A program made the position numbers and the translations under genes. The notes beneath the pieces were generated by a model. It ran no database searches, was not told the origin of the DNA, and was given only the letters and a program-made list of their open reading frames with translations. From the IMG/VR virus record IMGVR_UViG_3300028832_000117, positions 34,312 through 98,311 of that record: a stretch of 64,000 nt of DNA; one strand, 5' to 3'. Shown one piece after another: positions 1-64,000 of the stretch. This DNA comes from a virus (Duplodnaviria; Caudoviricetes). Each line of letters starts with the position of its first letter. The first letter of the stretch is position 1.

Positions 1-86
1 TGTCTGCTACGACTGCGGGGCGCGCGGACCGACGCATCCGACCGCCGAGGGAGCGGAAGCCCATTGGGCCGAAAGGAGGCAACCCC

Positions 87-560
87 ATGGAAGTGCTTGA
101 GTGCAAGAGCGTGGACGGCGCGATCACGGCGATACCGATGGACCGCATCGACTCGATAGCAAGGAGCCTGTACCGTAGCGCCGTCATGGTGACGACGAAG
201 AGCGGGCAGGAGTACCACATCGAGAAGGACTGGCGCATAGTCGAGGTGGAGGGCTGGGACCAGGTGCTCGAAAAAATGTTTACACAGAAGAAAGGAACGA
301 CACAAGATGTACAAGGTACCCCGCGTAAGCCCGTCGGCGCTGGCCGCAACGGAGCAGTGCCCCCGGTTCCGGCCGGACGGCAAGGACAACGACGCGTCGA
401 TAGACGGAACGCTGTTCCACGAAACGATGGAGGAGCTGGTGGTCCACCACCCGCCGGAGACGTGGCCGGAGGTGATCGCAAAGATGGAGCTGAGCCCGGA
501 TCTCCGGAGCCTGGTCCTCTCGGCGTCGGCGACGGTCAAGGACCTGGCGTTCGCGCCTGA
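87..560 (+). CDS. Hypothetical protein (3' half overlaps the next gene and may be shadow)
   Basis: Strong RBS AAGGAGG before ATG 87; first ~70 aa look like a real protein. Confidence 0.5.
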   Translation: MEVLECKSVDGAITAIPMDRIDSIARSLYRSAVMVTTKSGQEYHIEKDWRIVEVEGWDQVLEKMFTQKKGTTQDVQGTPRKPVGAGRNGAVPPVPAGRQGQRRVDRRNAVPRNDGGAGGPPPAGDVAGGDRKDGAEPGSPEPGPLGVGDGQGPGVRA

Positions 561-1620
561 GTACACCGCGGTCCCGGCGGGGCGCAACGCGCTCCCGCCG
601 AGCTTCCAGGTGTACCCCAACTTCCGTCTCAGGATGCGCGGCGGCAAGCCGAGGGTGGCTCCGCTCAAGCCCGGGGTCTACCCGGAGTGCGAAGTCGACC
701 GCGGGCAGAACCGCCACGGCTACATCGACCTCATGGTCGTGACGCCGGAGGGGCTTGTGTTCATCCTGGACTACAAGTCCAACCGTGCAAGCAAGAACTT
801 CCGCCTGCAGCTCGCGGCGTACGCATGCGACGTGAACAGGCTCTGCCCTGCACACGATTCGTTCGTGTGCATCATAATCGCGCCGCGTCTTGGCGAGGAG
901 GACCAGCTCCGCATGGAGCTCGGCCCGTCCGACCTCGCCGTGTTCAGGCGTCGCATCGAGCGCATAGAGGAGCTCGCCGATCGGTCCGCCAACGACGACG
1001 AGATACCCGGCCACCCGTGCGACGCGTGCCAGTACTGCCACTGGGCGGGCATATGCAAGTTTCAAGCCGAGGATGCGGTGGCCGTGGCCCGTTACGAGCC
1101 GACGGTCGCCCGACTCGTGCAGCGGGGGATATATGCAGGGGAACCTCTCACGCCCGAGACGTTCCGTGCGCCTGCGACCCCCGCACAGCGCGGTCTGCGC
1201 CGTGCTGTACTGAAGAACCTCGAGGCCATGATTGACGCCATGAAGGACGGAGACAAGGAGTGGGTGCGGCTCAACCCCACCACCGAAGTCCCCGGCTGGA
1301 AGGTGTCGTTCGCCAAAGGACGCTCCGTTCTCGACAAGACGAGGATGAAGGATATCCGGCAGGCGATTATGTCCCGTTTCGGGTTCACTCCGGAGGAGCT
1401 GGCGGACGTGTCGGTGGTCGACGCGAAGCTCCTGGAGGAGAACCTCGTCACGGTATGCGGCTATGCGAAAAAGGCCGCGGCCGAAGAGGTGAAGCGGTGT
1501 CTGGAACCGTTCTCTGCTGCCGGAAGCCCTGTGCTCCGGTGGACGCAGGTCCGGGATCCGGCATCGGATGTCGACGCCGAATTCGTCGACGTGACACCAA
1601 GGGAAGCCATAGGAAACTAA
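307..1620 (+). CDS. Cas4-like PD-(D/E)xK exonuclease (phage DUF2800-like)
   Basis: QCPRF, GTLFHE, GYIDL...ILDYKS, QLAAYA, CQYCHWAGIC: RecB-like core with a 4-Cys arrangement. Confidence 0.85.
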   Translation: MYKVPRVSPSALAATEQCPRFRPDGKDNDASIDGTLFHETMEELVVHHPPETWPEVIAKMELSPDLRSLVLSASATVKDLAFAPEYTAVPAGRNALPPSFQVYPNFRLRMRGGKPRVAPLKPGVYPECEVDRGQNRHGYIDLMVVTPEGLVFILDYKSNRASKNFRLQLAAYACDVNRLCPAHDSFVCIIIAPRLGEEDQLRMELGPSDLAVFRRRIERIEELADRSANDDEIPGHPCDACQYCHWAGICKFQAEDAVAVARYEPTVARLVQRGIYAGEPLTPETFRAPATPAQRGLRRAVLKNLEAMIDAMKDGDKEWVRLNPTTEVPGWKVSFAKGRSVLDKTRMKDIRQAIMSRFGFTPEELADVSVVDAKLLEENLVTVCGYAKKAAAEEVKRCLEPFSAAGSPVLRWTQVRDPASDVDAEFVDVTPREAIGN

Positions 1621-1641
1621 GGTAACCGGAAAGTAACAAAC

Positions 1642-2568
1642 ATGAGCCAAGGTAAACAGCCAGCGGCGGAACCGCTCGATGACGTCGTTGACGCGATGAA
1701 CGCGAGCGAAACCGCAGTAGCCACGGTTCCGACAGGAGCCGTATCGACAGAGGTCAAGGTGCAGGGGGCCCAACTCGAGTTCCCCTTCATCCGCATAGGC
1801 CAGGGAATGAGCACGTGGAAGACCACCGAGGGGCGCAAGCCGCAGATCGGAGGTCTCTACATCGGCAAGAACAAGGAGAACAACGTCCTGATCGCCGACG
1901 AGGGCAAGGAGGCCGGTATCTGCGGCATCCTCCTCGAGGTGGTGCAGGGCTTCAAGGAACGCCGCCAGTGGCAGGCCGGAATGGGCGCGCCCAAGCGTTG
2001 GATCGTCGGAACGCCGAAGGAGGACGGAACCCCGTCCACCGAGGCCGAGGTCCTCGCGAAGGCCGCAGAGGAGGGCTTCTCCCTCCAGCCCAAGGAGACC
2101 GGCGAGGTGTGGCCCGACACAGGCCGCCCGAAGCTCGTGGCGAACCTCGACAGGTTCTGCTACGTTCTCATGCTGGTGCCGGTGCCTGATACGTTCGAGT
2201 CGGACGACTTCCGTCTCGTCCCGATCGGGGACCGTCTGTACACGACCGCGCGCTTCGAGTTCGAGAAGCAGTACTACAAGTCCGTCATGTCGGTGCTGCA
2301 GAACATCGAGGCGAGGGCGAAGTTCGCCCACCGTCACGACAAGACACCCTACCAGTTCTCCGTGAACGGAATGGTCGTGCACATCTACTCGACCACGATG
2401 ACCAACCGAAACGGCATCGAGTACGTCGGACCCGCGTTCGAGCGAGCCCTCAGGGACGGAAAGCCCTGGGAGTTCACGACCGAGGAGAAGTCCGACTTCA
2501 CCCAGTTCCTGATGTCCGCGAAGGCGGGCTACGCATCCGCGGAAGACGCGGAGTCGACGGAGTGGTGA
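1642..2568 (+). CDS. Putative ssDNA-binding/recombination protein
   Basis: Lies between the nuclease and the polymerase; PFIRIGQGMS motif; acidic tail ending in an aromatic residue (EDAESTEW). Confidence 0.5.
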   Translation: MSQGKQPAAEPLDDVVDAMNASETAVATVPTGAVSTEVKVQGAQLEFPFIRIGQGMSTWKTTEGRKPQIGGLYIGKNKENNVLIADEGKEAGICGILLEVVQGFKERRQWQAGMGAPKRWIVGTPKEDGTPSTEAEVLAKAAEEGFSLQPKETGEVWPDTGRPKLVANLDRFCYVLMLVPVPDTFESDDFRLVPIGDRLYTTARFEFEKQYYKSVMSVLQNIEARAKFAHRHDKTPYQFSVNGMVVHIYSTTMTNRNGIEYVGPAFERALRDGKPWEFTTEEKSDFTQFLMSAKAGYASAEDAESTEW

Positions 2569-2588
2569 TGAACGAAGGCTGAGACCTG

Positions 2589-2633
2589 TAACCCGCATGG
2601 TTCCGGAAGGAATCGTGCGGGTTATTTTTTTTT
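2589..2633 (+). terminator. Rho-independent terminator
   Basis: TAACCCGCA..GTTCC-GGAA-GGAAT..TGCGGGTTA stem followed by a T9 run. Confidence 0.9.
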
Positions 2634-2645
2634 CTTCCTGACCCC

Positions 2646-2675
2646 TTGACACCATGCAAGGAGTTATGGTACAAT
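2646..2675 (+). promoter_or_regulatory. Sigma70-like promoter P1
   Basis: TTGACA-18 bp-TACAAT with extended -10 TG. Confidence 0.85.
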
Positions 2676-2685
2676 ACGCGTCACC

Positions 2686-3198
2686 ATGAAGAAGATAGAG
2701 TCAAAGAACGGAACGAAGAGATACGTGTTCGAGAAGGGCGACGGCGTGCGCCGCAGGTTCCTTCCGTTCATGGAGGAGTGGCGCGTCAGGCTCCCGGACC
2801 CCAAGGAGTATGCGCCGCGTGCGCGGCTCAGGCATCCGCACGAGTGGTACCTCGACGAGAGGCACATCATGCAGAGGCCGAGCATGGGGCTCCTGTCGCT
2901 CGCGCAGTTCGCCGAATGGATGCTGTACATGACGCAGATGAAGGCCCACGGCAGCAAGGCGCACGTCGCCGCAACGAGGCTCTTCCTCTACATACAGAGG
3001 CGCATGCGGGCCTACATGCACAGGCAGGGCCTCGACAGGCCGCTCACGCGCAGGATGACGGCGATCTACAGGGGAGCGGCACGCATCGCGCTCGAGAGGG
3101 CGCGGCACGCCTACGGACTCTATGTGCAGCTCGAGCCGCCCAAGAAAGACCCCGATGCAGTAGACCCCCTTGACACCATACGTAACGATATGGTATAA
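2686..3198 (+). CDS. Hypothetical basic protein
   Basis: Directly downstream of P1; Arg-rich, helical. Confidence 0.65.
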   Translation: MKKIESKNGTKRYVFEKGDGVRRRFLPFMEEWRVRLPDPKEYAPRARLRHPHEWYLDERHIMQRPSMGLLSLAQFAEWMLYMTQMKAHGSKAHVAATRLFLYIQRRMRAYMHRQGLDRPLTRRMTAIYRGAARIALERARHAYGLYVQLEPPKKDPDAVDPLDTIRNDMV

Positions 3199-3199
3199 T
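3170..3199 (+). promoter_or_regulatory. Sigma70-like promoter P2 (DNA polymerase)
   Basis: Perfect TTGACA-18 bp-TATAAT with extended -10 TG. Confidence 0.9.
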
Positions 3200-3234
3200 G
3201 TACGACGTTTTTGACAAACACAAGGAGACATCTA

Positions 3235-5316
3235 ATGTCAAGCAGAACAGAAGACGAGCTGGCCGTAGCGATAGACTACGAGACCTACTATCACTCGAGG
3301 GAAGGATACTCCCTCTCAAAAATGCCGACGTGGCAATACTGCGCGGACCCGCGCTTCGACGCGTACCTGGTGGCCATATGCGGCTACGACATCTTCAGGA
3401 ACCCCTCCGGCCTGGTCGCTACGGGGGACGTCAAGCCGGGGGTATACAGACGGCTGGACGACGGACGCGAACTGTACATCGGGAGACCTGAGCAGTTCCA
3501 GTACTGGGACGCGATAAAAGGCCGCCTATGCCTCGCCCACAACGCTTCGTTCGACCAGGTGGTCACGGTCGAGCTCGCCAAGCGCGGCAGGATCCCCGCA
3601 TTCATGGGCGAGTCGAAGTGGGCGTGCACGGCCGACCTGTCGAGCTTCCTCATGGCTCCGCGCAACCTGAAGGGCGCGATGAAGGAGCTGTTCGGGAAGG
3701 AGATCTCGAAGGAGGTTCGAGCCGGCATGGACGGGCGGCACGACTACGAGCTCAACGAGAAGGAGTACCGCGACCTGGTCGAGTACGGCGGGTCCGATGC
3801 GGTCGAGTGCCACGACCTGTGGCTGAAGTACTCCTCCGAGTTTCCGTACATGGAGCGCCGCATCTCCGAGTTGAACCGTCTTTCCACCATAAGGGGCATC
3901 AAGCTCGACGCGGAGTACGTCCGCAGCTCGCTCAAGGAACTCGAGTCCTACCTGGCGGTCGTGGCGTGCGACATCCCCTGGTACCCCGAGAAGGCGCTCG
4001 GTTCGCTCCCCGCCCTCAAGAAGGCCGTCGTCGACATGGGCCTCACACCCTGCAAGTCGTTCAAGAAGGACGACCCCGGGTTCCTCAGGTGGCAGGAGCA
4101 GCACGGCGACATCCCGTTCATCAAGGCGAGGCAGAAGGCCATCTCGATCTCCATGTGCATCGCCCGCCTCAAGACGATGCTGGAGACGATGGACCCCGAC
4201 GAGCGCTCGCACCCCGCGTTCCTCTTCTACGGAAGCCACACCGGCCGCTTTTCGGGACGCTCCGAGTCCGCCGGCAACATGAACCTCCTGAACCTGCCGC
4301 GCAAGCCCGTCCTGAGCGGGGACGAGCATGTGTTCAACGGAGCCGGCGTCGACATCCGCGGCATGTACATAGCCGACCCTGGACGCTCGCTGTACGTTGC
4401 GGACTACGCGCAGATCGAATCGAGGATGTCCCTCTGGCTCGTCAACGACACCCATATGGCCGAAGCGCTGAAGCGCGAGGGCAACCTCTACACGGCCAAC
4501 GCGGTCGCGATGGGCTGGTGCAAGTCGGGCGACGACATCAAGCACACGGCCCCCGAGCTGTACCGTCTCGCGAAGTGCTGCGTGCTCGGCCTGGGCTACG
4601 GCATGGGCGCCGTGAAGTTCATCGACTCCTGCAAGTCGCAGGGCCTCGACCTTCCGTCGGTCCCCGTGGAGGAGTGGCCTCCGATCGACCGCCGCCTCCT
4701 CTTCATCCTGCGCAACGTCGCAGGCGTCCGCGGAGACCCCTACGCCCCCGTCAACCAGCATCGCGTCGGGCAGGTCATCTACTCGTTGCGCACCGTCGAC
4801 TCCTGGCGCCAGGCGAACCATCTCGTCTGCGAGAAGTGGAAGGAGCTGGAGGCCGCGTTCAAGGCGAGGGCCATCGCGGGCAAGGAGACCGTGGCGTTCC
4901 GCCTTCCGAGCGGACGCATCAAGAGGTACTGGAACCCGCAGCTCGCGAAGGAGCCTACGATCGAGGTCGGCGAGGACGGACGCGAACACCCGTCGTTCCG
5001 CATCGCCATGCGTGCGAGCGTGATGCGCGGCGGCCCCGCGACGTTCTTCACGGGTGGGTCGCTGCTCGAGAACATCATCCAGGCCAGCGCCCGCGACCTG
5101 CTGATGAGCGCCATAGTCGAGGTGTGCGACAGGCATCCGAACTGGAACTACGTGTGGAACGTGTACGACGAATGCATCATAGACGTCCCCGACGAGGAGG
5201 TGCCGCTCGCCGAGGTCGAGATCCCGAAGCTGATGACGGGCGGCGACCACATCAAGTGGGCCGAGGGCCTCCTGCTCGAAGTCGAGGGCGGAGCATGCAA
5301 GAAGTACCACAAGTAA
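3235..5316 (+). CDS. polA: Family A DNA polymerase with 3'-5' exonuclease
   Basis: DYET and HNASFD exonuclease motifs; TGRFS; ADYAQIESR (motif A); AKCCVLGLGYGMG (B); ENIIQ; VYDE (C). Start moved to ATG 3235 (RBS AAGGAG). Confidence 0.95.
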   Translation: MSSRTEDELAVAIDYETYYHSREGYSLSKMPTWQYCADPRFDAYLVAICGYDIFRNPSGLVATGDVKPGVYRRLDDGRELYIGRPEQFQYWDAIKGRLCLAHNASFDQVVTVELAKRGRIPAFMGESKWACTADLSSFLMAPRNLKGAMKELFGKEISKEVRAGMDGRHDYELNEKEYRDLVEYGGSDAVECHDLWLKYSSEFPYMERRISELNRLSTIRGIKLDAEYVRSSLKELESYLAVVACDIPWYPEKALGSLPALKKAVVDMGLTPCKSFKKDDPGFLRWQEQHGDIPFIKARQKAISISMCIARLKTMLETMDPDERSHPAFLFYGSHTGRFSGRSESAGNMNLLNLPRKPVLSGDEHVFNGAGVDIRGMYIADPGRSLYVADYAQIESRMSLWLVNDTHMAEALKREGNLYTANAVAMGWCKSGDDIKHTAPELYRLAKCCVLGLGYGMGAVKFIDSCKSQGLDLPSVPVEEWPPIDRRLLFILRNVAGVRGDPYAPVNQHRVGQVIYSLRTVDSWRQANHLVCEKWKELEAAFKARAIAGKETVAFRLPSGRIKRYWNPQLAKEPTIEVGEDGREHPSFRIAMRASVMRGGPATFFTGGSLLENIIQASARDLLMSAIVEVCDRHPNWNYVWNVYDECIIDVPDEEVPLAEVEIPKLMTGGDHIKWAEGLLLEVEGGACKKYHK

Positions 5317-5327
5317 GGAGTCGCGCA

Positions 5328-7664
5328 ATGTCAACCAAGTTCCTGTATCTTCCCAACCTCGCCACCACGGACGTCACGGAGATCGAAAAGCCGTGGGACG
5401 TGGTCCTCTCCGACGAGGTCCAGGCGCTCAGCACCGAGGACTACAAGCGCAGGTGGCGCAACCCCGACACGAAGCACTGGCTGCTCCTCCTCGCCGAGGG
5501 GCGCGTCGCGGACCAGGTGGTCTCCGTCCTCAACCCGGCGGCGGTCCTCTATGGCTTCGCGGCCGACTACGACGGCACGGTGACCCCGGACCTCTACGAG
5601 GCCCTGAGGACGAAGAAGGGTCCGACGAAGTACAGGCCCGCCTGGTGGTCCACCTCGCATTCGGGGAAGCTCCACCTCTTCTGGCTCTTCGACCGCCCGG
5701 TCTCCGTCGTCAACAACAAGCATGCGATGAAGCTCATGCACATCGTGGCCGCGAAGATCAAGGCGGCGATGTGGGCGGCGGGATACGACCCCACATGCGA
5801 GAAGCCGACGCAGGTCATCGACATCGGCCGCGAATGGAAACCCGTGGACGAGTCGGCGCGCATCCCGGCGGACGAGGTCATAATGTGGGACGTGAAGCTC
5901 TTCGAGCGGGAGGCGCAGTTCCTCGTGGACGAGCGCGTGGACATTCCGTTCGACGTCGCCATCGACGAGCTCCGCAAGCGTTCGTGGCCGCATCCGCTCC
6001 CCGCGACTATCACGGAGGGAACGAGGTGCCTCCGTTTCTGGGACCCGGACGCCGACAATACGACGGGTGCGCAGTTCACGTCGGCGGGTGTGCGCGTCTA
6101 CACTCCGCACGACAACGGGTTCGTCTCGTGGAAGTTCCTCCTCGGCAAGGACTTCTGCGACGAGTATACGGCCCATTCCATGGCCCCGTTCTACGAGGAC
6201 ACGTTCTACTTCCCGGCGAAGGACGTGTACTGGCGCTTCCTGAGGTACGACGAGCACCCGCATTTCGAGCCGAGGCTGGAGAAGTCGCTGAGGCGCGACA
6301 TGGTGATGGAGGCCAAGGTCTCCACGCGCAGCCCGAAGGACGGGCTCTCCCCGATCGAGGAGGTGCTGAAGAACATCGGCGACCGCCACGCCGTGAAGTA
6401 CGTGGCGCCACTCCTCTACGAGCGCACGGGTCGCGTGTTCTCGCCGGCCCTCGGGGACTACGTCCTGAACATCTCGACCGTGGTTCCCAAGGCCCCCGCG
6501 CCGCCCACTCCGGCCGATCCTATCGAGGTCGCCCAGCTCACCGAGAAGGGCGTGTTCCAGTACCGCGACGATCCGTTCCTGAGGCGCTGGGACAATCCGT
6601 TCGCGGTCCGCGACTTCCCGCACATCCACAGGCTCCTCACGGCGTTCTTCTCGCGCCCGTCCGCCTACCGCAAGTGGACCGTGGAGAAGGATGGGGACCC
6701 GCTCTGCGTACATGATGCGCTCGAAGGGCAGGGGCAGCTCTACTACCTCATCTCGTGGCTCGCGCACTTCTACAACGGCGCGTGCTCCACGATGAAGGGC
6801 AAGGGGCAGGTCCTCTTCCTCGCAGGCGACACCGGGCTCGGGAAGTCGTTCTTCGTGCAGCAGATAGTCGGAGGCCTCATGGGAGGCGCCGACGACGCGG
6901 CCAAGTTCTACGTAGAGAACTCGCGCTTCTCCTCCACGCTCGCGAAGAAGCCCGTCCACTACATAGACGACCGCCTCGGCTCGCTCGCCAAGCGCAACCG
7001 CTTCGCGTTCACCGAGCGCCTGAAGACGCTCGCGGCGAACAGCCTCCTCCGCTACGAGGAGAAGTTCGGCTCGTCGGTCGAAGCCCTGCCGTGGCCCGGA
7101 CGCCTCGTCGTCCTCTCCAACCTGGACAGGCAGTCGCTCTCGGTCCTTCCCGACCTCGAGATGTCGACGCGCGACAAGTTCATGATGCTCAAGATGATGG
7201 GTGCGAGGTTCGAGTTCGGCACCGAGGCCGAGAACGCCAAGTGGCTCGCCGAGGAGCTCCCGCACTTCGCGTGGTTCCTCAGGCGCTGGGAGACGCCCGG
7301 CGTGATGATGGACGCGCGCTTCGGCGTTGCGGCGTACCAGCATCCGGACCTCGCGAGGGCGTCCGCCGAGAACGGCGTCACGCTTATCGTAGCGGACGCG
7401 ATACTCGACCGCATCGAGGAGGACAGGGCGCTTGCGGACCCGAAGGGCTCGGAGAGCGACAGGGGAGGCTGGGCGTTCGAGGGGCGCCTCGTCAAGATGT
7501 ACCAGTGGCTCACGGAGAAGAACCCGTCCAACATCAGGGACTTCGACAAGCAGGACCTCATGAACTGCCTCGATGCGTTCCTGCGCTCGGGCGCGTACAA
7601 CCTGGACTACGATACGGTCACCCGTGTCTGGCGGATCGCATATGATTTCAGAAAGCCCGCTTGA
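5328..7664 (+). CDS. Primase-helicase (AEP-like N-terminus plus SF3/DUF5906-like NTPase)
   Basis: ADYD and SGKLH primase-like motifs; Walker A GDTGLGKS, YIDD, LSN. Start ATG 5328 after AAGGAG. Confidence 0.85.
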   Translation: MSTKFLYLPNLATTDVTEIEKPWDVVLSDEVQALSTEDYKRRWRNPDTKHWLLLLAEGRVADQVVSVLNPAAVLYGFAADYDGTVTPDLYEALRTKKGPTKYRPAWWSTSHSGKLHLFWLFDRPVSVVNNKHAMKLMHIVAAKIKAAMWAAGYDPTCEKPTQVIDIGREWKPVDESARIPADEVIMWDVKLFEREAQFLVDERVDIPFDVAIDELRKRSWPHPLPATITEGTRCLRFWDPDADNTTGAQFTSAGVRVYTPHDNGFVSWKFLLGKDFCDEYTAHSMAPFYEDTFYFPAKDVYWRFLRYDEHPHFEPRLEKSLRRDMVMEAKVSTRSPKDGLSPIEEVLKNIGDRHAVKYVAPLLYERTGRVFSPALGDYVLNISTVVPKAPAPPTPADPIEVAQLTEKGVFQYRDDPFLRRWDNPFAVRDFPHIHRLLTAFFSRPSAYRKWTVEKDGDPLCVHDALEGQGQLYYLISWLAHFYNGACSTMKGKGQVLFLAGDTGLGKSFFVQQIVGGLMGGADDAAKFYVENSRFSSTLAKKPVHYIDDRLGSLAKRNRFAFTERLKTLAANSLLRYEEKFGSSVEALPWPGRLVVLSNLDRQSLSVLPDLEMSTRDKFMMLKMMGARFEFGTEAENAKWLAEELPHFAWFLRRWETPGVMMDARFGVAAYQHPDLARASAENGVTLIVADAILDRIEEDRALADPKGSESDRGGWAFEGRLVKMYQWLTEKNPSNIRDFDKQDLMNCLDAFLRSGAYNLDYDTVTRVWRIAYDFRKPA

Positions 7665-7690
7665 CACCATGAGAGGAGATATGCTATAAT
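7661..7690 (+). promoter_or_regulatory. Sigma70-like promoter P3
   Basis: TTGACA-18 bp-TATAAT; the -35 contains the primase TGA stop. Confidence 0.85.
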
Positions 7691-8179
7691 ATGGACACCA
7701 TGATGAAAGAGGAACAGACAGTATACTGCGGGTTCGACCCGGGCAAGGACGGCGCCGCTGCGTTTCTAGGCGGCGGGGAGGTGTATGTAGTGCCTTTCGA
7801 CAAGGCCAGGTACATACAGGCGCTGCTGCTGTTCCAGCATGAAGGGTACAAGATACGTGCCGTCGTCGAGCATGTCGGCGCGATGCCGGGGCAGGGAGTG
7901 ACAAGCTGCTTCTCGTTCGGCGAGTCGTTCGGCTGGCTGCAGGGGGTGCTGGACGCCATTGGCGTGTCGTATGAACTGGTACGTCCCCAGCGCTGGAAGA
8001 AAGAGTTCGGTTGCACGAAGGATAAGAACACGTCGATTGCCGTTGCGAAGCGGTTGTTCCCCGATGTGTCGCTTCGTAGAACAGAACGGTGCACGAAGGA
8101 CCACGATGGTATGGCAGAAGCCTTATTGATGGCGTGTTTCGCCTTTCGTAAGATGGGAGGAACTGTCCATGGCGCGTAA
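7691..8179 (+). CDS. RuvC-like Holliday junction resolvase
   Basis: GFDPG, VVEHV, GQGVTSCFSFG, PQRWKK, DGMAEALL. Confidence 0.9.
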   Translation: MDTMMKEEQTVYCGFDPGKDGAAAFLGGGEVYVVPFDKARYIQALLLFQHEGYKIRAVVEHVGAMPGQGVTSCFSFGESFGWLQGVLDAIGVSYELVRPQRWKKEFGCTKDKNTSIAVAKRLFPDVSLRRTERCTKDHDGMAEALLMACFAFRKMGGTVHGA

Positions 8180-8837
8180 GGTCCCTCTCATTCCGATAGG
8201 AAGCGTCTTTGGCCGGCTGACGGTGGTCGGACATACGACCCTCCGGGGGCGACGGGCGTGTAAGTGTTTGTGCGAGTGCGGTGCGTCTCGTATCGTAGCG
8301 TCTTCCGACCTGCGACTCCATCGTACACGTTCGTGCGGTTGCTACAACCAAGAGCAGCGTCTTGTATCCTCTAAGACCCACGGAGATTCGAGAACACGAC
8401 TCTTCCGTATCTGGGCACTCATGATCGAGAGGTGCAAACCAGGCAATGTCCAAGCGAAGAATTACGGAGATCGTGGGATACGTGTCTGTGACGACTGGCA
8501 GAACTACGAGGCCTTCCGTGCGTGGGCCCTTGCGAGTGGGTATAGTGATGAGCTGACCATCGAACGTATTGACGTTGATGGTGATTATACCGCTGAGAAC
8601 TGCACATGGATCCCGAGGGCACGACAAGTGTTCAACCGTCGTACAACGGTTCGGGTGACCTTGAACGGTGAAACTAAATGTCTGTCTGAATGGTGCCGTG
8701 AGAAAGGCGTAAAATACCACACAGCTATTGCTCGCTATAACAACGGTTGGGCAACAGAGCACCTTTTCGATCCACCTATTCCGCATGAGGTCTCTTTCAG
8801 AGGATCTGAATATATCAGGAGGCACTTCCATGGCTGA
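8169..8837 (+). CDS. Free-standing HNH-type homing endonuclease
   Basis: FGRLTV, CLCECG, SCGC, YGDRGIRVCDDW, IERIDVDGDYTAENCTW; lower GC than neighbours. Confidence 0.85.
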   Translation: MARKVPLIPIGSVFGRLTVVGHTTLRGRRACKCLCECGASRIVASSDLRLHRTRSCGCYNQEQRLVSSKTHGDSRTRLFRIWALMIERCKPGNVQAKNYGDRGIRVCDDWQNYEAFRAWALASGYSDELTIERIDVDGDYTAENCTWIPRARQVFNRRTTVRVTLNGETKCLSEWCREKGVKYHTAIARYNNGWATEHLFDPPIPHEVSFRGSEYIRRHFHG

Positions 8838-9504
8838 AATGCTCAACCCGGTCGACGACGTGTTCCTCGACGAGAGCGGCAACCCGATAGGCCAGCTCGT
8901 CATGGCGAACTCCGTGCCTCAGGCGATGCCGGACACGGCGGTCGAGACCGCCGACGCGAACCTTGCGAAGTCGAAGGAGGAGGAGCTCGGGATGGACCTG
9001 GAGCTCTACCCCTACTACGAGGACATGGACAAGCGCCAGAAGGCGAAGCGCCTCTTCATCGTCGAATCGAAGACGGTCGCCGAGATCTCCAAGGCCACCG
9101 GGGCGCCCGAGCGCACGGTCGCGATGTGGGTGTACAACGAGCGCTGGGACTCCCTCGTCAAGAAGGAGCTGGCCGTCCGCGACATGCAAGCCAAGCTTGC
9201 GCTCGCGAAGATACGCGTCGAACAGCGCAACGTAATCGCCCTCGAGCAGCTCGAGCAGGCGAAGACCATCCGCAACCGTGCGGTCAAGGCGGTGGACGGC
9301 GGTGCCGTCAAGAGCGGCACGGACGCCTGGGCCGCGGCGGCCAAGGTCGAGCAGACCATCCTCGGCATCAAGGAGGGCGGCGACCTCGCGTCCGTGGCCG
9401 GCGCGACCGAGGAGGACGAGGACAAGAAGAGCGAGGGCGGCAAGAAGCCCCTCGTGGTCATTTTCAACGGCGGCCTGCCCGCCGCGACAAGGAGACCCCT
9501 ATGA
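8830..9504 (+). CDS. HTH DNA-binding protein, possible terminase small subunit
   Basis: AKRLFI...VAEISKATGAPERTVAMW...W HTH followed by helices. Confidence 0.55.
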   Translation: MAEMLNPVDDVFLDESGNPIGQLVMANSVPQAMPDTAVETADANLAKSKEEELGMDLELYPYYEDMDKRQKAKRLFIVESKTVAEISKATGAPERTVAMWVYNERWDSLVKKELAVRDMQAKLALAKIRVEQRNVIALEQLEQAKTIRNRAVKAVDGGAVKSGTDAWAAAAKVEQTILGIKEGGDLASVAGATEEDEDKKSEGGKKPLVVIFNGGLPAATRRPL

Positions 9505-9821
9505 AGAACGAATGCCCGGAATCCCTGGACAAGAGATGGGACCCGCGCTGGGACGCGAGGCCGGAGCTGTTGAGGCTCGCCGGCCCCACCGTGGACCCCG
9601 ACACGATAGACAAGATACTGGACTCGATGATCCTGCTGGTGGGCGGACGCCCGAAGACCTGCTTCGTCGGGTTCGGCACGTGGACGCGCAAGCCCTACCG
9701 CCGGAAGACCCCGGACGGGCGTACGCACTCCACGATGCGCATATGCTTCAACCTGGCCGACGCCGCGAAGAAGAGGCTTTACGGCGGACGCCACATGCAG
9801 AAAGAGGAGATACAGAAATGA
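9501..9821 (+). CDS. HU/IHF-like DNA-binding protein
   Basis: CFVGFGTW...RKTPDG...RICFNLADAAKKRL matches the HU fold pattern; RBS AAGGAG. Confidence 0.65.
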   Translation: MKNECPESLDKRWDPRWDARPELLRLAGPTVDPDTIDKILDSMILLVGGRPKTCFVGFGTWTRKPYRRKTPDGRTHSTMRICFNLADAAKKRLYGGRHMQKEEIQK

Positions 9822-9976
9822 GCAAATGCTATACAGGCGTCGAGAGACGCGTAGCGATCGAGCCGAGCCTGGTCGAGTTCGTCCAGGTGGGCGATGAGGT
9901 GTACGACGTAAACGAGGTGATCGACGCCATAAGGAAGGCCGGCCTCACAAACAGGAAGAAGGGAGCGAAAGAATGA
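9818..9976 (+). CDS. Small hypothetical protein
   Basis: RBS GAGGAG; ATGA coupling at both ends. Confidence 0.6.
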   Translation: MSKCYTGVERRVAIEPSLVEFVQVGDEVYDVNEVIDAIRKAGLTNRKKGAKE

Positions 9977-10500
9977 AGAAGACTACAGACGGCAAGGTCG
10001 TCAAGGGCAAGCTGATCGCCGAGAAGGAGGTCACCCTGCCGAACGGACAGAACGTGAAGGTCAAGCTCGTGGACTGCACCGAGCCGAAGACCCCCAAGGT
10101 GCCCAAGGCAGCCTGGGGCACTGCGGAGTTCGCGGACGAGTTCAGTTACTTCGAGGCGCCCAAGGCCCTGCAGGCCAGGGTGCGCAAGGTGCTCGACAAG
10201 TCCGTCACGGACCTCATCGACACCGTGGAGGCCGTGGGTTCCCGCGGAGCCTGCGCGGTCGAGTTCTGGAACCGCATGGTGCGCCTCGGGGAGCTGGACA
10301 GGCTCGTCAAGCCTGTGGCCAAGCTTGCCATAGTGAACGCGAACGCGGCCATCGACACCCTCGGGATCAACCTTCTCGTGATGGTGCGCGAGCTCGTCAG
10401 CGTGAACCTCAAGGCCGAGTGGACCAAGAAGGACACCAAGAAGGATACCAAAAAGAAAGCCAAGAAGGTTGAGAAACCCGCCACGAAGAAAGGAGAGTGA
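9973..10500 (+). CDS. Hypothetical protein with Lys-rich tail
   Basis: Coupled start, RBS, phage-like codon use. Confidence 0.7.
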   Translation: MKKTTDGKVVKGKLIAEKEVTLPNGQNVKVKLVDCTEPKTPKVPKAAWGTAEFADEFSYFEAPKALQARVRKVLDKSVTDLIDTVEAVGSRGACAVEFWNRMVRLGELDRLVKPVAKLAIVNANAAIDTLGINLLVMVRELVSVNLKAEWTKKDTKKDTKKKAKKVEKPATKKGE

Positions 10501-10503
10501 CCC

Positions 10504-10740
10504 ATGCGTCTCATACACATAGAAGTCGTATCCGGCGAGCGCAAGTCCGTCCCGAACAGCTTCACACCCCCGAAGCCGAAACCCGCAGCGAAGAAGGATT
10601 CCCCGCTCCTCACGGTGCGCTCGGACCTCGCCGAAGTCAGGGAAGCCCTGCTTGAGGGCAGCGACAGGAAGGCCCTGAGCCTGGTGGACTATACGCTCGA
10701 CTGCATCGACGAATACATCACCGAGGGAGGGCAGGTCTGA
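10504..10740 (+). CDS. Hypothetical protein
   Basis: RBS AAGGAG; tight operon packing. Confidence 0.65.
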   Translation: MRLIHIEVVSGERKSVPNSFTPPKPKPAAKKDSPLLTVRSDLAEVREALLEGSDRKALSLVDYTLDCIDEYITEGGQV

Positions 10741-11012
10741 TGGCCGGCGGATCCATCAAAGTCGCGCTCACGGAGGATTGGGTGAACCCGATCGGCGGGT
10801 TCAACGAAGTCGTCGACGTCGAACGCGCCTATAAATGGATAGCGAACGCTGCGGCGTCGGGCCCGTACCGCAAGGCGGGCTACAACCGCAGCATCTTCGA
10901 ACCCAAGACGAAGAGCATCGTCGTGGACTTCGGCGACTACCGTACGTTCGGCCTCATCCGGTTCGAGACTATAGACGACATGTACGCCAAGACGAAGGAG
11001 AGCCCCTCATGA
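10740..11012 (+). CDS. Hypothetical protein
   Basis: TGATG coupling; RBS GGAGG. Confidence 0.65.
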   Translation: MAGGSIKVALTEDWVNPIGGFNEVVDVERAYKWIANAAASGPYRKAGYNRSIFEPKTKSIVVDFGDYRTFGLIRFETIDDMYAKTKESPS

Positions 11013-11653
11013 TGGAGATCGTGGACGAACTCGTGACCCCCGGCTGTCCACAGTGCGCCGTCAAGCACCTGAGCGCCGCCGTCGCGTACATCGCGGACGG
11101 CGAAGCCCAGACCAATCACGTGCCCAGCATCGTGATCGGCACCTACATGGCGCGTGCCCTCATCAACCTCGTCGAGACGATGGAAGGCTACAATACGCAC
11201 TTCGACTTCGCGATCGGCCTCCTCCAGAGGGCCGAGGAGCTCGCAGCATCGGAGGAGGGCTCGTCCGCGAGGCTCTTCATGTACGCAGCGAGGTCCATCC
11301 GCGTCAAACTGATCGCGGCGGGGCCCAAGGATGACGCGATAGGTTCGGCGATCACGAGCCTCGAGGCGTCTGTCGATCGTGCATGCATGGCCCTCGGGCA
11401 CATAAGGGAGGCGATGCGCGAACTGCCCGGTCGCGGAATCGACCTGACGCTTGACGTGAAGTGCCTCGCCAACATGATCGCCAAGATCCGTGACGAATAC
11501 CTTCTCGAGCCGGACGCCACGACGGCGCCGGTCGACGGGAACAAACCAGCCACAGAAGGAGAAACCGACATGGCTATGAAGAAGAAAGCAGGCTGCAAGG
11601 GTACGACCAAGTGCGCCTGCAAGGGTGGCAAGACCGCCAAGAAGGGCAAGTAA
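11009..11653 (+). CDS. Hypothetical protein (CxxCxxKH motif; Lys/Cys-rich C-terminal peptide)
   Basis: Start ATG 11009 after AAGGAG. Confidence 0.65.
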   Translation: MMEIVDELVTPGCPQCAVKHLSAAVAYIADGEAQTNHVPSIVIGTYMARALINLVETMEGYNTHFDFAIGLLQRAEELAASEEGSSARLFMYAARSIRVKLIAAGPKDDAIGSAITSLEASVDRACMALGHIREAMRELPGRGIDLTLDVKCLANMIAKIRDEYLLEPDATTAPVDGNKPATEGETDMAMKKKAGCKGTTKCACKGGKTAKKGK

Positions 11654-11751
11654 GCCCCAGGCCCGGGCGGAGGGAGTTTCCACCTCTTTCGCACCTCCGC
11701 CCGGCGCCTTCAAGAACCGCGAAATGGTGGAACCTAAGGAGAGCAATCAAG

Positions 11752-12102
11752 ATGGAAAAGACAGACAAGAAGCCGGTCGAGAAGACCGCACCGAAGTGGG
11801 GCACGAAGGAGTGGATCGCGGCATACCCGTGGTCCAAGATGGACCGCAAGCGCAAGCGTCGCGTCATCGCCGCGCTGTCTAAGGAGCGCGGAGACCTCCT
11901 CACACAGGACGCGGGCAAGGTCACGTTCCTCCACGCGTGCATGGCCAATACGTTGTTCGAGTCGAAGAAGACCATAGAGCGCGTGTGCAAGCTGTTGGAC
12001 ACGATCGACGCTTCGGCGGTGAAGGTCCTGGACGCGGTGGTCGCTGCGTGGCTCACGGAGGCCTGGGGCCTCTGGACGGACGCCGCGAAAGGCAAGAAGT
12101 AA
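11752..12102 (+). CDS. Hypothetical protein
   Basis: RBS AAGGAG before ATG 11752. Confidence 0.65.
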   Translation: MEKTDKKPVEKTAPKWGTKEWIAAYPWSKMDRKRKRRVIAALSKERGDLLTQDAGKVTFLHACMANTLFESKKTIERVCKLLDTIDASAVKVLDAVVAAWLTEAWGLWTDAAKGKK

Positions 12103-12113
12103 GGAGGAAGCCG

Positions 12114-12389
12114 ATGCCGCGTGTCACGACTACGGATCTGGCGGGCAGGGATGTGTACTCCGTTCGCCGCTACTGCGTGAAGTGCCACGCGGTGTCGCGC
12201 CTCCGCCGTCGGGCCAAAAGGTGCCCGGTGTGCGGGGAGCTTCTCGTACTTACCAAGGAGACCCAGGGCCGGTGGAGCAACCCGTTCTACAGGCCCGAGG
12301 TCACCGGAGAACCACCGATGAAGATAGAGCAACCATGGCTGCCGGGGCTCGAGCCCGGGGAGGACGGACAGGATGTGCGTTCTCGCTGA
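12114..12389 (+). CDS. Zinc-ribbon protein
   Basis: CVKC...CPVCG; RBS AAGGAGG. Confidence 0.65.
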   Translation: MPRVTTTDLAGRDVYSVRRYCVKCHAVSRLRRRAKRCPVCGELLVLTKETQGRWSNPFYRPEVTGEPPMKIEQPWLPGLEPGEDGQDVRSR

Positions 12390-12465
12390 CACGATAAGCG
12401 ACTGGGAGTTCGCGATCCTTCTGGTCGCCGGACTCCTCCTTGTTCTCATATCGGAGAGCAGGTGA
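12373..12465 (+). CDS. 30-aa membrane peptide (MCVLADTISDWEFAILLVAGLLLVLISESR), not in the ORF track
   Basis: Fills the gap between neighbours; one hydrophobic helix; GTGA-coupled to the next ORF. Confidence 0.4.
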   Translation: MCVLADTISDWEFAILLVAGLLLVLISESR

Positions 12466-12659
12466 CCGATACGCGAAGCAAGCTCGACGCCGCATACGCA
12501 GAGGTCATGTCGAGACCTTTGACGCCTGATGAACTGAAAGGTTTCATAAAAACTGAAAAGAAGACAAAACAGGTCCGACCTTACGTAAGTGTGGGTATCG
12601 CAAGACACCGCGAGAAACGCGGACCGAAGGTCGAACTCGGAGTGAAAGGAACATTCTGA
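12462..12659 (+). CDS. Small hypothetical protein
   Basis: RBS GGAG; operon packing. Confidence 0.5.
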   Translation: MTDTRSKLDAAYAEVMSRPLTPDELKGFIKTEKKTKQVRPYVSVGIARHREKRGPKVELGVKGTF

Positions 12660-12661
12660 CC

Positions 12662-12976
12662 ATGACGATAGAAGAACTGAAGACACAGCTGACGGAGGAG
12701 TCAGCACTACTCGTGGCGGAGACCCAGAAGGTCGTCGATCTCATCACCGAGGCCGCCGCGGTAACCGCGGATGGCATGGAGGTCGCGAGCTTCTCGACCG
12801 CCAGGATGCTGATGGACGGACTCAATGCAAGGCTGTCCGGTGCGGACCTCAAGAGCCTGGCAGGTGCGGCAAACGCGATCGCCCGTCTCGCCAAGGAGAC
12901 CGTGGAGTCCAAGGGAACCCCTGAGCCCGTCGAAAAACCCGTGAAGCCCGCGAGGCCGATGAGGACCGATGTCTGA
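12662..12976 (+). CDS. Hypothetical protein
   Basis: RBS AAGGA; helical. Confidence 0.6.
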   Translation: MTIEELKTQLTEESALLVAETQKVVDLITEAAAVTADGMEVASFSTARMLMDGLNARLSGADLKSLAGAANAIARLAKETVESKGTPEPVEKPVKPARPMRTDV

Positions 12977-13259
12977 CGGGTTCTACATAAAGCCCCTGCG
13001 CGGAACGGTCATCATCCATGACGACCAGCCGGAGACCACGGTGGGCGGGGTCGCCATTCCGGACACGGTGTTCGGATGCAGGCACCTCGACTTCACCGTG
13101 GTCGCCGTGAACCCCGAGGACAAGCTCGACTTCGGGGTCGGCTCGGTCGTCATACTGGACGATCCGAACGTCGCAGGGGACATGAACCACAGGAGGATGA
13201 TGGACGGCGTGGTGTACCGCGCCGTCCCCGTCGAACACATAATCGGAGTGAAGGAATGA
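12969..13259 (+). CDS. groES: GroES/Cpn10-like co-chaperonin
   Basis: IKPLRGTVII...ETTVGGVAIPD...VVAV...VGSVVI...HIIGV; 96 aa. Confidence 0.8.
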   Translation: MSDGFYIKPLRGTVIIHDDQPETTVGGVAIPDTVFGCRHLDFTVVAVNPEDKLDFGVGSVVILDDPNVAGDMNHRRMMDGVVYRAVPVEHIIGVKE

Positions 13260-13618
13260 ACACGATAATGCTTATGTTGCTCGGACACCTGGTGTCCGAC
13301 TATACCCTCCAGGGATGGCTGGCGGACGCCAAGCAGAGAAACTGGTGGGCGGTCCGCACGTCGGAGCTTCCTGCCGAATCGAAGGTACTATACCGGCACG
13401 ATTGGATGGCGGGGCTTGCGTGCCATGCGCTGTACTGGTCGCTGGTGACCTTCCTTCCCCTGTACGGACATCCGGCATGGTGGGTAATCGTACTGTCGCA
13501 GGCGTCGGTTCATGCAGTGGTCGACCATCTGAAGTGCAATGCGCACCGCATCAACCTGTGGCAGGATCAGCTTCTGCATCTCCTGCAGATCCTTGTGGCG
13601 TATTGGCTTTTCGTCTGA
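13256..13618 (+). CDS. DUF3307-like membrane protein
   Basis: HLVSDYTLQ, HALYW, HAVVDHLK, DQLLH. Confidence 0.75.
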   Translation: MNTIMLMLLGHLVSDYTLQGWLADAKQRNWWAVRTSELPAESKVLYRHDWMAGLACHALYWSLVTFLPLYGHPAWWVIVLSQASVHAVVDHLKCNAHRINLWQDQLLHLLQILVAYWLFV

Positions 13619-13635
13619 ACGGGGAGGACCGGGAA

Positions 13636-14022
13636 ATGATACTCAACGTGATTTCGATGATCGCAGCGGCGGCAGGGTGCTTCGCTCTCGGGGCCTCCAT
13701 AGGGTACCGGCGCGGGCGCATCCGCGGATACAGGGCCGGCCGTATCGCGACGTACGACGAAAAGGAGTTCCTGCCCCTGCTGCAGACGATCCACAGATAT
13801 GTGGATCTGATGCGGGAGCAGTTCACGTATGTACTGTACCGCTGCGGAGCCGACGCCCTCAATGGAGTGTCCTGCAGCGACCAGGGCTATGTGTTCGCCG
13901 ACCGCGTGATACGCATGTTGTGGTCCCGCACGGTTGGCGAGGCGGACAGGGCGTACCACGAGCTCAAGGAGAAGCGCGACGCTCTCGTGACGTACGTGAA
14001 CAAGGAGGAGCCGTTCCTGTGA
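13636..14022 (+). CDS. Hypothetical protein with N-terminal TM helix
   Basis: RBS GGAGG; hydrophobic N-terminus followed by GYRRG. Confidence 0.6.
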   Translation: MILNVISMIAAAAGCFALGASIGYRRGRIRGYRAGRIATYDEKEFLPLLQTIHRYVDLMREQFTYVLYRCGADALNGVSCSDQGYVFADRVIRMLWSRTVGEADRAYHELKEKRDALVTYVNKEEPFL

Positions 14023-14213
14023 TCAACCCGTCCATATACCCCGAACTCCCCGTGAGCTGCGGCGTGTGCAGACGCACGCTCGGGAAAGACGAGAAGATCT
14101 ACTGGCTGTGGATCCGCGCTCCATATGACTCGTGGGGGACCGGCGTGTGCCGCGCCTGCCACGAGAAGCACGGAGACGAGGCGAACATAAAGGACCTGCA
14201 CCATGAAGGGTAG
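14019..14213 (+). CDS. Small zinc-finger protein
   Basis: CGVC...CRAC; RBS AAGGAGGAG, GTG start. Confidence 0.55.
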   Translation: MINPSIYPELPVSCGVCRRTLGKDEKIYWLWIRAPYDSWGTGVCRACHEKHGDEANIKDLHHEG

Positions 14214-14847
14214 GACATATATCCACTACATGACTGCGCATCCGTTCAGGCGGATGGTGGTCACGATCGTGGGCGATCCGACCGCTGGGCTCGACCGTGC
14301 GGGACGGTTGCTGGGACTCGCGGACATGGAGGGGTTCAAGGCCCATATGGATCCGAAGACGATGTACGACGGAACCCTGGGCAAGCAGCCGTTCTGCCTG
14401 TGCGGACGCACGGTCTTCGACGACCGTGACGTGGTCATATGGTTTCCGAGGTTCCCGTATCCGTCCACGCTCGTGCACGAGCTCGAGCACGCCAAGGACT
14501 ACATATTGGGGGCGTCCGGCGTCAAGGACACCGAAGGCGAGGTGGACGCGTACATGCTGGGCGAGCTGTGCCGCCATTTTTTCCGCATGTTCGAGATCGA
14601 CGTGCGCAAATCAACGAAAGGAAGACTGACATGGTCGGAAGGAGCAACACATGAGCTGGAACAAGAAGATGCACACGCCGGAGTCGGCGAAGGGGATGTT
14701 CGACGGAAGGACCAAGGCGTCCCTCCGGGCGGAGCAGTCCAGGCTGAGGGCGAAGGACACGAGGACGGCGGCCGAGCAGAAAAGGCTCAGGCGCGTCAAC
14801 TTCGCGCTCCGCGCCAAGAACGACTTCGGAAAGGCGAAGTGACATGA
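14203..14847 (+). CDS. Zincin-like (HExxH) metallopeptidase-fold protein
   Basis: TLVHELEH...EVDAYML. Confidence 0.65.
   Translation: MKGRTYIHYMTAHPFRRMVVTIVGDPTAGLDRAGRLLGLADMEGFKAHMDPKTMYDGTLGKQPFCLCGRTVFDDRDVVIWFPRFPYPSTLVHELEHAKDYILGASGVKDTEGEVDAYMLGELCRHFFRMFEIDVRKSTKGRLTWSEGATHELEQEDAHAGVGEGDVRRKDQGVPPGGAVQAEGEGHEDGGRAEKAQARQLRAPRQERLRKGEVT
14651..14842 (+). CDS. Small basic protein overlapping the previous ORF
   Basis: RBS AAGGAG; protein-like composition. Confidence 0.55.
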   Translation: MSWNKKMHTPESAKGMFDGRTKASLRAEQSRLRAKDTRTAAEQKRLRRVNFALRAKNDFGKAK

Positions 14848-15086
14848 GGCGCAAGATAATGATAATCGTCGAAGACGACGAGCAGCCGGCGACCAACAAG
14901 GGCTGGCCGGACAGGCAACCGGGGCTTCCTTCGATGCCCTGGGTGCCTGTCAACCCGTGCGGGGAAGAGGAGCCGTACGACCCCTGCAGGAACTGTCCGA
15001 ACCGGGGAAAGGGTGCGTGCCTGTGCGCGCTGCCGGCCATGTTCGGGCCGAACAGGATAACCTGTTCCTCCACCACAGCCGGGTGA
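14844..15086 (+). CDS. Small Cys-rich protein
   Basis: CRNCPN...CLCALP; last gene before the terminator. Confidence 0.55.
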   Translation: MRRKIMIIVEDDEQPATNKGWPDRQPGLPSMPWVPVNPCGEEEPYDPCRNCPNRGKGACLCALPAMFGPNRITCSSTTAG

Positions 15087-15092
15087 CAGAAG

Positions 15093-15125
15093 AAACCCTC
15101 GGGCCTCTTTCAGCCCGAGGGTTTT
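15093..15125. terminator. Bidirectional terminator between the converging arms
   Basis: AAACCCTCGGGC-8 nt-GCCCGAGGGTTT(T). Confidence 0.85.
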
Positions 15126-15213
15126 GCCTCCTGTTTCGCAGGGCTCTCCCGGCTCGGAGGCGCTCCTGTCAATGAAGGGTAAATGCACTCGAAACCCCGT
15201 CCCTGCGTAAATC

Positions 15214-15897
15214 CTATTCCATGTCCTTGAGGCAGCCCGTGAGGACGGCGCCGTACATGAACTGCCGCTCGAACGCAGGCCATGCGACGCGGGCGAATCC
15301 GCCTTTGCCCCATTCCACGCCCCACGAGTTCTGCACCCAGCAGCCCGTCTGGTCGTAGCCTACCGCCTGGACGGCGTGACCGCCGATGTAGCGTGCGTTC
15401 AGCGAGGAGATGTCCTCCTTGCCCTTGTACCATTCGTCCGTGATGTTGAGCCCGACGAGGCAGCAGTTGTACCTGTGGATCGCGGACTTGACGTCGAACG
15501 GCGAGACGAGCGTGCAGACGCGGCACTTGTCGCGGCTGAACACCCCGTGCTCCAGAAGCGCCGTCAGTATCGCCGTGAGCGTCGTACCGTCGCCCTTGGG
15601 GTTCCCGTCGATCGACTTGGCGTACTCGTAGAGCTTCTTGGGGTCGATGTCGTCCGGTATGTGTCCGTCTATGCGCCACTTGATGTTCTCGGCCATGGAC
15701 GTCGCGGAGTACGCGGCGCACATGGGCGTCGACCCCTGGTCCTCCGTGTGAGTGGCGCTCGAGAGGCACAGGACCGAGAGCGGCACTGCGCGGGTGCGGC
15801 CCCGGAGGACGCTCCCCAGAAGACGGTCGGCCTTCGGGAACTTGCAGAATCCGACACGGTGCGTATCGGGATCGAACTTCGGTTTGAAAAGACCCAT
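15214..15897 (-). CDS. Papain-like cysteine peptidase (C1A)
   Basis: DQGSTPMCAAYS (Gln/Cys), GGHAVQAVGY (His), QNSWGVEWG (Asn). Confidence 0.9.
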   Translation of the reverse strand: MGLFKPKFDPDTHRVGFCKFPKADRLLGSVLRGRTRAVPLSVLCLSSATHTEDQGSTPMCAAYSATSMAENIKWRIDGHIPDDIDPKKLYEYAKSIDGNPKGDGTTLTAILTALLEHGVFSRDKCRVCTLVSPFDVKSAIHRYNCCLVGLNITDEWYKGKEDISSLNARYIGGHAVQAVGYDQTGCWVQNSWGVEWGKGGFARVAWPAFERQFMYGAVLTGCLKDME

Positions 15898-16028
15898 CAG
15901 TCTGTTCCTTCCGTTTGCATGATTATGGTACCGTCGGAGAGTTCGCATCCGACCGGGATGTCGACGACAGCCGGCCGCGGTGTGACGCAGCCGGCCGTGA
16001 GAAGGACGAGGAGGACGGTCAGTCGCAC
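15897..16028 (-). CDS. 43-aa lipoprotein (MRLTVLLVLLTAGC...), o-spanin-like; not in the ORF track
   Basis: RBS GAGGAG, GTG start, lipobox LTAG-C, TGATG coupling to the peptidase. Confidence 0.65.
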   Translation of the reverse strand: MRLTVLLVLLTAGCVTPRPAVVDIPVGCELSDGTIIMQTEGTD

Positions 16029-16153
16029 GGCGGCATCTCCTCGTCCGTGAACCTGGGTTCACGCTCCTTCCGGAAACCGGGTACCCCCGGTTTCCGGAGT
16101 TTCCTCGGCTTCCAGCCGCGGGCTTTCTGCCCGGGTTTCCACTTGCCGCCCAC
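16019..16153 (-). CDS. 44-aa basic peptide (MGGKWKPGQKARGWKPRKLRKPG...), not in the ORF track
   Basis: Fills the gap between neighbours; GAGG upstream of GTG; region is also hairpin-rich. Confidence 0.35.
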   Translation of the reverse strand: MGGKWKPGQKARGWKPRKLRKPGVPGFRKEREPRFTDEEMPPCD

Positions 16154-16163
16154 GGTCAGCGCC

Positions 16164-16559
16164 TCAGGACTTGACGACGAAGGTCCCGTCGGGGGCCTTC
16201 ACCATATCGACGCAGGACTCGTCGTCCGGGGACATCCACGCGGCGTACGCCTCGTTGTATCCGGCGATGACTCCGGCGAGCTCCTCCTTGGTGACCTCGA
16301 GGTCCTGGAGCGCCGAGACGACCTTCTCCACCGCAAGGACGGTCAGCGCGTACGCCGCCTGCCACTTGACGGGGATGAATACCTTCACGACCGTGAGGAC
16401 CGAGAGGACCTTCAGCGCGAAGTTGAGCGTCGCGCGTATCTTGTCCTTCGTCGGATCCGCAAGGCCCGCCACGCGCTCCTTGAGGAGCGTGAGCCCGTAG
16501 TCCGCCAGATCCACGAACTTGCCGCGGATCACGTACCAGAACACCTTCAGTTTGCTCAT
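16164..16559 (-). CDS. Membrane protein, holin-like
   Basis: Hydrophobic segments; position in the lysis-like cassette. Confidence 0.5.
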   Translation of the reverse strand: MSKLKVFWYVIRGKFVDLADYGLTLLKERVAGLADPTKDKIRATLNFALKVLSVLTVVKVFIPVKWQAAYALTVLAVEKVVSALQDLEVTKEELAGVIAGYNEAYAAWMSPDDESCVDMVKAPDGTFVVKS

Positions 16560-16581
16560 GTCTTTGTTCCTTCTCCGGAGG

Positions 16582-16971
16582 TCAGTCGACCCCCTGTGAT
16601 TTGTTTACGACGGCCAGAAGCCACCCGATGAGGCCCGAGCCTCCCGCGGCGGCCGTCCAGCCGAGAATCTTGAGGAGGAGCACGGCGCCGGAGGCGCGGA
16701 GCTTGCTCTCCTGGTACTCCTTCACCACCGGGCCGTGCTCCTCGAGAACCGTCTTGCGGATCTGGCGTATGTCGTCGCGGACGTTGTCCAGCTCGGACTC
16801 GAAGGAATGGTCCTTCTCGGCCATGTCCTTCACGCGCTCCGCCGTCTTGCGCTGGCAGTCCACCAGCGATATGACCGCATGGCCCATGGCGCGGAGTATG
16901 CGCTTGTCGTCGTTGGCCTGAACGGCCTCGTTGTACTCGCGGTCGATCATCTCCTGCTGTTCGCGTGTCAT
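16582..16971 (-). CDS. Coiled-coil protein with C-terminal TM (holin/XhlA-like)
   Basis: Coiled coil followed by GAVLLLKILGWTAAAGGSGLIGWLL; RBS GGAG. Confidence 0.55.
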   Translation of the reverse strand: MTREQQEMIDREYNEAVQANDDKRILRAMGHAVISLVDCQRKTAERVKDMAEKDHSFESELDNVRDDIRQIRKTVLEEHGPVVKEYQESKLRASGAVLLLKILGWTAAAGGSGLIGWLLAVVNKSQGVD

Positions 16972-16991
16972 AAGCGCACACTCCCTTCAGG

Positions 16992-17132
16992 TCATGCCCC
17001 GGGCTGTATCTCGGCCAGGAGCTCGCGGTACTGTTCGTCCGTGAGCCTGCCCGCCGCGAAGAATACGTCGAGCATCGCCGCCGTGAGCTTGCCGCGCTTG
17101 GCGAGCTGCTTGCAGAGTTCGTATGTGGTCAT
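16992..17132 (-). CDS. XkdX-like small phage protein
   Basis: LDVFFAAGRLTDEQYRELL; 46 aa; RBS AAGGA. Confidence 0.65.
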   Translation of the reverse strand: MTTYELCKQLAKRGKLTAAMLDVFFAAGRLTDEQYRELLAEIQPGA

Positions 17133-17148
17133 GGTTGTCGTCCTTTCT

Positions 17149-17286
17149 TTAGTTGATTCCAAGTTCGATGAGGCACAGACGGTATTCCTGGTCCGCGCAC
17201 GTGTCGAGGAGCGTGTCCTCCAGCTGGCTTGCCGCACACGCTAGCGCGTACTCAAGCAGCTTCCGTTCTCTGATGTCGAGTTCCAT
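17149..17286 (-). CDS. 45-aa phage protein (MELDIRE...DQEYRLCLIELGIN), not in the ORF track
   Basis: RBS AAGGAG; EYRL..IELG pattern of small post-fibre proteins. Confidence 0.6.
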   Translation of the reverse strand: MELDIRERKLLEYALACAASQLEDTLLDTCADQEYRLCLIELGIN

Positions 17287-18382
17287 CTGGGTGGTCTCCT
17301 TTCTGCTTTAGGATTGATGAGAATTGTATCATATTCCGGACGAGACGTCCACTGTTTCCCTTGCGGATGCAGGCCATGACGCACTCGAAGCTGGTGTCGA
17401 AGTCGTCCCAGGACGCCCTGCCCTCGCGGCAGAGCTTCGCCAGCCTGCGGAGGCGCCTCTTTATCTCCTTGACCCTCTTCGGATCCCGGAACATCAGCAC
17501 CTTCCCGGTCTCCGTGACGCGGAACAGGAACCCCAGGAACACGACGCCGTCCTTGGCGAGCCGGACCCTCGTCTTGTCCGGGTGGAGCCACATGCCGGCC
17601 GGCGCGAGCTCCCCGGAGACCTCGGCCCTCACCGCGCCCATGTCCTCGTCCGGCGCGCCGAGGATGTGCCAGTCGTCCATGTAGCGGATGTAGAACTTCC
17701 GGCGCATCTCCTCCTTGACGTGGTGGTCGAACGGATCGAGGTACGAGATGCCCGCTATCTGGACCATCTGGCTTCCGGGGTTGTAGCCCTTCTCGCCGAG
17801 GTACTGGTGGCGGAGCGTCCTGACGACCTCGCTCTTCGTCCACGGATCGGTACGGCTCCCGAACATCTCCTCGGTAAGGTCGTGCCGCATGTTGTCGTAG
17901 TAGCCCTTGATGTCGCCGGAGAGTATCTGGAACCGGTTGGACCGCCACTTGAGCCACGCGTTGTGCAGCATGCGCTTCATGTGGAGGAGCGCCGCCTCCG
18001 TGCCCTTGCCCTTCTGGCACGCGAAGTTGGTCCAGATGAAGGACCTCGTCATCCTCGGGTAGAGCACGATGTCGTTGAGCCCGCGCTGGTAGGTGCGGTC
18101 GCGGAAGGTGATCGAGCGCGCCGTGCGCTTCTTCGGGTACGTGATGTGCACCGTGCGCACGGGCCCTTCGCGGTAGCGTCCGTTGGCGAGGTCGTCCGCG
18201 AGGTCGACGGTGCGGTCGATGATGTGGAGTATGTAGGCCTGCGACGAAAACTTCCGGCCCACGCCCTTCCAGCACTTGCGTGCGGAACGGTAGAGCGTTT
18301 CGGGATCCGTCGCAAGCCTACGGTATTTTTCGGAGGCGGGCAGACGGACAGCGTCCGCATCTGGCTGCGGCGCCTCCGCCAT
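17252..18382 (-). CDS. DGR reverse transcriptase (start uncertain; ORF open to 18574)
   Basis: PKKR, FRDR, ACQKGKGT, DIKGYYDN, GYNPGSQMVQ, YIRYMDD, FLGF; no maturase or endonuclease domain. Confidence 0.95.
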   Translation of the reverse strand: MAEAPQPDADAVRLPASEKYRRLATDPETLYRSARKCWKGVGRKFSSQAYILHIIDRTVDLADDLANGRYREGPVRTVHITYPKKRTARSITFRDRTYQRGLNDIVLYPRMTRSFIWTNFACQKGKGTEAALLHMKRMLHNAWLKWRSNRFQILSGDIKGYYDNMRHDLTEEMFGSRTDPWTKSEVVRTLRHQYLGEKGYNPGSQMVQIAGISYLDPFDHHVKEEMRRKFYIRYMDDWHILGAPDEDMGAVRAEVSGELAPAGMWLHPDKTRVRLAKDGVVFLGFLFRVTETGKVLMFRDPKRVKEIKRRLRRLAKLCREGRASWDDFDTSFECVMACIRKGNSGRLVRNMIQFSSILKQKGDHPDGTRHQRTEAA

Positions 18383-18504
18383 CGTCTCCGGGCTTGATTC
18401 TGGACGGTCGTCCGTCCAGCAGGTGCGCAGCTCCCTGCGTATGTGAACTGGTGTCATACCCGTCCAGGAACGCCGCGAGGCGGCGCCACTTACAGGACAG
18501 GCGA

Positions 18505-18633
18505 ACGCAGTCGGGGGCGAGGCCGTACGAGTTGTTCGCGTTGTTGTTGTTGATGTTACCGCTCGTGTTGACATTCCAGACGTTGTTCACGTTGTTGCGG
18601 TTAGGCGAACGCAGCCACAGGTTGCAAGCCGAG
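18505..18633 (-). repeat. DGR template repeat (TR), 129 bp
   Basis: Near-copy of 19239-19370 containing 15 AAY codons. Confidence 0.97.
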
Positions 18634-19173
18634 CTCATTTAGCGTCGCACCTGTTTCGCCTCCGGAGGACTGCTCCGCCGGAGGTGAAATCCTCTTCAGC
18701 GCGGCGTCGAGGAGAGGGGTCTCGGACGGCGCGTCCTTCGGGTGCGCCAGCTCTCCGTATCTTTCGACGTCGCACTTGTGCCAGGCCTTCAACTTGTTGG
18801 AGACCTTGACGAACATGTCCATCCAGTACCAGAACTTCTTGGAGTCCAGGCGGAACTGGGGCTTGACCAGGTCGAAGTACGCCTCCAGGACGTCGCACGA
18901 CGTTATGGCTTCGTCCTGGAGGGCCAGGCGCTCATGGGCGCGCCAGGGCTCCTTGGTCACGTTGATCCTGTTTGCGGCCCGCGCCGACACGTACACGTGC
19001 AGGAGTTCCCTCTGGATGAGGTAGAGGGTCTCGTTGTGGAAATCGTCCGCCGGATTGAAGTGCTTGGGGTTCCCCATGATCCGCACGGAGTGTATGTAGA
19101 GGTTCCGTGCGTCGATCAGCACCTGGAGCGGCGTTTCGTTCCAGTCCCTTGCGTGTTTCGTGCCCTTGCCCAT
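18601..19173 (-). CDS. avd: DGR accessory variability determinant (Avd-like)
   Basis: Basic helical protein between target and TR; AANRI, RLALQDEAI, LKAW..D..RY pattern. Confidence 0.8.
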   Translation of the reverse strand: MGKGTKHARDWNETPLQVLIDARNLYIHSVRIMGNPKHFNPADDFHNETLYLIQRELLHVYVSARAANRINVTKEPWRAHERLALQDEAITSCDVLEAYFDLVKPQFRLDSKKFWYWMDMFVKVSNKLKAWHKCDVERYGELAHPKDAPSETPLLDAALKRISPPAEQSSGGETGATLNELGLQPVAAFA

Positions 19174-19188
19174 GGTGGCCTTTCATTT

Positions 19189-19216
19189 ATCCCCCTCGCG
19201 CAAGCGCTCGGGGGAT
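19189..19216. promoter_or_regulatory. Hairpin downstream of VR/IMH (DGR target-recognition element candidate)
   Basis: ATCCCCC..CGC-GCAA-GCG..GGGGGAT, 12 nt after the target stop. Confidence 0.65.
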
Positions 19217-19228
19217 TTTCCTTTTGGA

Positions 19229-21655
19229 TTAGTAGATGACGCAGGCGGGGGCGAGGCCGTACGAGTTGCTCGCGACGTTGTAGCTGCTGATGCTACCGCC
19301 CGTGCCGACATACCAGACGTGGCTCACGACGCTGCGGCTAGGCGAACGCAGCCACAGGGTGCAAGCCGAGGTCTTTGCCGTCTGCCTGTACTGGATACGC
19401 GCGGTGGACGCGTTGTTGTTCGCGGCCGCGTTGTCCATCGCAGCCACCCAGAAGGAGTCCGCGGTGTTCTCGTTGTCGTTCACGCTGCCGTTCATCTCGG
19501 CCCCCGAGTCGAGGAAGAACTTGTCCACGGTCGTCACGATGTCCGCCTGGCCGGAGTAGCACTGGACCTGCACCGGCTGGATGTAGTCGAGCAGGGCCGA
19601 CGTGCAGCCCGCCATGTAGCCGCGGGTCGTCGAGAGCTGCGACGGGGCGACGTCGCCGGCGTGCTGCGACGTCCACCAGCCTCCGAGCTCCGAGGCGGAC
19701 GAGTTGATGTACTGGCGGACGGCCGAGTGGTCGTAGCGGTTGGAGCCGTACGAGAACGCGTCCCTTGCGTTGTATGCAAGCCCGTGCTTGTAGATCTCGA
19801 GGTAGCCGGAGTACGGGAGCGACTGCCCGGCGGAGAGGCCGAGCCACACCAGCGAGCCCTTGACCATCGTCGCCTGCACCGCAAAGTGCTCGGAGTCGTT
19901 GTCCGGCGTCGTGGAGTCGGCCGTGGACTTGGCGAGGATGCACTTGTACGCGACGCCGTCGTACGAGCAGTACGAGTTGAGCGCGTAGGTCTTCGACGCG
20001 TCGAACGCGGCGGCCCAGCCGTAGTAGCCGAGCCCGGACTCCGCGGTCGTCTCGGTGGACGAGTCGCAGAGGACGGGCGACTCGGCCGCGTCGAACTGCA
20101 TGTCGTACGTCGCGTACTTGCGGCGCAGCTTGACGCCGAGATGCGAGTTGCCGTCGGCGTCCTTGTAGTTCTTGACGTCCACGACGACCATCGGGTTCGT
20201 GATGACGGTCGTGCCGTTGTCGGACGTCCAGGTGTCCTCGATCTCCTTGCCGAGGATCGCGGTCTTCGCGTCGGCGGCCGTCATGCCTTCCTGGCGGATG
20301 AAGCCCTGGATGCCGGCGAAGTCCGTGATGGACGAGGCGTCCTGGTACGTCAGCGTCACGAACGTGTTGGCGTTCGCGTTGCCGTGCGCCGTGGAGGGCG
20401 AGAAGTGCCCTGCGAGCGTCGAGGTGATCTGGACGAAGTACTCGGTGCCGCGGGGGACGAGGAAGCTCACGGGCTGGCCTTCGTACGACGCGGTCTCGCG
20501 CAGCGTGCCGGTCGACGCGTCCGCGCCCTCGTAGAGGCTCACGGTCTGTCCGGTCACGGTCACGCCGTCCGCGGTCGTCGCGGAGACGACGATCGTGACG
20601 TACGCGTCCACGGCCTTGGAGAGGGCATTCGCGATCGTCTGCGACGCGTCGTACACCCCGATGTAGAGCTTGCCCGTCACCGCGTCGGCGATGCGGACGA
20701 CTCCGGCCGTCGTGTCGATGAAGATGGTGCAGAGGTACAGCATCGGGGACGACTCGATCGCCGAGACGTCGAACTGGACGTGCTGGCCCTGGTCGTTTAT
20801 CGTGTTGAGGCGGGCGAGTATGGACGCCATCGTCTCCGTCGGCTCGGTGAGCTTCACGATGGTCGTGAAGTCCGTGGATAGCTTCATCGCGGTCCAGTGC
20901 GTCGTGTCCTCGTCGGGCGTCGCCGTGTTGGCCGCCGTCACCGCCGCCTTGCAGCGGTAGAGCTTGCCTTCATGGCGCACGATCTTGTCAACGGCGTACG
21001 CGGTCGTCTTGGCGAAGTCGACCGCCTGCCCGGCGGAGTCGAGCTTGCCGGTCAGCTGGTCGGAGACGTCGATCGCGTCGATCGCGGACCAGACCGCGCC
21101 GGACGTCACGAGCGCCGTCGAGTTCTCCGTCACGGAGGTCGTGATGGATTTGCCGGAGTCCGAAAGATGCCCGGTGGCTGTGAGGGTTGCCACATTTCCT
21201 GCAGCGGACGGTACCGCCTTATCGGCCTTCCTGGCGAGCTCCGCGTAGGCGCCGCCGGTCGTGAACTTCGTAGTGCCGTTCTCGGCCGGTGTCGCGCTGT
21301 CGCCCGTGTTCACCACGTTGGCGAGGCCGACATCGGTCTTGGTGAGCGTGACGGCGCCGGTCCTTCCGGCGACGGACGTGACCGCGGCGGTCGGGACGAC
21401 CACCTCCACGTACTTGGCGGACTCTTCGTCGTACTTGTACGTCTTGCCGGTCTCGTCCGAGCGGTAGTACCTGCTGGGGTCGCCGGGCTTAGGAAAATCG
21501 TCCTTGGACTCGTAGTTGAGGACGTCGGTCACCTGGCCGGGGACCTGCTCGTCCGGGACGGTCCCCTCGGGGGAGAGCGTGGCGTAGGCCTGCTCGGCCC
21601 TGCGGCGCAGGTCCTTGTCCGTAAGGGTAAGCACGTTTGTCTGCTTCAGCGTCAT
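19229..21655 (-). CDS. DGR target: tail fibre/receptor-binding protein with C-terminal CLec-like (DUF6273-like) domain
   Basis: VTSVAGRTGAVTLTKTDVGL fibre repeat; NRYDHSAVRQYIN, DKFFL, WLRSP...SYGLAPAC. Confidence 0.9.
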   Translation of the reverse strand: MTLKQTNVLTLTDKDLRRRAEQAYATLSPEGTVPDEQVPGQVTDVLNYESKDDFPKPGDPSRYYRSDETGKTYKYDEESAKYVEVVVPTAAVTSVAGRTGAVTLTKTDVGLANVVNTGDSATPAENGTTKFTTGGAYAELARKADKAVPSAAGNVATLTATGHLSDSGKSITTSVTENSTALVTSGAVWSAIDAIDVSDQLTGKLDSAGQAVDFAKTTAYAVDKIVRHEGKLYRCKAAVTAANTATPDEDTTHWTAMKLSTDFTTIVKLTEPTETMASILARLNTINDQGQHVQFDVSAIESSPMLYLCTIFIDTTAGVVRIADAVTGKLYIGVYDASQTIANALSKAVDAYVTIVVSATTADGVTVTGQTVSLYEGADASTGTLRETASYEGQPVSFLVPRGTEYFVQITSTLAGHFSPSTAHGNANANTFVTLTYQDASSITDFAGIQGFIRQEGMTAADAKTAILGKEIEDTWTSDNGTTVITNPMVVVDVKNYKDADGNSHLGVKLRRKYATYDMQFDAAESPVLCDSSTETTAESGLGYYGWAAAFDASKTYALNSYCSYDGVAYKCILAKSTADSTTPDNDSEHFAVQATMVKGSLVWLGLSAGQSLPYSGYLEIYKHGLAYNARDAFSYGSNRYDHSAVRQYINSSASELGGWWTSQHAGDVAPSQLSTTRGYMAGCTSALLDYIQPVQVQCYSGQADIVTTVDKFFLDSGAEMNGSVNDNENTADSFWVAAMDNAAANNNASTARIQYRQTAKTSACTLWLRSPSRSVVSHVWYVGTGGSISSYNVASNSYGLAPACVIY
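19239..19370 (-). repeat. DGR variable repeat (VR), 132 bp
   Basis: 3' end of the target gene; 17-19 adenine-specific changes plus one extra codon relative to TR. Confidence 0.97.
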
Positions 21656-21673
21656 GGTTTTTGTTGCCTTTCT

Positions 21674-22810
21674 TTATGTTGTTTTGACCAGGGTAGGCGT
21701 GCCACCCGCGTCTTCGATGTGATAGCCTGTGTCCACAAGGTTGCCGTCGGAGTCGAAGGCCGCGAGGTTGCCTGCGGTGAACGACGTCGGTTTCGCCGCC
21801 CGCTCCTTGATGAGGCCCCAAACGGTCACCACTTCATAGTCCTTCTGGTCCTGACTCGACCAGCCTGGCGCCAGCGCGCCCGCGGCGTGGTCCTGCGTAA
21901 ACCTCAATACTGCAACCTCAGTGCTGTAACCGTTAGACGACCAGTTGTCGGTGACGATCGTTTCGCCCCTGGGATAGGGGGTCTGACTGGAAAACTTCGG
22001 GGCTACAATGCCCAACGGAACGGATTCGAGCTTCAGGGCCAAGGTGCCGGAGGTCCCCGGAAGCCAATACTCTATCGGCGTCCCGTTGGTGCCGGTCCTG
22101 AACGAAAAGAACGCAACCCCGGGGCTGTGTGACATCGGTTTGCCGAACATCCGCAGCTGCATGCCCGTCTGTTCGTCCGTCAGCACCAGGAGTTCCGGAT
22201 TGCTGGCTGAGCTGGCTCCTATGATCTGCAGCCTTCCGCTGCTGGAGATAGTGCAGGCCCCGTAGTTGTCCAGCTTCCTCTGGGTCATCGCTGCAAGCAA
22301 GTCGTAGACGGTGGTGGTATCGACCACCCATTCGCTTGACTCGTCGGGAGGCTCGTGCCCCTGGGCATAATGTGTGGCTGTGCACTTGTAGATCTGCCCC
22401 TTGTATGCTACACGATTGTCGTGGTAGTAGTTGGGATCCTGGCTGGACGACCATTCCGGGACGACCTTTTCGAGCAGGCTTGCCAACGCAGAGAAGACTG
22501 TCCCGGAGGTCGGCACACGGGCATCGCCCTCTGCCACTGCCGTAGTGGTTTCAGGAACGCTGATGTCGACTCGCTTGGCGACTGGAGACACTTCGGAGCT
22601 GTTGACGAAAACCTGCTCGATCACGTTCGCCTGCGCCCCCGACTCTATGCCGTCCAGCTTCTCCTTGGCCCACGCGGGGAGCCGGGGCTCCTGGGGTCTT
22701 GGGGGAACGACGGGTACCGTCGCCTTCGGTATGGTTGGTCTTGCCCATATCCCTGTCCTGGGTACCACAACCCCGGCTCCCGGTATCTCCGCCGTTCCGC
22801 TCATGGTCAA
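21674..22810 (-). CDS. Tail fibre-associated protein
   Basis: KLDGIESGAQANVIE repeat; CBM5/12-like VAYKGQIYKC...W; AGNLAAFDSDGNLVDTG motif shared with the DGR target. Confidence 0.7.
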   Translation of the reverse strand: MTMSGTAEIPGAGVVVPRTGIWARPTIPKATVPVVPPRPQEPRLPAWAKEKLDGIESGAQANVIEQVFVNSSEVSPVAKRVDISVPETTTAVAEGDARVPTSGTVFSALASLLEKVVPEWSSSQDPNYYHDNRVAYKGQIYKCTATHYAQGHEPPDESSEWVVDTTTVYDLLAAMTQRKLDNYGACTISSSGRLQIIGASSASNPELLVLTDEQTGMQLRMFGKPMSHSPGVAFFSFRTGTNGTPIEYWLPGTSGTLALKLESVPLGIVAPKFSSQTPYPRGETIVTDNWSSNGYSTEVAVLRFTQDHAAGALAPGWSSQDQKDYEVVTVWGLIKERAAKPTSFTAGNLAAFDSDGNLVDTGYHIEDAGGTPTLVKTT

Positions 22811-23136
22811 CCTACCACTCCCTTCTCGATGTAGCTGAAGAACTTCTCAAAGTCCTGCTTGTTGAAATGGATCCCGAGGAGCCCTACGTAGAGCTCTCCG
22901 GCCGTGTCGACCCCGGCTATCGCCGCTTTCTTGAGAACGTCCACGTCCACCGTATCACCGTCCATGATACCAAGGGCGGTCATGAACTCGGACGGAATGA
23001 TCCTCACCGAGAGCTTGCCCGTCCCGACAAGCGCGCCGAGGGCGAACTTGCGCATGGGAGCCTTGCACTCCGGTATGAGGACCGACTGGACGTACTGGTT
23101 CAGCCTCTGGTCGAACTCTGCTGTCGTCATCTTCAT
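22807..23136 (-). CDS. Hypothetical protein
   Basis: RBS AAGGAG. Confidence 0.7.
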   Translation of the reverse strand: MKMTTAEFDQRLNQYVQSVLIPECKAPMRKFALGALVGTGKLSVRIIPSEFMTALGIMDGDTVDVDVLKKAAIAGVDTAGELYVGLLGIHFNKQDFEKFFSYIEKGVVG

Positions 23137-23156
23137 GTCTCAAATCTCCTTTTGTC

Positions 23157-23184
23157 GGCGGGCGCCCGGCGAAGGGCGCCCGCC
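23157..23184. other. Perfect 11-bp hairpin after a stop codon
   Basis: GGCGGGCGCCC-6 nt-GGGCGCCCGCC. Confidence 0.7.
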
Positions 23185-23193
23185 TCGTGGCCG

Positions 23194-23625
23194 TTAGCCG
23201 TTCGTGGTGGACGCGGTAGCCGTCTTGGCGACGAGCGCCGCGGGGGTCACGTCAACGGCGCCCCAGCCGGGGGCGACGTTGCGGTTCGGGACCATGAGCT
23301 GGGTCAGCGAGTAGAGCTGGCCGATCTGCGTGGCCGCGAACCCGAGCTGCGCCTGCTGGGTGGCGTTGATCGCCATCTGGGGCGCGATCGCCCTGTCGGT
23401 GTACGCCTGGGCGCGGGTCTCCGCGAGCTGCACGCGAAGCTCCATGTTCTCGTGCGCGAGCGGGTTGACGCCTGCGGCGGGTCCGCCGAACAGCGGGCTG
23501 CCTCCCGGAGGGAGCAGTACGCGTGCGGCAAGGCCGCCTATGGCGACACCTGCGATGGTCCAGAGCGCGCCCTTGAGGCCTTTGCCCTCGTAGGCACCTT
23601 CCGTCCTGTCTGTATCTTCTGTCAT
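23194..23625 (-). CDS. Hypothetical protein with N-terminal hydrophobic helix
   Basis: RBS AAGGA; GALWTIAGVAIGG...VPNRNVAPGWG. Confidence 0.7.
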   Translation of the reverse strand: MTEDTDRTEGAYEGKGLKGALWTIAGVAIGGLAARVLLPPGGSPLFGGPAAGVNPLAHENMELRVQLAETRAQAYTDRAIAPQMAINATQQAQLGFAATQIGQLYSLTQLMVPNRNVAPGWGAVDVTPAALVAKTATASTTNG

Positions 23626-23696
23626 CGTGGGTTTCCTTTCTTCTTTGTTGTTTCAGTATTCCCCACGGCACCGTGCCGCAGGGAAATCCCTGCGGC

Positions 23697-23972
23697 TCAG
23701 GCCTTTTCGGCCTTGACGAGCGCTTCGGCCTCCTTGACCTTTTCGCCCTCCTTGGTCTCGAGCGACGCCCACAGCCACTTTACGGCTGCGAATATCGCCT
23801 TGGCCCTGTCGTGCGACACTCCGTGCCGCAGAACCTCCGCGAGCGCCGTCCTCACGCCGTCGCAGGAGTCCTCGACCTCGCGGTCCACGAGGTCCGTCAG
23901 GGCGGAGATGGCATGCTCGCGGCATTCCGCGTACATCTCCATCTTCACCTTCATTTCGTTTGCTGCTGTCAT
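23697..23972 (-). CDS. Hypothetical protein
   Basis: RBS AAGGA; hairpin at 23675-23696 immediately after the stop. Confidence 0.65.
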   Translation of the reverse strand: MTAANEMKVKMEMYAECREHAISALTDLVDREVEDSCDGVRTALAEVLRHGVSHDRAKAIFAAVKWLWASLETKEGEKVKEAEALVKAEKA

Positions 23973-24188
23973 GGTTCAGTATTCCTTTCTTGGGTGTTGG
24001 CCGAGGCGGGATTGCCTTGGCCGGAATACTTGCACCTTCGACTACCGAACCAGCGCAGGGTTTGTTCTTGACAGAAGAAAAAGGAGACAACGCGGGAACG
24101 CGAGAGGCCGAATCAGGCCTCTTTGCCATATCAGATGCTTTTGTGCCCTTCATGTTCGCGTTGCTCCTTTTAGAGCTCTCCGGAATAT

Positions 24189-24218
24189 ATTATAGCATAA
24201 TGCGGTTTGCGAAATCAA
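24189..24218 (-). promoter_or_regulatory. Sigma70-like promoter
   Basis: TTGATT-18 bp-TATAAT, TATGC before the -10. Confidence 0.75.
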
Positions 24219-25066
24219 GCAAGATCGTTCCCGTCCGTGAGTTCCAGGATGCGCCGCTGCTGCGTGGAGAGCGACGCTCCGGAGTCGCGGCGACGGCGCA
24301 GGAACGCAAGTTCGTCCTTGTTGGGGACGCGCATCCCGGCTCCGGACGTCGGATTCCCGTTCCAGTCCACCATTCCGCCGCCGGTGGCGGTGACCTTCAC
24401 GATCGGCTCCTGCGGCTGGGCAGGCTGGGCAGCGGGCTGCACAGGTTGGACGGGCTGCGCGGCCTGCGCGTTCTCGGACGGGTCCAGCGAGAACTTCACG
24501 AATCCGCTCCTGCCGCGCTCCACGCCCTGCGCGTCCGCGGTCTCGACGAGTGCGCGCTGCTGCGCGCTCATCGAGGCGCCGCTTTCGTAGCGCCTGCGGA
24601 GGAAGTCCAGCTCGGAGCCCGTCATGGTGACCCCGGCTCCCTCGGCGGCCTGGGCAGAGCCGGTCTCCTTGGGCTTCTTTCCTGGCGCGGGGCTCCGCGG
24701 GCTCTCGCGCATCCTGACGACCATGTCGTGGAGGCGCTGCACGGCGGACTGCTCCCACTCGTTCTGCGGAGCCCCGACCTCCATCACCATCTCCAGCATC
24801 TCCGCGGTCTCCTCGAGCTGTTCGTCCGTCGGATCCTTGACGGAGGTGTCGAGGGTCGCGATGCGGGCGAGGATCGTGCGCCTAAGCTGCAGCTCGTCGT
24901 CGGCGTACGCCGTGTCGCTGAAGAACCTCCGCTGCTCCTCGGTCGGCTCGGAGACCGGCTCGAAGCCGTTCTCCTCCATCACCAGACGGAGCGCTTCGTC
25001 GAACGCGACGCACAGGGCATCCCTGCTGTCCTTGAACACCTTCGGGTTTATTACGATCCTTGCCAT
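24215..25066 (-). CDS. Hypothetical (virion-associated?) protein with a duplicated 24-aa motif
   Basis: Start ATG 25066 just after the previous stop; ELxFLRRRxxSGASxSxQQR twice. Confidence 0.7.
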   Translation of the reverse strand: MARIVINPKVFKDSRDALCVAFDEALRLVMEENGFEPVSEPTEEQRRFFSDTAYADDELQLRRTILARIATLDTSVKDPTDEQLEETAEMLEMVMEVGAPQNEWEQSAVQRLHDMVVRMRESPRSPAPGKKPKETGSAQAAEGAGVTMTGSELDFLRRRYESGASMSAQQRALVETADAQGVERGRSGFVKFSLDPSENAQAAQPVQPVQPAAQPAQPQEPIVKVTATGGGMVDWNGNPTSGAGMRVPNKDELAFLRRRRDSGASLSTQQRRILELTDGNDLA

Positions 25067-25067
25067 A

Positions 25068-27347
25068 TCACTTGCCCTTTCTCTTACGACCAAGCTTGAA
25101 CCGCGTTGGCAGTACTCCAATCGTCAGCTCCGCGGCCGGAATCTCGACAGCATCGGAGGTCAGTCCTCCGGTTCCATCACCGTAGAAGCGGGCATCGGAG
25201 GGGATACCGTGTCTGCTCAACGACCCGTTCAGAAAACGGGCCCCGTTCTCCATGAGTGCAAGGGCAGCACGCGTGGTGCCCTCTTTGCGGGCTATGACCC
25301 CAAACCTGGGCTCAGATCTCTCCGTGTCATACCAGTTCGTCCCCGGCCCGGTGCCCCACACGTTCCTCGTAAATACATGCGAGGTGTTCGTCAGGGTACC
25401 AAGATTGGTATAGCTGTCCTTCATGCTCACGTTGGCCGGGTTGTTGCGCTTGCGGTCAGTGTCATTCGCATGGACAATGAGTCGGGCCTTGTGCCCGTTG
25501 ATGATTGCCTGCACCGGCAGGTTGCCTTGGTCAAGGGCGCTTTCTCCGGACATTCCGTAGAACACCTTGCCAAGGCCCTCAGCGTCTCCCGACGCCGACG
25601 AAGCTCTACGCCACATCTCACGCAAAAGGTTCTCACGTACTTCAGCATCGGGGTGCCCGGCGCGCGCGGACACTACATCCGGAGTCATGACGAACAGGCT
25701 TCCATTCCACTTCCCGGCATACCTGACGTCGTCTCCTTGCGCATACTTGGACTCTACGGAGAAGGTGGGGTGGTTAGGCTTCTTGTATTTGTCTACAAAA
25801 TGCGTGCCGTCCTTAATGCCTGTCTTGATGGTTTCCGGGTCCAGCCAATAGCCTCGTAGATCGTAGTCATGCTCGGACTGCAACAACTCGGGCAGGGTCC
25901 TCCGCCAGGCCTGATACTCGGCTTCACGCTCTGTCGGGACTTCCGTGTCATAAGTCTTTCTCGTCGGCTTCGCCTTAGCCGCCTGCTGTGGCGCCGCTTC
26001 GTCCACCATACTCCCGTCTTCCAAATCATAAAACCCTGCGGCCTTCGGGTTCGCCTTGAAGAACTCCACGTCCTCCGGAGTGTAGTCCTCGGTCCTTTGC
26101 ACGACGGGGTAGCCGAAGATCGACTCGGGGACCTTGTCGGATGCGAGGAAGTTCCTGAAGTTCCTGTGGCGGCTGTCGCCGCCCTTGCCGGCCTGCTGCA
26201 CGGCGACGCTCGCCGAGTAGGCCCCGTTCGCGCGGACGACGTTCTGTCCGCTGTCGAGATGGTACATGAGATCCACTCCTCCCGGTTCCACCGGTTTGAT
26301 TCCGAAATAGGGGATGTCGCGGCCGATGTTGTAGGTCCTGTCGTACGTGCGGTACTCCGCCTGCGACAGCTCCCTCCCCGGCAGCAGCTTGCCCGCCGCG
26401 TCGCGCATCACCTCGTGGTGGTCCGTTACGCGCATCACGGGCGTCACGGGCTTCCCGCGCACCGTGTACGGAGCGCCGAGGAACGTGAGCGACTGGTACG
26501 GAAGATACCCGTCGTTGTACACGTCGTAGAGCCTGGGGTCCTTGACGAACCTGTCGCGGGACATCGCGGACGCGTGGTTCGGTGAGAACGTAACGTCGCC
26601 GAGGCCCCTGGTCCGCATCATGAACTTCGTGCCGACCGGCTCGCCGACGACCGTCGCCGCGTCCCCCTTCGCGAGGACGTCGTACGACTTGAGGTTCGCG
26701 TTGTCGTAGAACCTCCTGCCCGCGCGGTGCGACTGCAGCGTGGCGTTCAGGTCCGCGACGTCCTTCTCGTACATCCAGTACATCCAGTACGGGTTCGCCG
26801 CGTCGTTGAGCTTGCGCACGGCCTCCTGCTTCACCCTGAGCGGGGCGTTCGCGGCGTCGATGCTGGAGGCGACGGCCGGGATGTCGCTCAGGGCGATGCG
26901 CTGTCCGTTGGGGAGCGGGACGCGCTCGCTGCGGTACAGCTTCACGTCCGCCTCGCGCGGAAGGAGGACGCGTCCGTCGTCCGTGACGAGGATGAGGTTC
27001 CCGGGGCTGTTGGAGAACATGGACTTGGGCGCAGCCACCACGGATGACGCCGCCTGCCTGTTCTGCAGCGGGACCGTGGCGCTCCCGAGGAAGCGCTTGT
27101 CCACGATGCGCGGACCGCGGACCGGATGCGGGTTGAACCTCATCCGCCCGACGGCCGCCGCGGGTCCCGCGGAGAGTCCGTACTGCGACGCCTCCTCGGC
27201 GAGGGCCATCGCCCTCCCGAGCTTCGTCGGGTTCTCGGGCGTCCCGAACAGCGGGTTGAGCGCGGCCAGCACGCCCTTCCGGACCGCCTGGCCGACCCGG
27301 GCGAACCCGGGCACCTCCTTCACCGGTTGCGATGCTGCGTATGCCAT
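25068..27347 (-). CDS. Mosaic multi-domain protein (putative internal virion protein)
   Basis: TGATG-coupled to the giant gene; DYDLRGYW...KKPNHPTFSVESKY module. Confidence 0.7.
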   Translation of the reverse strand: MAYAASQPVKEVPGFARVGQAVRKGVLAALNPLFGTPENPTKLGRAMALAEEASQYGLSAGPAAAVGRMRFNPHPVRGPRIVDKRFLGSATVPLQNRQAASSVVAAPKSMFSNSPGNLILVTDDGRVLLPREADVKLYRSERVPLPNGQRIALSDIPAVASSIDAANAPLRVKQEAVRKLNDAANPYWMYWMYEKDVADLNATLQSHRAGRRFYDNANLKSYDVLAKGDAATVVGEPVGTKFMMRTRGLGDVTFSPNHASAMSRDRFVKDPRLYDVYNDGYLPYQSLTFLGAPYTVRGKPVTPVMRVTDHHEVMRDAAGKLLPGRELSQAEYRTYDRTYNIGRDIPYFGIKPVEPGGVDLMYHLDSGQNVVRANGAYSASVAVQQAGKGGDSRHRNFRNFLASDKVPESIFGYPVVQRTEDYTPEDVEFFKANPKAAGFYDLEDGSMVDEAAPQQAAKAKPTRKTYDTEVPTEREAEYQAWRRTLPELLQSEHDYDLRGYWLDPETIKTGIKDGTHFVDKYKKPNHPTFSVESKYAQGDDVRYAGKWNGSLFVMTPDVVSARAGHPDAEVRENLLREMWRRASSASGDAEGLGKVFYGMSGESALDQGNLPVQAIINGHKARLIVHANDTDRKRNNPANVSMKDSYTNLGTLTNTSHVFTRNVWGTGPGTNWYDTERSEPRFGVIARKEGTTRAALALMENGARFLNGSLSRHGIPSDARFYGDGTGGLTSDAVEIPAAELTIGVLPTRFKLGRKRKGK

Positions 27348-30300
27348 CAGTAGTCGTATCCTTTCCGAATCCCGAACGGGTCGCGGAATCCTTCGCGCGC
27401 CGCCTCGGTCACCTGTGTCATCTCGGAGTCTGTGATGCCTTTGCGCTGGGCCTTGAGCTTGTCCTTGAGCGACCTGACCGCGTCGACCTTCCTGGTGCCG
27501 AGCCTGTTGATGGCACGCACCACCTTCGCCACCTCGCGGACGTCGTAGTCGTCGCCGGGCTTCTCCGGGAGGAGCTCGAACAGCCTGCCGTAGAGGCGCG
27601 GAAGCACCTGCCCACAGGCCGTATTGAGCTGCTGCTGGGGGTCGAACCCGTTGGTCTCTGCGTCGTGCAGTATGTCGGCGACCGGGTTCACCGGTCGCTT
27701 GGACTTGCGGCCCTTGACCGTGAAGCCTCCGTATGCGTAGCCCGCGCGGTCGTTGTTCGCCCACGCCGTCAGCGCCTTGACGAGCCTCTTCTGCACCGCC
27801 GTCTGGGACGCGCCCATCTGGACGGGCCCGAAGATCGGAAGGGCACCCGCGTCGCCGTTCCTGTGCATGCCTCCGACGGAGAACGGCAGGAACGCCTCGG
27901 CGAGGTTGAAGAGCGCGGAGTCCGTCGTCGGCGAGAGCCACCTCTCGAACTGGCCCTGCTCCTCCCACGGGAGCGAACGCTCGATGTAGCCGAGGCTCCT
28001 GCCGACCACACCCTCCAGGACGCGCTGCAGCGGCATGGAGAGCTTGGAGTTGAACTGGGCCCACGCGTCGTCGAACCAGCGGAAGAACTCCCAGCCCTGC
28101 TTGCCGAAGTGCATGTAGTAGTGGCGCGCCTTGGTCGTGCGGTTCGCAGGGTCGCGGCCGGTGTAGAGCGGAACGATGCTCGGAGTGAGCGCACCGGTGC
28201 CGGCGCCGACCGCCGCACCTATCGCCGCGGTGAGACGGTTGCCTCCGCCGGCGAGGCCTACGAGGCCTCCGGCGATCGCGCCGAGCGAGGTGGCGAGCGG
28301 ACGTCCGCCCTCCTTGAACGAGCGGGCGAGCCCGCCGAGCTTCGTCTCGTCGAAGCGCGCGATGGCCTTCAGAAGGGGCGTCAGGTCGAATGCGGTCCAC
28401 CTGGTCTTGTCCTCATTCTCCCACGTGCCCCAGCGGTCGTCATCGTCGCCACTGCCTCCGAGGGCCTTGGCGAGCGCGAGCGTCACCACCTGGAAGAGCG
28501 CCGGGACGCCTATCATGACGCCGAGGAACATGCGCATCCACCTGCCGGCGAAGTACTCGCGCTCCTTCCTGGACATCGTATGCCCGCCGGACAGCATGTC
28601 GGTGATGACGCTTCCGCCGCCGGCCTGCCACGCGCCGACCGTCCACTGCCACGAGAAGAGCATGGAGTTCATGAGCGCACGGGCCTTCGGGTGGGCCCAC
28701 GCGAACTGCATGGGGTCGATGCCGCCGATCTCGGCGTTGATGTACCTCGAGTACCTCCTGAGGTCGCGCACGGGGTCGAACGCCTTGCCTGCGGCCTTCG
28801 CCGCATGGCGGAGCTTCATGCACATCTGCGCGACGACCGCGAGCTTGGTGGCGTTGAGGACGTAGTTGAACGCCTTGTCGCCCTGCCGGACGAGGAGCGC
28901 ATCCATCATGCGGGCGAACTTGCCTGCGGCCGCGGCGCCCATGCTGTGGCGTATCGCCTCTTTCATGCGCTTGACGTCCTTCAGGAGCACCGTCTTGTCG
29001 GGTTCCATCGGGTTCGTGACGCTCGTGGAGACGGATATGCCGAGGGCCGCCGCCCAGGAGTACATCTCCGCGAGGAACGGATCGTTGGAGTCCATCATCC
29101 GCACGATGTCCTTCATGCCGATGTAGTCGTGCGTGATCCAGGCCTTGCCGCCGAACATCCCGCGCACCTTGTTCGCGAGGTCCGGGTGCTCCTTCATCCA
29201 GTCTCCGACCCACTTCCAGTTCGATCCGATCGTGGACATCGCGCCCACGGCGCCCATCGGGGACTCCCAGCGGGTCGCCATCGGGAAGAAGAACGAGAAG
29301 CTCACGGAGAGCGACTTGGAGTACGAGAGGGCGCGCTGTATGGCCGCACGGGTCGCCGCGCCGCCGATGCCGAGCGTCTTGCCCGCGTCGAGGTAGTGCT
29401 TGAGGTAGCCCATCGCCTCGCCGCCGGCCGTGGCGTTCATGTAGTCCTCACCGCTTCCGTCGAGAACCATCCAGCGATCCACGGAGACGAGCTGCGAGTC
29501 GTCGCCCGGAAGCTCGGTGTACCCGAGCTCGCCGATCTGCGCCTTGCGCGGCTTGCCCTCTATCTGGTGCTTCTGGCGTATGGCCTCGTACATGGCCCTG
29601 GCGTTGTCCACGCCGGATCTGGCCGGATCGTACACCTGGCCCACCTCCGGGTTCATGGCCTGCCACCACTCGGCGAGGTTGCCCCAGAAGGAGTCGGGGA
29701 GCCCGCTCGCTTCGGCGGCGAGGACGTTCGGGTCGGCGTAGTAGACCGGCCTGCCCGTCGCGCCCTCCGGCGTGAGCAGAAGGTTCGCGAGCGTCGCCCT
29801 CGACATCATGGCGTTCGTGATGCCGTCGATGCACTTGTGGACCTTGTGCCCGATCTGGAAGTTCGCGGGAAGCGTGCCGTGCATGCGGAACATGTCGGTG
29901 TCGCGGAAGCCCATGGAGCCTCCGAAGACCTCGCCGCGCTGCAGCTTCGTATCCTCGTACCTCGCGATGATGCCCTCGAGGTCGACATGACCCTTCCCTG
30001 CGTAGCCGGTACGCGACATCCAGACGAGCTCGCGTGCGCGGTTGTAGATCGCCTTTGCGATGTCGCCGTAGGTCGCGTCCGCGGAAAGGACGAGCCCTGA
30101 ATCGTAGGACGCCTTCGCGCCGGGTTCGTACGCCCCGTCCAGGATGTCCTGGAGGAACCTTCCGGCGCGGTGGTCGATTCCGTAGAACCTCGCGAGCGAG
30201 TCCACATCGTCCATGATCGTACCGGGGTCCATGCGGGACAGCGGCTTCTCCGCGTCGGCGGACGCCGTCACGCGCTCCACGAGCGCCTCGGCCTCCGACA

Positions 30301-33300
30301 TCTTGTCGGAGAGCGTGATGCGGTGCTGGCGGTCCGTGCGGACGGCGTTGTACATGAACATGCCGGAGCCGCGCCAGAACGGAAGCGCCGTACCGAACGC
30401 GTGGAAGTACTGGCCGTCGCCGTGCGTGAGCCACGGATGGCGCTTCACGAACTTCACGGCGTCGTTCCAGACGCCCATGAACTCGTCCACGATGAACTTG
30501 CGGTCGAGCCACTCCTCGGAACGCCCGGCGTCTACGAGCTTGCGGTACGTGGTGCTGCCGCGGAAGTTGGCGTCCACCTCGTCGCACGGGATGAGCACCG
30601 CGGCGTTCTCGTAGCGCGGAAGACCTCCCTTGTGCCTCGCCTCGCCGGGGTTGTGCCCGACCACGACGCCCTGGCGCACGAGCTCGCCGATGACGTAGCT
30701 GTCGTACGTCGCGGCGTCGTACACGGCGGGCGACGTCCAGCCCTCATGGAGCGGAGTCCCGCGGTCCCACATCTGGTCGGCCTTCGCCATGGCGGTCAGC
30801 ATGTTGCCGACGAGCCTGCGGTGCACGGCGGGCAGCAGATCGGCCGGCACCTGGCGCGTCAGCCTCCACACCGCCCACTCGATCGGGTTCATGCGCTCGT
30901 TGTTCTCGCGCTTCGCGACGACCTTCTCGACGGAGTAGTCGCCCGCATCGCGGCTCATCTGGCGGTAGAACGTGAGCGCGTCGACGCCCGTTACCAGGTG
31001 GCGCTGGCCGTTGGCGTGCGCCGAGCACATCTTGAGCCACATATCCACGCGGCGGATGTCGTCCTCGTCCATCTTGACGGATGTGGCCTTGCGGCCATAG
31101 TTGTCGAACCTGACGTATTCCTTGCCGTCGCGGCGGACGACCTCACCGTCCTCCATCCGGTACTCGCCCTTCTGGCGGATGACCTCGAGCAGCTTGCCGC
31201 CGGGTTCCAGGCTCACGCCGAGCATGTGGGCGATCCAGTTCTCGCGCTGCGTTATCGCGCTTACGAGACCCTTGTACTCGAAGTGCTCGTCGGACATCAT
31301 CTGCCCGAGGCCGTCGTGGGCGCCGAAGTCCGTACGCACCATCGACCTCAGCCACGCGTCCACGTTCTGCGCGATGAAGTGCGACTGGCACTGGTAGTCC
31401 ACGTACGCCGGGTTGTCCACGAGGTTCGAGTCGCCGACCAGGTGCTCGCCGAGGAACTCCGCGGAGGTCATGTTCTCCGGGATGCCGTTGAGCCTCGCGA
31501 GGCGCTTGGCCTCCGCGATGTCGCCGGCGAGCGCGGGGTGCACGTCGAGCTCCCCGTAGTACTTGGCCATCGCGGCGACCTGGTAGGCCGTCGTGAGCGC
31601 AAGCTTCAGCGCCTCCTGGACGGCCGGGTCCTGGTGGCTCTGGAGGAACGACCTCAGGTGCTCAGCCGCCTTCGGGTTGGCCGTACCGATGTTGTCCGGA
31701 TCGGTAAGGTCGCCCTCCGGGTTCACGACGTCGACCGGCATGATGTCCTTCATGTTGCCGAACTCGTCGAGCCCGCCGTCCTTCGTTCCGGCGCGGAGGG
31801 TCCCGATGACGTCGTTGAACGCCGTCATGCCCTGGTCGCGGCGGAACTGCGACATCCTGGTCGGGTCGCCGACGATGTCGTATATGGCGTCGAGCTGGCC
31901 GAGTATCATCTTGAGCTCCGCCTTGGACGCGCCGCTCGGCGACGCATTGTACAGCTCCGCCACGCGGTCGCGTGCGGACGTAACCATCTCGGACGGGGCC
32001 GTCGGATTCGTCGAGAGCACCCATGCGGACACCTGGTACTGGGACGCGTGGCGCGCGGCCTTGCCCGACGCGGTGTTGCTGCGCCTGTCGTTGGTGAATC
32101 CAGACTCGATGTACTGGTGCATCACGAGCGCGGCGCGGTAGGCGAGCGAACCCATGATCTCCTTGTTGGAGAGCGACTTCGCGGCCTCGGGGTTCACCGC
32201 GGCGAGCGCCTTGCGGAGGCCGTGCAGGACCGCCTGGCGGCGGAGCCCGGCGTCCGTACCGGACGACGCGTCGTTCGCCGAATAGCGGCTCACCACGTAC
32301 TCCAGCGGTCCGTCCCATGCGCCGGACTCGCGGAGCCCGTGCTCGAGCGCGGCCTGAATGGACGCCGACGTGCGGTAGAAGAGGTTGTTGCTGACGAGAG
32401 GCGAGACGACCTTCGAGATCTCCTCGGCCACGCCGTCGCGCGGAGGCTCGACCGTGAAGTCCCACCCCTCGACCGCCTTCTCCTCCGGGACGGGCAGGCC
32501 GAGAAGCTGCGCCATCTCGGCGCGTACGCCCGCAAGCCTCTGGAGGCGGATCGCCAGGGACGCCGCGTTCGACTCGGGATCCTCGATCATCTTGACGATC
32601 TTGCCGGCCAGCTGCGCGGATCTCTTCTCGATATCCTCCGTCAGCGCGGTCGCGGCCTCGGGCTGCTCCTCGTAGTCCAGGCGTGCGGCGCGCGGTGCAA
32701 CCCCCACGACCTGCTTCGCGGCGTTCGCCTCCAATGCGGACCGCGGGGTCTTCGGGGTGCGGGCCATCGCGAACTCGCGGCGGATGGCGCCCGCAGCCGA
32801 CGCGGACTCGAGCTGCGCCTCGGAGAGGCGCGCTGAGGACGGCTGCGCGATGCCGTGCACCATCATGCGGAAAAGCGTCTCCTCCCCGCCCCTGTCGCCG
32901 TACGAAAAGCCCTGCTTCAAGGCCGCAAGCAGCCCCTTCAGGAAGTCGAGTATGCGGCGGAACACTCCGCGCACCTCGTCGGCGGCGTGGTCGGTGTTGC
33001 CCTCGACCCACTTGCGGAACGACTCGGCGGCCCTCTCCTCGTTGAACCTGTGGCGACCGGACGGGTCCTCGCCGAAGGTAGCGGCGAGCTGCCTGTAGTC
33101 CTCTTCGCCGAACAGGCCGAAGGACTCGAACATGCGCATCATCGAGTGGAAATACTCGTGGTACGCCTTGGTGCCCGACGCGGTGGACAGCGATATCCTG
33201 CCCGCAAGCGTCGCGAGACCCTTGGCGTTCACGGACCACGCGACCTGGCTGGACGTCGCGCCGCCGAGCCCGTACTTCCGGACGAGCGCACGGCGCACGT

Positions 33301-36300
33301 CGCGGGGGAGCGACATGAACTGGCTTGCGGAAATGCCAAGGTCCACGGCGGCCGTCAGCGATGTCGCGTAGGCGACGGAGTCGGCCAGCCTCTCGACGTC
33401 GTCGTTCGACTCGAGGAGCGGATTCGCGGAGACGTCCACGACGATGGACACGGCCTTGCCCGTACCGGCATCGCCGCGCAGGTTGCCGCGTATCGTGAAC
33501 ACCGTCCCGCCGTTGTACTCGACGGACGCCCACGAACCGAGCAGCGAACCGAACGCAAGCGCGATCTTGGCGACGTCCTTGTCGTACTTGCCGTGGGCTT
33601 CGCGCGCCTCGCGCGGCTGTGCCGGGGCGACCGGAACGGAGGAGCGCACGACGCCGAGCGCGGCCTCGAACGCAGGATCGAACACATCGACGAGGTTGCG
33701 GTTCCCCGGGTTGCGGCGGTACTCCCTCCTGCCGGCCCCGCCGCGCAGCTTGTTGCGCGTCTGGTCGTCGGCGGGCTGATCGGCGATGTCGTAGGAATCC
33801 TGGGGCACCACCTTGTCCTCCGCGTTCGGCCTGTACGTCTCGGTCTCCCAGTTGGTGCCGACCATCAGCGGAAGGCACGGAGCCTGCTCCGAAATGCGAC
33901 GCAGGGTCGCCTCCCCCGAGGACAGCGCCGAGTAGTACGCCGACGGGAGACAGCTGAGGAGCGACGTGCTCGCCGCCGACGGTGCGCCGGCCATGCGGGA
34001 CGTCATGAGGGTGTACGCGGGGAGCAGCGCACCAAACAGGACAGCCGGAGTGACCTCCTCGTCCCCGAGCGCCTGCCATGCACGCTCGATCGTCTGCAGG
34101 CGCCTCTTGTCCATCGGAACACGCTTGATGTCCTCCAGGGTCTTCGGACTGGTCTTGGAGAACTCGCCTACGTACCTGAGCAAGGCGGCGCGCGACAATA
34201 CGAACGAACCGCCGTCAAGCCTGCCCTTCGATGTGGCGACGAAGCGCTTGCCCGCGAACGCCTGCCCGCGGATCACGCGGTCGAACATCTCGCGGACCTT
34301 GTCGAGCGACATCTGGTCGTTGGCGCGGAACGCGGGGGCGAGACGCCTGAGCTCCGCTGCCGCCGCACCGTAGTCGGTCTTTCCGCCTGTGAACGCGGTG
34401 TCGGGGGCGGAACGCACGAAGACCGCCGCGCGGTTCATCTCGTCGGACGCGAACTCCGTCGAGGTCACCATCAGCTCGTAGGCGATGGACATGAGCGACT
34501 CCACCGCCAGACGCGCCGCGATCGGCGCAGGTGTGAAGTTCCGGCTCCCGGTCACCTGGGTCTGCTGGCGCTGACGGATCAGCAGCTGGTTGAGCTGGGT
34601 CTGTGCCTTGATCTTCTCAGGCCCGGGCTTTGCCATCACGAATGCACGGCGCGCCTTGGCGACCTCGACGTCGAGCCCGCTCGCCGGTCCGGACGCGGCC
34701 TGTGCCTCCTGTATCCGTCCGGCCATGGACTTCATCAGACCGTATACCATGGTACCGGACAGCCTCTCTCCCTTAGCCATCGGGATACCGGCAAGCACGT
34801 CATCGACCAGACCGGAGAAGAACGCCGCGAGGTACGGGACCTGCTGCTGGTTGTACTGCAGCCTCAGAAGGTCGTACGCCCCGATCGTATCCTTGGCCAG
34901 CAGCCTGCCGACGACCTCACGGTTGTCGGCGTAGAAGGCGTTCGCCCTGTCGAGCAGCACCTCGCGGTTCTGCGCCGCCCTCACGGCACGTGCGGCGACG
35001 GTGGCCAGGTCCTGCCCGACCTCGTACATCCACATCGTGGCGTTGTGCATCCTCGAAAGGTCCGCGGCGGACACGGCGCCCGAAAGCGAAGGCTTGCCCG
35101 CCAGCGCCTTCCGGAAGTTCGTATACGTCTCGCCGATGCGCTGGGCCGTTGCCTGGGCGTTCGGCGCGCCAGGATCAGCCGTCAGGTAATTGAGGGACTG
35201 CTCGATCGAACGGGCACGGGTAAGCAGGCTGCGGCGGGCCGTCCACTGCGCGACCTTCATGCCTTCAAACGCCAGGGACATGGCCTTGCGCACCTTCTCG
35301 ACCTGGTCGTCCTTGAGGACGGTACCCATCTTAAGTCTCCACGCGGACAGATCGCCGACCTTGCGGGCCTCCATCGCGTTCAACCCCTCGACACCGTGCA
35401 GACCGTGCACGACCGCGCTGTACAAAAGACCCATGGCCGAGTTGCGTCCCGAATCTCTCGTAAGCATGTCCAGAAGCGTTATGCCACCATTGTCGCAAAT
35501 CGCCTTTCCAACGATCGCTCCGAGCGTCTTCGTGTCGGACGGGACGGTTTCCAAGACCCTCCGGTCCCCGTCTCTGACCTCTTCGACGCCCACGGACTCC
35601 ATGAACGCAGATTTGGACCAGCGGTCGCCGAGAAGGAACGAATGCGTGATAAGGTCATGGATCTCACCATCGTCCCTGCTGGAGTTGCGAAGCATCCAGT
35701 AACGCGGGCCATGTCTACGAATGTTGGACGCATACGACTTGAGGATCTCTTCAAACTGGATATCCGTGACCGGGAGACGCTCCGGGTACATGATTAGCTC
35801 CGTGATGACGGAGTCCATCATGCCGCGCGTCCATCCGAGTCGTCCGCAAACCTGCTCTTTGATGTCGTCGAACGTCGCGTTGGAGAGGCCGTCCACATGG
35901 TACATGAAGCGCAGCCACTGCTGTCCGCTTATCGGGCCCAGCAGGCTGGCGAGGTCGGTGTTGCGCTCGAAGTCCCCGGAGAACGAACCGAGGGCCCACG
36001 CCATGTGGAGCGTACGGGCCAGGCTCACCATCACACCGCGGGCGTCGCCTGCATCCATTGCGGACGTGGCGATGGCCATGGCAAGCCTGGGGTCACCCAG
36101 CGTACCGTTGGAGCCGTCGGGCCTGATGACCTCCGGGAGGCCCTCCTTGAGGAGCGCCTTCTTGGACCCCGTCGGAAATGCCTTGGTGGGCGATGAAGCG
36201 ATGCCATCGATGAACTTGGCGCGTGGCGCGTTATCAGTCGCTCCAGGCGCGGGACGACGAACGCTCCTAACGGTGTACCTGTCCTCGACAACCCCGTCGA

Positions 36301-39300
36301 CGGGGAGCTGGCGTGCGAGCGTGAACAAAGAACGCACGAACGAGTTGGACACGCGCTTGCGTGCGATATTGGATATGCGCAGATACGTGTCGGGGGTGTC
36401 GTCGGCGATGTCCACGACCGTCTCGTCACCTGTATCCGAGATCCTGAGACGCTCGAGATAGCCATCCGTCGCACACTGCGCCAGATAGGTGCGACGCGGG
36501 TCCTTCTCGTTCCTCGGGCACTCAGGCAAGTTGGCGTACCGTACGGCGCCCTTCGCATTCACGCTGAACATGTAGAGCTTCGCCTTGTCACCATCGTGGT
36601 CGCAGCCGAGTATCGCGTTCGTGTACGGGTCCGGAGACACCATCGCATCCTCGCCCGGCAGCCACGCACGCGTGCCCTGCGGCGCATCCTCGATCTCGCG
36701 CTCCGTCACCGGCAGGCCGGCACGGACCGTCTGGAGCCACATAGACCCGTTGTAGGACGGGGTGCGCGGAAGGCCGAACATGGTTCCGCCGAGGAACACA
36801 TGTTCCTCACCCGTCGCGTCATTGTACACGAGGTCCTGCCCTTCGCACTGGACAGCCGAGTAGTCGAACGACTCGCTGTCGTCCGCTGACACAAACAGGT
36901 CTTCGACGGAATAGGTCGAGAGGTAACGGTCGCCATAGTCCGCAATCGACGTGCCGTGGTGGTCCACGAACATCGAGGCGAACGACTTGCGCGCGGTCTT
37001 CAGCCCGTCCACCGCCTGCTGGTCCTGGGGGTTCTCGTCCACGCGACGCGTCAGGTCGCGAACCTGCTGCGCAGCCCAGGCGATGGCCACGGCGTGCAGA
37101 CGGGCCGGGTTCTTGCCCGCGCGGTCGGTTGCGCGCGCCATGACGTACGCATTCGGGTTCTTCGCCTCGGCGTCCTTCGCGAGGAACCATCCGTAGCGAA
37201 ACCCGTTATTGGATACGTTGACGTTGCACAGCGCCAGACGGCGATTGGTCCCGTAGAACGCGCGCTCCTCGTCGCTGAAGAGCTCCGAGCCCTTGAGCAT
37301 CGCGGCCTCCATACGGCTGGTGGTGTGCACGATCAGCTGGCCGGTCGCATCCAGCGACGCGCCCGCCGCCACCAGCGGAGCGTCGATGCCCTGGAGCGGA
37401 AGGTTGGCCGCCTGACGCGTCTTGGCCATCATCTGACGCGTCATCTCCTCCACCGCGAACTGGCCGGAGAAGGTTCCGTCCGACGTCACGAACTCCCCGT
37501 TGCGGATGAGGTCCGCAAGGGTGTCGTTCATGCGCACGAGAGCCTTGCGGAAGCCAGGATGCGTATACGTGGCAGACGCGAGTATGCCCCAGTTGGCGAG
37601 TAGGCGCTTGAAGCCGTCGGCCGCCTGCGGGGCGGTGAGCCATCCTCCGTCGGCCAGCGTGCGCACCATCGCAAGGGCGTCGATCTCGTAGTTGCGCGGA
37701 GAGCGTCCCGGCTCGGCGGGCACGTTGGACCTGTGCGCGACGTTGGCGACCGTGTACGCCATCGCGGAGTCCTCGCGGTACGACAGGTCGAGCGACGGGC
37801 CCGACCAGCCCTCGAAGACGTTGACCATCGCACCCGGCATGATCTCGGAGAGCTTCATCTCCGACGTGACACCGCGGGCGTTGTCCTTGACGGTGAGCGG
37901 GCCGATTGCGGCGTCCAGCTCGTCCCCGGTCATCTTGTTGTACTTCTTGAACGCCTTGGCGAGCTGGTCACGATCGTACTGTGCAGGAAGCTCGCCGCTC
38001 TCCACGAGGCTCTGGACGAGCCTGCCGAACACGTACGACATGACCGTCGAGTCCTTGCCGCCGTTGACGACGCGAAGACCCTTGGAGTTTCCGGGGCCGA
38101 TCTTGTACGAATCGTCGTCCGTGAACGTGTCCGTCGAGAGGGTGTCGCTTCCGCGGAACTTCTCGGCGTAGTCGAACACGGCACGGGGGGCCGACCCTTC
38201 GCGGAACGATCCGCGCCGGTTGCCCTGGGACACGGTAAGGGACTTGATGAAGAAGAGGTCGCGACCCGCGCCGCCTACGATGTGCACCTTCTTGGTGTTG
38301 GACTCCGGGTCGGCGGACATGTTGCCGATGGCATCGGCGCCGTACCCGAACATGAAGGTGGAACCGAGGAACGCCGCGTTCTTGTCGGCTTCCCTGGTGG
38401 CTGTCCTGAACACGTACTTCGGGTCGTCGTAGTTCCAGTTGTGCAGGATGTGGACACGGTGTTCGCCGTAGTTGCCCTGCGCGTCGACGCCGACGAGCCC
38501 GGTTCCCTGCGCCTCGAGCGACGAGATGGCCGAGCGCTTGGTGTCGGTGAACATGAGGTCCATGCCGACTGCCTTGTAGGCGGCCTTGGCGAAGACCTCG
38601 TAGTCCTTCGCCCCGAAGCGCACCGCAGGCGGCACCTGGATCATCGTGAACGACGAGTGGTCACCGGAGTAGAGCGGGACCCACGACGTCTTGCCGGGGG
38701 CCGCCTGGAACGCGAGGTCGCACGCGTCGTACACCTCGGTGGGTGTCAGGCTGGACGATATGCACTTGGCGCAGACCGGCGTACGGGCGTCGTCCGGCCA
38801 CGTGCCGTCCTGCCGGCACTCGGCCAGCAGTTCGTCGGTCACGTCCGGCCATGCCTGCCTGCAGATCTCGGTGAACGAGCCCTCGCCCTCCTGGTACAGC
38901 CAGCGGGAGAGGAGCGGAACCATCCCGCGCGGGGCCACCACCACGGTCGACGCGGTCTGCTCGCGGGACGAGTCTATCTCGGAGCGCATCATCGTGCGCG
39001 GCATGGCCGCCTCAAACTCGTTGAGGAAGCTCATCAGCGGATCGGTGATGTCGATGCGCGACGGGGCACGCAGAAGGCCCGTGTTGTCAAAACCACCCAT
39101 CATGAACGCAGCGACGAACGTGGACTCGATGTCCGTACGGGTCAGTTCACGACCGCGTGACGCCAACGACTCCACCGCGGACGCAATCGTATTGAGGGCG
39201 TCGATGCCGCGCTCCGTGCGGGACACCGACTCCAGCAATGAGCGACGCATCTCCCTGCCGGCACGGGCCCATGCACGATGCGCCACATGGGACGTGAGCG

Positions 39301-42300
39301 CAATGTAGAGCGGATTGTTGCGGCCGAAGGACTCCGCGAGGAGCTCGGCGACCTTGGCGGCGTTCTCGCGCAACGTCTCGAGGGAATCGTCGCCCTTCCT
39401 GTATGCGGAGACGGACGTGTCGCCCTTCGAGGCGTCGCGCAGCGCCTTCGCGATCTTCTGGAGCTGGTGCGACGACTTGCCGAGCAGCGAATCGAACGCG
39501 TCGCCGATGAGCGTGTCAGAGATCTTTCCGTCGGGTGTGGACGATTTCTCGGACATCAGGCCGTCCACGGAATGGACGGGCGTGGTGGCGACGGAACCGG
39601 AGCAGAGGCCCGCGAAACGGGTACGCGCATTGTCCGGAAGCCCGGACAGGTACACGACCAGGAACGCGGCCTGCGGATCTACCTTGACGAGCGCGTCCAC
39701 CGTCTCCGGGATGTCGGCGCCGGAGAAGCGCTTTAGCACGTCCTTGTGCCGGGCGTCGGCCTGGGCGAGGCTCTTGAGCCCAGGCTGAAGCTGAGGATTG
39801 AGGAGACCATTCAGCAGTTCGTACGCCGGGGCAGTCGCGTCCCAACCGCGCACCCTGCCGCGCATCACGTCCACGAAGCCCATTATGCTGCCGTTCGTCT
39901 CCACGGCCACGCGCCTCAGCAAGGCGGTGAAGTCCGTAAGCGCATCGCTGTTGTACTCGGCCAGAGCACGCTCGTTGAAGTTCTCGGAAGAGCGGTCCTC
40001 GTCGGACTTCTCGTCCTCCTCGAACCCGAAGCTCTCCCCGACGACGGCCACGGAGGCCCAGTCACGTCCGGCGGCGAGACGTGCCGCGTCCAGATCGCGG
40101 AACCCGGCCAGGATGTCCTGGCGCTCGCCTTCGATGAGATGAGGCAGCAGCTGCGACAGACGCGCCAGGAACGAGCTCTCATCGATGTCGTCCACCATGG
40201 ACCTTACGACGAGGCCGGCGGCCAGCTTGGCCTGGCGCGGCGTGAGGCGCCTGCCTCCGTCGTCCGCCGGACGGCCCCAGCGTGCGGTGAATCCGTCCTC
40301 GCGCTTCGACGCCTCCCTGGCGAACGCCTCGGGGACGTCCGCTCCGTTCGGATCATGGGCGATGGTGGCGTCGCCGTCATCCTCGAGCTCCGTCGCGACC
40401 TCGGACACGGTGTCGCGCTCCTCGACGGTCGTTCCGCCGAGGTCCAGCGCATGCAGGCCGGGAGGCGTGGGCATGCCGGTCGCCTCCTCGCGCACGCGGT
40501 CGAAATCGGCCAGGAAGCCCTGCAGCTCCGCCGTGGCGTCCGCGAGCTCGACCTGACCGGCCTGCCTGTCGGCATCCGACACCGGCTCGCCCGCCATCGC
40601 ACGGCGCTCGACGTCTATGAGCTTCTGGCGCAGCTCGGCGACCTTGGCCTCCGACGCGCGAAGCTTCTCCTGCACACTGGCCAGCTCATCCACCTTCTGG
40701 GTGTACGCAGTCTCCGAAGACGCGTCCACACTCCTCTGACGGAGATAGCCGAGCTGCTTGGTTGCAGCAGTGCGTTGCGCATCCGTGGCATTGGGGTCGT
40801 TGGCGACGGCGTTCAGCACCTCGCCCAGGAAGTCCGCCACGGACGTGGACACCGTCAGCTTCCTGTCGACGGCCGCCTTCATCGTGCTGATGAGCCCGCC
40901 GAGGAACGAGAAGTGCTGGCTGGCATCGGCGTGGGCGGATGCGGCTGCACGCGCACGCGCGCGGAGCTCCGCCTGCTCCTCCTCTGTGATGGCGGGGCGG
41001 CCCGTCTTGGACTGCGCCGTCAACTGCTGTATCACGGCATCCAGGAACTGCTCATAGCCCATGCCGGCGGGGAGCGAGGCCTGTACCGCATTGCGCAACG
41101 CATTGACGTTCGCCGTGGCGAGGGCCATCACCTGCGGCACGCCGGTGAGCGACGGGTCGTACATGTCCTTGGCTCCCGGCTTCGCCTCCCAGATGGCGGC
41201 ATCGAGCGCGTTCCCTCCAAGGGTCGTGTTCAGCAGGCCCTCGAACGCGAGGAACGAGGGAGACTGCCACACCTCGGGTGCGATCGTCGCCAACGCACGC
41301 AGCATCGGGTTCGTCGCGTCGTCCGTGGCGCGGAAAAGCCCGAAGGCGTTGGCCAGCGTCGTGAATCCAGCGGATGAAAGACCCGTACCTCTCGAGACCA
41401 CCGTCTTTCCGTTGCGCCTGACGACACGATCCACGTCGTCGCAGCATATGCGGACGAACCACGTCAGCTGTTCGGCGAGCTCGTGGTCGCCGTCCTTCTG
41501 CGCTCGTACGATCGCGGCCTGTGCTATACGTCGCGCATCCGCGACGAAATCCGAAATGACGTTGCCCAGGGAGTCGCGAAGCAGTCTTCCGTTGGACGCA
41601 TACGCATTCATCAGAATGGCGTTGACCACTCCACTCGTTATGTCGGAGTTCACGGACGGATCGACCGTCACGTAGGTATCGGCCGACTTCGGCGATATGC
41701 GACCTGCGCTCATGAGCAGCGTGTAGCGTGAAGGGGCGTAGTCGTGGAACTCCCCGGTGTACGGCCTCAACGCGTCCTTGTGGATCCCCCTCTCTGCGAG
41801 AAGCTCCTCACCGACGGTCATGTACCCGTTCTCCCCGAACAGGTTGTCGTACATCCTGCGGTCCACCGAACCGGGTGCGGCAGTCTTGCCGCGCATCGCA
41901 GCAGCCAGCTCCTTCGCCAGTATCGCCTCGGCCTCGCGCTGGTCGAGGAACCCACCGTCCTCGCCACGGCGCAGCATCGGGTGCGTCTGGGCGGACCTGC
42001 GGTCGCCGAGCCTCTCGTAGTACTCCTTGGCAAGACCAAGCTCGCGGATCATCCAAAACATGTCAGACGACTCGATGACCTTGGCCTGGGTCAGGACGGT
42101 GTGCGCCTCGTCCTGCAGATAGCCGTCCGCGGCCATCGCCGTGCGCAGCGCCTCGATGTCGGTGAACGTGCGTACGTCGCGTTCCTTCGGCGCGTTCTTC
42201 TTGGCTCCGAAATCCACTGCGTACGAACCGTCGTCCTGACGGACCGCCGTCAGAGTCGACGTGCCGTTCGCGGACATGCGCAGCTCGTCGGCGTCCTCGG

Positions 42301-45300
42301 CCAGGATCTCCTTCGAGAAGAACAGGGTGCCTTCCTTGCGGTTGAGACGCATCAACTTGGCCAAACGGAAGATCTTCTCGTTGCGCGCCTTGAGTCCTTC
42401 CTCGGTGCCGTCGAACCTGAGACGGAGCGACTGGGCGACCGACTCGAAGGCGACCTTGTCCACGTCGTCGAAACGCGCCTGGGCGGCGATGTAGTCGATC
42501 ACGTTGTCCGAGACACGGGCCACGGACCTCGCCTCCATCACGGCGCGGAGCGGAGTCTGGCCGTCCAGCGTAACGCGGTACAGCAGGTCCTGTGCGCCAA
42601 TCATGTGCATGGCGGCGTCGTAAAGCGCCACGTCCAGCATGTCCGAACCGGGGGAGAGCGTCATCGCGGAAAGGACCGTGTTGCGTCCGGCGTCGGAGCC
42701 GGTCAGCCTGCGCGTCATGACATCCACGGTGGCCTTCAAAATGTCGCTCTTCACCTTATCGATCTCATCGCCGTGCTGGCGGAACATCTCCTCGAGGCTG
42801 GTCGCCGAGGACTCGTCCACGGACCTGCCGTCCTCCGAGAGCTTGTAGAACATCGGCCTGCCTTCGGTGTCCACGGTGTAGTTCCAGGAACGGCCGTCCT
42901 CGTCCACGTGGGTCGCGGCCCACTGCGCAGCGGCCTCCTCGCGGAGTCGTCCGTCCGAGAACGACCTCAGCTGATGGATCGCAAGGTTCGACGCCATGAT
43001 CTGGCGGGCCCTGAGGTCGAAGCGACGCTGAGTCTCGTCCAGGACATCTTTGGTGGAGGCATTGTCGGGCATTTCCTTGCGAACAGTCGTGAGCTCCTTG
43101 CGGAAGCCTTCGCGAAGGCTGTCGACCACCTGACGGGAGAGCCCCATGTCACGCGCCGTCCACGACGCGGGATTGTATGCGGCAAGAGAGAAGTCTCCGG
43201 TCACGATCGAACCTGCGATGCCGATGAGACGACGGGCGACCTTGCGGAACCCGCTCTCGGACTCGCCCTCCAGCGGCAGCTGGCCCTCGACGAGCTGACG
43301 CGCCAGCGAACTTGCGAAATCGCCAAGGGCCTTCTGGGCGTCCAGCGTCTGGCGTGCCTCGGCCTCGGTCAGCACCGGGGCCCTATCCGCCAAGCCCTCC
43401 GAGGAGAGCGTGCCGTACGTATCGAGCGGCACAGCGATGAGCGCGCCGGCGGTGCTCTTTGCCGCCTCGTCCACGGACTCGAAGAACTTCGCCTGACGCT
43501 CGGCACGGCGCCTCGCCACATCCTGACGGGTTGCAAGCTCCTTGGTGAGCGCTTCGACCGCGACGTTGTCGTTGGCGGCACGTGCGGCCTCCAGACGCGA
43601 CGTGAGGTTCGCGACTTCGTTCTCGTCCTGACGACGTGCATATTCGAACGCGGACTGCGCCTCCGAATACGTCATCTCGCCGACGGTGCTGTGACGCATG
43701 GCGTCGTCGATGACGCCGAGCCGCGCACGCAGCTCCTCCAGACGTCCGCCGCCACCGATGGCCGACATGGCACGCATGGCAAGGCCTCGCGTCGCCATCG
43801 GGAACGCAAAGCCGACCGCCTCGGCGGTAAGCTGGTCCCACCCGGGGTACAGGCCCTTGATGGCTTCCTTGAGGTTAGCTCCAAAGCTGTGCTCGGCCTT
43901 GTCGTCGAGTCCGAAAAGACCTTTGGCGAAATCGGAGTAGCGCTCTTCAAACATTTCGCCGAGGATACCGTCATAGCCCATCTGGTTGAAGACGTTCATC
44001 ACGGTCTCGGGTCCGACCTGGTGCTCCGCCATCCACTTGGCCACCGTATATCTCGCATGCGTCTTGTAGAGGAGATCCTTCTGTCCACGGTCGTACGCCT
44101 GGTCCACGGTCTCCCTGACAAACTTCGCGAAGTCGGAGCCTATCTGCGCACGAGCCTCGGCCGAAAGGCCGGACACGTTGCCGGACATGACGGCCTGACG
44201 CACCGCGGACATGCCCGCTGCGTCCGTCATGCCGAGCCGCTCGGCCACCAGCTGCGCCTCCTGCCCGACCATGCGCTTCCTGAACGTATCACGCGTGCCG
44301 AACCTGTCGAGCATGAACTTGCGCAGGCGTCCACCGATCGTATACGCATCAGCGCCATCGACCGGCAACGCGGTGCCAGTGGGCGAGATCGCCGTCGCAA
44401 GCGGACGCACCAGTCCCTTCATGCCGAGACGCTCGAGACCGATGCCTCCCGCAGCGAGAAGGCTCTTGAAGCCCGCACCCGTATTCTCGGAAATGTATTC
44501 GAGCAGGTTGATGCCGGTCGCGATCGACTCGGCGTTCTCCATGAGGGCGCGGTTGCCCGTCATGAGCGCCGACGTCTGCAGCGCAAGCTGGCTGTCGGTG
44601 ACGACGCGCCCGTCCTGCCCCGCGAGCGGAGCCACGACGGCCTCGGTGACGGTGGCCTTCGGGAGCATGAGCACCGCACCCTTGACCGGAGCCTCGATCG
44701 TGAATACCCCCATGGCGTCCGCCAGAGCACGACCTGCGGTGGAGTGCCTCGTGAAAAGTTTGGTCGCCTCCTCGGTGCCCCACGACCCGTAGTCCATAAG
44801 ACCGCGGGATATGTGGCTTCCGGCCCACTGCGTAAAGGTGCTGAACCCGTTGGAGAGGGCCGTACCACCACGACGGGCAACCAGCTTCTCCATCTCGTAC
44901 TTCGCACGGTTCTCGGCCATCGCCTGCAACGCATCGTCGCTGAAGCCTTTGTACATGTGTGCCGCATCCGCCGACTTCATGTAGCCGAACAGCTGCGTGG
45001 CGACGCTCTTCGTGACGGCCTTGCCCTCCGCGGATGCGGCGAAGTCCGCGAGGCTCTTCGCACCCTGCTTCGCGAGCGCCTTCTCCGTCAGGTCCTCGAC
45101 CGCTTCGCGCGCCAGGATCTTCGTACCGCGTGTAAGCCCAAGATGAATGCCGCCCTCGGTCGCGGCGACCGCCGCCCCGCGTCCGGCCGCCGCCAGGCCT
45201 CCGGACGCCCACATCTCGACCATGAACCCAGGGGCCGCACGGACGATGCTGCCGACCGTCGCACCCCAGCTGCCCTCGGCGTCACGCTCCTGCTTCGCCA

Positions 45301-45889
45301 TGTAGAGACGGGTCTTGACGAGCTCGTCATCCGTGACCGCTTCACCGTCCTGCAGCTTCCTGAGCGTATCGGATACGGTCACGGCGTCTGCGATCGACCC
45401 TCCGACGGATGCGATCATGCCGACAAAGGGGAGGTCCCCCCACTCGAAGTCGGTTATGGCCTCCAGGAATCCGCGCTTCTTCCCTTGGCGGTTCTTGGTG
45501 GCGATCTCGAGCAGCTGACGTCCTGCTTCAGACGCCTGAAGCTGGTCGCGCGACATGGCACGACCGAAGACGTTAAGACCAGCGATATAGTCCGAAGACG
45601 CCGAAAGTCCGTTCTGCTTGGCCCAGCCTGCCGTCTTGGTGCCGAAGGCATCCGGATCCAGAAGCATCGGATCCTGGGAACGCACAAACCCCGGGACCAA
45701 ATCCGTAGAGGGGGTATCAGCGTAATTTATCTGCCTGCGCTGGAAAGGGGTGCGCGTGTCGACGACCGGCTGACCCGCCAGGTCCGCAACCGCGTTCGGC
45801 GTGCGCATGTACATGTCATAGGCGGACAACGTACGGTTGGCCTCCGCCAACGGATCGTACTGTGTCGTAAAAAGGTTTGTATCTGCCAT
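27347..45889 (-). CDS. Giant (~6,180 aa) polyvalent virion protein with putative two-barrel RNA polymerase and zincin domains
   Basis: Unbroken 18.5-kb ORF; RBS GGAG before ATG 45889; PRTP (~36760), GCDHDGDK (36584-36607), HEYFH (33146-33160). Confidence 0.8.
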   Translation of the reverse strand: MADTNLFTTQYDPLAEANRTLSAYDMYMRTPNAVADLAGQPVVDTRTPFQRRQINYADTPSTDLVPGFVRSQDPMLLDPDAFGTKTAGWAKQNGLSASSDYIAGLNVFGRAMSRDQLQASEAGRQLLEIATKNRQGKKRGFLEAITDFEWGDLPFVGMIASVGGSIADAVTVSDTLRKLQDGEAVTDDELVKTRLYMAKQERDAEGSWGATVGSIVRAAPGFMVEMWASGGLAAAGRGAAVAATEGGIHLGLTRGTKILAREAVEDLTEKALAKQGAKSLADFAASAEGKAVTKSVATQLFGYMKSADAAHMYKGFSDDALQAMAENRAKYEMEKLVARRGGTALSNGFSTFTQWAGSHISRGLMDYGSWGTEEATKLFTRHSTAGRALADAMGVFTIEAPVKGAVLMLPKATVTEAVVAPLAGQDGRVVTDSQLALQTSALMTGNRALMENAESIATGINLLEYISENTGAGFKSLLAAGGIGLERLGMKGLVRPLATAISPTGTALPVDGADAYTIGGRLRKFMLDRFGTRDTFRKRMVGQEAQLVAERLGMTDAAGMSAVRQAVMSGNVSGLSAEARAQIGSDFAKFVRETVDQAYDRGQKDLLYKTHARYTVAKWMAEHQVGPETVMNVFNQMGYDGILGEMFEERYSDFAKGLFGLDDKAEHSFGANLKEAIKGLYPGWDQLTAEAVGFAFPMATRGLAMRAMSAIGGGGRLEELRARLGVIDDAMRHSTVGEMTYSEAQSAFEYARRQDENEVANLTSRLEAARAANDNVAVEALTKELATRQDVARRRAERQAKFFESVDEAAKSTAGALIAVPLDTYGTLSSEGLADRAPVLTEAEARQTLDAQKALGDFASSLARQLVEGQLPLEGESESGFRKVARRLIGIAGSIVTGDFSLAAYNPASWTARDMGLSRQVVDSLREGFRKELTTVRKEMPDNASTKDVLDETQRRFDLRARQIMASNLAIHQLRSFSDGRLREEAAAQWAATHVDEDGRSWNYTVDTEGRPMFYKLSEDGRSVDESSATSLEEMFRQHGDEIDKVKSDILKATVDVMTRRLTGSDAGRNTVLSAMTLSPGSDMLDVALYDAAMHMIGAQDLLYRVTLDGQTPLRAVMEARSVARVSDNVIDYIAAQARFDDVDKVAFESVAQSLRLRFDGTEEGLKARNEKIFRLAKLMRLNRKEGTLFFSKEILAEDADELRMSANGTSTLTAVRQDDGSYAVDFGAKKNAPKERDVRTFTDIEALRTAMAADGYLQDEAHTVLTQAKVIESSDMFWMIRELGLAKEYYERLGDRRSAQTHPMLRRGEDGGFLDQREAEAILAKELAAAMRGKTAAPGSVDRRMYDNLFGENGYMTVGEELLAERGIHKDALRPYTGEFHDYAPSRYTLLMSAGRISPKSADTYVTVDPSVNSDITSGVVNAILMNAYASNGRLLRDSLGNVISDFVADARRIAQAAIVRAQKDGDHELAEQLTWFVRICCDDVDRVVRRNGKTVVSRGTGLSSAGFTTLANAFGLFRATDDATNPMLRALATIAPEVWQSPSFLAFEGLLNTTLGGNALDAAIWEAKPGAKDMYDPSLTGVPQVMALATANVNALRNAVQASLPAGMGYEQFLDAVIQQLTAQSKTGRPAITEEEQAELRARARAAASAHADASQHFSFLGGLISTMKAAVDRKLTVSTSVADFLGEVLNAVANDPNATDAQRTAATKQLGYLRQRSVDASSETAYTQKVDELASVQEKLRASEAKVAELRQKLIDVERRAMAGEPVSDADRQAGQVELADATAELQGFLADFDRVREEATGMPTPPGLHALDLGGTTVEERDTVSEVATELEDDGDATIAHDPNGADVPEAFAREASKREDGFTARWGRPADDGGRRLTPRQAKLAAGLVVRSMVDDIDESSFLARLSQLLPHLIEGERQDILAGFRDLDAARLAAGRDWASVAVVGESFGFEEDEKSDEDRSSENFNERALAEYNSDALTDFTALLRRVAVETNGSIMGFVDVMRGRVRGWDATAPAYELLNGLLNPQLQPGLKSLAQADARHKDVLKRFSGADIPETVDALVKVDPQAAFLVVYLSGLPDNARTRFAGLCSGSVATTPVHSVDGLMSEKSSTPDGKISDTLIGDAFDSLLGKSSHQLQKIAKALRDASKGDTSVSAYRKGDDSLETLRENAAKVAELLAESFGRNNPLYIALTSHVAHRAWARAGREMRRSLLESVSRTERGIDALNTIASAVESLASRGRELTRTDIESTFVAAFMMGGFDNTGLLRAPSRIDITDPLMSFLNEFEAAMPRTMMRSEIDSSREQTASTVVVAPRGMVPLLSRWLYQEGEGSFTEICRQAWPDVTDELLAECRQDGTWPDDARTPVCAKCISSSLTPTEVYDACDLAFQAAPGKTSWVPLYSGDHSSFTMIQVPPAVRFGAKDYEVFAKAAYKAVGMDLMFTDTKRSAISSLEAQGTGLVGVDAQGNYGEHRVHILHNWNYDDPKYVFRTATREADKNAAFLGSTFMFGYGADAIGNMSADPESNTKKVHIVGGAGRDLFFIKSLTVSQGNRRGSFREGSAPRAVFDYAEKFRGSDTLSTDTFTDDDSYKIGPGNSKGLRVVNGGKDSTVMSYVFGRLVQSLVESGELPAQYDRDQLAKAFKKYNKMTGDELDAAIGPLTVKDNARGVTSEMKLSEIMPGAMVNVFEGWSGPSLDLSYREDSAMAYTVANVAHRSNVPAEPGRSPRNYEIDALAMVRTLADGGWLTAPQAADGFKRLLANWGILASATYTHPGFRKALVRMNDTLADLIRNGEFVTSDGTFSGQFAVEEMTRQMMAKTRQAANLPLQGIDAPLVAAGASLDATGQLIVHTTSRMEAAMLKGSELFSDEERAFYGTNRRLALCNVNVSNNGFRYGWFLAKDAEAKNPNAYVMARATDRAGKNPARLHAVAIAWAAQQVRDLTRRVDENPQDQQAVDGLKTARKSFASMFVDHHGTSIADYGDRYLSTYSVEDLFVSADDSESFDYSAVQCEGQDLVYNDATGEEHVFLGGTMFGLPRTPSYNGSMWLQTVRAGLPVTEREIEDAPQGTRAWLPGEDAMVSPDPYTNAILGCDHDGDKAKLYMFSVNAKGAVRYANLPECPRNEKDPRRTYLAQCATDGYLERLRISDTGDETVVDIADDTPDTYLRISNIARKRVSNSFVRSLFTLARQLPVDGVVEDRYTVRSVRRPAPGATDNAPRAKFIDGIASSPTKAFPTGSKKALLKEGLPEVIRPDGSNGTLGDPRLAMAIATSAMDAGDARGVMVSLARTLHMAWALGSFSGDFERNTDLASLLGPISGQQWLRFMYHVDGLSNATFDDIKEQVCGRLGWTRGMMDSVITELIMYPERLPVTDIQFEEILKSYASNIRRHGPRYWMLRNSSRDDGEIHDLITHSFLLGDRWSKSAFMESVGVEEVRDGDRRVLETVPSDTKTLGAIVGKAICDNGGITLLDMLTRDSGRNSAMGLLYSAVVHGLHGVEGLNAMEARKVGDLSAWRLKMGTVLKDDQVEKVRKAMSLAFEGMKVAQWTARRSLLTRARSIEQSLNYLTADPGAPNAQATAQRIGETYTNFRKALAGKPSLSGAVSAADLSRMHNATMWMYEVGQDLATVAARAVRAAQNREVLLDRANAFYADNREVVGRLLAKDTIGAYDLLRLQYNQQQVPYLAAFFSGLVDDVLAGIPMAKGERLSGTMVYGLMKSMAGRIQEAQAASGPASGLDVEVAKARRAFVMAKPGPEKIKAQTQLNQLLIRQRQQTQVTGSRNFTPAPIAARLAVESLMSIAYELMVTSTEFASDEMNRAAVFVRSAPDTAFTGGKTDYGAAAAELRRLAPAFRANDQMSLDKVREMFDRVIRGQAFAGKRFVATSKGRLDGGSFVLSRAALLRYVGEFSKTSPKTLEDIKRVPMDKRRLQTIERAWQALGDEEVTPAVLFGALLPAYTLMTSRMAGAPSAASTSLLSCLPSAYYSALSSGEATLRRISEQAPCLPLMVGTNWETETYRPNAEDKVVPQDSYDIADQPADDQTRNKLRGGAGRREYRRNPGNRNLVDVFDPAFEAALGVVRSSVPVAPAQPREAREAHGKYDKDVAKIALAFGSLLGSWASVEYNGGTVFTIRGNLRGDAGTGKAVSIVVDVSANPLLESNDDVERLADSVAYATSLTAAVDLGISASQFMSLPRDVRRALVRKYGLGGATSSQVAWSVNAKGLATLAGRISLSTASGTKAYHEYFHSMMRMFESFGLFGEEDYRQLAATFGEDPSGRHRFNEERAAESFRKWVEGNTDHAADEVRGVFRRILDFLKGLLAALKQGFSYGDRGGEETLFRMMVHGIAQPSSARLSEAQLESASAAGAIRREFAMARTPKTPRSALEANAAKQVVGVAPRAARLDYEEQPEAATALTEDIEKRSAQLAGKIVKMIEDPESNAASLAIRLQRLAGVRAEMAQLLGLPVPEEKAVEGWDFTVEPPRDGVAEEISKVVSPLVSNNLFYRTSASIQAALEHGLRESGAWDGPLEYVVSRYSANDASSGTDAGLRRQAVLHGLRKALAAVNPEAAKSLSNKEIMGSLAYRAALVMHQYIESGFTNDRRSNTASGKAARHASQYQVSAWVLSTNPTAPSEMVTSARDRVAELYNASPSGASKAELKMILGQLDAIYDIVGDPTRMSQFRRDQGMTAFNDVIGTLRAGTKDGGLDEFGNMKDIMPVDVVNPEGDLTDPDNIGTANPKAAEHLRSFLQSHQDPAVQEALKLALTTAYQVAAMAKYYGELDVHPALAGDIAEAKRLARLNGIPENMTSAEFLGEHLVGDSNLVDNPAYVDYQCQSHFIAQNVDAWLRSMVRTDFGAHDGLGQMMSDEHFEYKGLVSAITQRENWIAHMLGVSLEPGGKLLEVIRQKGEYRMEDGEVVRRDGKEYVRFDNYGRKATSVKMDEDDIRRVDMWLKMCSAHANGQRHLVTGVDALTFYRQMSRDAGDYSVEKVVAKRENNERMNPIEWAVWRLTRQVPADLLPAVHRRLVGNMLTAMAKADQMWDRGTPLHEGWTSPAVYDAATYDSYVIGELVRQGVVVGHNPGEARHKGGLPRYENAAVLIPCDEVDANFRGSTTYRKLVDAGRSEEWLDRKFIVDEFMGVWNDAVKFVKRHPWLTHGDGQYFHAFGTALPFWRGSGMFMYNAVRTDRQHRITLSDKMSEAEALVERVTASADAEKPLSRMDPGTIMDDVDSLARFYGIDHRAGRFLQDILDGAYEPGAKASYDSGLVLSADATYGDIAKAIYNRARELVWMSRTGYAGKGHVDLEGIIARYEDTKLQRGEVFGGSMGFRDTDMFRMHGTLPANFQIGHKVHKCIDGITNAMMSRATLANLLLTPEGATGRPVYYADPNVLAAEASGLPDSFWGNLAEWWQAMNPEVGQVYDPARSGVDNARAMYEAIRQKHQIEGKPRKAQIGELGYTELPGDDSQLVSVDRWMVLDGSGEDYMNATAGGEAMGYLKHYLDAGKTLGIGGAATRAAIQRALSYSKSLSVSFSFFFPMATRWESPMGAVGAMSTIGSNWKWVGDWMKEHPDLANKVRGMFGGKAWITHDYIGMKDIVRMMDSNDPFLAEMYSWAAALGISVSTSVTNPMEPDKTVLLKDVKRMKEAIRHSMGAAAAGKFARMMDALLVRQGDKAFNYVLNATKLAVVAQMCMKLRHAAKAAGKAFDPVRDLRRYSRYINAEIGGIDPMQFAWAHPKARALMNSMLFSWQWTVGAWQAGGGSVITDMLSGGHTMSRKEREYFAGRWMRMFLGVMIGVPALFQVVTLALAKALGGSGDDDDRWGTWENEDKTRWTAFDLTPLLKAIARFDETKLGGLARSFKEGGRPLATSLGAIAGGLVGLAGGGNRLTAAIGAAVGAGTGALTPSIVPLYTGRDPANRTTKARHYYMHFGKQGWEFFRWFDDAWAQFNSKLSMPLQRVLEGVVGRSLGYIERSLPWEEQGQFERWLSPTTDSALFNLAEAFLPFSVGGMHRNGDAGALPIFGPVQMGASQTAVQKRLVKALTAWANNDRAGYAYGGFTVKGRKSKRPVNPVADILHDAETNGFDPQQQLNTACGQVLPRLYGRLFELLPEKPGDDYDVREVAKVVRAINRLGTRKVDAVRSLKDKLKAQRKGITDSEMTQVTEAAREGFRDPFGIRKGYDY

Positions 45890-45922
45890 ACAGGTTGCTC
45901 CCTTGAAGACCGGTTGCCACAT

Positions 45923-45952
45923 ATTATAGCATAAAACCGATCCTCAAGGCAA
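45923..45952 (-). promoter_or_regulatory. Promoter of the giant gene
   Basis: TTGCCT-18 bp-TATAAT, TATGC before the -10. Confidence 0.75.
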
Positions 45953-45965
45953 CATGTACGGTAGA

Positions 45966-48900
45966 CTATTCACTAGCCTGGGCCATGGCCCTCATCCTGG
46001 CTTCGTAGTCGATCAGGCTGAACTTCTCGGCCAAGGTCAGCTGCCTGGCGTACTCCTTCTGAAGCCGAGCGCTGTCCTGCAGGATGTCCAGGATGGACAG
46101 CCCCGGATTCGCCTGCAATGTCTCGTTGATCTGATCCAGGGTGTACGTGCCGACCTTCACAGCCTTGTCCACCTTCGGGGTGCCATCCGGGTTGTACACT
46201 GGCTTGCCGTCCTTGTCAAACACAGGCCTTGTGTCGACCGTATACAGCTCCTGCCTCTGCATCTGACTCCGAGCCCAGTCGTAGGCTGCCGCCCACCCGT
46301 CCTGGTCGTACTTGCGCTCCAGCTCCATCATGGCGTTCGCCTGCAGCGCCGCAGCAAGGTTCTTGTCCTGGACGCGGGCGTTGATACGGGTCGCCAAGTC
46401 TTTTCCTATGGCATTCAGGCCCTCATCGCGGGACAATGTGCTGCGGAGCAGACCGTCAGCTGCCCGGCGCAACGCCGCCCGGGGGTCGACTTCGATCCCA
46501 TCTACAGGACCACGCAAGCTCGACTCTGCCGGAACAGGGTCGAGTGGAGGCTCCGGACGGGTACGAATGTCCCAGACGCTGAATATCTGACCATAATTCT
46601 GGGAGGTGACCTTCTTCCCGACATCGGCGGGCCACCTGTACCCAAACACCGTCGCCGGAGAACTCGTGGCGCCACTGCTCAAGTCGATGCCGACTTTCTG
46701 GCCAAGGGTCGCCCTCATCTGCTGATAGGCTTTAGACGCGGCCTCGTCGTTCAGATCGACCGCCGTCTGGCGAGTTCCTGTGATTCCTGCCGTCCCTATC
46801 TGGGCAGTAGTCGTAGTCAACGGGGTACCTAACTGGTCCAACAACGACGCCGTAGACGCCGACACACCTTGCCATGTACCTCGATTCATCATCTCGGCGG
46901 ATAGACGGGTAAACATCTCTACCGCCCACGCCTTGGCGCTCTCAGACTGCCCCGAAAACGACGGCTGAGTGAGCATCTGAGCCAAACCGTCTACAGCTCG
47001 TGCGGCCCGGCCCGTCAGATCCGTGTCTCCCGCAGTCCAGCCAAACGCCTTGTCCGTCCCTTCCAGGAACTCGAACAAGTCCCCTCGAGCAATGAATTCC
47101 TGCGTAGCTGGCGGCAACTGCATCCCCGCCGCCTCCAGATTCGAAAGGTAGATCTTTCCGGCTGAAGGACGAAGGCGTCGCGTATCCGCCGCTCCATAAT
47201 GCTTCCGTTGGATCTCGTCCTGAACCTGCAGCAACTGCTGGGAGAACTCTTGCACCGCGTCGGCCTCCGGTCGTCCTGCGAGTTGGGAAGAAGTACCGTC
47301 CGCGAACTTCTGCAATGCCGTACGGGCGCGCGCAAAGGCGGGGCCGGCAGCGTTGCGAAGACGGTCCGGGTCTGTCCCCATAAGTCCAGGATCGGCATCC
47401 GGTGCGACATTACCTTCGGTTTCCGCACCGGTCCTCGGATCGACGTACGACGTAGGCGGCGTCAGCTCCACCGCCCCGGTCTGGGGGTTCTGCGCAAGGC
47501 GTCCGCCTATGTCGAGGAGCATCAGCTGCAGGCTCTGGCCCTGCCCGGTCGTCATCGACTCGACGAACCTGCCTGCCATCTCCTGAGCCAGGGACCAGTC
47601 TATGGGCAGGCCCTTTTCGGACGCGTAGTCGTCCAACGCGGACGTTATGTCGTTCTGCATCCTCTGCACGAATTCGGGGGACAGACGCCCCTCACCGTCC
47701 GCCCACATCCCGTCGACCAGCTCCGGACGGAACGACAGATAGGACTTGCCGACCGCCTTGACTATCGTCTTCTCGAGGTCCCCGAGCCGCATGCCGCTTG
47801 ACGCGGATGCCCCGTTCGTGTAGCCGAGGGCCGTCCTGGCCCTATCGACCACATTCGACAGCTGGTCCAACGCCCTGTGGCTTCCGTCGGGCGTCGTGAA
47901 CGTGCTGTCGAGCCCCGCTGCGGTGGCCGCCGCAACGGCATTGGACAGCCCGTAGTCGGCCAGCTTGACCCCCAACTCCGTCTCCAATTCATGAGCCTTG
48001 GCGAGCCTCTTGCCCGCCGCGTTCTCGATGACGTCCGTGGACGCCTGCACGTTCTGTCCGTTCAGCATGTCGGAGACGGCGAGGCTCGTGTCCAGCACCT
48101 GGTATCCGTCTATGTCGGAGGTGTTGACCTGGACAGCCTGGACCTTGCCCGGATTCTTCGGATCCGGGACCAGCAGCGTGTCCTTCGGCATGTTGCGGTC
48201 CAATGCCGACTTGCGCGACTGGAACCATCTCGAGGAGCTGAACGTCGGGTCCTGCATGTCACGCTGGTACTGGCGCATCAGCGTATCGACCTGCGACGAC
48301 GCGAGGTCGCCGCCGAAATACCGGTAGGCCTGCTTGTAGAAGTCGGTCATGACCTTGGGATCGACGCCTTCCCACTGCCCGCGGTTGTCGACCAGATGCT
48401 CGGAGTAAAGCCGCATGGCCGACTGCGCCTGGGCCGCCTTCGACTTCCCGTCCAGCCTCGTCGCCTGGGCGGTCTGCAGCTCCACCCCCGAAGCGTAGTC
48501 CCTCTGCATGTCGGAAAAGACGAAGTGGAACGGGTTCTCCCGGTCCGAAAGGATCGTTGCCGCATCCAACGACACGCCATGCTCCTTGACGATCGTCTCC
48601 GCCGTGGCGGCCTTGGCCTCCGGGGAGGAGTTAAGGAAGAAATCGCGAAGCGTCATGACGCCCTGTCCGGTAGAACTGGCTATCGAGTTGCTGTCCAGGT
48701 ACCCGCCGTACAGCACCGCCTCCGCCTGGGAGGCCATCTTCCTGCCGAACTCACCGCCAAGGTCGCCGTTCTGCGTCCACGCCACCAAGGCGCTGCGGTA
48801 CTGGTCGGCGTAGCCGCTTATCTTGTCGCGGATGCCCTGCGCCTCCTGGATCTTCCCCCTGGACGCCAGGGACTTCATCTCGGCGACGTCCTCGATGAAC

Positions 48901-49112
48901 CCCTGTGCGAGATAGTTGGGCAGAAACGTCGAAGGGTCGCCGGCCTGGCGCTTATACACCCTGGCCTGTGCAGCCTCCCTGGCCTCCTGGTCCATCTTGG
49001 CAAGTACAGGTGACTTGGCCGGACTGACCGACTGATCCGTCTCGTATCGATTGCCCCCGTAGGTATACGAGGGCTGGTACTGGGTCAACCTGTAATCAAA
49101 GTCAAACGCCAT
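45966..49112 (-). CDS. Putative internal virion (ejection) protein, 1048 aa
   Basis: Ala/Gln-rich helical protein between the tail gene and the giant gene; RBS GGAGG. Confidence 0.65.
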   Translation of the reverse strand: MAFDFDYRLTQYQPSYTYGGNRYETDQSVSPAKSPVLAKMDQEAREAAQARVYKRQAGDPSTFLPNYLAQGFIEDVAEMKSLASRGKIQEAQGIRDKISGYADQYRSALVAWTQNGDLGGEFGRKMASQAEAVLYGGYLDSNSIASSTGQGVMTLRDFFLNSSPEAKAATAETIVKEHGVSLDAATILSDRENPFHFVFSDMQRDYASGVELQTAQATRLDGKSKAAQAQSAMRLYSEHLVDNRGQWEGVDPKVMTDFYKQAYRYFGGDLASSQVDTLMRQYQRDMQDPTFSSSRWFQSRKSALDRNMPKDTLLVPDPKNPGKVQAVQVNTSDIDGYQVLDTSLAVSDMLNGQNVQASTDVIENAAGKRLAKAHELETELGVKLADYGLSNAVAAATAAGLDSTFTTPDGSHRALDQLSNVVDRARTALGYTNGASASSGMRLGDLEKTIVKAVGKSYLSFRPELVDGMWADGEGRLSPEFVQRMQNDITSALDDYASEKGLPIDWSLAQEMAGRFVESMTTGQGQSLQLMLLDIGGRLAQNPQTGAVELTPPTSYVDPRTGAETEGNVAPDADPGLMGTDPDRLRNAAGPAFARARTALQKFADGTSSQLAGRPEADAVQEFSQQLLQVQDEIQRKHYGAADTRRLRPSAGKIYLSNLEAAGMQLPPATQEFIARGDLFEFLEGTDKAFGWTAGDTDLTGRAARAVDGLAQMLTQPSFSGQSESAKAWAVEMFTRLSAEMMNRGTWQGVSASTASLLDQLGTPLTTTTAQIGTAGITGTRQTAVDLNDEAASKAYQQMRATLGQKVGIDLSSGATSSPATVFGYRWPADVGKKVTSQNYGQIFSVWDIRTRPEPPLDPVPAESSLRGPVDGIEVDPRAALRRAADGLLRSTLSRDEGLNAIGKDLATRINARVQDKNLAAALQANAMMELERKYDQDGWAAAYDWARSQMQRQELYTVDTRPVFDKDGKPVYNPDGTPKVDKAVKVGTYTLDQINETLQANPGLSILDILQDSARLQKEYARQLTLAEKFSLIDYEARMRAMAQASE

Positions 49113-49123
49113 ATGTCAACCTC

Positions 49124-49489
49124 CTACATCCTGTAAAGCGCGGCGCGCGCCTCCACAATCTCGCGGTCATGGCCGCCGGCCATCACCCTGTCGATCTCCG
49201 TACGTGTCATCCCGGACCTCGCAGCCAGTGCGTTCCTCTCCGAATCCTGCCGGGACAGGTTGGCCACGCGGGCGTCCTCCGCAGCGACGCTGACCAACAT
49301 ATCCCAACGGGCATTATCGAACATGCGGGTCATGGCAGCCGCCGTCTCCGGAGCGTCCTTGGCCACATGCATCGCCATCCGGTGCGCCAGGTCGGGGCGG
49401 AGCCTGCCAAGCTGGCCCGTGCGGACCATCCCGTCAAAGCCCTTTACATAAGTCCGGGCTGTCGAATCCATGGACACGCCGGACGTCAT
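49124..49489 (-). CDS. Hypothetical protein
   Basis: ATGA-coupled; RBS GGAGG. Confidence 0.6.
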   Translation of the reverse strand: MTSGVSMDSTARTYVKGFDGMVRTGQLGRLRPDLAHRMAMHVAKDAPETAAAMTRMFDNARWDMLVSVAAEDARVANLSRQDSERNALAARSGMTRTEIDRVMAGGHDREIVEARAALYRM

Positions 49490-50418
49490 ACCACTCCTCC
49501 ACTCGCCTTTATTATGTCATCTACGTCTTTCAACGTTTTATCCCACTCGGCCTTCCGGTTCTTCTCGCGCTGGATCAACTGATTGTTAATCGATGACACC
49601 AGATTATCGCCTGCGCGCCACTTACCGTCGCGGCCGATCCTTTCAATGGTCATACCACTTGTGATCCCGGGCTGCGTAAAGGCTATCGTCACACCAACCT
49701 TGGTCCCGTACATGGCTTCACGCCTACGACGAATGGCTTCGGCTTCAGCCCGGTCGGTGGCGTCCCTCATGCGCAGGCCTTCCTTGTGTTTTTCGATGAG
49801 GCCTTGATTGTTACGCTCCCAGTCCTTCCGCGCAGTGTTTTCGGCAGCGGCTGCATTAGCCTCGTCCTCCGCTTTTGTGATCGCCTGCGTCGCATTCGTC
49901 TCGTCTTTGGCCCCCGTGCCCGTACCTGCCGCTCCCGTCGAACCCGCCACAGGTGGAGTCCCGGCCTTGCCTCCGGCGGATGGTATCACCTCAGGTGACG
50001 GACCGCCTGCCCCGCTTTGGATGCCACGGATCTTCGCCTGCTGCTTCTCAGCTTCCTCCTGCTGACGCTCCTTCTCCTTCTTCCACAGTTCCTCCACGGT
50101 CATGGGTGCCTCCCCGCCGAGGTATGTCTTGACGATACCCTCGTATGCAGCACGCCTGGACTTGGCGATCTTCTCGGCCCTCTTGTACTCGCCGACCACC
50201 TCTTTCCTTATGTTCTTCCCCGCCTCGCGGATCTGATCGATGATCGAAGACGGCGTGCCTGCCGCGCTGGCACTGACGGGAGCGTAGGAAGGGTACTTGC
50301 GCAACACATTCTTCACGTGGCTGGCGCGCTGACCGAAAACGACTCCCGTGTCGCGCAACTTCTGTCCCTGGGCGAGAAATCCGTGTGGATCGTACTGAAA
50401 CGTATTAGCGATTGCCAT
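49486..50418 (-). CDS. Putative internal virion protein
   Basis: Coiled coil with Gly/Ala linker; RBS GGAGG. Confidence 0.55.
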   Translation of the reverse strand: MAIANTFQYDPHGFLAQGQKLRDTGVVFGQRASHVKNVLRKYPSYAPVSASAAGTPSSIIDQIREAGKNIRKEVVGEYKRAEKIAKSRRAAYEGIVKTYLGGEAPMTVEELWKKEKERQQEEAEKQQAKIRGIQSGAGGPSPEVIPSAGGKAGTPPVAGSTGAAGTGTGAKDETNATQAITKAEDEANAAAAENTARKDWERNNQGLIEKHKEGLRMRDATDRAEAEAIRRRREAMYGTKVGVTIAFTQPGITSGMTIERIGRDGKWRAGDNLVSSINNQLIQREKNRKAEWDKTLKDVDDIIKASGGVV

Positions 50419-50428
50419 CGTTTACCTC

Positions 50429-51430
50429 CTAGATATTGTCGGCCTCTTCTGAAATCTCACCCATAGACCCGGAATACACCGAATTGACGACCACCTGGGT
50501 CTGTATGGTGTCGTCGGCTATCTCATGTGCCTTCAACCAGTTCATGGCCTGATTGCGGTAATTCTGCGCCTGCGTGACCTCGCCGGACTTCATCTGCCAG
50601 TCGGCCCGGATCATCCACTCGATCGGCTCGATCGGCGACTCGAACGGAACGACGTCCGTGTCGTTCACGAGCGGAACCGGGTCGATGCGCGTCTCGGCAA
50701 GGACCTCGACGGGCGTGTCCGGCGGGATGCCCGAAATCTCGTACCGGCGGAACTTGGGAACCGGGATCTGGGGGTTGTAGCAGGCTATCTGGTAACGGAC
50801 GGTCTCGTCGGACTCCGCCACCGCGTAGAGCGAAATGTAATCGGTCGCGTTCTCCACGACCACCTGCTCGATCTTGGCGAGCACGGTCGACGCCTCCAGC
50901 TCCGTGCTGTAGTCGGCGTCGAAATCCTCGAACGAATGGACGGCCTTCTCGATGCGCACCATGCGTCCGTCCGGCTTCATGGCCGTGACGACCAGCCTGG
51001 GCGGCTTGAGGCCAGTGACATCCCCGTCGGTGAACGCCAGCAGCTTGAACGTATGGCTGGGTTCAACTATGACGGACGAGACGTCCACATCCACCACGTT
51101 GCAGATCGGAACTGGGACGAACCCCTTCGGCGGACGCTTGAGGTCGCCTGGCCCCGACTGGAGAAATCGAAAGTCCTGGCTGCGCAAAGAGGCCGGACGG
51201 CCGTTCACGCATACCCGAACGATACCCGCGTAGCCCTGCGGGAGAGCGAACACAGGGCCCGCGGAAAGGAACCGGACCGTCCTTCGCATGCACTCCCATC
51301 CGCTCAGGCCCGAGAGCCCCCTTATCGCCTGGTTGATGTCCCAGTTCAGCCTTTCTGGGGTCGGATCCGAGACGTAGGCGCCGGTGGATCCGGCCAGGGC
51401 CTCCCTTACCTGCTTGAGCGTGAAGTACAT
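50429..51430 (-). CDS. Tail tubular/head-tail adaptor-like protein
   Basis: First gene after the capsid gene; INQAI..L..W, ALPQGY..IVRV, FRRY pattern. Confidence 0.55.
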   Translation of the reverse strand: MYFTLKQVREALAGSTGAYVSDPTPERLNWDINQAIRGLSGLSGWECMRRTVRFLSAGPVFALPQGYAGIVRVCVNGRPASLRSQDFRFLQSGPGDLKRPPKGFVPVPICNVVDVDVSSVIVEPSHTFKLLAFTDGDVTGLKPPRLVVTAMKPDGRMVRIEKAVHSFEDFDADYSTELEASTVLAKIEQVVVENATDYISLYAVAESDETVRYQIACYNPQIPVPKFRRYEISGIPPDTPVEVLAETRIDPVPLVNDTDVVPFESPIEPIEWMIRADWQMKSGEVTQAQNYRNQAMNWLKAHEIADDTIQTQVVVNSVYSGSMGEISEEADNI

Positions 51431-51460
51431 GTCTTGACGGTCCTTGGTTTGTTGCGGGAG

Positions 51461-51486
51461 TCCGGAGGACCCTGCGGTCCTCCGGA
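51461..51486. other. 11-bp hairpin after the capsid gene
   Basis: TCCGGAGGACC-CTGC-GGTCCTCCGGA. Confidence 0.7.
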
Positions 51487-51498
51487 AACCCTGGTCGC

Positions 51499-53625
51499 TT
51501 AGCCAACCGTGACGGTGGCACCCACGAGGTCGGCGGCGATCACCGCGTCGGACGTGCCGGTGCCGGTTCCGGAGACGGAGGTCACCTGCGCGAACTTCGT
51601 GGTGTTGCTCTTCGACTCGAACACCGTCGCGACGACGGTCGGAGCCGTGCCGGACGTACCCTTCTTCATCGTGATCTGCGTACCGATAGGAGCGATGAGG
51701 CCCTCGGTGAGATACACGGTGAGAGCGGAACCGACAACCGGATCGGTGGACACGCTGGAGACGGTGGACGTCTCGGCGGACGCGGTCGGGTTGATGCGGG
51801 CGTTCTCGGCGGGGCAGAGGCTCGGGAGCGGCTGCGTGCAGCGACGGTACAGGAACGACAGCGAGTCGAACACGTGCACGTCGGGCTTTGGCACGATCTC
51901 GAAGACGCCCTTGAAGTTGCCGATGCGGTTATCGGGGTTCTCGGGGGTCTGGATGTTGTACCACTTCCACTGGCCGTTGACGCCGGTCTTGGGACCGAAG
52001 AACGTACCGTGGCCGATATTCGCGTTGTAGTCGGGCACGAACAGGTTGGTGAAGACCTTGTTCATGAACACGACGGCGATCGCGAGCTCGGCGGTGTCGT
52101 AGTCGGGGTTCGGACCGGGGACGGCAGAGCCGTTGATTCCGTTGCGGACCTTGACTTCCGGCGGGACGTACTCGGCGATGTAGACCTTCTTGTCCTTGAG
52201 CTCCTTGTAGCCGACGTAGCCGTAGTGGGCCGCCTCGGTGTCGGTGTAGGACGTGATCATCCTCTTCAGCTTGAAGCGGAGCTGGTCCTGGTCGTCGGTG
52301 ATGACCCAGCGGCGGAAGGTCGTGGGCGCGAAGCCGTAGTGCTGTATGAGAGCCTGCGGGTTCGCCTCGATCCAGTACTTCCTCTCCTCCTCGTTGCCGC
52401 GGATGTACTTCTCGACGTCGTCCTGCGAGACGCACAGCGCGAACATGAGTTCGGAGCCGATGCGGCCGACGGCGGCGTCGGGATAGCGGCGCTTGAGCTG
52501 GTTGCGCTCGAGCTCGAGGCGGTCGAAGTTGAGGGGCTCGATGTCACCCTCGGCGTCGATCACGATGAACGGCTTGTCGACGTACGCGGTGTTCGCCACC
52601 ATGGCGCTGCCACCGGTCTGGTCCGCGGGCTTCGGGACGGCGGGGTCGGCTGTGCCGGCCGCGTTGTTGAAGCGGCAGAACGGATCGTAGATGTAGCGGC
52701 GCGAGTGGGCTCCGGTGTACTCCGAAGTCATCACGAACGAGCGGCCTGCGCGAACCGTGGTGTCGATGTACTTGTCGCGGTTCCAGATGTTCTGGATCGC
52801 GGTGCCGAACTTGACGCCGGTCTCGAGGATCCAGCCGAGCTGCTCCGCGGCCTTCGGGATGAAGCGAAGGATGTCGATGCAGATCGGGTCGGAGCCCCAC
52901 GCCGTGCGCTTGCCGGACCACGCCAGGGTCTCCCACGCGTAGTCGTAGGTCTTGAACGGAAGCGGGGCGCATGCGTCACGCTCGGTAGGATCGGGCGCGA
53001 GGTCCTCCCAGTCGGAGAGGCCGGCGTACACGCTGAGGCCGCCACGATAGATGCGGGTCTCGTGCACGGTGCCGTTCTCGAGCTGGAACGCGCCGCGCGG
53101 AATGCGGTTGAGCCACCAGTGGGGCATCTCGGCTTCGAGCTTCTGCATGAAGGGATCGAAGGCCTGTGCCATCGTCATGAACATCTGGTTGTACTTGAAG
53201 ACGTCGCCTTGCGAACCGGTCGCGGTCATGCTGGCGTTGCGCGGATCGTAGGGGTTGATCCAGGTCTGCGCGCCGTAGCGGCGGCTGCGCGAGGCGGAGC
53301 CCCAGGGATCGTACACGTTCAGCTTGAGCGAGTCCTTCAGGTTCTGCGAGCCGAGATCGAAGTCCGCGCCCGTATGACCGAGGCCCGTCTGGAAGTCGAA
53401 ACCGGACGTGGACGTGACCGGTGCGGCGTCGCCGACGCGGGAGACGTTCGTCTGGTACGAAGCGTACATCGAATTGTGGGGAGTCACGCCGGTGGCGTCA
53501 CCGTTCGTGCCCCTGAGCTGATAGCCAGCGCCCGTCGTGGGGTTGGCCGCGGTACCGTCGTTCGGGGTGAAGGCGACGTTGGACGCGCCTGCGCCGAGTT
53601 CCGGTGTTCCTATGTCAAATGCCAT
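51499..53625 (-). CDS. Major capsid protein (with N- and C-terminal extensions)
   Basis: Follows the scaffold; own promoter, AAGGAGG RBS, strong codon bias, downstream hairpin. Confidence 0.7.
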   Translation of the reverse strand: MAFDIGTPELGAGASNVAFTPNDGTAANPTTGAGYQLRGTNGDATGVTPHNSMYASYQTNVSRVGDAAPVTSTSGFDFQTGLGHTGADFDLGSQNLKDSLKLNVYDPWGSASRSRRYGAQTWINPYDPRNASMTATGSQGDVFKYNQMFMTMAQAFDPFMQKLEAEMPHWWLNRIPRGAFQLENGTVHETRIYRGGLSVYAGLSDWEDLAPDPTERDACAPLPFKTYDYAWETLAWSGKRTAWGSDPICIDILRFIPKAAEQLGWILETGVKFGTAIQNIWNRDKYIDTTVRAGRSFVMTSEYTGAHSRRYIYDPFCRFNNAAGTADPAVPKPADQTGGSAMVANTAYVDKPFIVIDAEGDIEPLNFDRLELERNQLKRRYPDAAVGRIGSELMFALCVSQDDVEKYIRGNEEERKYWIEANPQALIQHYGFAPTTFRRWVITDDQDQLRFKLKRMITSYTDTEAAHYGYVGYKELKDKKVYIAEYVPPEVKVRNGINGSAVPGPNPDYDTAELAIAVVFMNKVFTNLFVPDYNANIGHGTFFGPKTGVNGQWKWYNIQTPENPDNRIGNFKGVFEIVPKPDVHVFDSLSFLYRRCTQPLPSLCPAENARINPTASAETSTVSSVSTDPVVGSALTVYLTEGLIAPIGTQITMKKGTSGTAPTVVATVFESKSNTTKFAQVTSVSGTGTGTSDAVIAADLVGATVTVG

Positions 53626-53772
53626 TTGTTGTCCTCCTTAGACTTGTTGGCGTTCTTGTGCTTTATGCCAAATCGGCACCATGCCATCTGGCCGCCAGGC
53701 TGGGGTTGACCCGGAAGTACTCCCAAGAAGCGCCGCAGACAGGAGGGCGGCAGTTTTTCTCTGTCCGAGCAT

Positions 53773-53802
53773 ATTATAGCACAAACCCCTTGCGAAATGC
53801 AA
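53773..53802 (-). promoter_or_regulatory. Capsid gene promoter, overlapped by a 9-bp hairpin (53785-53807)
   Basis: TTGCAT-18 bp-TATAAT; ACCCCTTGC-5 nt-GCAAGGGGT. Confidence 0.8.
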
Positions 53803-53833
53803 GGGGTCCGGGAGAAATTTTTTCTCAGGTCCG

Positions 53834-55264
53834 TCAGACGACGGGCAGGTTCCTCTGTCCGCGCATGTTGTCCATGAGCTGCTGCGCGAACGACTGCGCC
53901 GAAGAGCCGACGTCCGCGAACGACCAGCCGTTCTGCTGGATGGACGGCGCCTGCTGCGGCTGCGGCTGCGGCGGAGGCGTAACGACGCCCGGCTGCAGGT
54001 TCGGCTGCGGCATGCGCATCGCGGAGATAGGCGGTGCGTCGACGCGCGTCCTCGCGTAGAGCATCTGCTTGAGCTGCAGGTTCTCGCGGAACACGTTGTC
54101 CACCATCTCGTATGTCTTCGGGGCCATGAAGCCCTCGAACATCGCGGCCATCTTCTGGTCCTCGGGGGCCTGCTGCACCCACGCGCGGAACTGCTGCTCC
54201 TTCGCGTCGCGGTCGGCGACGAACGCGGGGTCGGTCACCTGGAACGAGGGCGGAAGCCCCTTCTCCGGCGGGAGGCCCTTGATGAGGCTGATGGCGCTGT
54301 CCGCGAGCTGCGAAACACGCTGCGCGTCGATGACGGCGCTTCCGCGCGCGGCGACGGCGGCGAGGCCCTCGGCGGACTGCTTCCACTCCTCGAGCGCCTG
54401 CGTGCGCGCGCCCCACAGCTTGTCGGCGGCGGTCGCCTTCACCATGATCTGGCCCTGGACATACGTCGGAAGGTTCGTGATCCTCTCGGGAACCGTCTGC
54501 GGGTCGGACGTTATGATCTCCTTCGCCAGCTCGATGGCTTCGTTCTGCTGCATGCCGTTGGCGAGGAGAAGCTGCGTCACCTCGTCGGTCGCGGCGCGGA
54601 TCGGCGCGTCGTACTTCTCCTGGAACTCCGGCGAGCGGGCGAGGTCCATGCGGCCTATCTCGTCCTGCAGCTTGCGGATCTGCTCGTCCTTAGCGTTGAG
54701 CTGCGTCGCGAACTCGGCCTTCTCACCCTGGAACTTCCTAGTGTCCTCGACGAGACGGTTGTACTTGTTGCGGAAGTCGTCGGCCATGTGACGCATCTGT
54801 CCGTAGCCGGAGCGCATCGCCGCGAACGCCGCGTTGGGTATCTGCTGTCCGTCCTGCGTCTGAGGGATCTGCGGCTCCGGCGGAAGGTCCGGGAGCGGCG
54901 TCAGGTCCAGCTGCGGCTGCGACCCCGCGGGCGCATAGCGCTGCGTGAAGTCCAGCGGCGCCGGCGGGGGCGGGGGAGCCACGACCGGCGACTGCGGCAC
55001 GAGCGGAGCCGGGGGCTGCACCGGAGGCTGCACCGGAGGTGCCGCCACGACTGGCGGCTGCACCGGAGGCGGCTGCACGGGCATCGCCGGCTGGGGTTCG
55101 GGCTGCGGCACGATGGGCGGCATGCCCGGATGCGCGGCGGCCGTGTTCGGCGCGGGAGGCGGCGTCTCGCCGCTCAGCAGCTGCGCCATGAAGGCCGTGG
55201 CCGCGTTGGCTGGAGCGACCGCCGGCTCGGCGGTCGCGTGGTCTGCGTTTATGGTCTCTGCCAT
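53834..55264 (-). CDS. Capsid scaffolding protein (putative)
   Basis: Pro/Gln-rich N-terminus plus coiled coil, between portal and capsid. Confidence 0.65.
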   Translation of the reverse strand: MAETINADHATAEPAVAPANAATAFMAQLLSGETPPPAPNTAAAHPGMPPIVPQPEPQPAMPVQPPPVQPPVVAAPPVQPPVQPPAPLVPQSPVVAPPPPPAPLDFTQRYAPAGSQPQLDLTPLPDLPPEPQIPQTQDGQQIPNAAFAAMRSGYGQMRHMADDFRNKYNRLVEDTRKFQGEKAEFATQLNAKDEQIRKLQDEIGRMDLARSPEFQEKYDAPIRAATDEVTQLLLANGMQQNEAIELAKEIITSDPQTVPERITNLPTYVQGQIMVKATAADKLWGARTQALEEWKQSAEGLAAVAARGSAVIDAQRVSQLADSAISLIKGLPPEKGLPPSFQVTDPAFVADRDAKEQQFRAWVQQAPEDQKMAAMFEGFMAPKTYEMVDNVFRENLQLKQMLYARTRVDAPPISAMRMPQPNLQPGVVTPPPQPQPQQAPSIQQNGWSFADVGSSAQSFAQQLMDNMRGQRNLPVV

Positions 55265-55279
55265 GTCAGGTAATCTCCT

Positions 55280-55648
55280 TTAAGCTATGTCCTGCGGTTC
55301 GTCGAACGTCTCGACGGGGTCGACGGGCTGCTCGGCCTTCATGCCGAACATCCCCGGCAGCACGAGCGCCGGGTCGTCCATCAGGTCGGCCGCGAGCGAA
55401 AGCCCGAGCGTGAGGCCGTACTGCACGGCCACGTCCTGCGTCTGCAGGCTGGGCATCGCCGGATGGCTGGTCGCAAGGTCGCGCAGGGCGCGTATCACCT
55501 TGACCGTGATGGGGAGGGTCCTCCACTCGTAGTGCGCGGCGCCGAGCTCCGGACGCGAGAAGAACCTCCTGAAGTCCTCGAGCCCGCCGAGGCCGAACGC
55601 TCCGACGCGTCCGGCCGCGGCGACCCTCGTCTGCACGGGAGTCGGCAT
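55280..55648 (-). CDS. Hypothetical head-module protein
   Basis: Operon packing. Confidence 0.6.
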   Translation of the reverse strand: MPTPVQTRVAAAGRVGAFGLGGLEDFRRFFSRPELGAAHYEWRTLPITVKVIRALRDLATSHPAMPSLQTQDVAVQYGLTLGLSLAADLMDDPALVLPGMFGMKAEQPVDPVETFDEPQDIA

Positions 55649-55651
55649 GTC

Positions 55652-55960
55652 TTACGCCTTGTTGGCCAGACGACGGGCGATGATCGCCTTCGCGAGCTCG
55701 TGCTTCGCGATCTCGGCCCTGTTGGCCGCGATCTGCGCCTCGAGCGCCGCGACGGCCTGCTGGAGCTGTGCGATCTGGATGTCGCAGAGAAGGCTCTGTA
55801 TCTTGGCCTTCTTGTTCTCCTCGGGGCCGATGGGCTCCTCCAGCATCTTGGCGAACTCCTCGCGGAGCTCCTCCATCGTGGGCTGCTTCTCCTCCGCCGG
55901 CGCGGTCTCCTGGCCTGGTCCGCCGACGATCTTCATCTCGGGTGTATTGGTCTCTTCCAT
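55652..55960 (-). CDS. Small coiled-coil protein
   Basis: RBS AAGGAG before ATG 55960. Confidence 0.65.
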   Translation of the reverse strand: MEETNTPEMKIVGGPGQETAPAEEKQPTMEELREEFAKMLEEPIGPEENKKAKIQSLLCDIQIAQLQQAVAALEAQIAANRAEIAKHELAKAIIARRLANKA

Positions 55961-55985
55961 ATTCGGGCTCTCCTTCCGAACGCCT

Positions 55986-58556
55986 CTACAGGCTGGTGTA
56001 GTCAAGCGGTCCTTCCTGCGCTATCTCTCCGGGCCGGACCGAACCAAACCCGGTAGCGTCCTGTACGGAGTTCATGCGGGCGACGGCGTTCGCCGCGTTC
56101 ACACGCGCTCCTGCAAGCTTCTCCTCTCGGTCTATCTGCGCGGCGGCCTGTGCGTCGCGGCGCGCCTCCTCGTTCTGGGCGCGGCCGGCGTCGAGCCTGT
56201 CGCGCTGCGCCATGCGGCCCGCCTCGACCTCGGCCTTGTAGCGCGCGACCTCGTGCTCGCGGTCGATGCGGTAGCGGTCGGTCTCGGCCTTCTTGTCCGC
56301 CTCGATCTGCGCGACGCGCGCCTTCTCCTCGGCGAGCTGGTCGATGCGCTTCTCCTCGTCGCGCTGCGCCTGCTCGCGCTGCGCCTGCTCGACGCGCTCC
56401 TGCGTGGCGACCGCGAGGTTGAGGGCCTTGATCGTGGGCCTCAGGTCGCGGAGCATCTTCTCGACCTCCTTCGCCCTCGCCTTCATGTTGACCTGAACTC
56501 CGCCGACGGACAGGTGCTCCTGGACGTGCTGCGAACAGGTGACGAGGATGCCGAGGATCTTCTTGGGCTCCTCCTGGAGGTTCTGCAGGGTCTGCTCGCC
56601 GATCTGCAACGACGCGTTCGGATCGCCGTTCCACTCGTTGAGGTCCGGCGTGCTGTCCTCGGGCGCCTGCACCATGTCGGCGATCTCCTGCAGGAGCTGG
56701 GCATGCACGGGGATGTGCGACCAGTGCCACTGGTCCTGGCCCATCATCGGCTTGAAGCCGAGCTTCATGAGGTTGTTCTCGTCCACGGCCTTCGACGCCT
56801 GGTCGCTCGGCAGCTTGTCGCGCGACGTCTCGGGGATGATGCGGTCGGCCTCCTTGAGGCCGAAGCGCAGGATGGCGCGCTTGCGCGCGATCTCCCTGCG
56901 GCCCGCCTCGTCGATCTCGCCGCCGTAGATCTGGTGGAACGCGTCAAGCTCCGCGGCCATGCCGTCGGCGCCGAGCGCGAGCTCGCGCGACGCGCCTATC
57001 GTGAAGAGCTGGGGTATCGCGACGAGGTGCTCGAGCGTCACCTGCCTCATCGCGCAGCGCTCGATGAAGGACTGGATCTCCGGATAGTCGACGCGCATGA
57101 ACTCCGGAAGGAGCGCGAGGTTCAGTATGCGGATGAAAGCCTGGCGGCAGATGCGGTCGATCGCGAACTTGCGCTTCGCATAGTCCGCCTCGGTGCGCCT
57201 CGTGCGCATGCCGCGCTCCTGCTCCTCCTCCTTCTTGGTCTTGGACTGCGTCGCGCCCTCGAACATCCGCTGGACGGATGAGGTGGACGGGGGAGGCATG
57301 CCGATCGTCGCGGCCTTGCCGGACTGGTCGAGGAGCTGTAGGACGCCGGCGAGCTGCTGCATGTTGGCGCCCGCCTGCGCGTTGGACGGCTGCACGCCCG
57401 GAGGGAGGAGCGTGTACGGCCCCTCCTCCTGCAGGGTGAGCTGCTGGTTCTGCACCGTGCCGTTCTGCTGCGTGAGGACAAGCGAGAGCGATCGTATCGC
57501 GGAGTCCACGGCCGAGCACATGATGCGGTTCTTTGCGCGCTCGGTGAAGTAGATGCGCGACGCGACGCCGCGCGCCTCGCGGGCGTACTTGACGCTCACG
57601 GTCGCGGGGAGCCACAGGAAGCAGTCGTCCATCGTCCTGTAGGCGTTCTGCTTGTAGAAGAGGAAATCCTTGACCTCGCCGTTCGCGGGGAGGACGATGT
57701 GCGTCACGCCGCGCGGCCACGCGACCTCGCGTACGAACGCGTGTATGACGTGGAGGTTCTCGAACTGGCGGTCCTCGGCGACGATGTTGCGGCGCCTCTC
57801 GGAGAGCGCGGCCTCGAGCGCGGACGTCCCGGTCGAGCCGTTGAGCGTCGAGCCGTAGCGCGTGTCCGCGCCATCACGGAACACGGACTTGAACCACCTG
57901 TCCACGACGGGGAGCCTCCAGCCCGCGGCCGCGGACAGCTCGCCGTTGTCGCGTATCGACTGGAGGTAGTCGGCGGAGATGACGGACTCGAACATGATGA
58001 GCTCGTTCTGCGACGAGACGATCGGCGCGTCCTCGAGGAAGCGGATCTGCCCGCGCTCCAGGGCGACGGGATTGTAGTCGAGCGGCGACGGCCACACGAC
58101 CGGACCGAGCCCGTAGAGATCGGACTCCTGCGTCATCATGGACATCGCGGGTATGAAGCGGCCGCTGTCGCGCAGGAGCGTCGATACCTCGGACGCGACT
58201 ATCTCGCCGATGCGCTCGGCTTCGGGGCCGGCGAGCTCGCGCGCTATGGGTTTCAATTCAATAAGGTCGACGGTGTCCGTCTGCAGGGAGACGACCGCAT
58301 CCGCCCTGGACGAGATCTCGTTCCAGAGTCCGCCGAAATTGACGTTGGTGAGGTGCTTGACGGCGCGGGCCTCGAGGTCCGCCGTCCTGTACGGCTTGTT
58401 GCCGTCGTACAGCTGGCGGATGCGGGCGCGGCGCTTCGCCTCCTCCATGTCGTCCTCGGTCAACTTCTGGTAGACGGCGTAGAGCGCCGCCGGGTTGAGA
58501 AAGCGGTTCTTGGCGGGCGCGCCGCTCGGCTCCGCATACTTGTATCCCTCAAACAT
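55986..58556 (-). CDS. Portal protein (putative)
   Basis: ~856 aa; first large head gene; long C-terminal coiled coil as in podovirus portals; RBS GGAGG. Confidence 0.7.
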   Translation of the reverse strand: MFEGYKYAEPSGAPAKNRFLNPAALYAVYQKLTEDDMEEAKRRARIRQLYDGNKPYRTADLEARAVKHLTNVNFGGLWNEISSRADAVVSLQTDTVDLIELKPIARELAGPEAERIGEIVASEVSTLLRDSGRFIPAMSMMTQESDLYGLGPVVWPSPLDYNPVALERGQIRFLEDAPIVSSQNELIMFESVISADYLQSIRDNGELSAAAGWRLPVVDRWFKSVFRDGADTRYGSTLNGSTGTSALEAALSERRRNIVAEDRQFENLHVIHAFVREVAWPRGVTHIVLPANGEVKDFLFYKQNAYRTMDDCFLWLPATVSVKYAREARGVASRIYFTERAKNRIMCSAVDSAIRSLSLVLTQQNGTVQNQQLTLQEEGPYTLLPPGVQPSNAQAGANMQQLAGVLQLLDQSGKAATIGMPPPSTSSVQRMFEGATQSKTKKEEEQERGMRTRRTEADYAKRKFAIDRICRQAFIRILNLALLPEFMRVDYPEIQSFIERCAMRQVTLEHLVAIPQLFTIGASRELALGADGMAAELDAFHQIYGGEIDEAGRREIARKRAILRFGLKEADRIIPETSRDKLPSDQASKAVDENNLMKLGFKPMMGQDQWHWSHIPVHAQLLQEIADMVQAPEDSTPDLNEWNGDPNASLQIGEQTLQNLQEEPKKILGILVTCSQHVQEHLSVGGVQVNMKARAKEVEKMLRDLRPTIKALNLAVATQERVEQAQREQAQRDEEKRIDQLAEEKARVAQIEADKKAETDRYRIDREHEVARYKAEVEAGRMAQRDRLDAGRAQNEEARRDAQAAAQIDREEKLAGARVNAANAVARMNSVQDATGFGSVRPGEIAQEGPLDYTSL

Positions 58557-59115
58557 CGCTGCGTCTCCTCCAGCATTCCGCGGGCGCGTCCGGCCACGGC
58601 TCGCCCGGATGGTCAACCGAGCACACCACGGCCTCGTACGCCTTCGCGCATCCGCAGACGCCCGAAAACCTGTCCGCCGGAAGGAGGGGGCGCCTACCGC
58701 CTCCCATCAGCTGCTCTATCTTGGCGAACGCGCCGGTGCACGTAAGGCACCAGTTGCGCTCGTGCTTCGGACACGAGGAGCAGATCCCCATCCGGCGCTG
58801 TATGACGTCGAAGGGGACCATCGGAAGCTTCGCGTACTGCGCGCAGCCGGCGAGCGCCTCCTTGGGGGTCACGTGGCTCACGGGCCTTACGTCGCCCATG
58901 CAGAAGAACGCGGCCTGCCGCCCGAGCCTCGGGCACATGTACTCGGCGAGCGCGATCTCCGGGTCCGCCGAGATGTTGTGCTTCATGAGGAGCCTGCGGA
59001 CCTTGGGCATTATCTCCGGGGCCGTGCGCGCCGACACCTTGTCGTCCCCGATGGCGAACTCGAATCCGCCTTCGGGTGTCGGCATCATGTCGACGCTGGC
59101 CCGGAACATGGTCAT
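58549..59115 (-). CDS. Cys-rich protein
   Basis: RMGICSSCP...CLTC...CGC...CW. Confidence 0.65.
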   Translation of the reverse strand: MTMFRASVDMMPTPEGGFEFAIGDDKVSARTAPEIMPKVRRLLMKHNISADPEIALAEYMCPRLGRQAAFFCMGDVRPVSHVTPKEALAGCAQYAKLPMVPFDVIQRRMGICSSCPKHERNWCLTCTGAFAKIEQLMGGGRRPLLPADRFSGVCGCAKAYEAVVCSVDHPGEPWPDAPAECWRRRSDV

Positions 59116-59681
59116 GCCTTCTTCGTCCCTTTCCTGACGTTCATCGAGACGGTCGTCCTGGCCTGTTTAGGGAGGACGTCCTTGTGCTGCTGCAGCACGT
59201 CCGCCGCGATCTTCACGGACTCGTCGGTCGGCTCGGTCGCCTCCTCGCGGCGCGGCTTCGCCGGCGTCATGTCCGGCGGCACGGCCTCGACACGGTCGTT
59301 CGACGGGACGTAGTCCGTCTTGCCGTTGCGGGACGTCGCGAGCCTCAGGAACTCGTCGCGGGTGTAGAACAGCCGCGGGTCGAACCCGCCCGTAAAATAG
59401 CACCCTTCGCGGTCCGACGCGGCGGCGAGCATCTTTCCGGTGTACGCGCACGTTATCGGAAGCCCCGTCTTCACACCCTCGATGCCGTTCTCGCGGTTCC
59501 ATTTGCGGTACGCGGTCTCGGCGGTCGGGAACGGTTGCGAAGGAGCATATGCCTCTGGAGCATGGAACTTCGGAGGCTGGCCGGGGACGATGAGCATGCG
59601 CACCTCAAGCGGTTTCCCTGTGTAGGGACACTTGAGGGACTTGAACTCGTCCGCGGTGCAAATGACGTCGATCGGAGTCAT
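59112..59681 (-). CDS. Hypothetical protein with two CxYTGK repeats
   Basis: CPYTGK and CAYTGK. Confidence 0.65.
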   Translation of the reverse strand: MTPIDVICTADEFKSLKCPYTGKPLEVRMLIVPGQPPKFHAPEAYAPSQPFPTAETAYRKWNRENGIEGVKTGLPITCAYTGKMLAAASDREGCYFTGGFDPRLFYTRDEFLRLATSRNGKTDYVPSNDRVEAVPPDMTPAKPRREEATEPTDESVKIAADVLQQHKDVLPKQARTTVSMNVRKGTKKA

Positions 59682-59689
59682 ACAAAAGG

Positions 59690-60130
59690 TTACCACATGA
59701 TGGTGTCGCTGGAACGCAGAGATTCGAACACTTCCGCCGACCCTACGATCCAATCCGATGAAAGGATGTGACGCATAAGCCCGTTATTGACAGGGACATA
59801 CTTTCCGTCAACCGCTTCGCTACCGCCCGAGGAAGACGCATAAGCATCATTGACTGCCGCCATGTCCAGAGTATAGGAACCTGTCCCCGTGGTGTTGAGA
59901 CCAGGTGAACCGTCTCCTGGTATGAACCTGACTTTGAACGGATACTCCTTGCGAGAGTCACCTTCGACGTCGGTCTGAACCACACCGGTCACGTCGCAGA
60001 CAATGTAGCCTTTCATCGTAGTCGTCTTCGCCGCATTGCGCGACGCCGGGATCACTGCCGCCGGAGTGGACGCCGTCGAATCCCACGTAATGGAAGACGC
60101 CCATTGCTGAAACACGGATTCTAGAGTCAT
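59690..60130 (-). CDS. Hypothetical protein
   Basis: RBS AGGAGG; downstream of a promoter. Confidence 0.65.
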   Translation of the reverse strand: MTLESVFQQWASSITWDSTASTPAAVIPASRNAAKTTTMKGYIVCDVTGVVQTDVEGDSRKEYPFKVRFIPGDGSPGLNTTGTGSYTLDMAAVNDAYASSSGGSEAVDGKYVPVNNGLMRHILSSDWIVGSAEVFESLRSSDTIMW

Positions 60131-60163
60131 GTATTCCTCCTGTTGTTTTGCTTGACGATGTGT

Positions 60164-60193
60164 ATTATAGCATACTCCAGCCGCTCTTGACAA
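60164..60193 (-). promoter_or_regulatory. Sigma70-like promoter of the head operon
   Basis: TTGTCA-18 bp-TATAAT, TATGC before the -10. Confidence 0.75.
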
Positions 60194-60219
60194 GTAGCTA
60201 CATCAGATACAAACCCCTG

Positions 60220-63200
60220 TCAGACCCATTTCGCATAGAACGTCTTCGTCCCCGTGGCCGTCGCCGGTATCTCCGTCACCGCAGACCCGCTGAAGTCGGA
60301 CATCTCATACCATCCGCCGAACGTCGCGCCGCTCTTCGTGACCTGTGCGGACGTCGGCAGGGCCTTGGCGATGCCTCCGTTGTACTTGAGCGCACCGTAT
60401 GATGACGCGACCTCTCCGCCGTTGGTTACGAGCTTTATGGTGTACCTCACATAGCCCCACTGCACGACCTGCGCTCCAGCCGGCACTTCGCCGGTCGGTT
60501 CGCTTCCTGAGCCCTGCGCCTCTGCAGACCAATGCGCGTACAGCGTCACATCGTAATAGCCCATCCTGTCGTACTCCGTCGCCTGCGTGCCACCATTAAG
60601 CTCTGTGAACCATCCAAGAAACTGGCATCTAGCCTTTGTCGGTCTAGGTAGATAGCCATACTCCGCGCCCTCCGCCACCTCTCGGCTCGATTCGCCAACA
60701 GTGCCACCGACCGCGTCGAAGAACAGGTCGTGCCTTATGTCGCTCGGCTCGACACCCCAATGTGCGTACAGCGTTATCGAACCTGCCGCCACTATCACGG
60801 TGTTGGATGTCGCCCTTGTTCCGCCTGTCGCAGCTGTCCACCAGCCCTCGAACGGACGCAGGTCGTTACGCCTTGGCGTCGGCAGCTCCCCGTACGTGCC
60901 GCCAACATTCCGACGCTGATAGAACGCATTGGCGTCCACGACCTCCGCACCGTTCTCGATCTTGTAGAACTTGCCGCCCATCGTGTTTAGGATGAGAGCG
61001 ACCGACGCACCTTTCCATGTGGAATGCAACACGAGGTTTGCATCCTGGATCTCCGTGTCCACGCCGATCACCGCATTGTCGGACGTCACCCACCCGCCAA
61101 AGGCGTAGCTGCCGTTCGTCCACTCGGCGCTGGGTATGTTCATTCTGCTGCCGTAGTTTGGACCGAAGGTCTCGGGCGTGAAGAATGCCCGCCGCACATT
61201 CCATTTGCGGTAGCGATACGCTGTACTTGAACCTTTGATGACTGTCGTCGCGTTGTCGAAGATCGTCTTTGTGCAGAACCTGACATCGTGGAATTGAACC
61301 TTGTATCCTTCGTCTGCTATAAGAATCACTTGGGCGTGCGTCGCACCAGTAGGAGCCTGGAAGTCCATCGTCTTCCCGCGATATACGTTTCCACCGGCGT
61401 ACGTCTCCCCGTCGACGTAGCCTCGCGCTATCTCGTAGGTCAACTCGTTACCCTGCCCGTCCAGGATGACCGCATTGTTCTCGTCGTAGAACACGACCCT
61501 CGCCGAACAATGCAGCGTCGTATTGTAGTAATCTCCCGGACCGTAGACTTCCGTGATCGTGCTCGGGTCTTCCGTCGCCTCGTCCCACGCAGCGCATGAA
61601 ACATCCAGCGCCATCGAATATGCTTCGCCGGCCGTGACGGGAATCATCGCATGGTTTGCGCCGTGCGCCGTCTCCACCCGCCCGTGCCCCTGCCTCGCAA
61701 ACAGCACTATGCTGTCGCAGCATGTGCCGTCTGCCCAGTACTCGGCGGAGAATCCGACATTGCGAATGTGCTTGCTGAGAGCTCCCGCGCTTGCGTCCGA
61801 CACCGCCACATTCTCCGCGAACTCCTGCCAGAGGAACATCGAGTCGTACGCGACCTCCCGAACCTCCAATGCGCCTATCCGCAGCATGAAACTGAACCAT
61901 ACTATGCTCGCGGTTCCGTCCGCAACGAATGTCTGCACATTCTCGACCTGCACGCTCACGCCAGTAGATGGGTCGATAACGGTCTTGGTCGTTCCGTCGA
62001 AGTTCACGCTCGTGTCGGGGTCGATGGCCGTCCCCCAGACCTTTACCGTGGAACCCGACGGCACGTCGTTTATCCAGACTACGACCTCATGCCCGGGCGC
62101 AGGTGCGGGTGACGCCGGAACGATCGTCTGCTCGGCTCCGTCGTCTATCGTGTACTTCACCGCAGCGACGCCATAGCCCAGGTGGACTGGAAGGTTCGCA
62201 TAGGTGTAATACTCCACCGTCGGCGTGGTTGCATTGAAGGTGAATCTGCGCTCGACGGGCTGAAGCGGCACTCCATCATAATCTGAAGAGGCCGCCGAGA
62301 TCACCCTGCCGTACTGATCCTTCGCCACATAGTATCCCGTGTCGCCGTACTCGAGCATTTCGTTCCACGTACGGAAGCCTCTCGGTGTGACCGTAGGATA
62401 GGCGAGATGCCCCGGGGCAAAGAAATACGACCAGTCGCCTATCATCGCAAAATAGAGTCTGCACCAGCTACCCTCAAACAGGGTTATGGAGAAGTTGTCG
62501 CTGTATCCGCCGCTTCTGTAGTATCCAGGGTGCTCCCATATCCACTTGGCGAGCAAGACATTGGAAGACTCGGGCCAATTTTCAAAATACATGCCGCGCA
62601 CGCCAAGTTTAGCCTCCACCTCGAACGTCCGCGCCCACCAAGCCCAGATGTACGTATCATCCGAAACGCGATCGCCTGTTGACATCTGCCTTATCGCAGG
62701 GTTCTTCCTCGGATCGGTCTTCAGACTCCGCTCACCGACGAACCACCCCATCAGCTCAAAGTCGTATTTGCAGTAGACATGCGGAATTGTTATCGCCACG
62801 CTCGGTGTCGCCGTATCTACGGCCAGCTCGTATGTATCCGTGTGTGTGGGGACATCCTCGCTCTCGTCAAACGAGCCAGCCGCCGTATTCACCGAATATG
62901 TGACCGTGACCACCTTCGCATACTTCATCATTAATAGATTATACCGGACAACCAGACCTTCCGCAACTATATCCGTATCGGGGTAAAGACGATGCGCAGT
63001 AGATCCGATACTATCAAAAGGTCCGAACAGCTGGTATGTCTCGTTGCTTATCTCATCGGATGAGCGCGCGTACCTGCCGACAGTCGTTCTCTTGTCGTCT
63101 CCCCGATCTGACCTGAAGAAGTGCCCATCCTCAGGGGCCTTCCCCGGGCGCCTGATCGAGGCAAAATAGAAACGCCACCAAGCATACCCCATCACCTCTG

Positions 63201-63948
63201 AGTCTGATACCATGTGTTTGGCGCCATACATCGTATAACGTTGGGCTTCGGCAACGCCGTTTTCCGCCGCCCATACCGGTCTGTTGTATTGATCCGCGCT
63301 CAAGGGAATGATGTCCAGCGAGTATTGCTCATCAGAATAACTAAGAAAAGGATAGCCACCGTGGAGACAGCCAATAGATACATCATGCGCCATCATCCAG
63401 CTATTCCAACTAATCTGGCGAGGCTTTGAAGAATACTGATGCCAATACGGGTCGTTTATGGCGACCGTGGGGACGACCGGAACACCCTCGTCGTACCATT
63501 CATCAGGTGATTCGTCACTTTCTTTGTACCTGTTCCTGTAAGTCTTTGCTGTTGTCGCGGTGTACCACCCCTTGAACACGTACCCGGGTATTTCCGGAGC
63601 CTCGAAACACACAAAGTCGTTGAGTGTTTCACCCATGCCGCTTGAGTAGCTGCCAACATACGAATCTGGAATATGGACTATCTCTGGACCTGTTGACAAA
63701 CTGTAGCAATCCTCATATCGCAAATCTATCCGGTCCCGACGGCCCACAGGCGGGAAAGGCGGTGGTTCCGAAGGAGCCCTCATACACGCGTCTCCTCCAG
63801 GCGCATTGCCACGAAAATTCAACACCGTGCCACCCCTATGGTTCTGCATGTTTGCGTAATGCGGTATCCAAGCCGCCAACGGGAACCCGAAATGCACCAC
63901 CGAAAACCTGTTTCCCGTGTGGCTCTCGGCGCAACTCGGTACAGCCAT
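60220..63948 (-). CDS. Large protein with InlB B-repeat (Listeria-Bacteroides repeat) domains
   Basis: At least 5 copies of P.....F.GW(Y/F)...LYA.W. Confidence 0.8.
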   Translation of the reverse strand: MAVPSCAESHTGNRFSVVHFGFPLAAWIPHYANMQNHRGGTVLNFRGNAPGGDACMRAPSEPPPFPPVGRRDRIDLRYEDCYSLSTGPEIVHIPDSYVGSYSSGMGETLNDFVCFEAPEIPGYVFKGWYTATTAKTYRNRYKESDESPDEWYDEGVPVVPTVAINDPYWHQYSSKPRQISWNSWMMAHDVSIGCLHGGYPFLSYSDEQYSLDIIPLSADQYNRPVWAAENGVAEAQRYTMYGAKHMVSDSEVMGYAWWRFYFASIRRPGKAPEDGHFFRSDRGDDKRTTVGRYARSSDEISNETYQLFGPFDSIGSTAHRLYPDTDIVAEGLVVRYNLLMMKYAKVVTVTYSVNTAAGSFDESEDVPTHTDTYELAVDTATPSVAITIPHVYCKYDFELMGWFVGERSLKTDPRKNPAIRQMSTGDRVSDDTYIWAWWARTFEVEAKLGVRGMYFENWPESSNVLLAKWIWEHPGYYRSGGYSDNFSITLFEGSWCRLYFAMIGDWSYFFAPGHLAYPTVTPRGFRTWNEMLEYGDTGYYVAKDQYGRVISAASSDYDGVPLQPVERRFTFNATTPTVEYYTYANLPVHLGYGVAAVKYTIDDGAEQTIVPASPAPAPGHEVVVWINDVPSGSTVKVWGTAIDPDTSVNFDGTTKTVIDPSTGVSVQVENVQTFVADGTASIVWFSFMLRIGALEVREVAYDSMFLWQEFAENVAVSDASAGALSKHIRNVGFSAEYWADGTCCDSIVLFARQGHGRVETAHGANHAMIPVTAGEAYSMALDVSCAAWDEATEDPSTITEVYGPGDYYNTTLHCSARVVFYDENNAVILDGQGNELTYEIARGYVDGETYAGGNVYRGKTMDFQAPTGATHAQVILIADEGYKVQFHDVRFCTKTIFDNATTVIKGSSTAYRYRKWNVRRAFFTPETFGPNYGSRMNIPSAEWTNGSYAFGGWVTSDNAVIGVDTEIQDANLVLHSTWKGASVALILNTMGGKFYKIENGAEVVDANAFYQRRNVGGTYGELPTPRRNDLRPFEGWWTAATGGTRATSNTVIVAAGSITLYAHWGVEPSDIRHDLFFDAVGGTVGESSREVAEGAEYGYLPRPTKARCQFLGWFTELNGGTQATEYDRMGYYDVTLYAHWSAEAQGSGSEPTGEVPAGAQVVQWGYVRYTIKLVTNGGEVASSYGALKYNGGIAKALPTSAQVTKSGATFGGWYEMSDFSGSAVTEIPATATGTKTFYAKWV

Positions 63949-64000
63949 TATTTTAGCCCAACCGCTGGGATACGACGAATTATACCCGCGCCCGACCTTG

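Follow-up and report, generated by a model that had tools for sequence, protein, structure and literature searches.

The central part of a 6,180-residue phage protein appears to be a single-chain two-barrel RNA polymerase. This assignment, derived from predicted structure together with short motifs, is well supported, and the protein as a whole is most likely a phage "polyvalent" protein. The reading that we favor, and consider probable, is that the polymerase core forms part of a late polyvalent protein which is packaged, expelled with the DNA and transcribes the first phage genes. The window comprised 64,000 nucleotides (positions 34,312 to 98,311 of the IMG/VR record IMGVR_UViG_3300028832_000117), and the coordinates of the giant gene and its immediate surroundings are as follows.

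27347..45889, minus strand: giant gene, encoding 6,180 aa (674 kDa, pI 5.9)
45923..45952, minus strand: sigma-70-like promoter, TTGCCT-18 nt-TATAAT, with TG ahead of the -10 box (10/12 matches)
45898..45904, minus strand: ribosome-binding site AAGGGAG, 8 nt ahead of the ATG at 45889
25068..27347, minus strand: downstream gene, encoding 759 aa of no known family
45966..49112, minus strand: upstream gene in the same operon, encoding 1,048 aa of no known family

The open frame is on the minus strand and spans 27347-45922 (6,191 codons). Since its first ATG, at 45922, abuts the -10 box, the usable start is the ATG at 45889, and the gene call of the public collection (P0002) is identical to the resulting 6,180-aa version. 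Residue numbers (aa) used here run from the ATG at 45922; those of the real protein are lower by 11. Both the single 18.5-kb ORF of about 6,180 aa and the promoter of its own that had been attributed to it in the original prediction were borne out, the latter as the sigma-70-like element between the stop of the upstream gene and the giant gene. The gene lies within a long minus-strand late operon, downstream of TerL (assigned through a weak phrog_2 match) and upstream of the target of a diversity-generating retroelement (DGR), a tail-fibre-like protein. The ATG of the 759-aa gene overlaps the TGA of the giant gene (TGATG), an arrangement which suggests translational coupling of the two. Nine structural-module proteins, encoded from the gene that follows the giant one to the upstream end of the operon, lacked a PHROG match, and none of the structural proteins in the neighbourhood could be placed in a known family. 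A 1,190-codon minus-strand ORF at 5331-8903 was rejected as an artefact, antisense to a real plus-strand gene.

Within the giant protein, two short motifs define the putative active site.

36755..36766, minus strand: R3053-T-P-S loop, counterpart of the R-x-P of beta-prime subunits and RdRPs, kept in 68/68 homologues
36587..36601, minus strand: D3108-H-D-G-D3112, predicted Mg-binding catalytic loop, with D-x-D-G-D in 68/68 homologues

The motifs from which a polymerase had first been proposed were all found where they had been placed. The Arg codon of GLPRTPS (36766-36764) precedes the first Asp of DHDGD by exactly 55 residues, and the Lys/His/Lys and Asp/Lys clusters, KKVHIV..FFIKSL (38293-38237) and DDDSYKIG (38119-38096), are located about 500 residues upstream of RTPS/DHDGD. 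One D.DGD would be expected by chance in 6,191 residues about 1 time in 7 (an estimate from the protein composition), and the motif is therefore weak by itself. Its conservation, named beforehand as a point on which the proposal could fall, was upheld throughout the 68 homologues found, with PRTPS and DxDGD occurring in every one of them, including those of only 27% identity. With few exceptions, these homologues are 6,000-7,500 aa in length and stem from high-GC metagenomic phage contigs. The loop reads DHDGD in 65 of them and DNDGD in the other three, and remoter relatives read R-x-P-S-G-N ... G-S-D-T-D-G-D. To judge from these sequences, the His of the Asp triad is dispensable, as Asn and Thr stand in for it in relatives. 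K2545, H2547, K2560, D2602 and K2607 also formed invariant columns in the family alignment.

The polymerase core was modelled with AlphaFold2, in a run without templates in which the alignment consisted of family members only; the model of aa 2400-3450 attained a pLDDT of 84.1 and a pTM of 0.86. It comprises the following parts.

35573..38725, minus strand: polymerase core as modelled, aa 2400-3450, with a conserved block at about aa 2438-3420
37736..38362, minus strand: candidate first barrel (beta-subunit-like, DPBB-B), model residues 122-330, strand-rich, containing the five invariant residues K2545 to K2607 named above
36563..37399, minus strand: second barrel (beta-prime-like, DPBB-A), model residues 443-721, containing a ~100-residue helical insertion
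35993..36091, minus strand: bridge-helix-like 33-residue helix, model residues 879-911, with R896, V900, A903 and L906 invariant and H907 nearly so
35834..35926, minus strand: candidate trigger-loop region, G..SN..FDD.K...C.R.G, a conserved helix and loop that follow the bridge helix

The best structural matches of the core model were single-chain two-barrel RNA polymerases. In Foldseek, the top match was 6vr4, gp66 of phi14:2, a crAss-like phage (E 1.5e-4, probability 1.00), and QDE-1, Pol I and the P74/P32 phage polymerases came next; plant RDR2, beside QDE-1, also ranked among the best. Of the comparators named at the outset, gp66 and QDE-1 were thus among the top structural matches, whereas YonO was absent among the matches listed. 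In a viral structure library, the best matches were fragments of giant proteins from crAss-like phages, the lowest E value being 1.7e-10. A match to the N4 mini-vRNAP (3c3l) was discarded as noise (probability 0.02, TM 0.08).

Generic double-psi barrels aligned to model residues 443-721, the stretch ending in DHDGD, and cellular beta-prime subunits aligned to residues ~440-721. DHDGD itself (model residues 709-713) forms a loop at the barrel end, followed directly by a strand. The double-psi beta-barrel, whose presence in a model had been set as a further test of the proposal, is thus found, and the DHDGD loop lies at its end. When gp66 and QDE-1 were aligned as whole enzymes, the alignments began at model residue 1 and spanned the strand-rich residues 122-330, which contain the invariant K146, H148, K161 and K208 (model numbering). 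The distance from the catalytic loop to the bridge-helix-like helix is 170 residues, versus 168 in gp66 (bridge helix 1529-1559), and the offset between DHDGD and D1361 of gp66 (652) equals that of the bridge helix. The invariant columns after this helix, together with their position in the model, suggest that the region at 35834..35926 may be the trigger loop. The barrel in the model, the universal DxDGD and the rank of gp66 and QDE-1 as best structural matches together support the predicted diverged single-chain two-barrel core.

The crystal of gp66 shows its catalytic loop in an inactive conformation, and such cores can therefore be held inactive. One could extend this to a structural relic, in which the barrels have lost catalysis and the protein serves only as a scaffold or ejection protein, but we consider such a relic highly improbable. 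All residues expected to bind Mg or to touch substrate are invariant across relatives that share 27-35% overall identity, and the block at 3051-3100 is the most conserved of the central region; these two features point to selection on chemistry rather than on shape.

No sequence method applied linked the protein to any polymerase. Searches of the whole protein against Pfam, PHROGs and NCBIfam returned no family, the sole match being a sub-threshold LRV_2, and the cores of 12 family members matched no polymerase family in Pfam at E values up to 10. Only chance matches were obtained against all PDB sequences with phmmer and the family profile. In hhalign, the family profile gave nothing against phi14:2 gp66 and gp076 (probability 0.1 for gp66), and the catalytic-barrel profile scored negatively against gp66 in hmmsearch, gp66 being represented in the comparison by one sequence and not by a family profile. 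Likewise, the N-terminal part, the core and the C-terminal part of the giant protein, as well as TerL, had no tblastn match in 50,697 GenBank phage records. The sequence family and its architecture are new; the kind of enzyme is already known.

Outside the polymerase core, three further regions of the giant protein were distinguished.

33023..33160, minus strand: zincin-type metallopeptidase motif, HEYFH (aa 4255-4259) and EERAAE (aa 4295-4300), nearly invariant in the family
28457..28540, minus strand: membrane-spanning-type hydrophobic segment, aa 5795-5822, the one clear segment of this kind
27350..30025, minus strand: C-terminal 892 residues, the most conserved part of the protein, predicted to be all-helical

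The profile of the HExxH region matched no zincin family or structure in Pfam and the PDB. The model of the C-terminal 892 residues was poor (pLDDT 57.8) and matched only generic helical repeats. Look-alikes in a protein atlas, to be taken as leads only, included clusters of LPD38 (for the C-terminal region), LPD1, LPD23 and ART-PolyVal, and none of the Pfam polyvalent-protein models was significant on the giant protein. Some homologues carry inserts of ART-PolyVal (PF18760), NADAR, helicase, or RNase_T and PDDEXK modules. According to Iyer et al. 2017 (PMC5512222), such domain mixes beside virion genes define phage polyvalent proteins. The conserved HExxH...E, the C-terminal membrane segment and the variable inserts in relatives together give the giant protein the appearance of a polyvalent protein. 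Its processing as a "polyprotein", the term used in the original prediction, would follow from one feature, the conserved HExxH...E motif.

Under the favored reading, host RNA polymerase would make the giant protein late in infection from the promoter at 45952-45923, and the product would be packed into the particle and expelled along with the DNA. Residues ~2400-3450 would then act in the cell as a single-chain two-barrel polymerase of the crAss-like/QDE-1 type. Its beta-like barrel would contribute the invariant Lys/His/Lys and its beta-prime-like barrel the R-T-P-S and the Mg-binding D-H-D-G-D, with the bridge helix next in the chain, and it would transcribe the earliest phage genes without recourse to the host enzyme. 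Cleavage of the giant protein into functional fragments may fall to the HExxH...E module, and the C-terminal region, which includes the membrane segment, may assist the passage of the protein or the DNA across the envelope. Packaging, injection and early-gene transcription are suggested by gene position and by analogy. The two giant phage proteins with a characterised two-barrel polymerase are both virion components (bioRxiv 10.1101/2020.03.07.982082; PMC10770324), and by the same analogy the phage probably brings a transcription enzyme of its own into the host, in the manner of the crAss-like phages. Catalytic activity, a DNA template, processing and the choice of transcribed genes are likewise presumed in this scheme.

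The promoters bear on a different reading, in which a real polymerase is not packaged and acts late inside the infected cell, for example in late transcription, in priming for the phage PolA or in making regulatory or anti-defence RNA, possibly on an RNA template like QDE-1. The early region contains 10 sigma-70-like promoters versus 3.1 expected, one of them perfect (12/12), so that host polymerase could transcribe the early genes, and a search of this region for a repeated non-sigma-70 promoter motif gave nothing convincing. An unpackaged enzyme would also agree with the host-type promoter of the giant gene, with the RNA-copying QDE-1 and plant RDR2 among the best structural matches, and with the genome, in which no second phage polymerase gene was seen (no other gene bears DxDGD). 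However, a 674-kDa multi-domain protein with a membrane segment, translationally coupled within the structural operon, would be odd for an intracellular enzyme, and its relatives bear modules (ART-PolyVal, NADAR, nucleases) typical of proteins delivered with the DNA. Moreover, late transcription by the product of a late gene needs another enzyme first. We therefore regard an unpackaged polymerase as quite unlikely, and retain the packaged one.

The giant protein belongs to a coherent lineage of ~90-98 kb phages. Of five related viral records (90-96 kb, one with terminal repeats), four share TerL at 52-56% identity, and the lineage is characterized by PolA, a DGR and a GC content of 63-72% (63% at the giant-gene locus). 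Among 185,579 species genomes, the single match was a 91-kb contig in a metagenome-assembled "Anaeromicropila" bin. The contig was read as a whole phage genome, and the bin was set aside as evidence of the host because the locus has 63% GC. A bolder extension, which we put forward tentatively and hold to be somewhat doubtful, is that a high-GC lineage of ~90-98 kb, with no sequence relationship to Crassvirales and with hosts that probably lie outside Bacteroidota, delivers one 674-kDa polyvalent protein that unites the polymerase, peptidase and envelope-crossing parts which crAss-like phages spread over several giant virion proteins. If so, the injected two-barrel polymerase of the crAss type would be an ancient strategy that many tailed phages share, and the protein would be the largest polymerase-bearing phage protein known.

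In the literature compared, a two-barrel RNA polymerase inside a giant virion protein has been shown by experiment only for crAss-like phages and the Thermus P23-45 group, and both were discovered via a DxDxD motif. The present family stands outside all annotation systems. Its phage lineage is uncultured and differs in composition and gene content, and the polymerase sits mid-chain in a protein that ranks among the largest recorded for phages. The family lends support to the idea that two-barrel polymerases of the injected type are common, yet invisible to sequence searches. The confident model obtained from ~60 diverse sequences could help to trace the link between phage polymerases and the polymerases of eukaryotic RNA silencing, and a precise fragment and three residues are now defined for testing.

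Among known systems, QDE-1 and plant RDR2 (PDB 2J7N, 7Y7P, 7ROZ) are cellular enzymes of ~1,000-1,400 aa with RNA or single-stranded DNA as template; they have no sequence similarity to the giant protein and no phage context. The N4 virion RNA polymerase (Schitoviridae; PMC5512222, PMC13434306) likely shares both the job and the packaging logic. According to PMC5512222, it is a ~3,500-aa late product that includes an HExxH peptidase, is ejected with the DNA and transcribes early genes. Its fold is unrelated, however, being a T7-like single-subunit "right hand" in contrast to the two-barrel model obtained here. The same source portrays phage polyvalent proteins as very large multi-domain late products beside virion genes, with HExxH...E and swapped modules, a type that the giant protein and its relatives appear to resemble; the only polymerase named for them in the passages compared is of the N4 type.

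Gp96 of Thermus phage P23-45 (PDB 8H2M/8H2N; PMC10770324) invites the reading that the same polymerase resides in a tail tape measure. The protein would then determine how long a very long non-contractile tail becomes and enter the cell by threading through that tail, and would not be carried as internal or cargo protein in a short-tailed particle. However, gp96 has its polymerase at the N-terminus, and here the polymerase is central (catalytic loop at residue 3108 of 6191), and the structural match to gp96 was weaker than those to gp66, QDE-1, gp64 or the P74/P32 enzymes. Nor do the gene neighbours support a tape measure: the upstream one encodes 1,048 aa and not a small chaperone pair with a frameshift, and no tail-tube, sheath or chaperone family was detected among the neighbouring structural proteins. 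A fully helical ruler of 6,180 aa would imply a tail of ~0.9 µm (estimated at 1.5 Å per residue). The genome also contrasts with that of P23-45 in that no paralogous non-virion polymerase was seen. A tape measure is on these grounds unlikely, and a packaged polyvalent protein is preferred.

The closest structural relative among the known polymerases is gp66 of phi14:2 (PDB 6VR4; bioRxiv 10.1101/2020.03.07.982082). Gp66 holds both barrels in a single chain, as the giant protein is predicted to do, the spacing from catalytic loop to bridge helix is the same, and the local motif R-x-P ... G-S/C-D-x-D-x-D-K is shared, with R-I-P in gp66 lying 39 residues ahead of its DFDID. Phi14:2 also encodes its polymerase among giant virion-protein genes, in a genome of roughly 100 kb. 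The two proteins differ in that they have no detectable sequence similarity and that the fourth loop position is Gly here (DHDGD versus DFDID). In phi14:2, a 2,180-aa polymerase is encoded between separate structural proteins (5,394-nt and 4,266-nt genes), whereas here a single chain has 6,180 aa; the GC content is 63% here versus 30% for the phi14:2 stretch compared. The initial description of the phage as unlike crAss-like phages thus stands for its backbone, since no crAss-like character was detectable in TerL or in the structural proteins (TerL having no GenBank phage match), but not for the core, which is structurally closest to a crAss-like enzyme. As modelled, the polymerase core is a divergent relative of the crAss-like type.

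The phage genome comprises 98,311 bp with a GC content of 62.6%, and the window represents its right-hand 64 kb. The giant gene is delimited by the following features.

45922 down to 27347, minus strand: open frame
End at 45923, minus strand: sigma-70-like promoter (TTGCCT, 18 nt, TG-n-TATAAT; 10 of 12 matches), abutting the first ATG
45889, minus strand: usable ATG start, preceded by AAGGGAG

Since the promoter abuts the first ATG (45922), the usable start is the ATG at 45889. The resulting product (6,180 aa, 674 kDa, pI 5.9) is identical to that of the public collection's gene call. GC at its three codon positions (0.64, 0.47 and 0.86) fits a genuine gene in this genome, and the TGA stop overlaps the start ATG of the following gene (759 aa). 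Residues are numbered here from ATG 45922; 11 is subtracted for the usable start.

The original prediction was of a virion RNA polymerase polyprotein bearing GLPRTPS and DHDGD, and translation of the gene placed all of the motifs it named where they had been located.

R3053-T-P-S, giant protein
D3108-H-D-G-D3112, giant protein, 55 residues after R3053
KKVHIV..FFIKSL and DDDSYKIG, giant protein, both ~500 residues upstream of the Asp loop

By our own estimate, the chance of one D.DGD in a protein so long is ~1 in 7, and the weight of the argument therefore rests on conservation and fold. Among the homologues, PRTPS and DxDGD were both retained in 68 of 68, in agreement with the proposed catalytic role. 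The middle residue was His in 65 and Asn in the other 3, while a distant set of relatives (P0102, P0103 and P0106) carries R-x-P-S-G-N ... G-S-D-T-D-G-D; the His of DHDGD is therefore not required. Residues K2545, H2547, K2560, D2602 and K2607 are invariant in the family; so too is a series of positions along a long helix and the loop that follows it. Conservation spans the whole protein; its strongest central block is aa 3051-3100, which the last 850 residues surpass.

The core (aa 2400-3450) was modelled by AlphaFold2 from 24 family sequences without templates (pLDDT 84.1, pTM 0.86). In a Foldseek search of the PDB, the top match was gp66, the virion RNA polymerase of phi14:2, a crAss-like phage (E 1.5e-4, probability 1.00), followed by QDE-1, Pol I and P74 gp62 / P32 gp64. 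Among viral predicted structures, the best matches (E down to 1.7e-10) were to parts of giant proteins from crAss-like phages. The anticipated double-psi barrel was recovered, its matching model residues (443-721) ending in DHDGD. D709 of the model aligns with D1361 of gp66 (offset 652), and a 33-residue helix (model 879-911) aligns with the gp66 bridge helix (1529-1559; offset 650). The local sequences are also similar: R-I-P ... T-G-S-D-F-D-I-D-K in gp66 and R-T-P ... L-G-C-D-H-D-G-D-K in the giant protein. Whole-enzyme alignments cover a strand-rich stretch holding the invariant Lys/His/Lys, and from the model we infer a beta-type barrel in the core. The giant protein thus very probably contains a polymerase core.

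No family was found for the giant protein in Pfam, PHROGs or NCBIfam, nor any match among PDB sequences by single-sequence and profile searches, between the family profile and gp66 by hhalign, or by tblastn among 50,697 GenBank phage records. Word-indexed and exhaustive HMMER searches of 1.84 billion cluster representatives yielded a family of about 60-70 clusters, none bearing a functional name. Nearly all members are 6,000-7,500 aa long (a few shorter entries range from under 1,000 to 5,400 aa), and the contigs carrying them reach 102 kb. Related loci are all 63-72% GC, and TerL is 52-56% identical in 4 of 5 related records of viruses (90-96 kb; terminal repeats in one). The only relative found among 185,579 species-representative genomes lies on contig CAYPEJ010000018.1 (91,134 bp, 63% GC), binned into a metagenome-assembled 'uncultured Anaeromicropila' genome; its size and GC content point to a whole phage genome that was binned together with bacterial DNA, rather than to a prophage.

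Outside the core, HEYFH at aa 4255 and EERAAE 40 residues on are nearly invariant across the family. In motif, they correspond to the HExxH...E-type zincin pattern described in PMC5512222 for the peptidase of polyvalent proteins; profile searches did not confirm a zincin fold in this region. One clear membrane-type segment occurs (aa 5795-5822). The C-terminal 892 residues were modelled poorly (pLDDT 57.8), and a search with that model matched nothing. Look-alike clusters in a protein atlas (LPD38, LPD1, LPD23 and ART-PolyVal) offer possible leads. Homologues carry additional modules, including PF18760 ART-PolyVal, helicase domains, RNase_T with PDDEXK, and PF08902. NADAR, an ADP-ribose-processing module, forms an insertion of roughly 450 residues (best E 2.5e-6) inside the core region of two homologues, so the polymerase region itself can take in effector domains.

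L006:501-5039, homologue locus: NADAR-carrying homologue
L007:501-5039, homologue locus: NADAR-carrying homologue

Plus-strand genes at genome 9.7-49 kb include a helicase, a PD-(D/E)XK nuclease and PolA, together with an NAD-salvage cluster assigned on first reading of the sequence. TerL (weak phrog_2 match) opens the minus-strand arm, which closes, some 5 kb beyond the giant gene, with a DGR target, Avd and a reverse transcriptase; the proteins between TerL and the DGR end gave no family match.

5328-7664, plus strand: 778-aa gene directly after PolA, no family match
19229-21655, minus strand: DGR target, 808 aa, with a CBM5/12 carbohydrate-binding module and a C-terminal DUF6273 / Hoc-like region
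60220-63999, minus strand: structural-arm protein of >1,240 aa with three Listeria-Bacteroides repeat domains (Flg_new, E 2e-33)

A 378-aa protein just upstream of the DGR target in the operon has a weak CBM5/12 match. The Flg_new-bearing protein may be an adhesin or decoration protein that was acquired; its region is distinctly lower in GC (55-58%). Opposite the 778-aa gene, a 1,190-codon ORF (5331-8903, minus strand) was rejected as an antisense artefact of high GC3 (first codon position 79-96% GC).

By analogy with the closest known cases, the giant protein would be a polyvalent protein, made late, packaged in the particle and then ejected, whereupon its polymerase core would start phage transcription. 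Taken in full, this injected-enzyme scenario appears reasonably likely. Weighing against it, the early region holds an excess of host-type promoters (10 observed versus 3.1 expected, one a perfect match), and no repeated alternative promoter was found there. The early features, in genome coordinates left of the window (L019), are as follows.

L019:9378-9467 and 9614-9662: AT-rich island holding several promoter-like sites, immediately ahead of the first plus-strand gene, and after it two tandem 24-nt repeats
L019:14038-14205: 21-nt unit in ~8 tandem copies within an early gene (a 63-nt reference recurs as six overlapping copies)
L019:18575-18670: perfect 12/12 sigma-70 promoter (TTGACA, 16 nt, TATAAT) in a 27-nt inverted repeat

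The island stands in a genome of 62% GC; the 24-nt repeats behind it start with TTGACAC, and together these could be the early promoter cluster or an origin. The 21-nt repeat encodes an acidic D-E-E-D-E-P-L-type repeat. The arms of the inverted repeat are 96% complementary and 28 nt apart; judged by sequence, this site resembles an operator-controlled promoter.

Four aspects appear to be new to the literature searched: the sequence family, the placing of the core at the centre of one 6.2-kaa chain, DHDGD as a variant motif, and the lineage of the phage. A two-barrel polymerase hidden in a giant phage protein is a kind already known. The closest cases are phi14:2 gp66, which is present in the particle and transcribes early genes (bioRxiv 10.1101/2020.03.07.982082); P23-45 gp96, a tape measure of 5,002 aa that includes polymerase, peptidase and membrane parts (PMC10770324); and the unrelated N4 virion enzyme, which is fused to an HExxH peptidase (PMC5512222).
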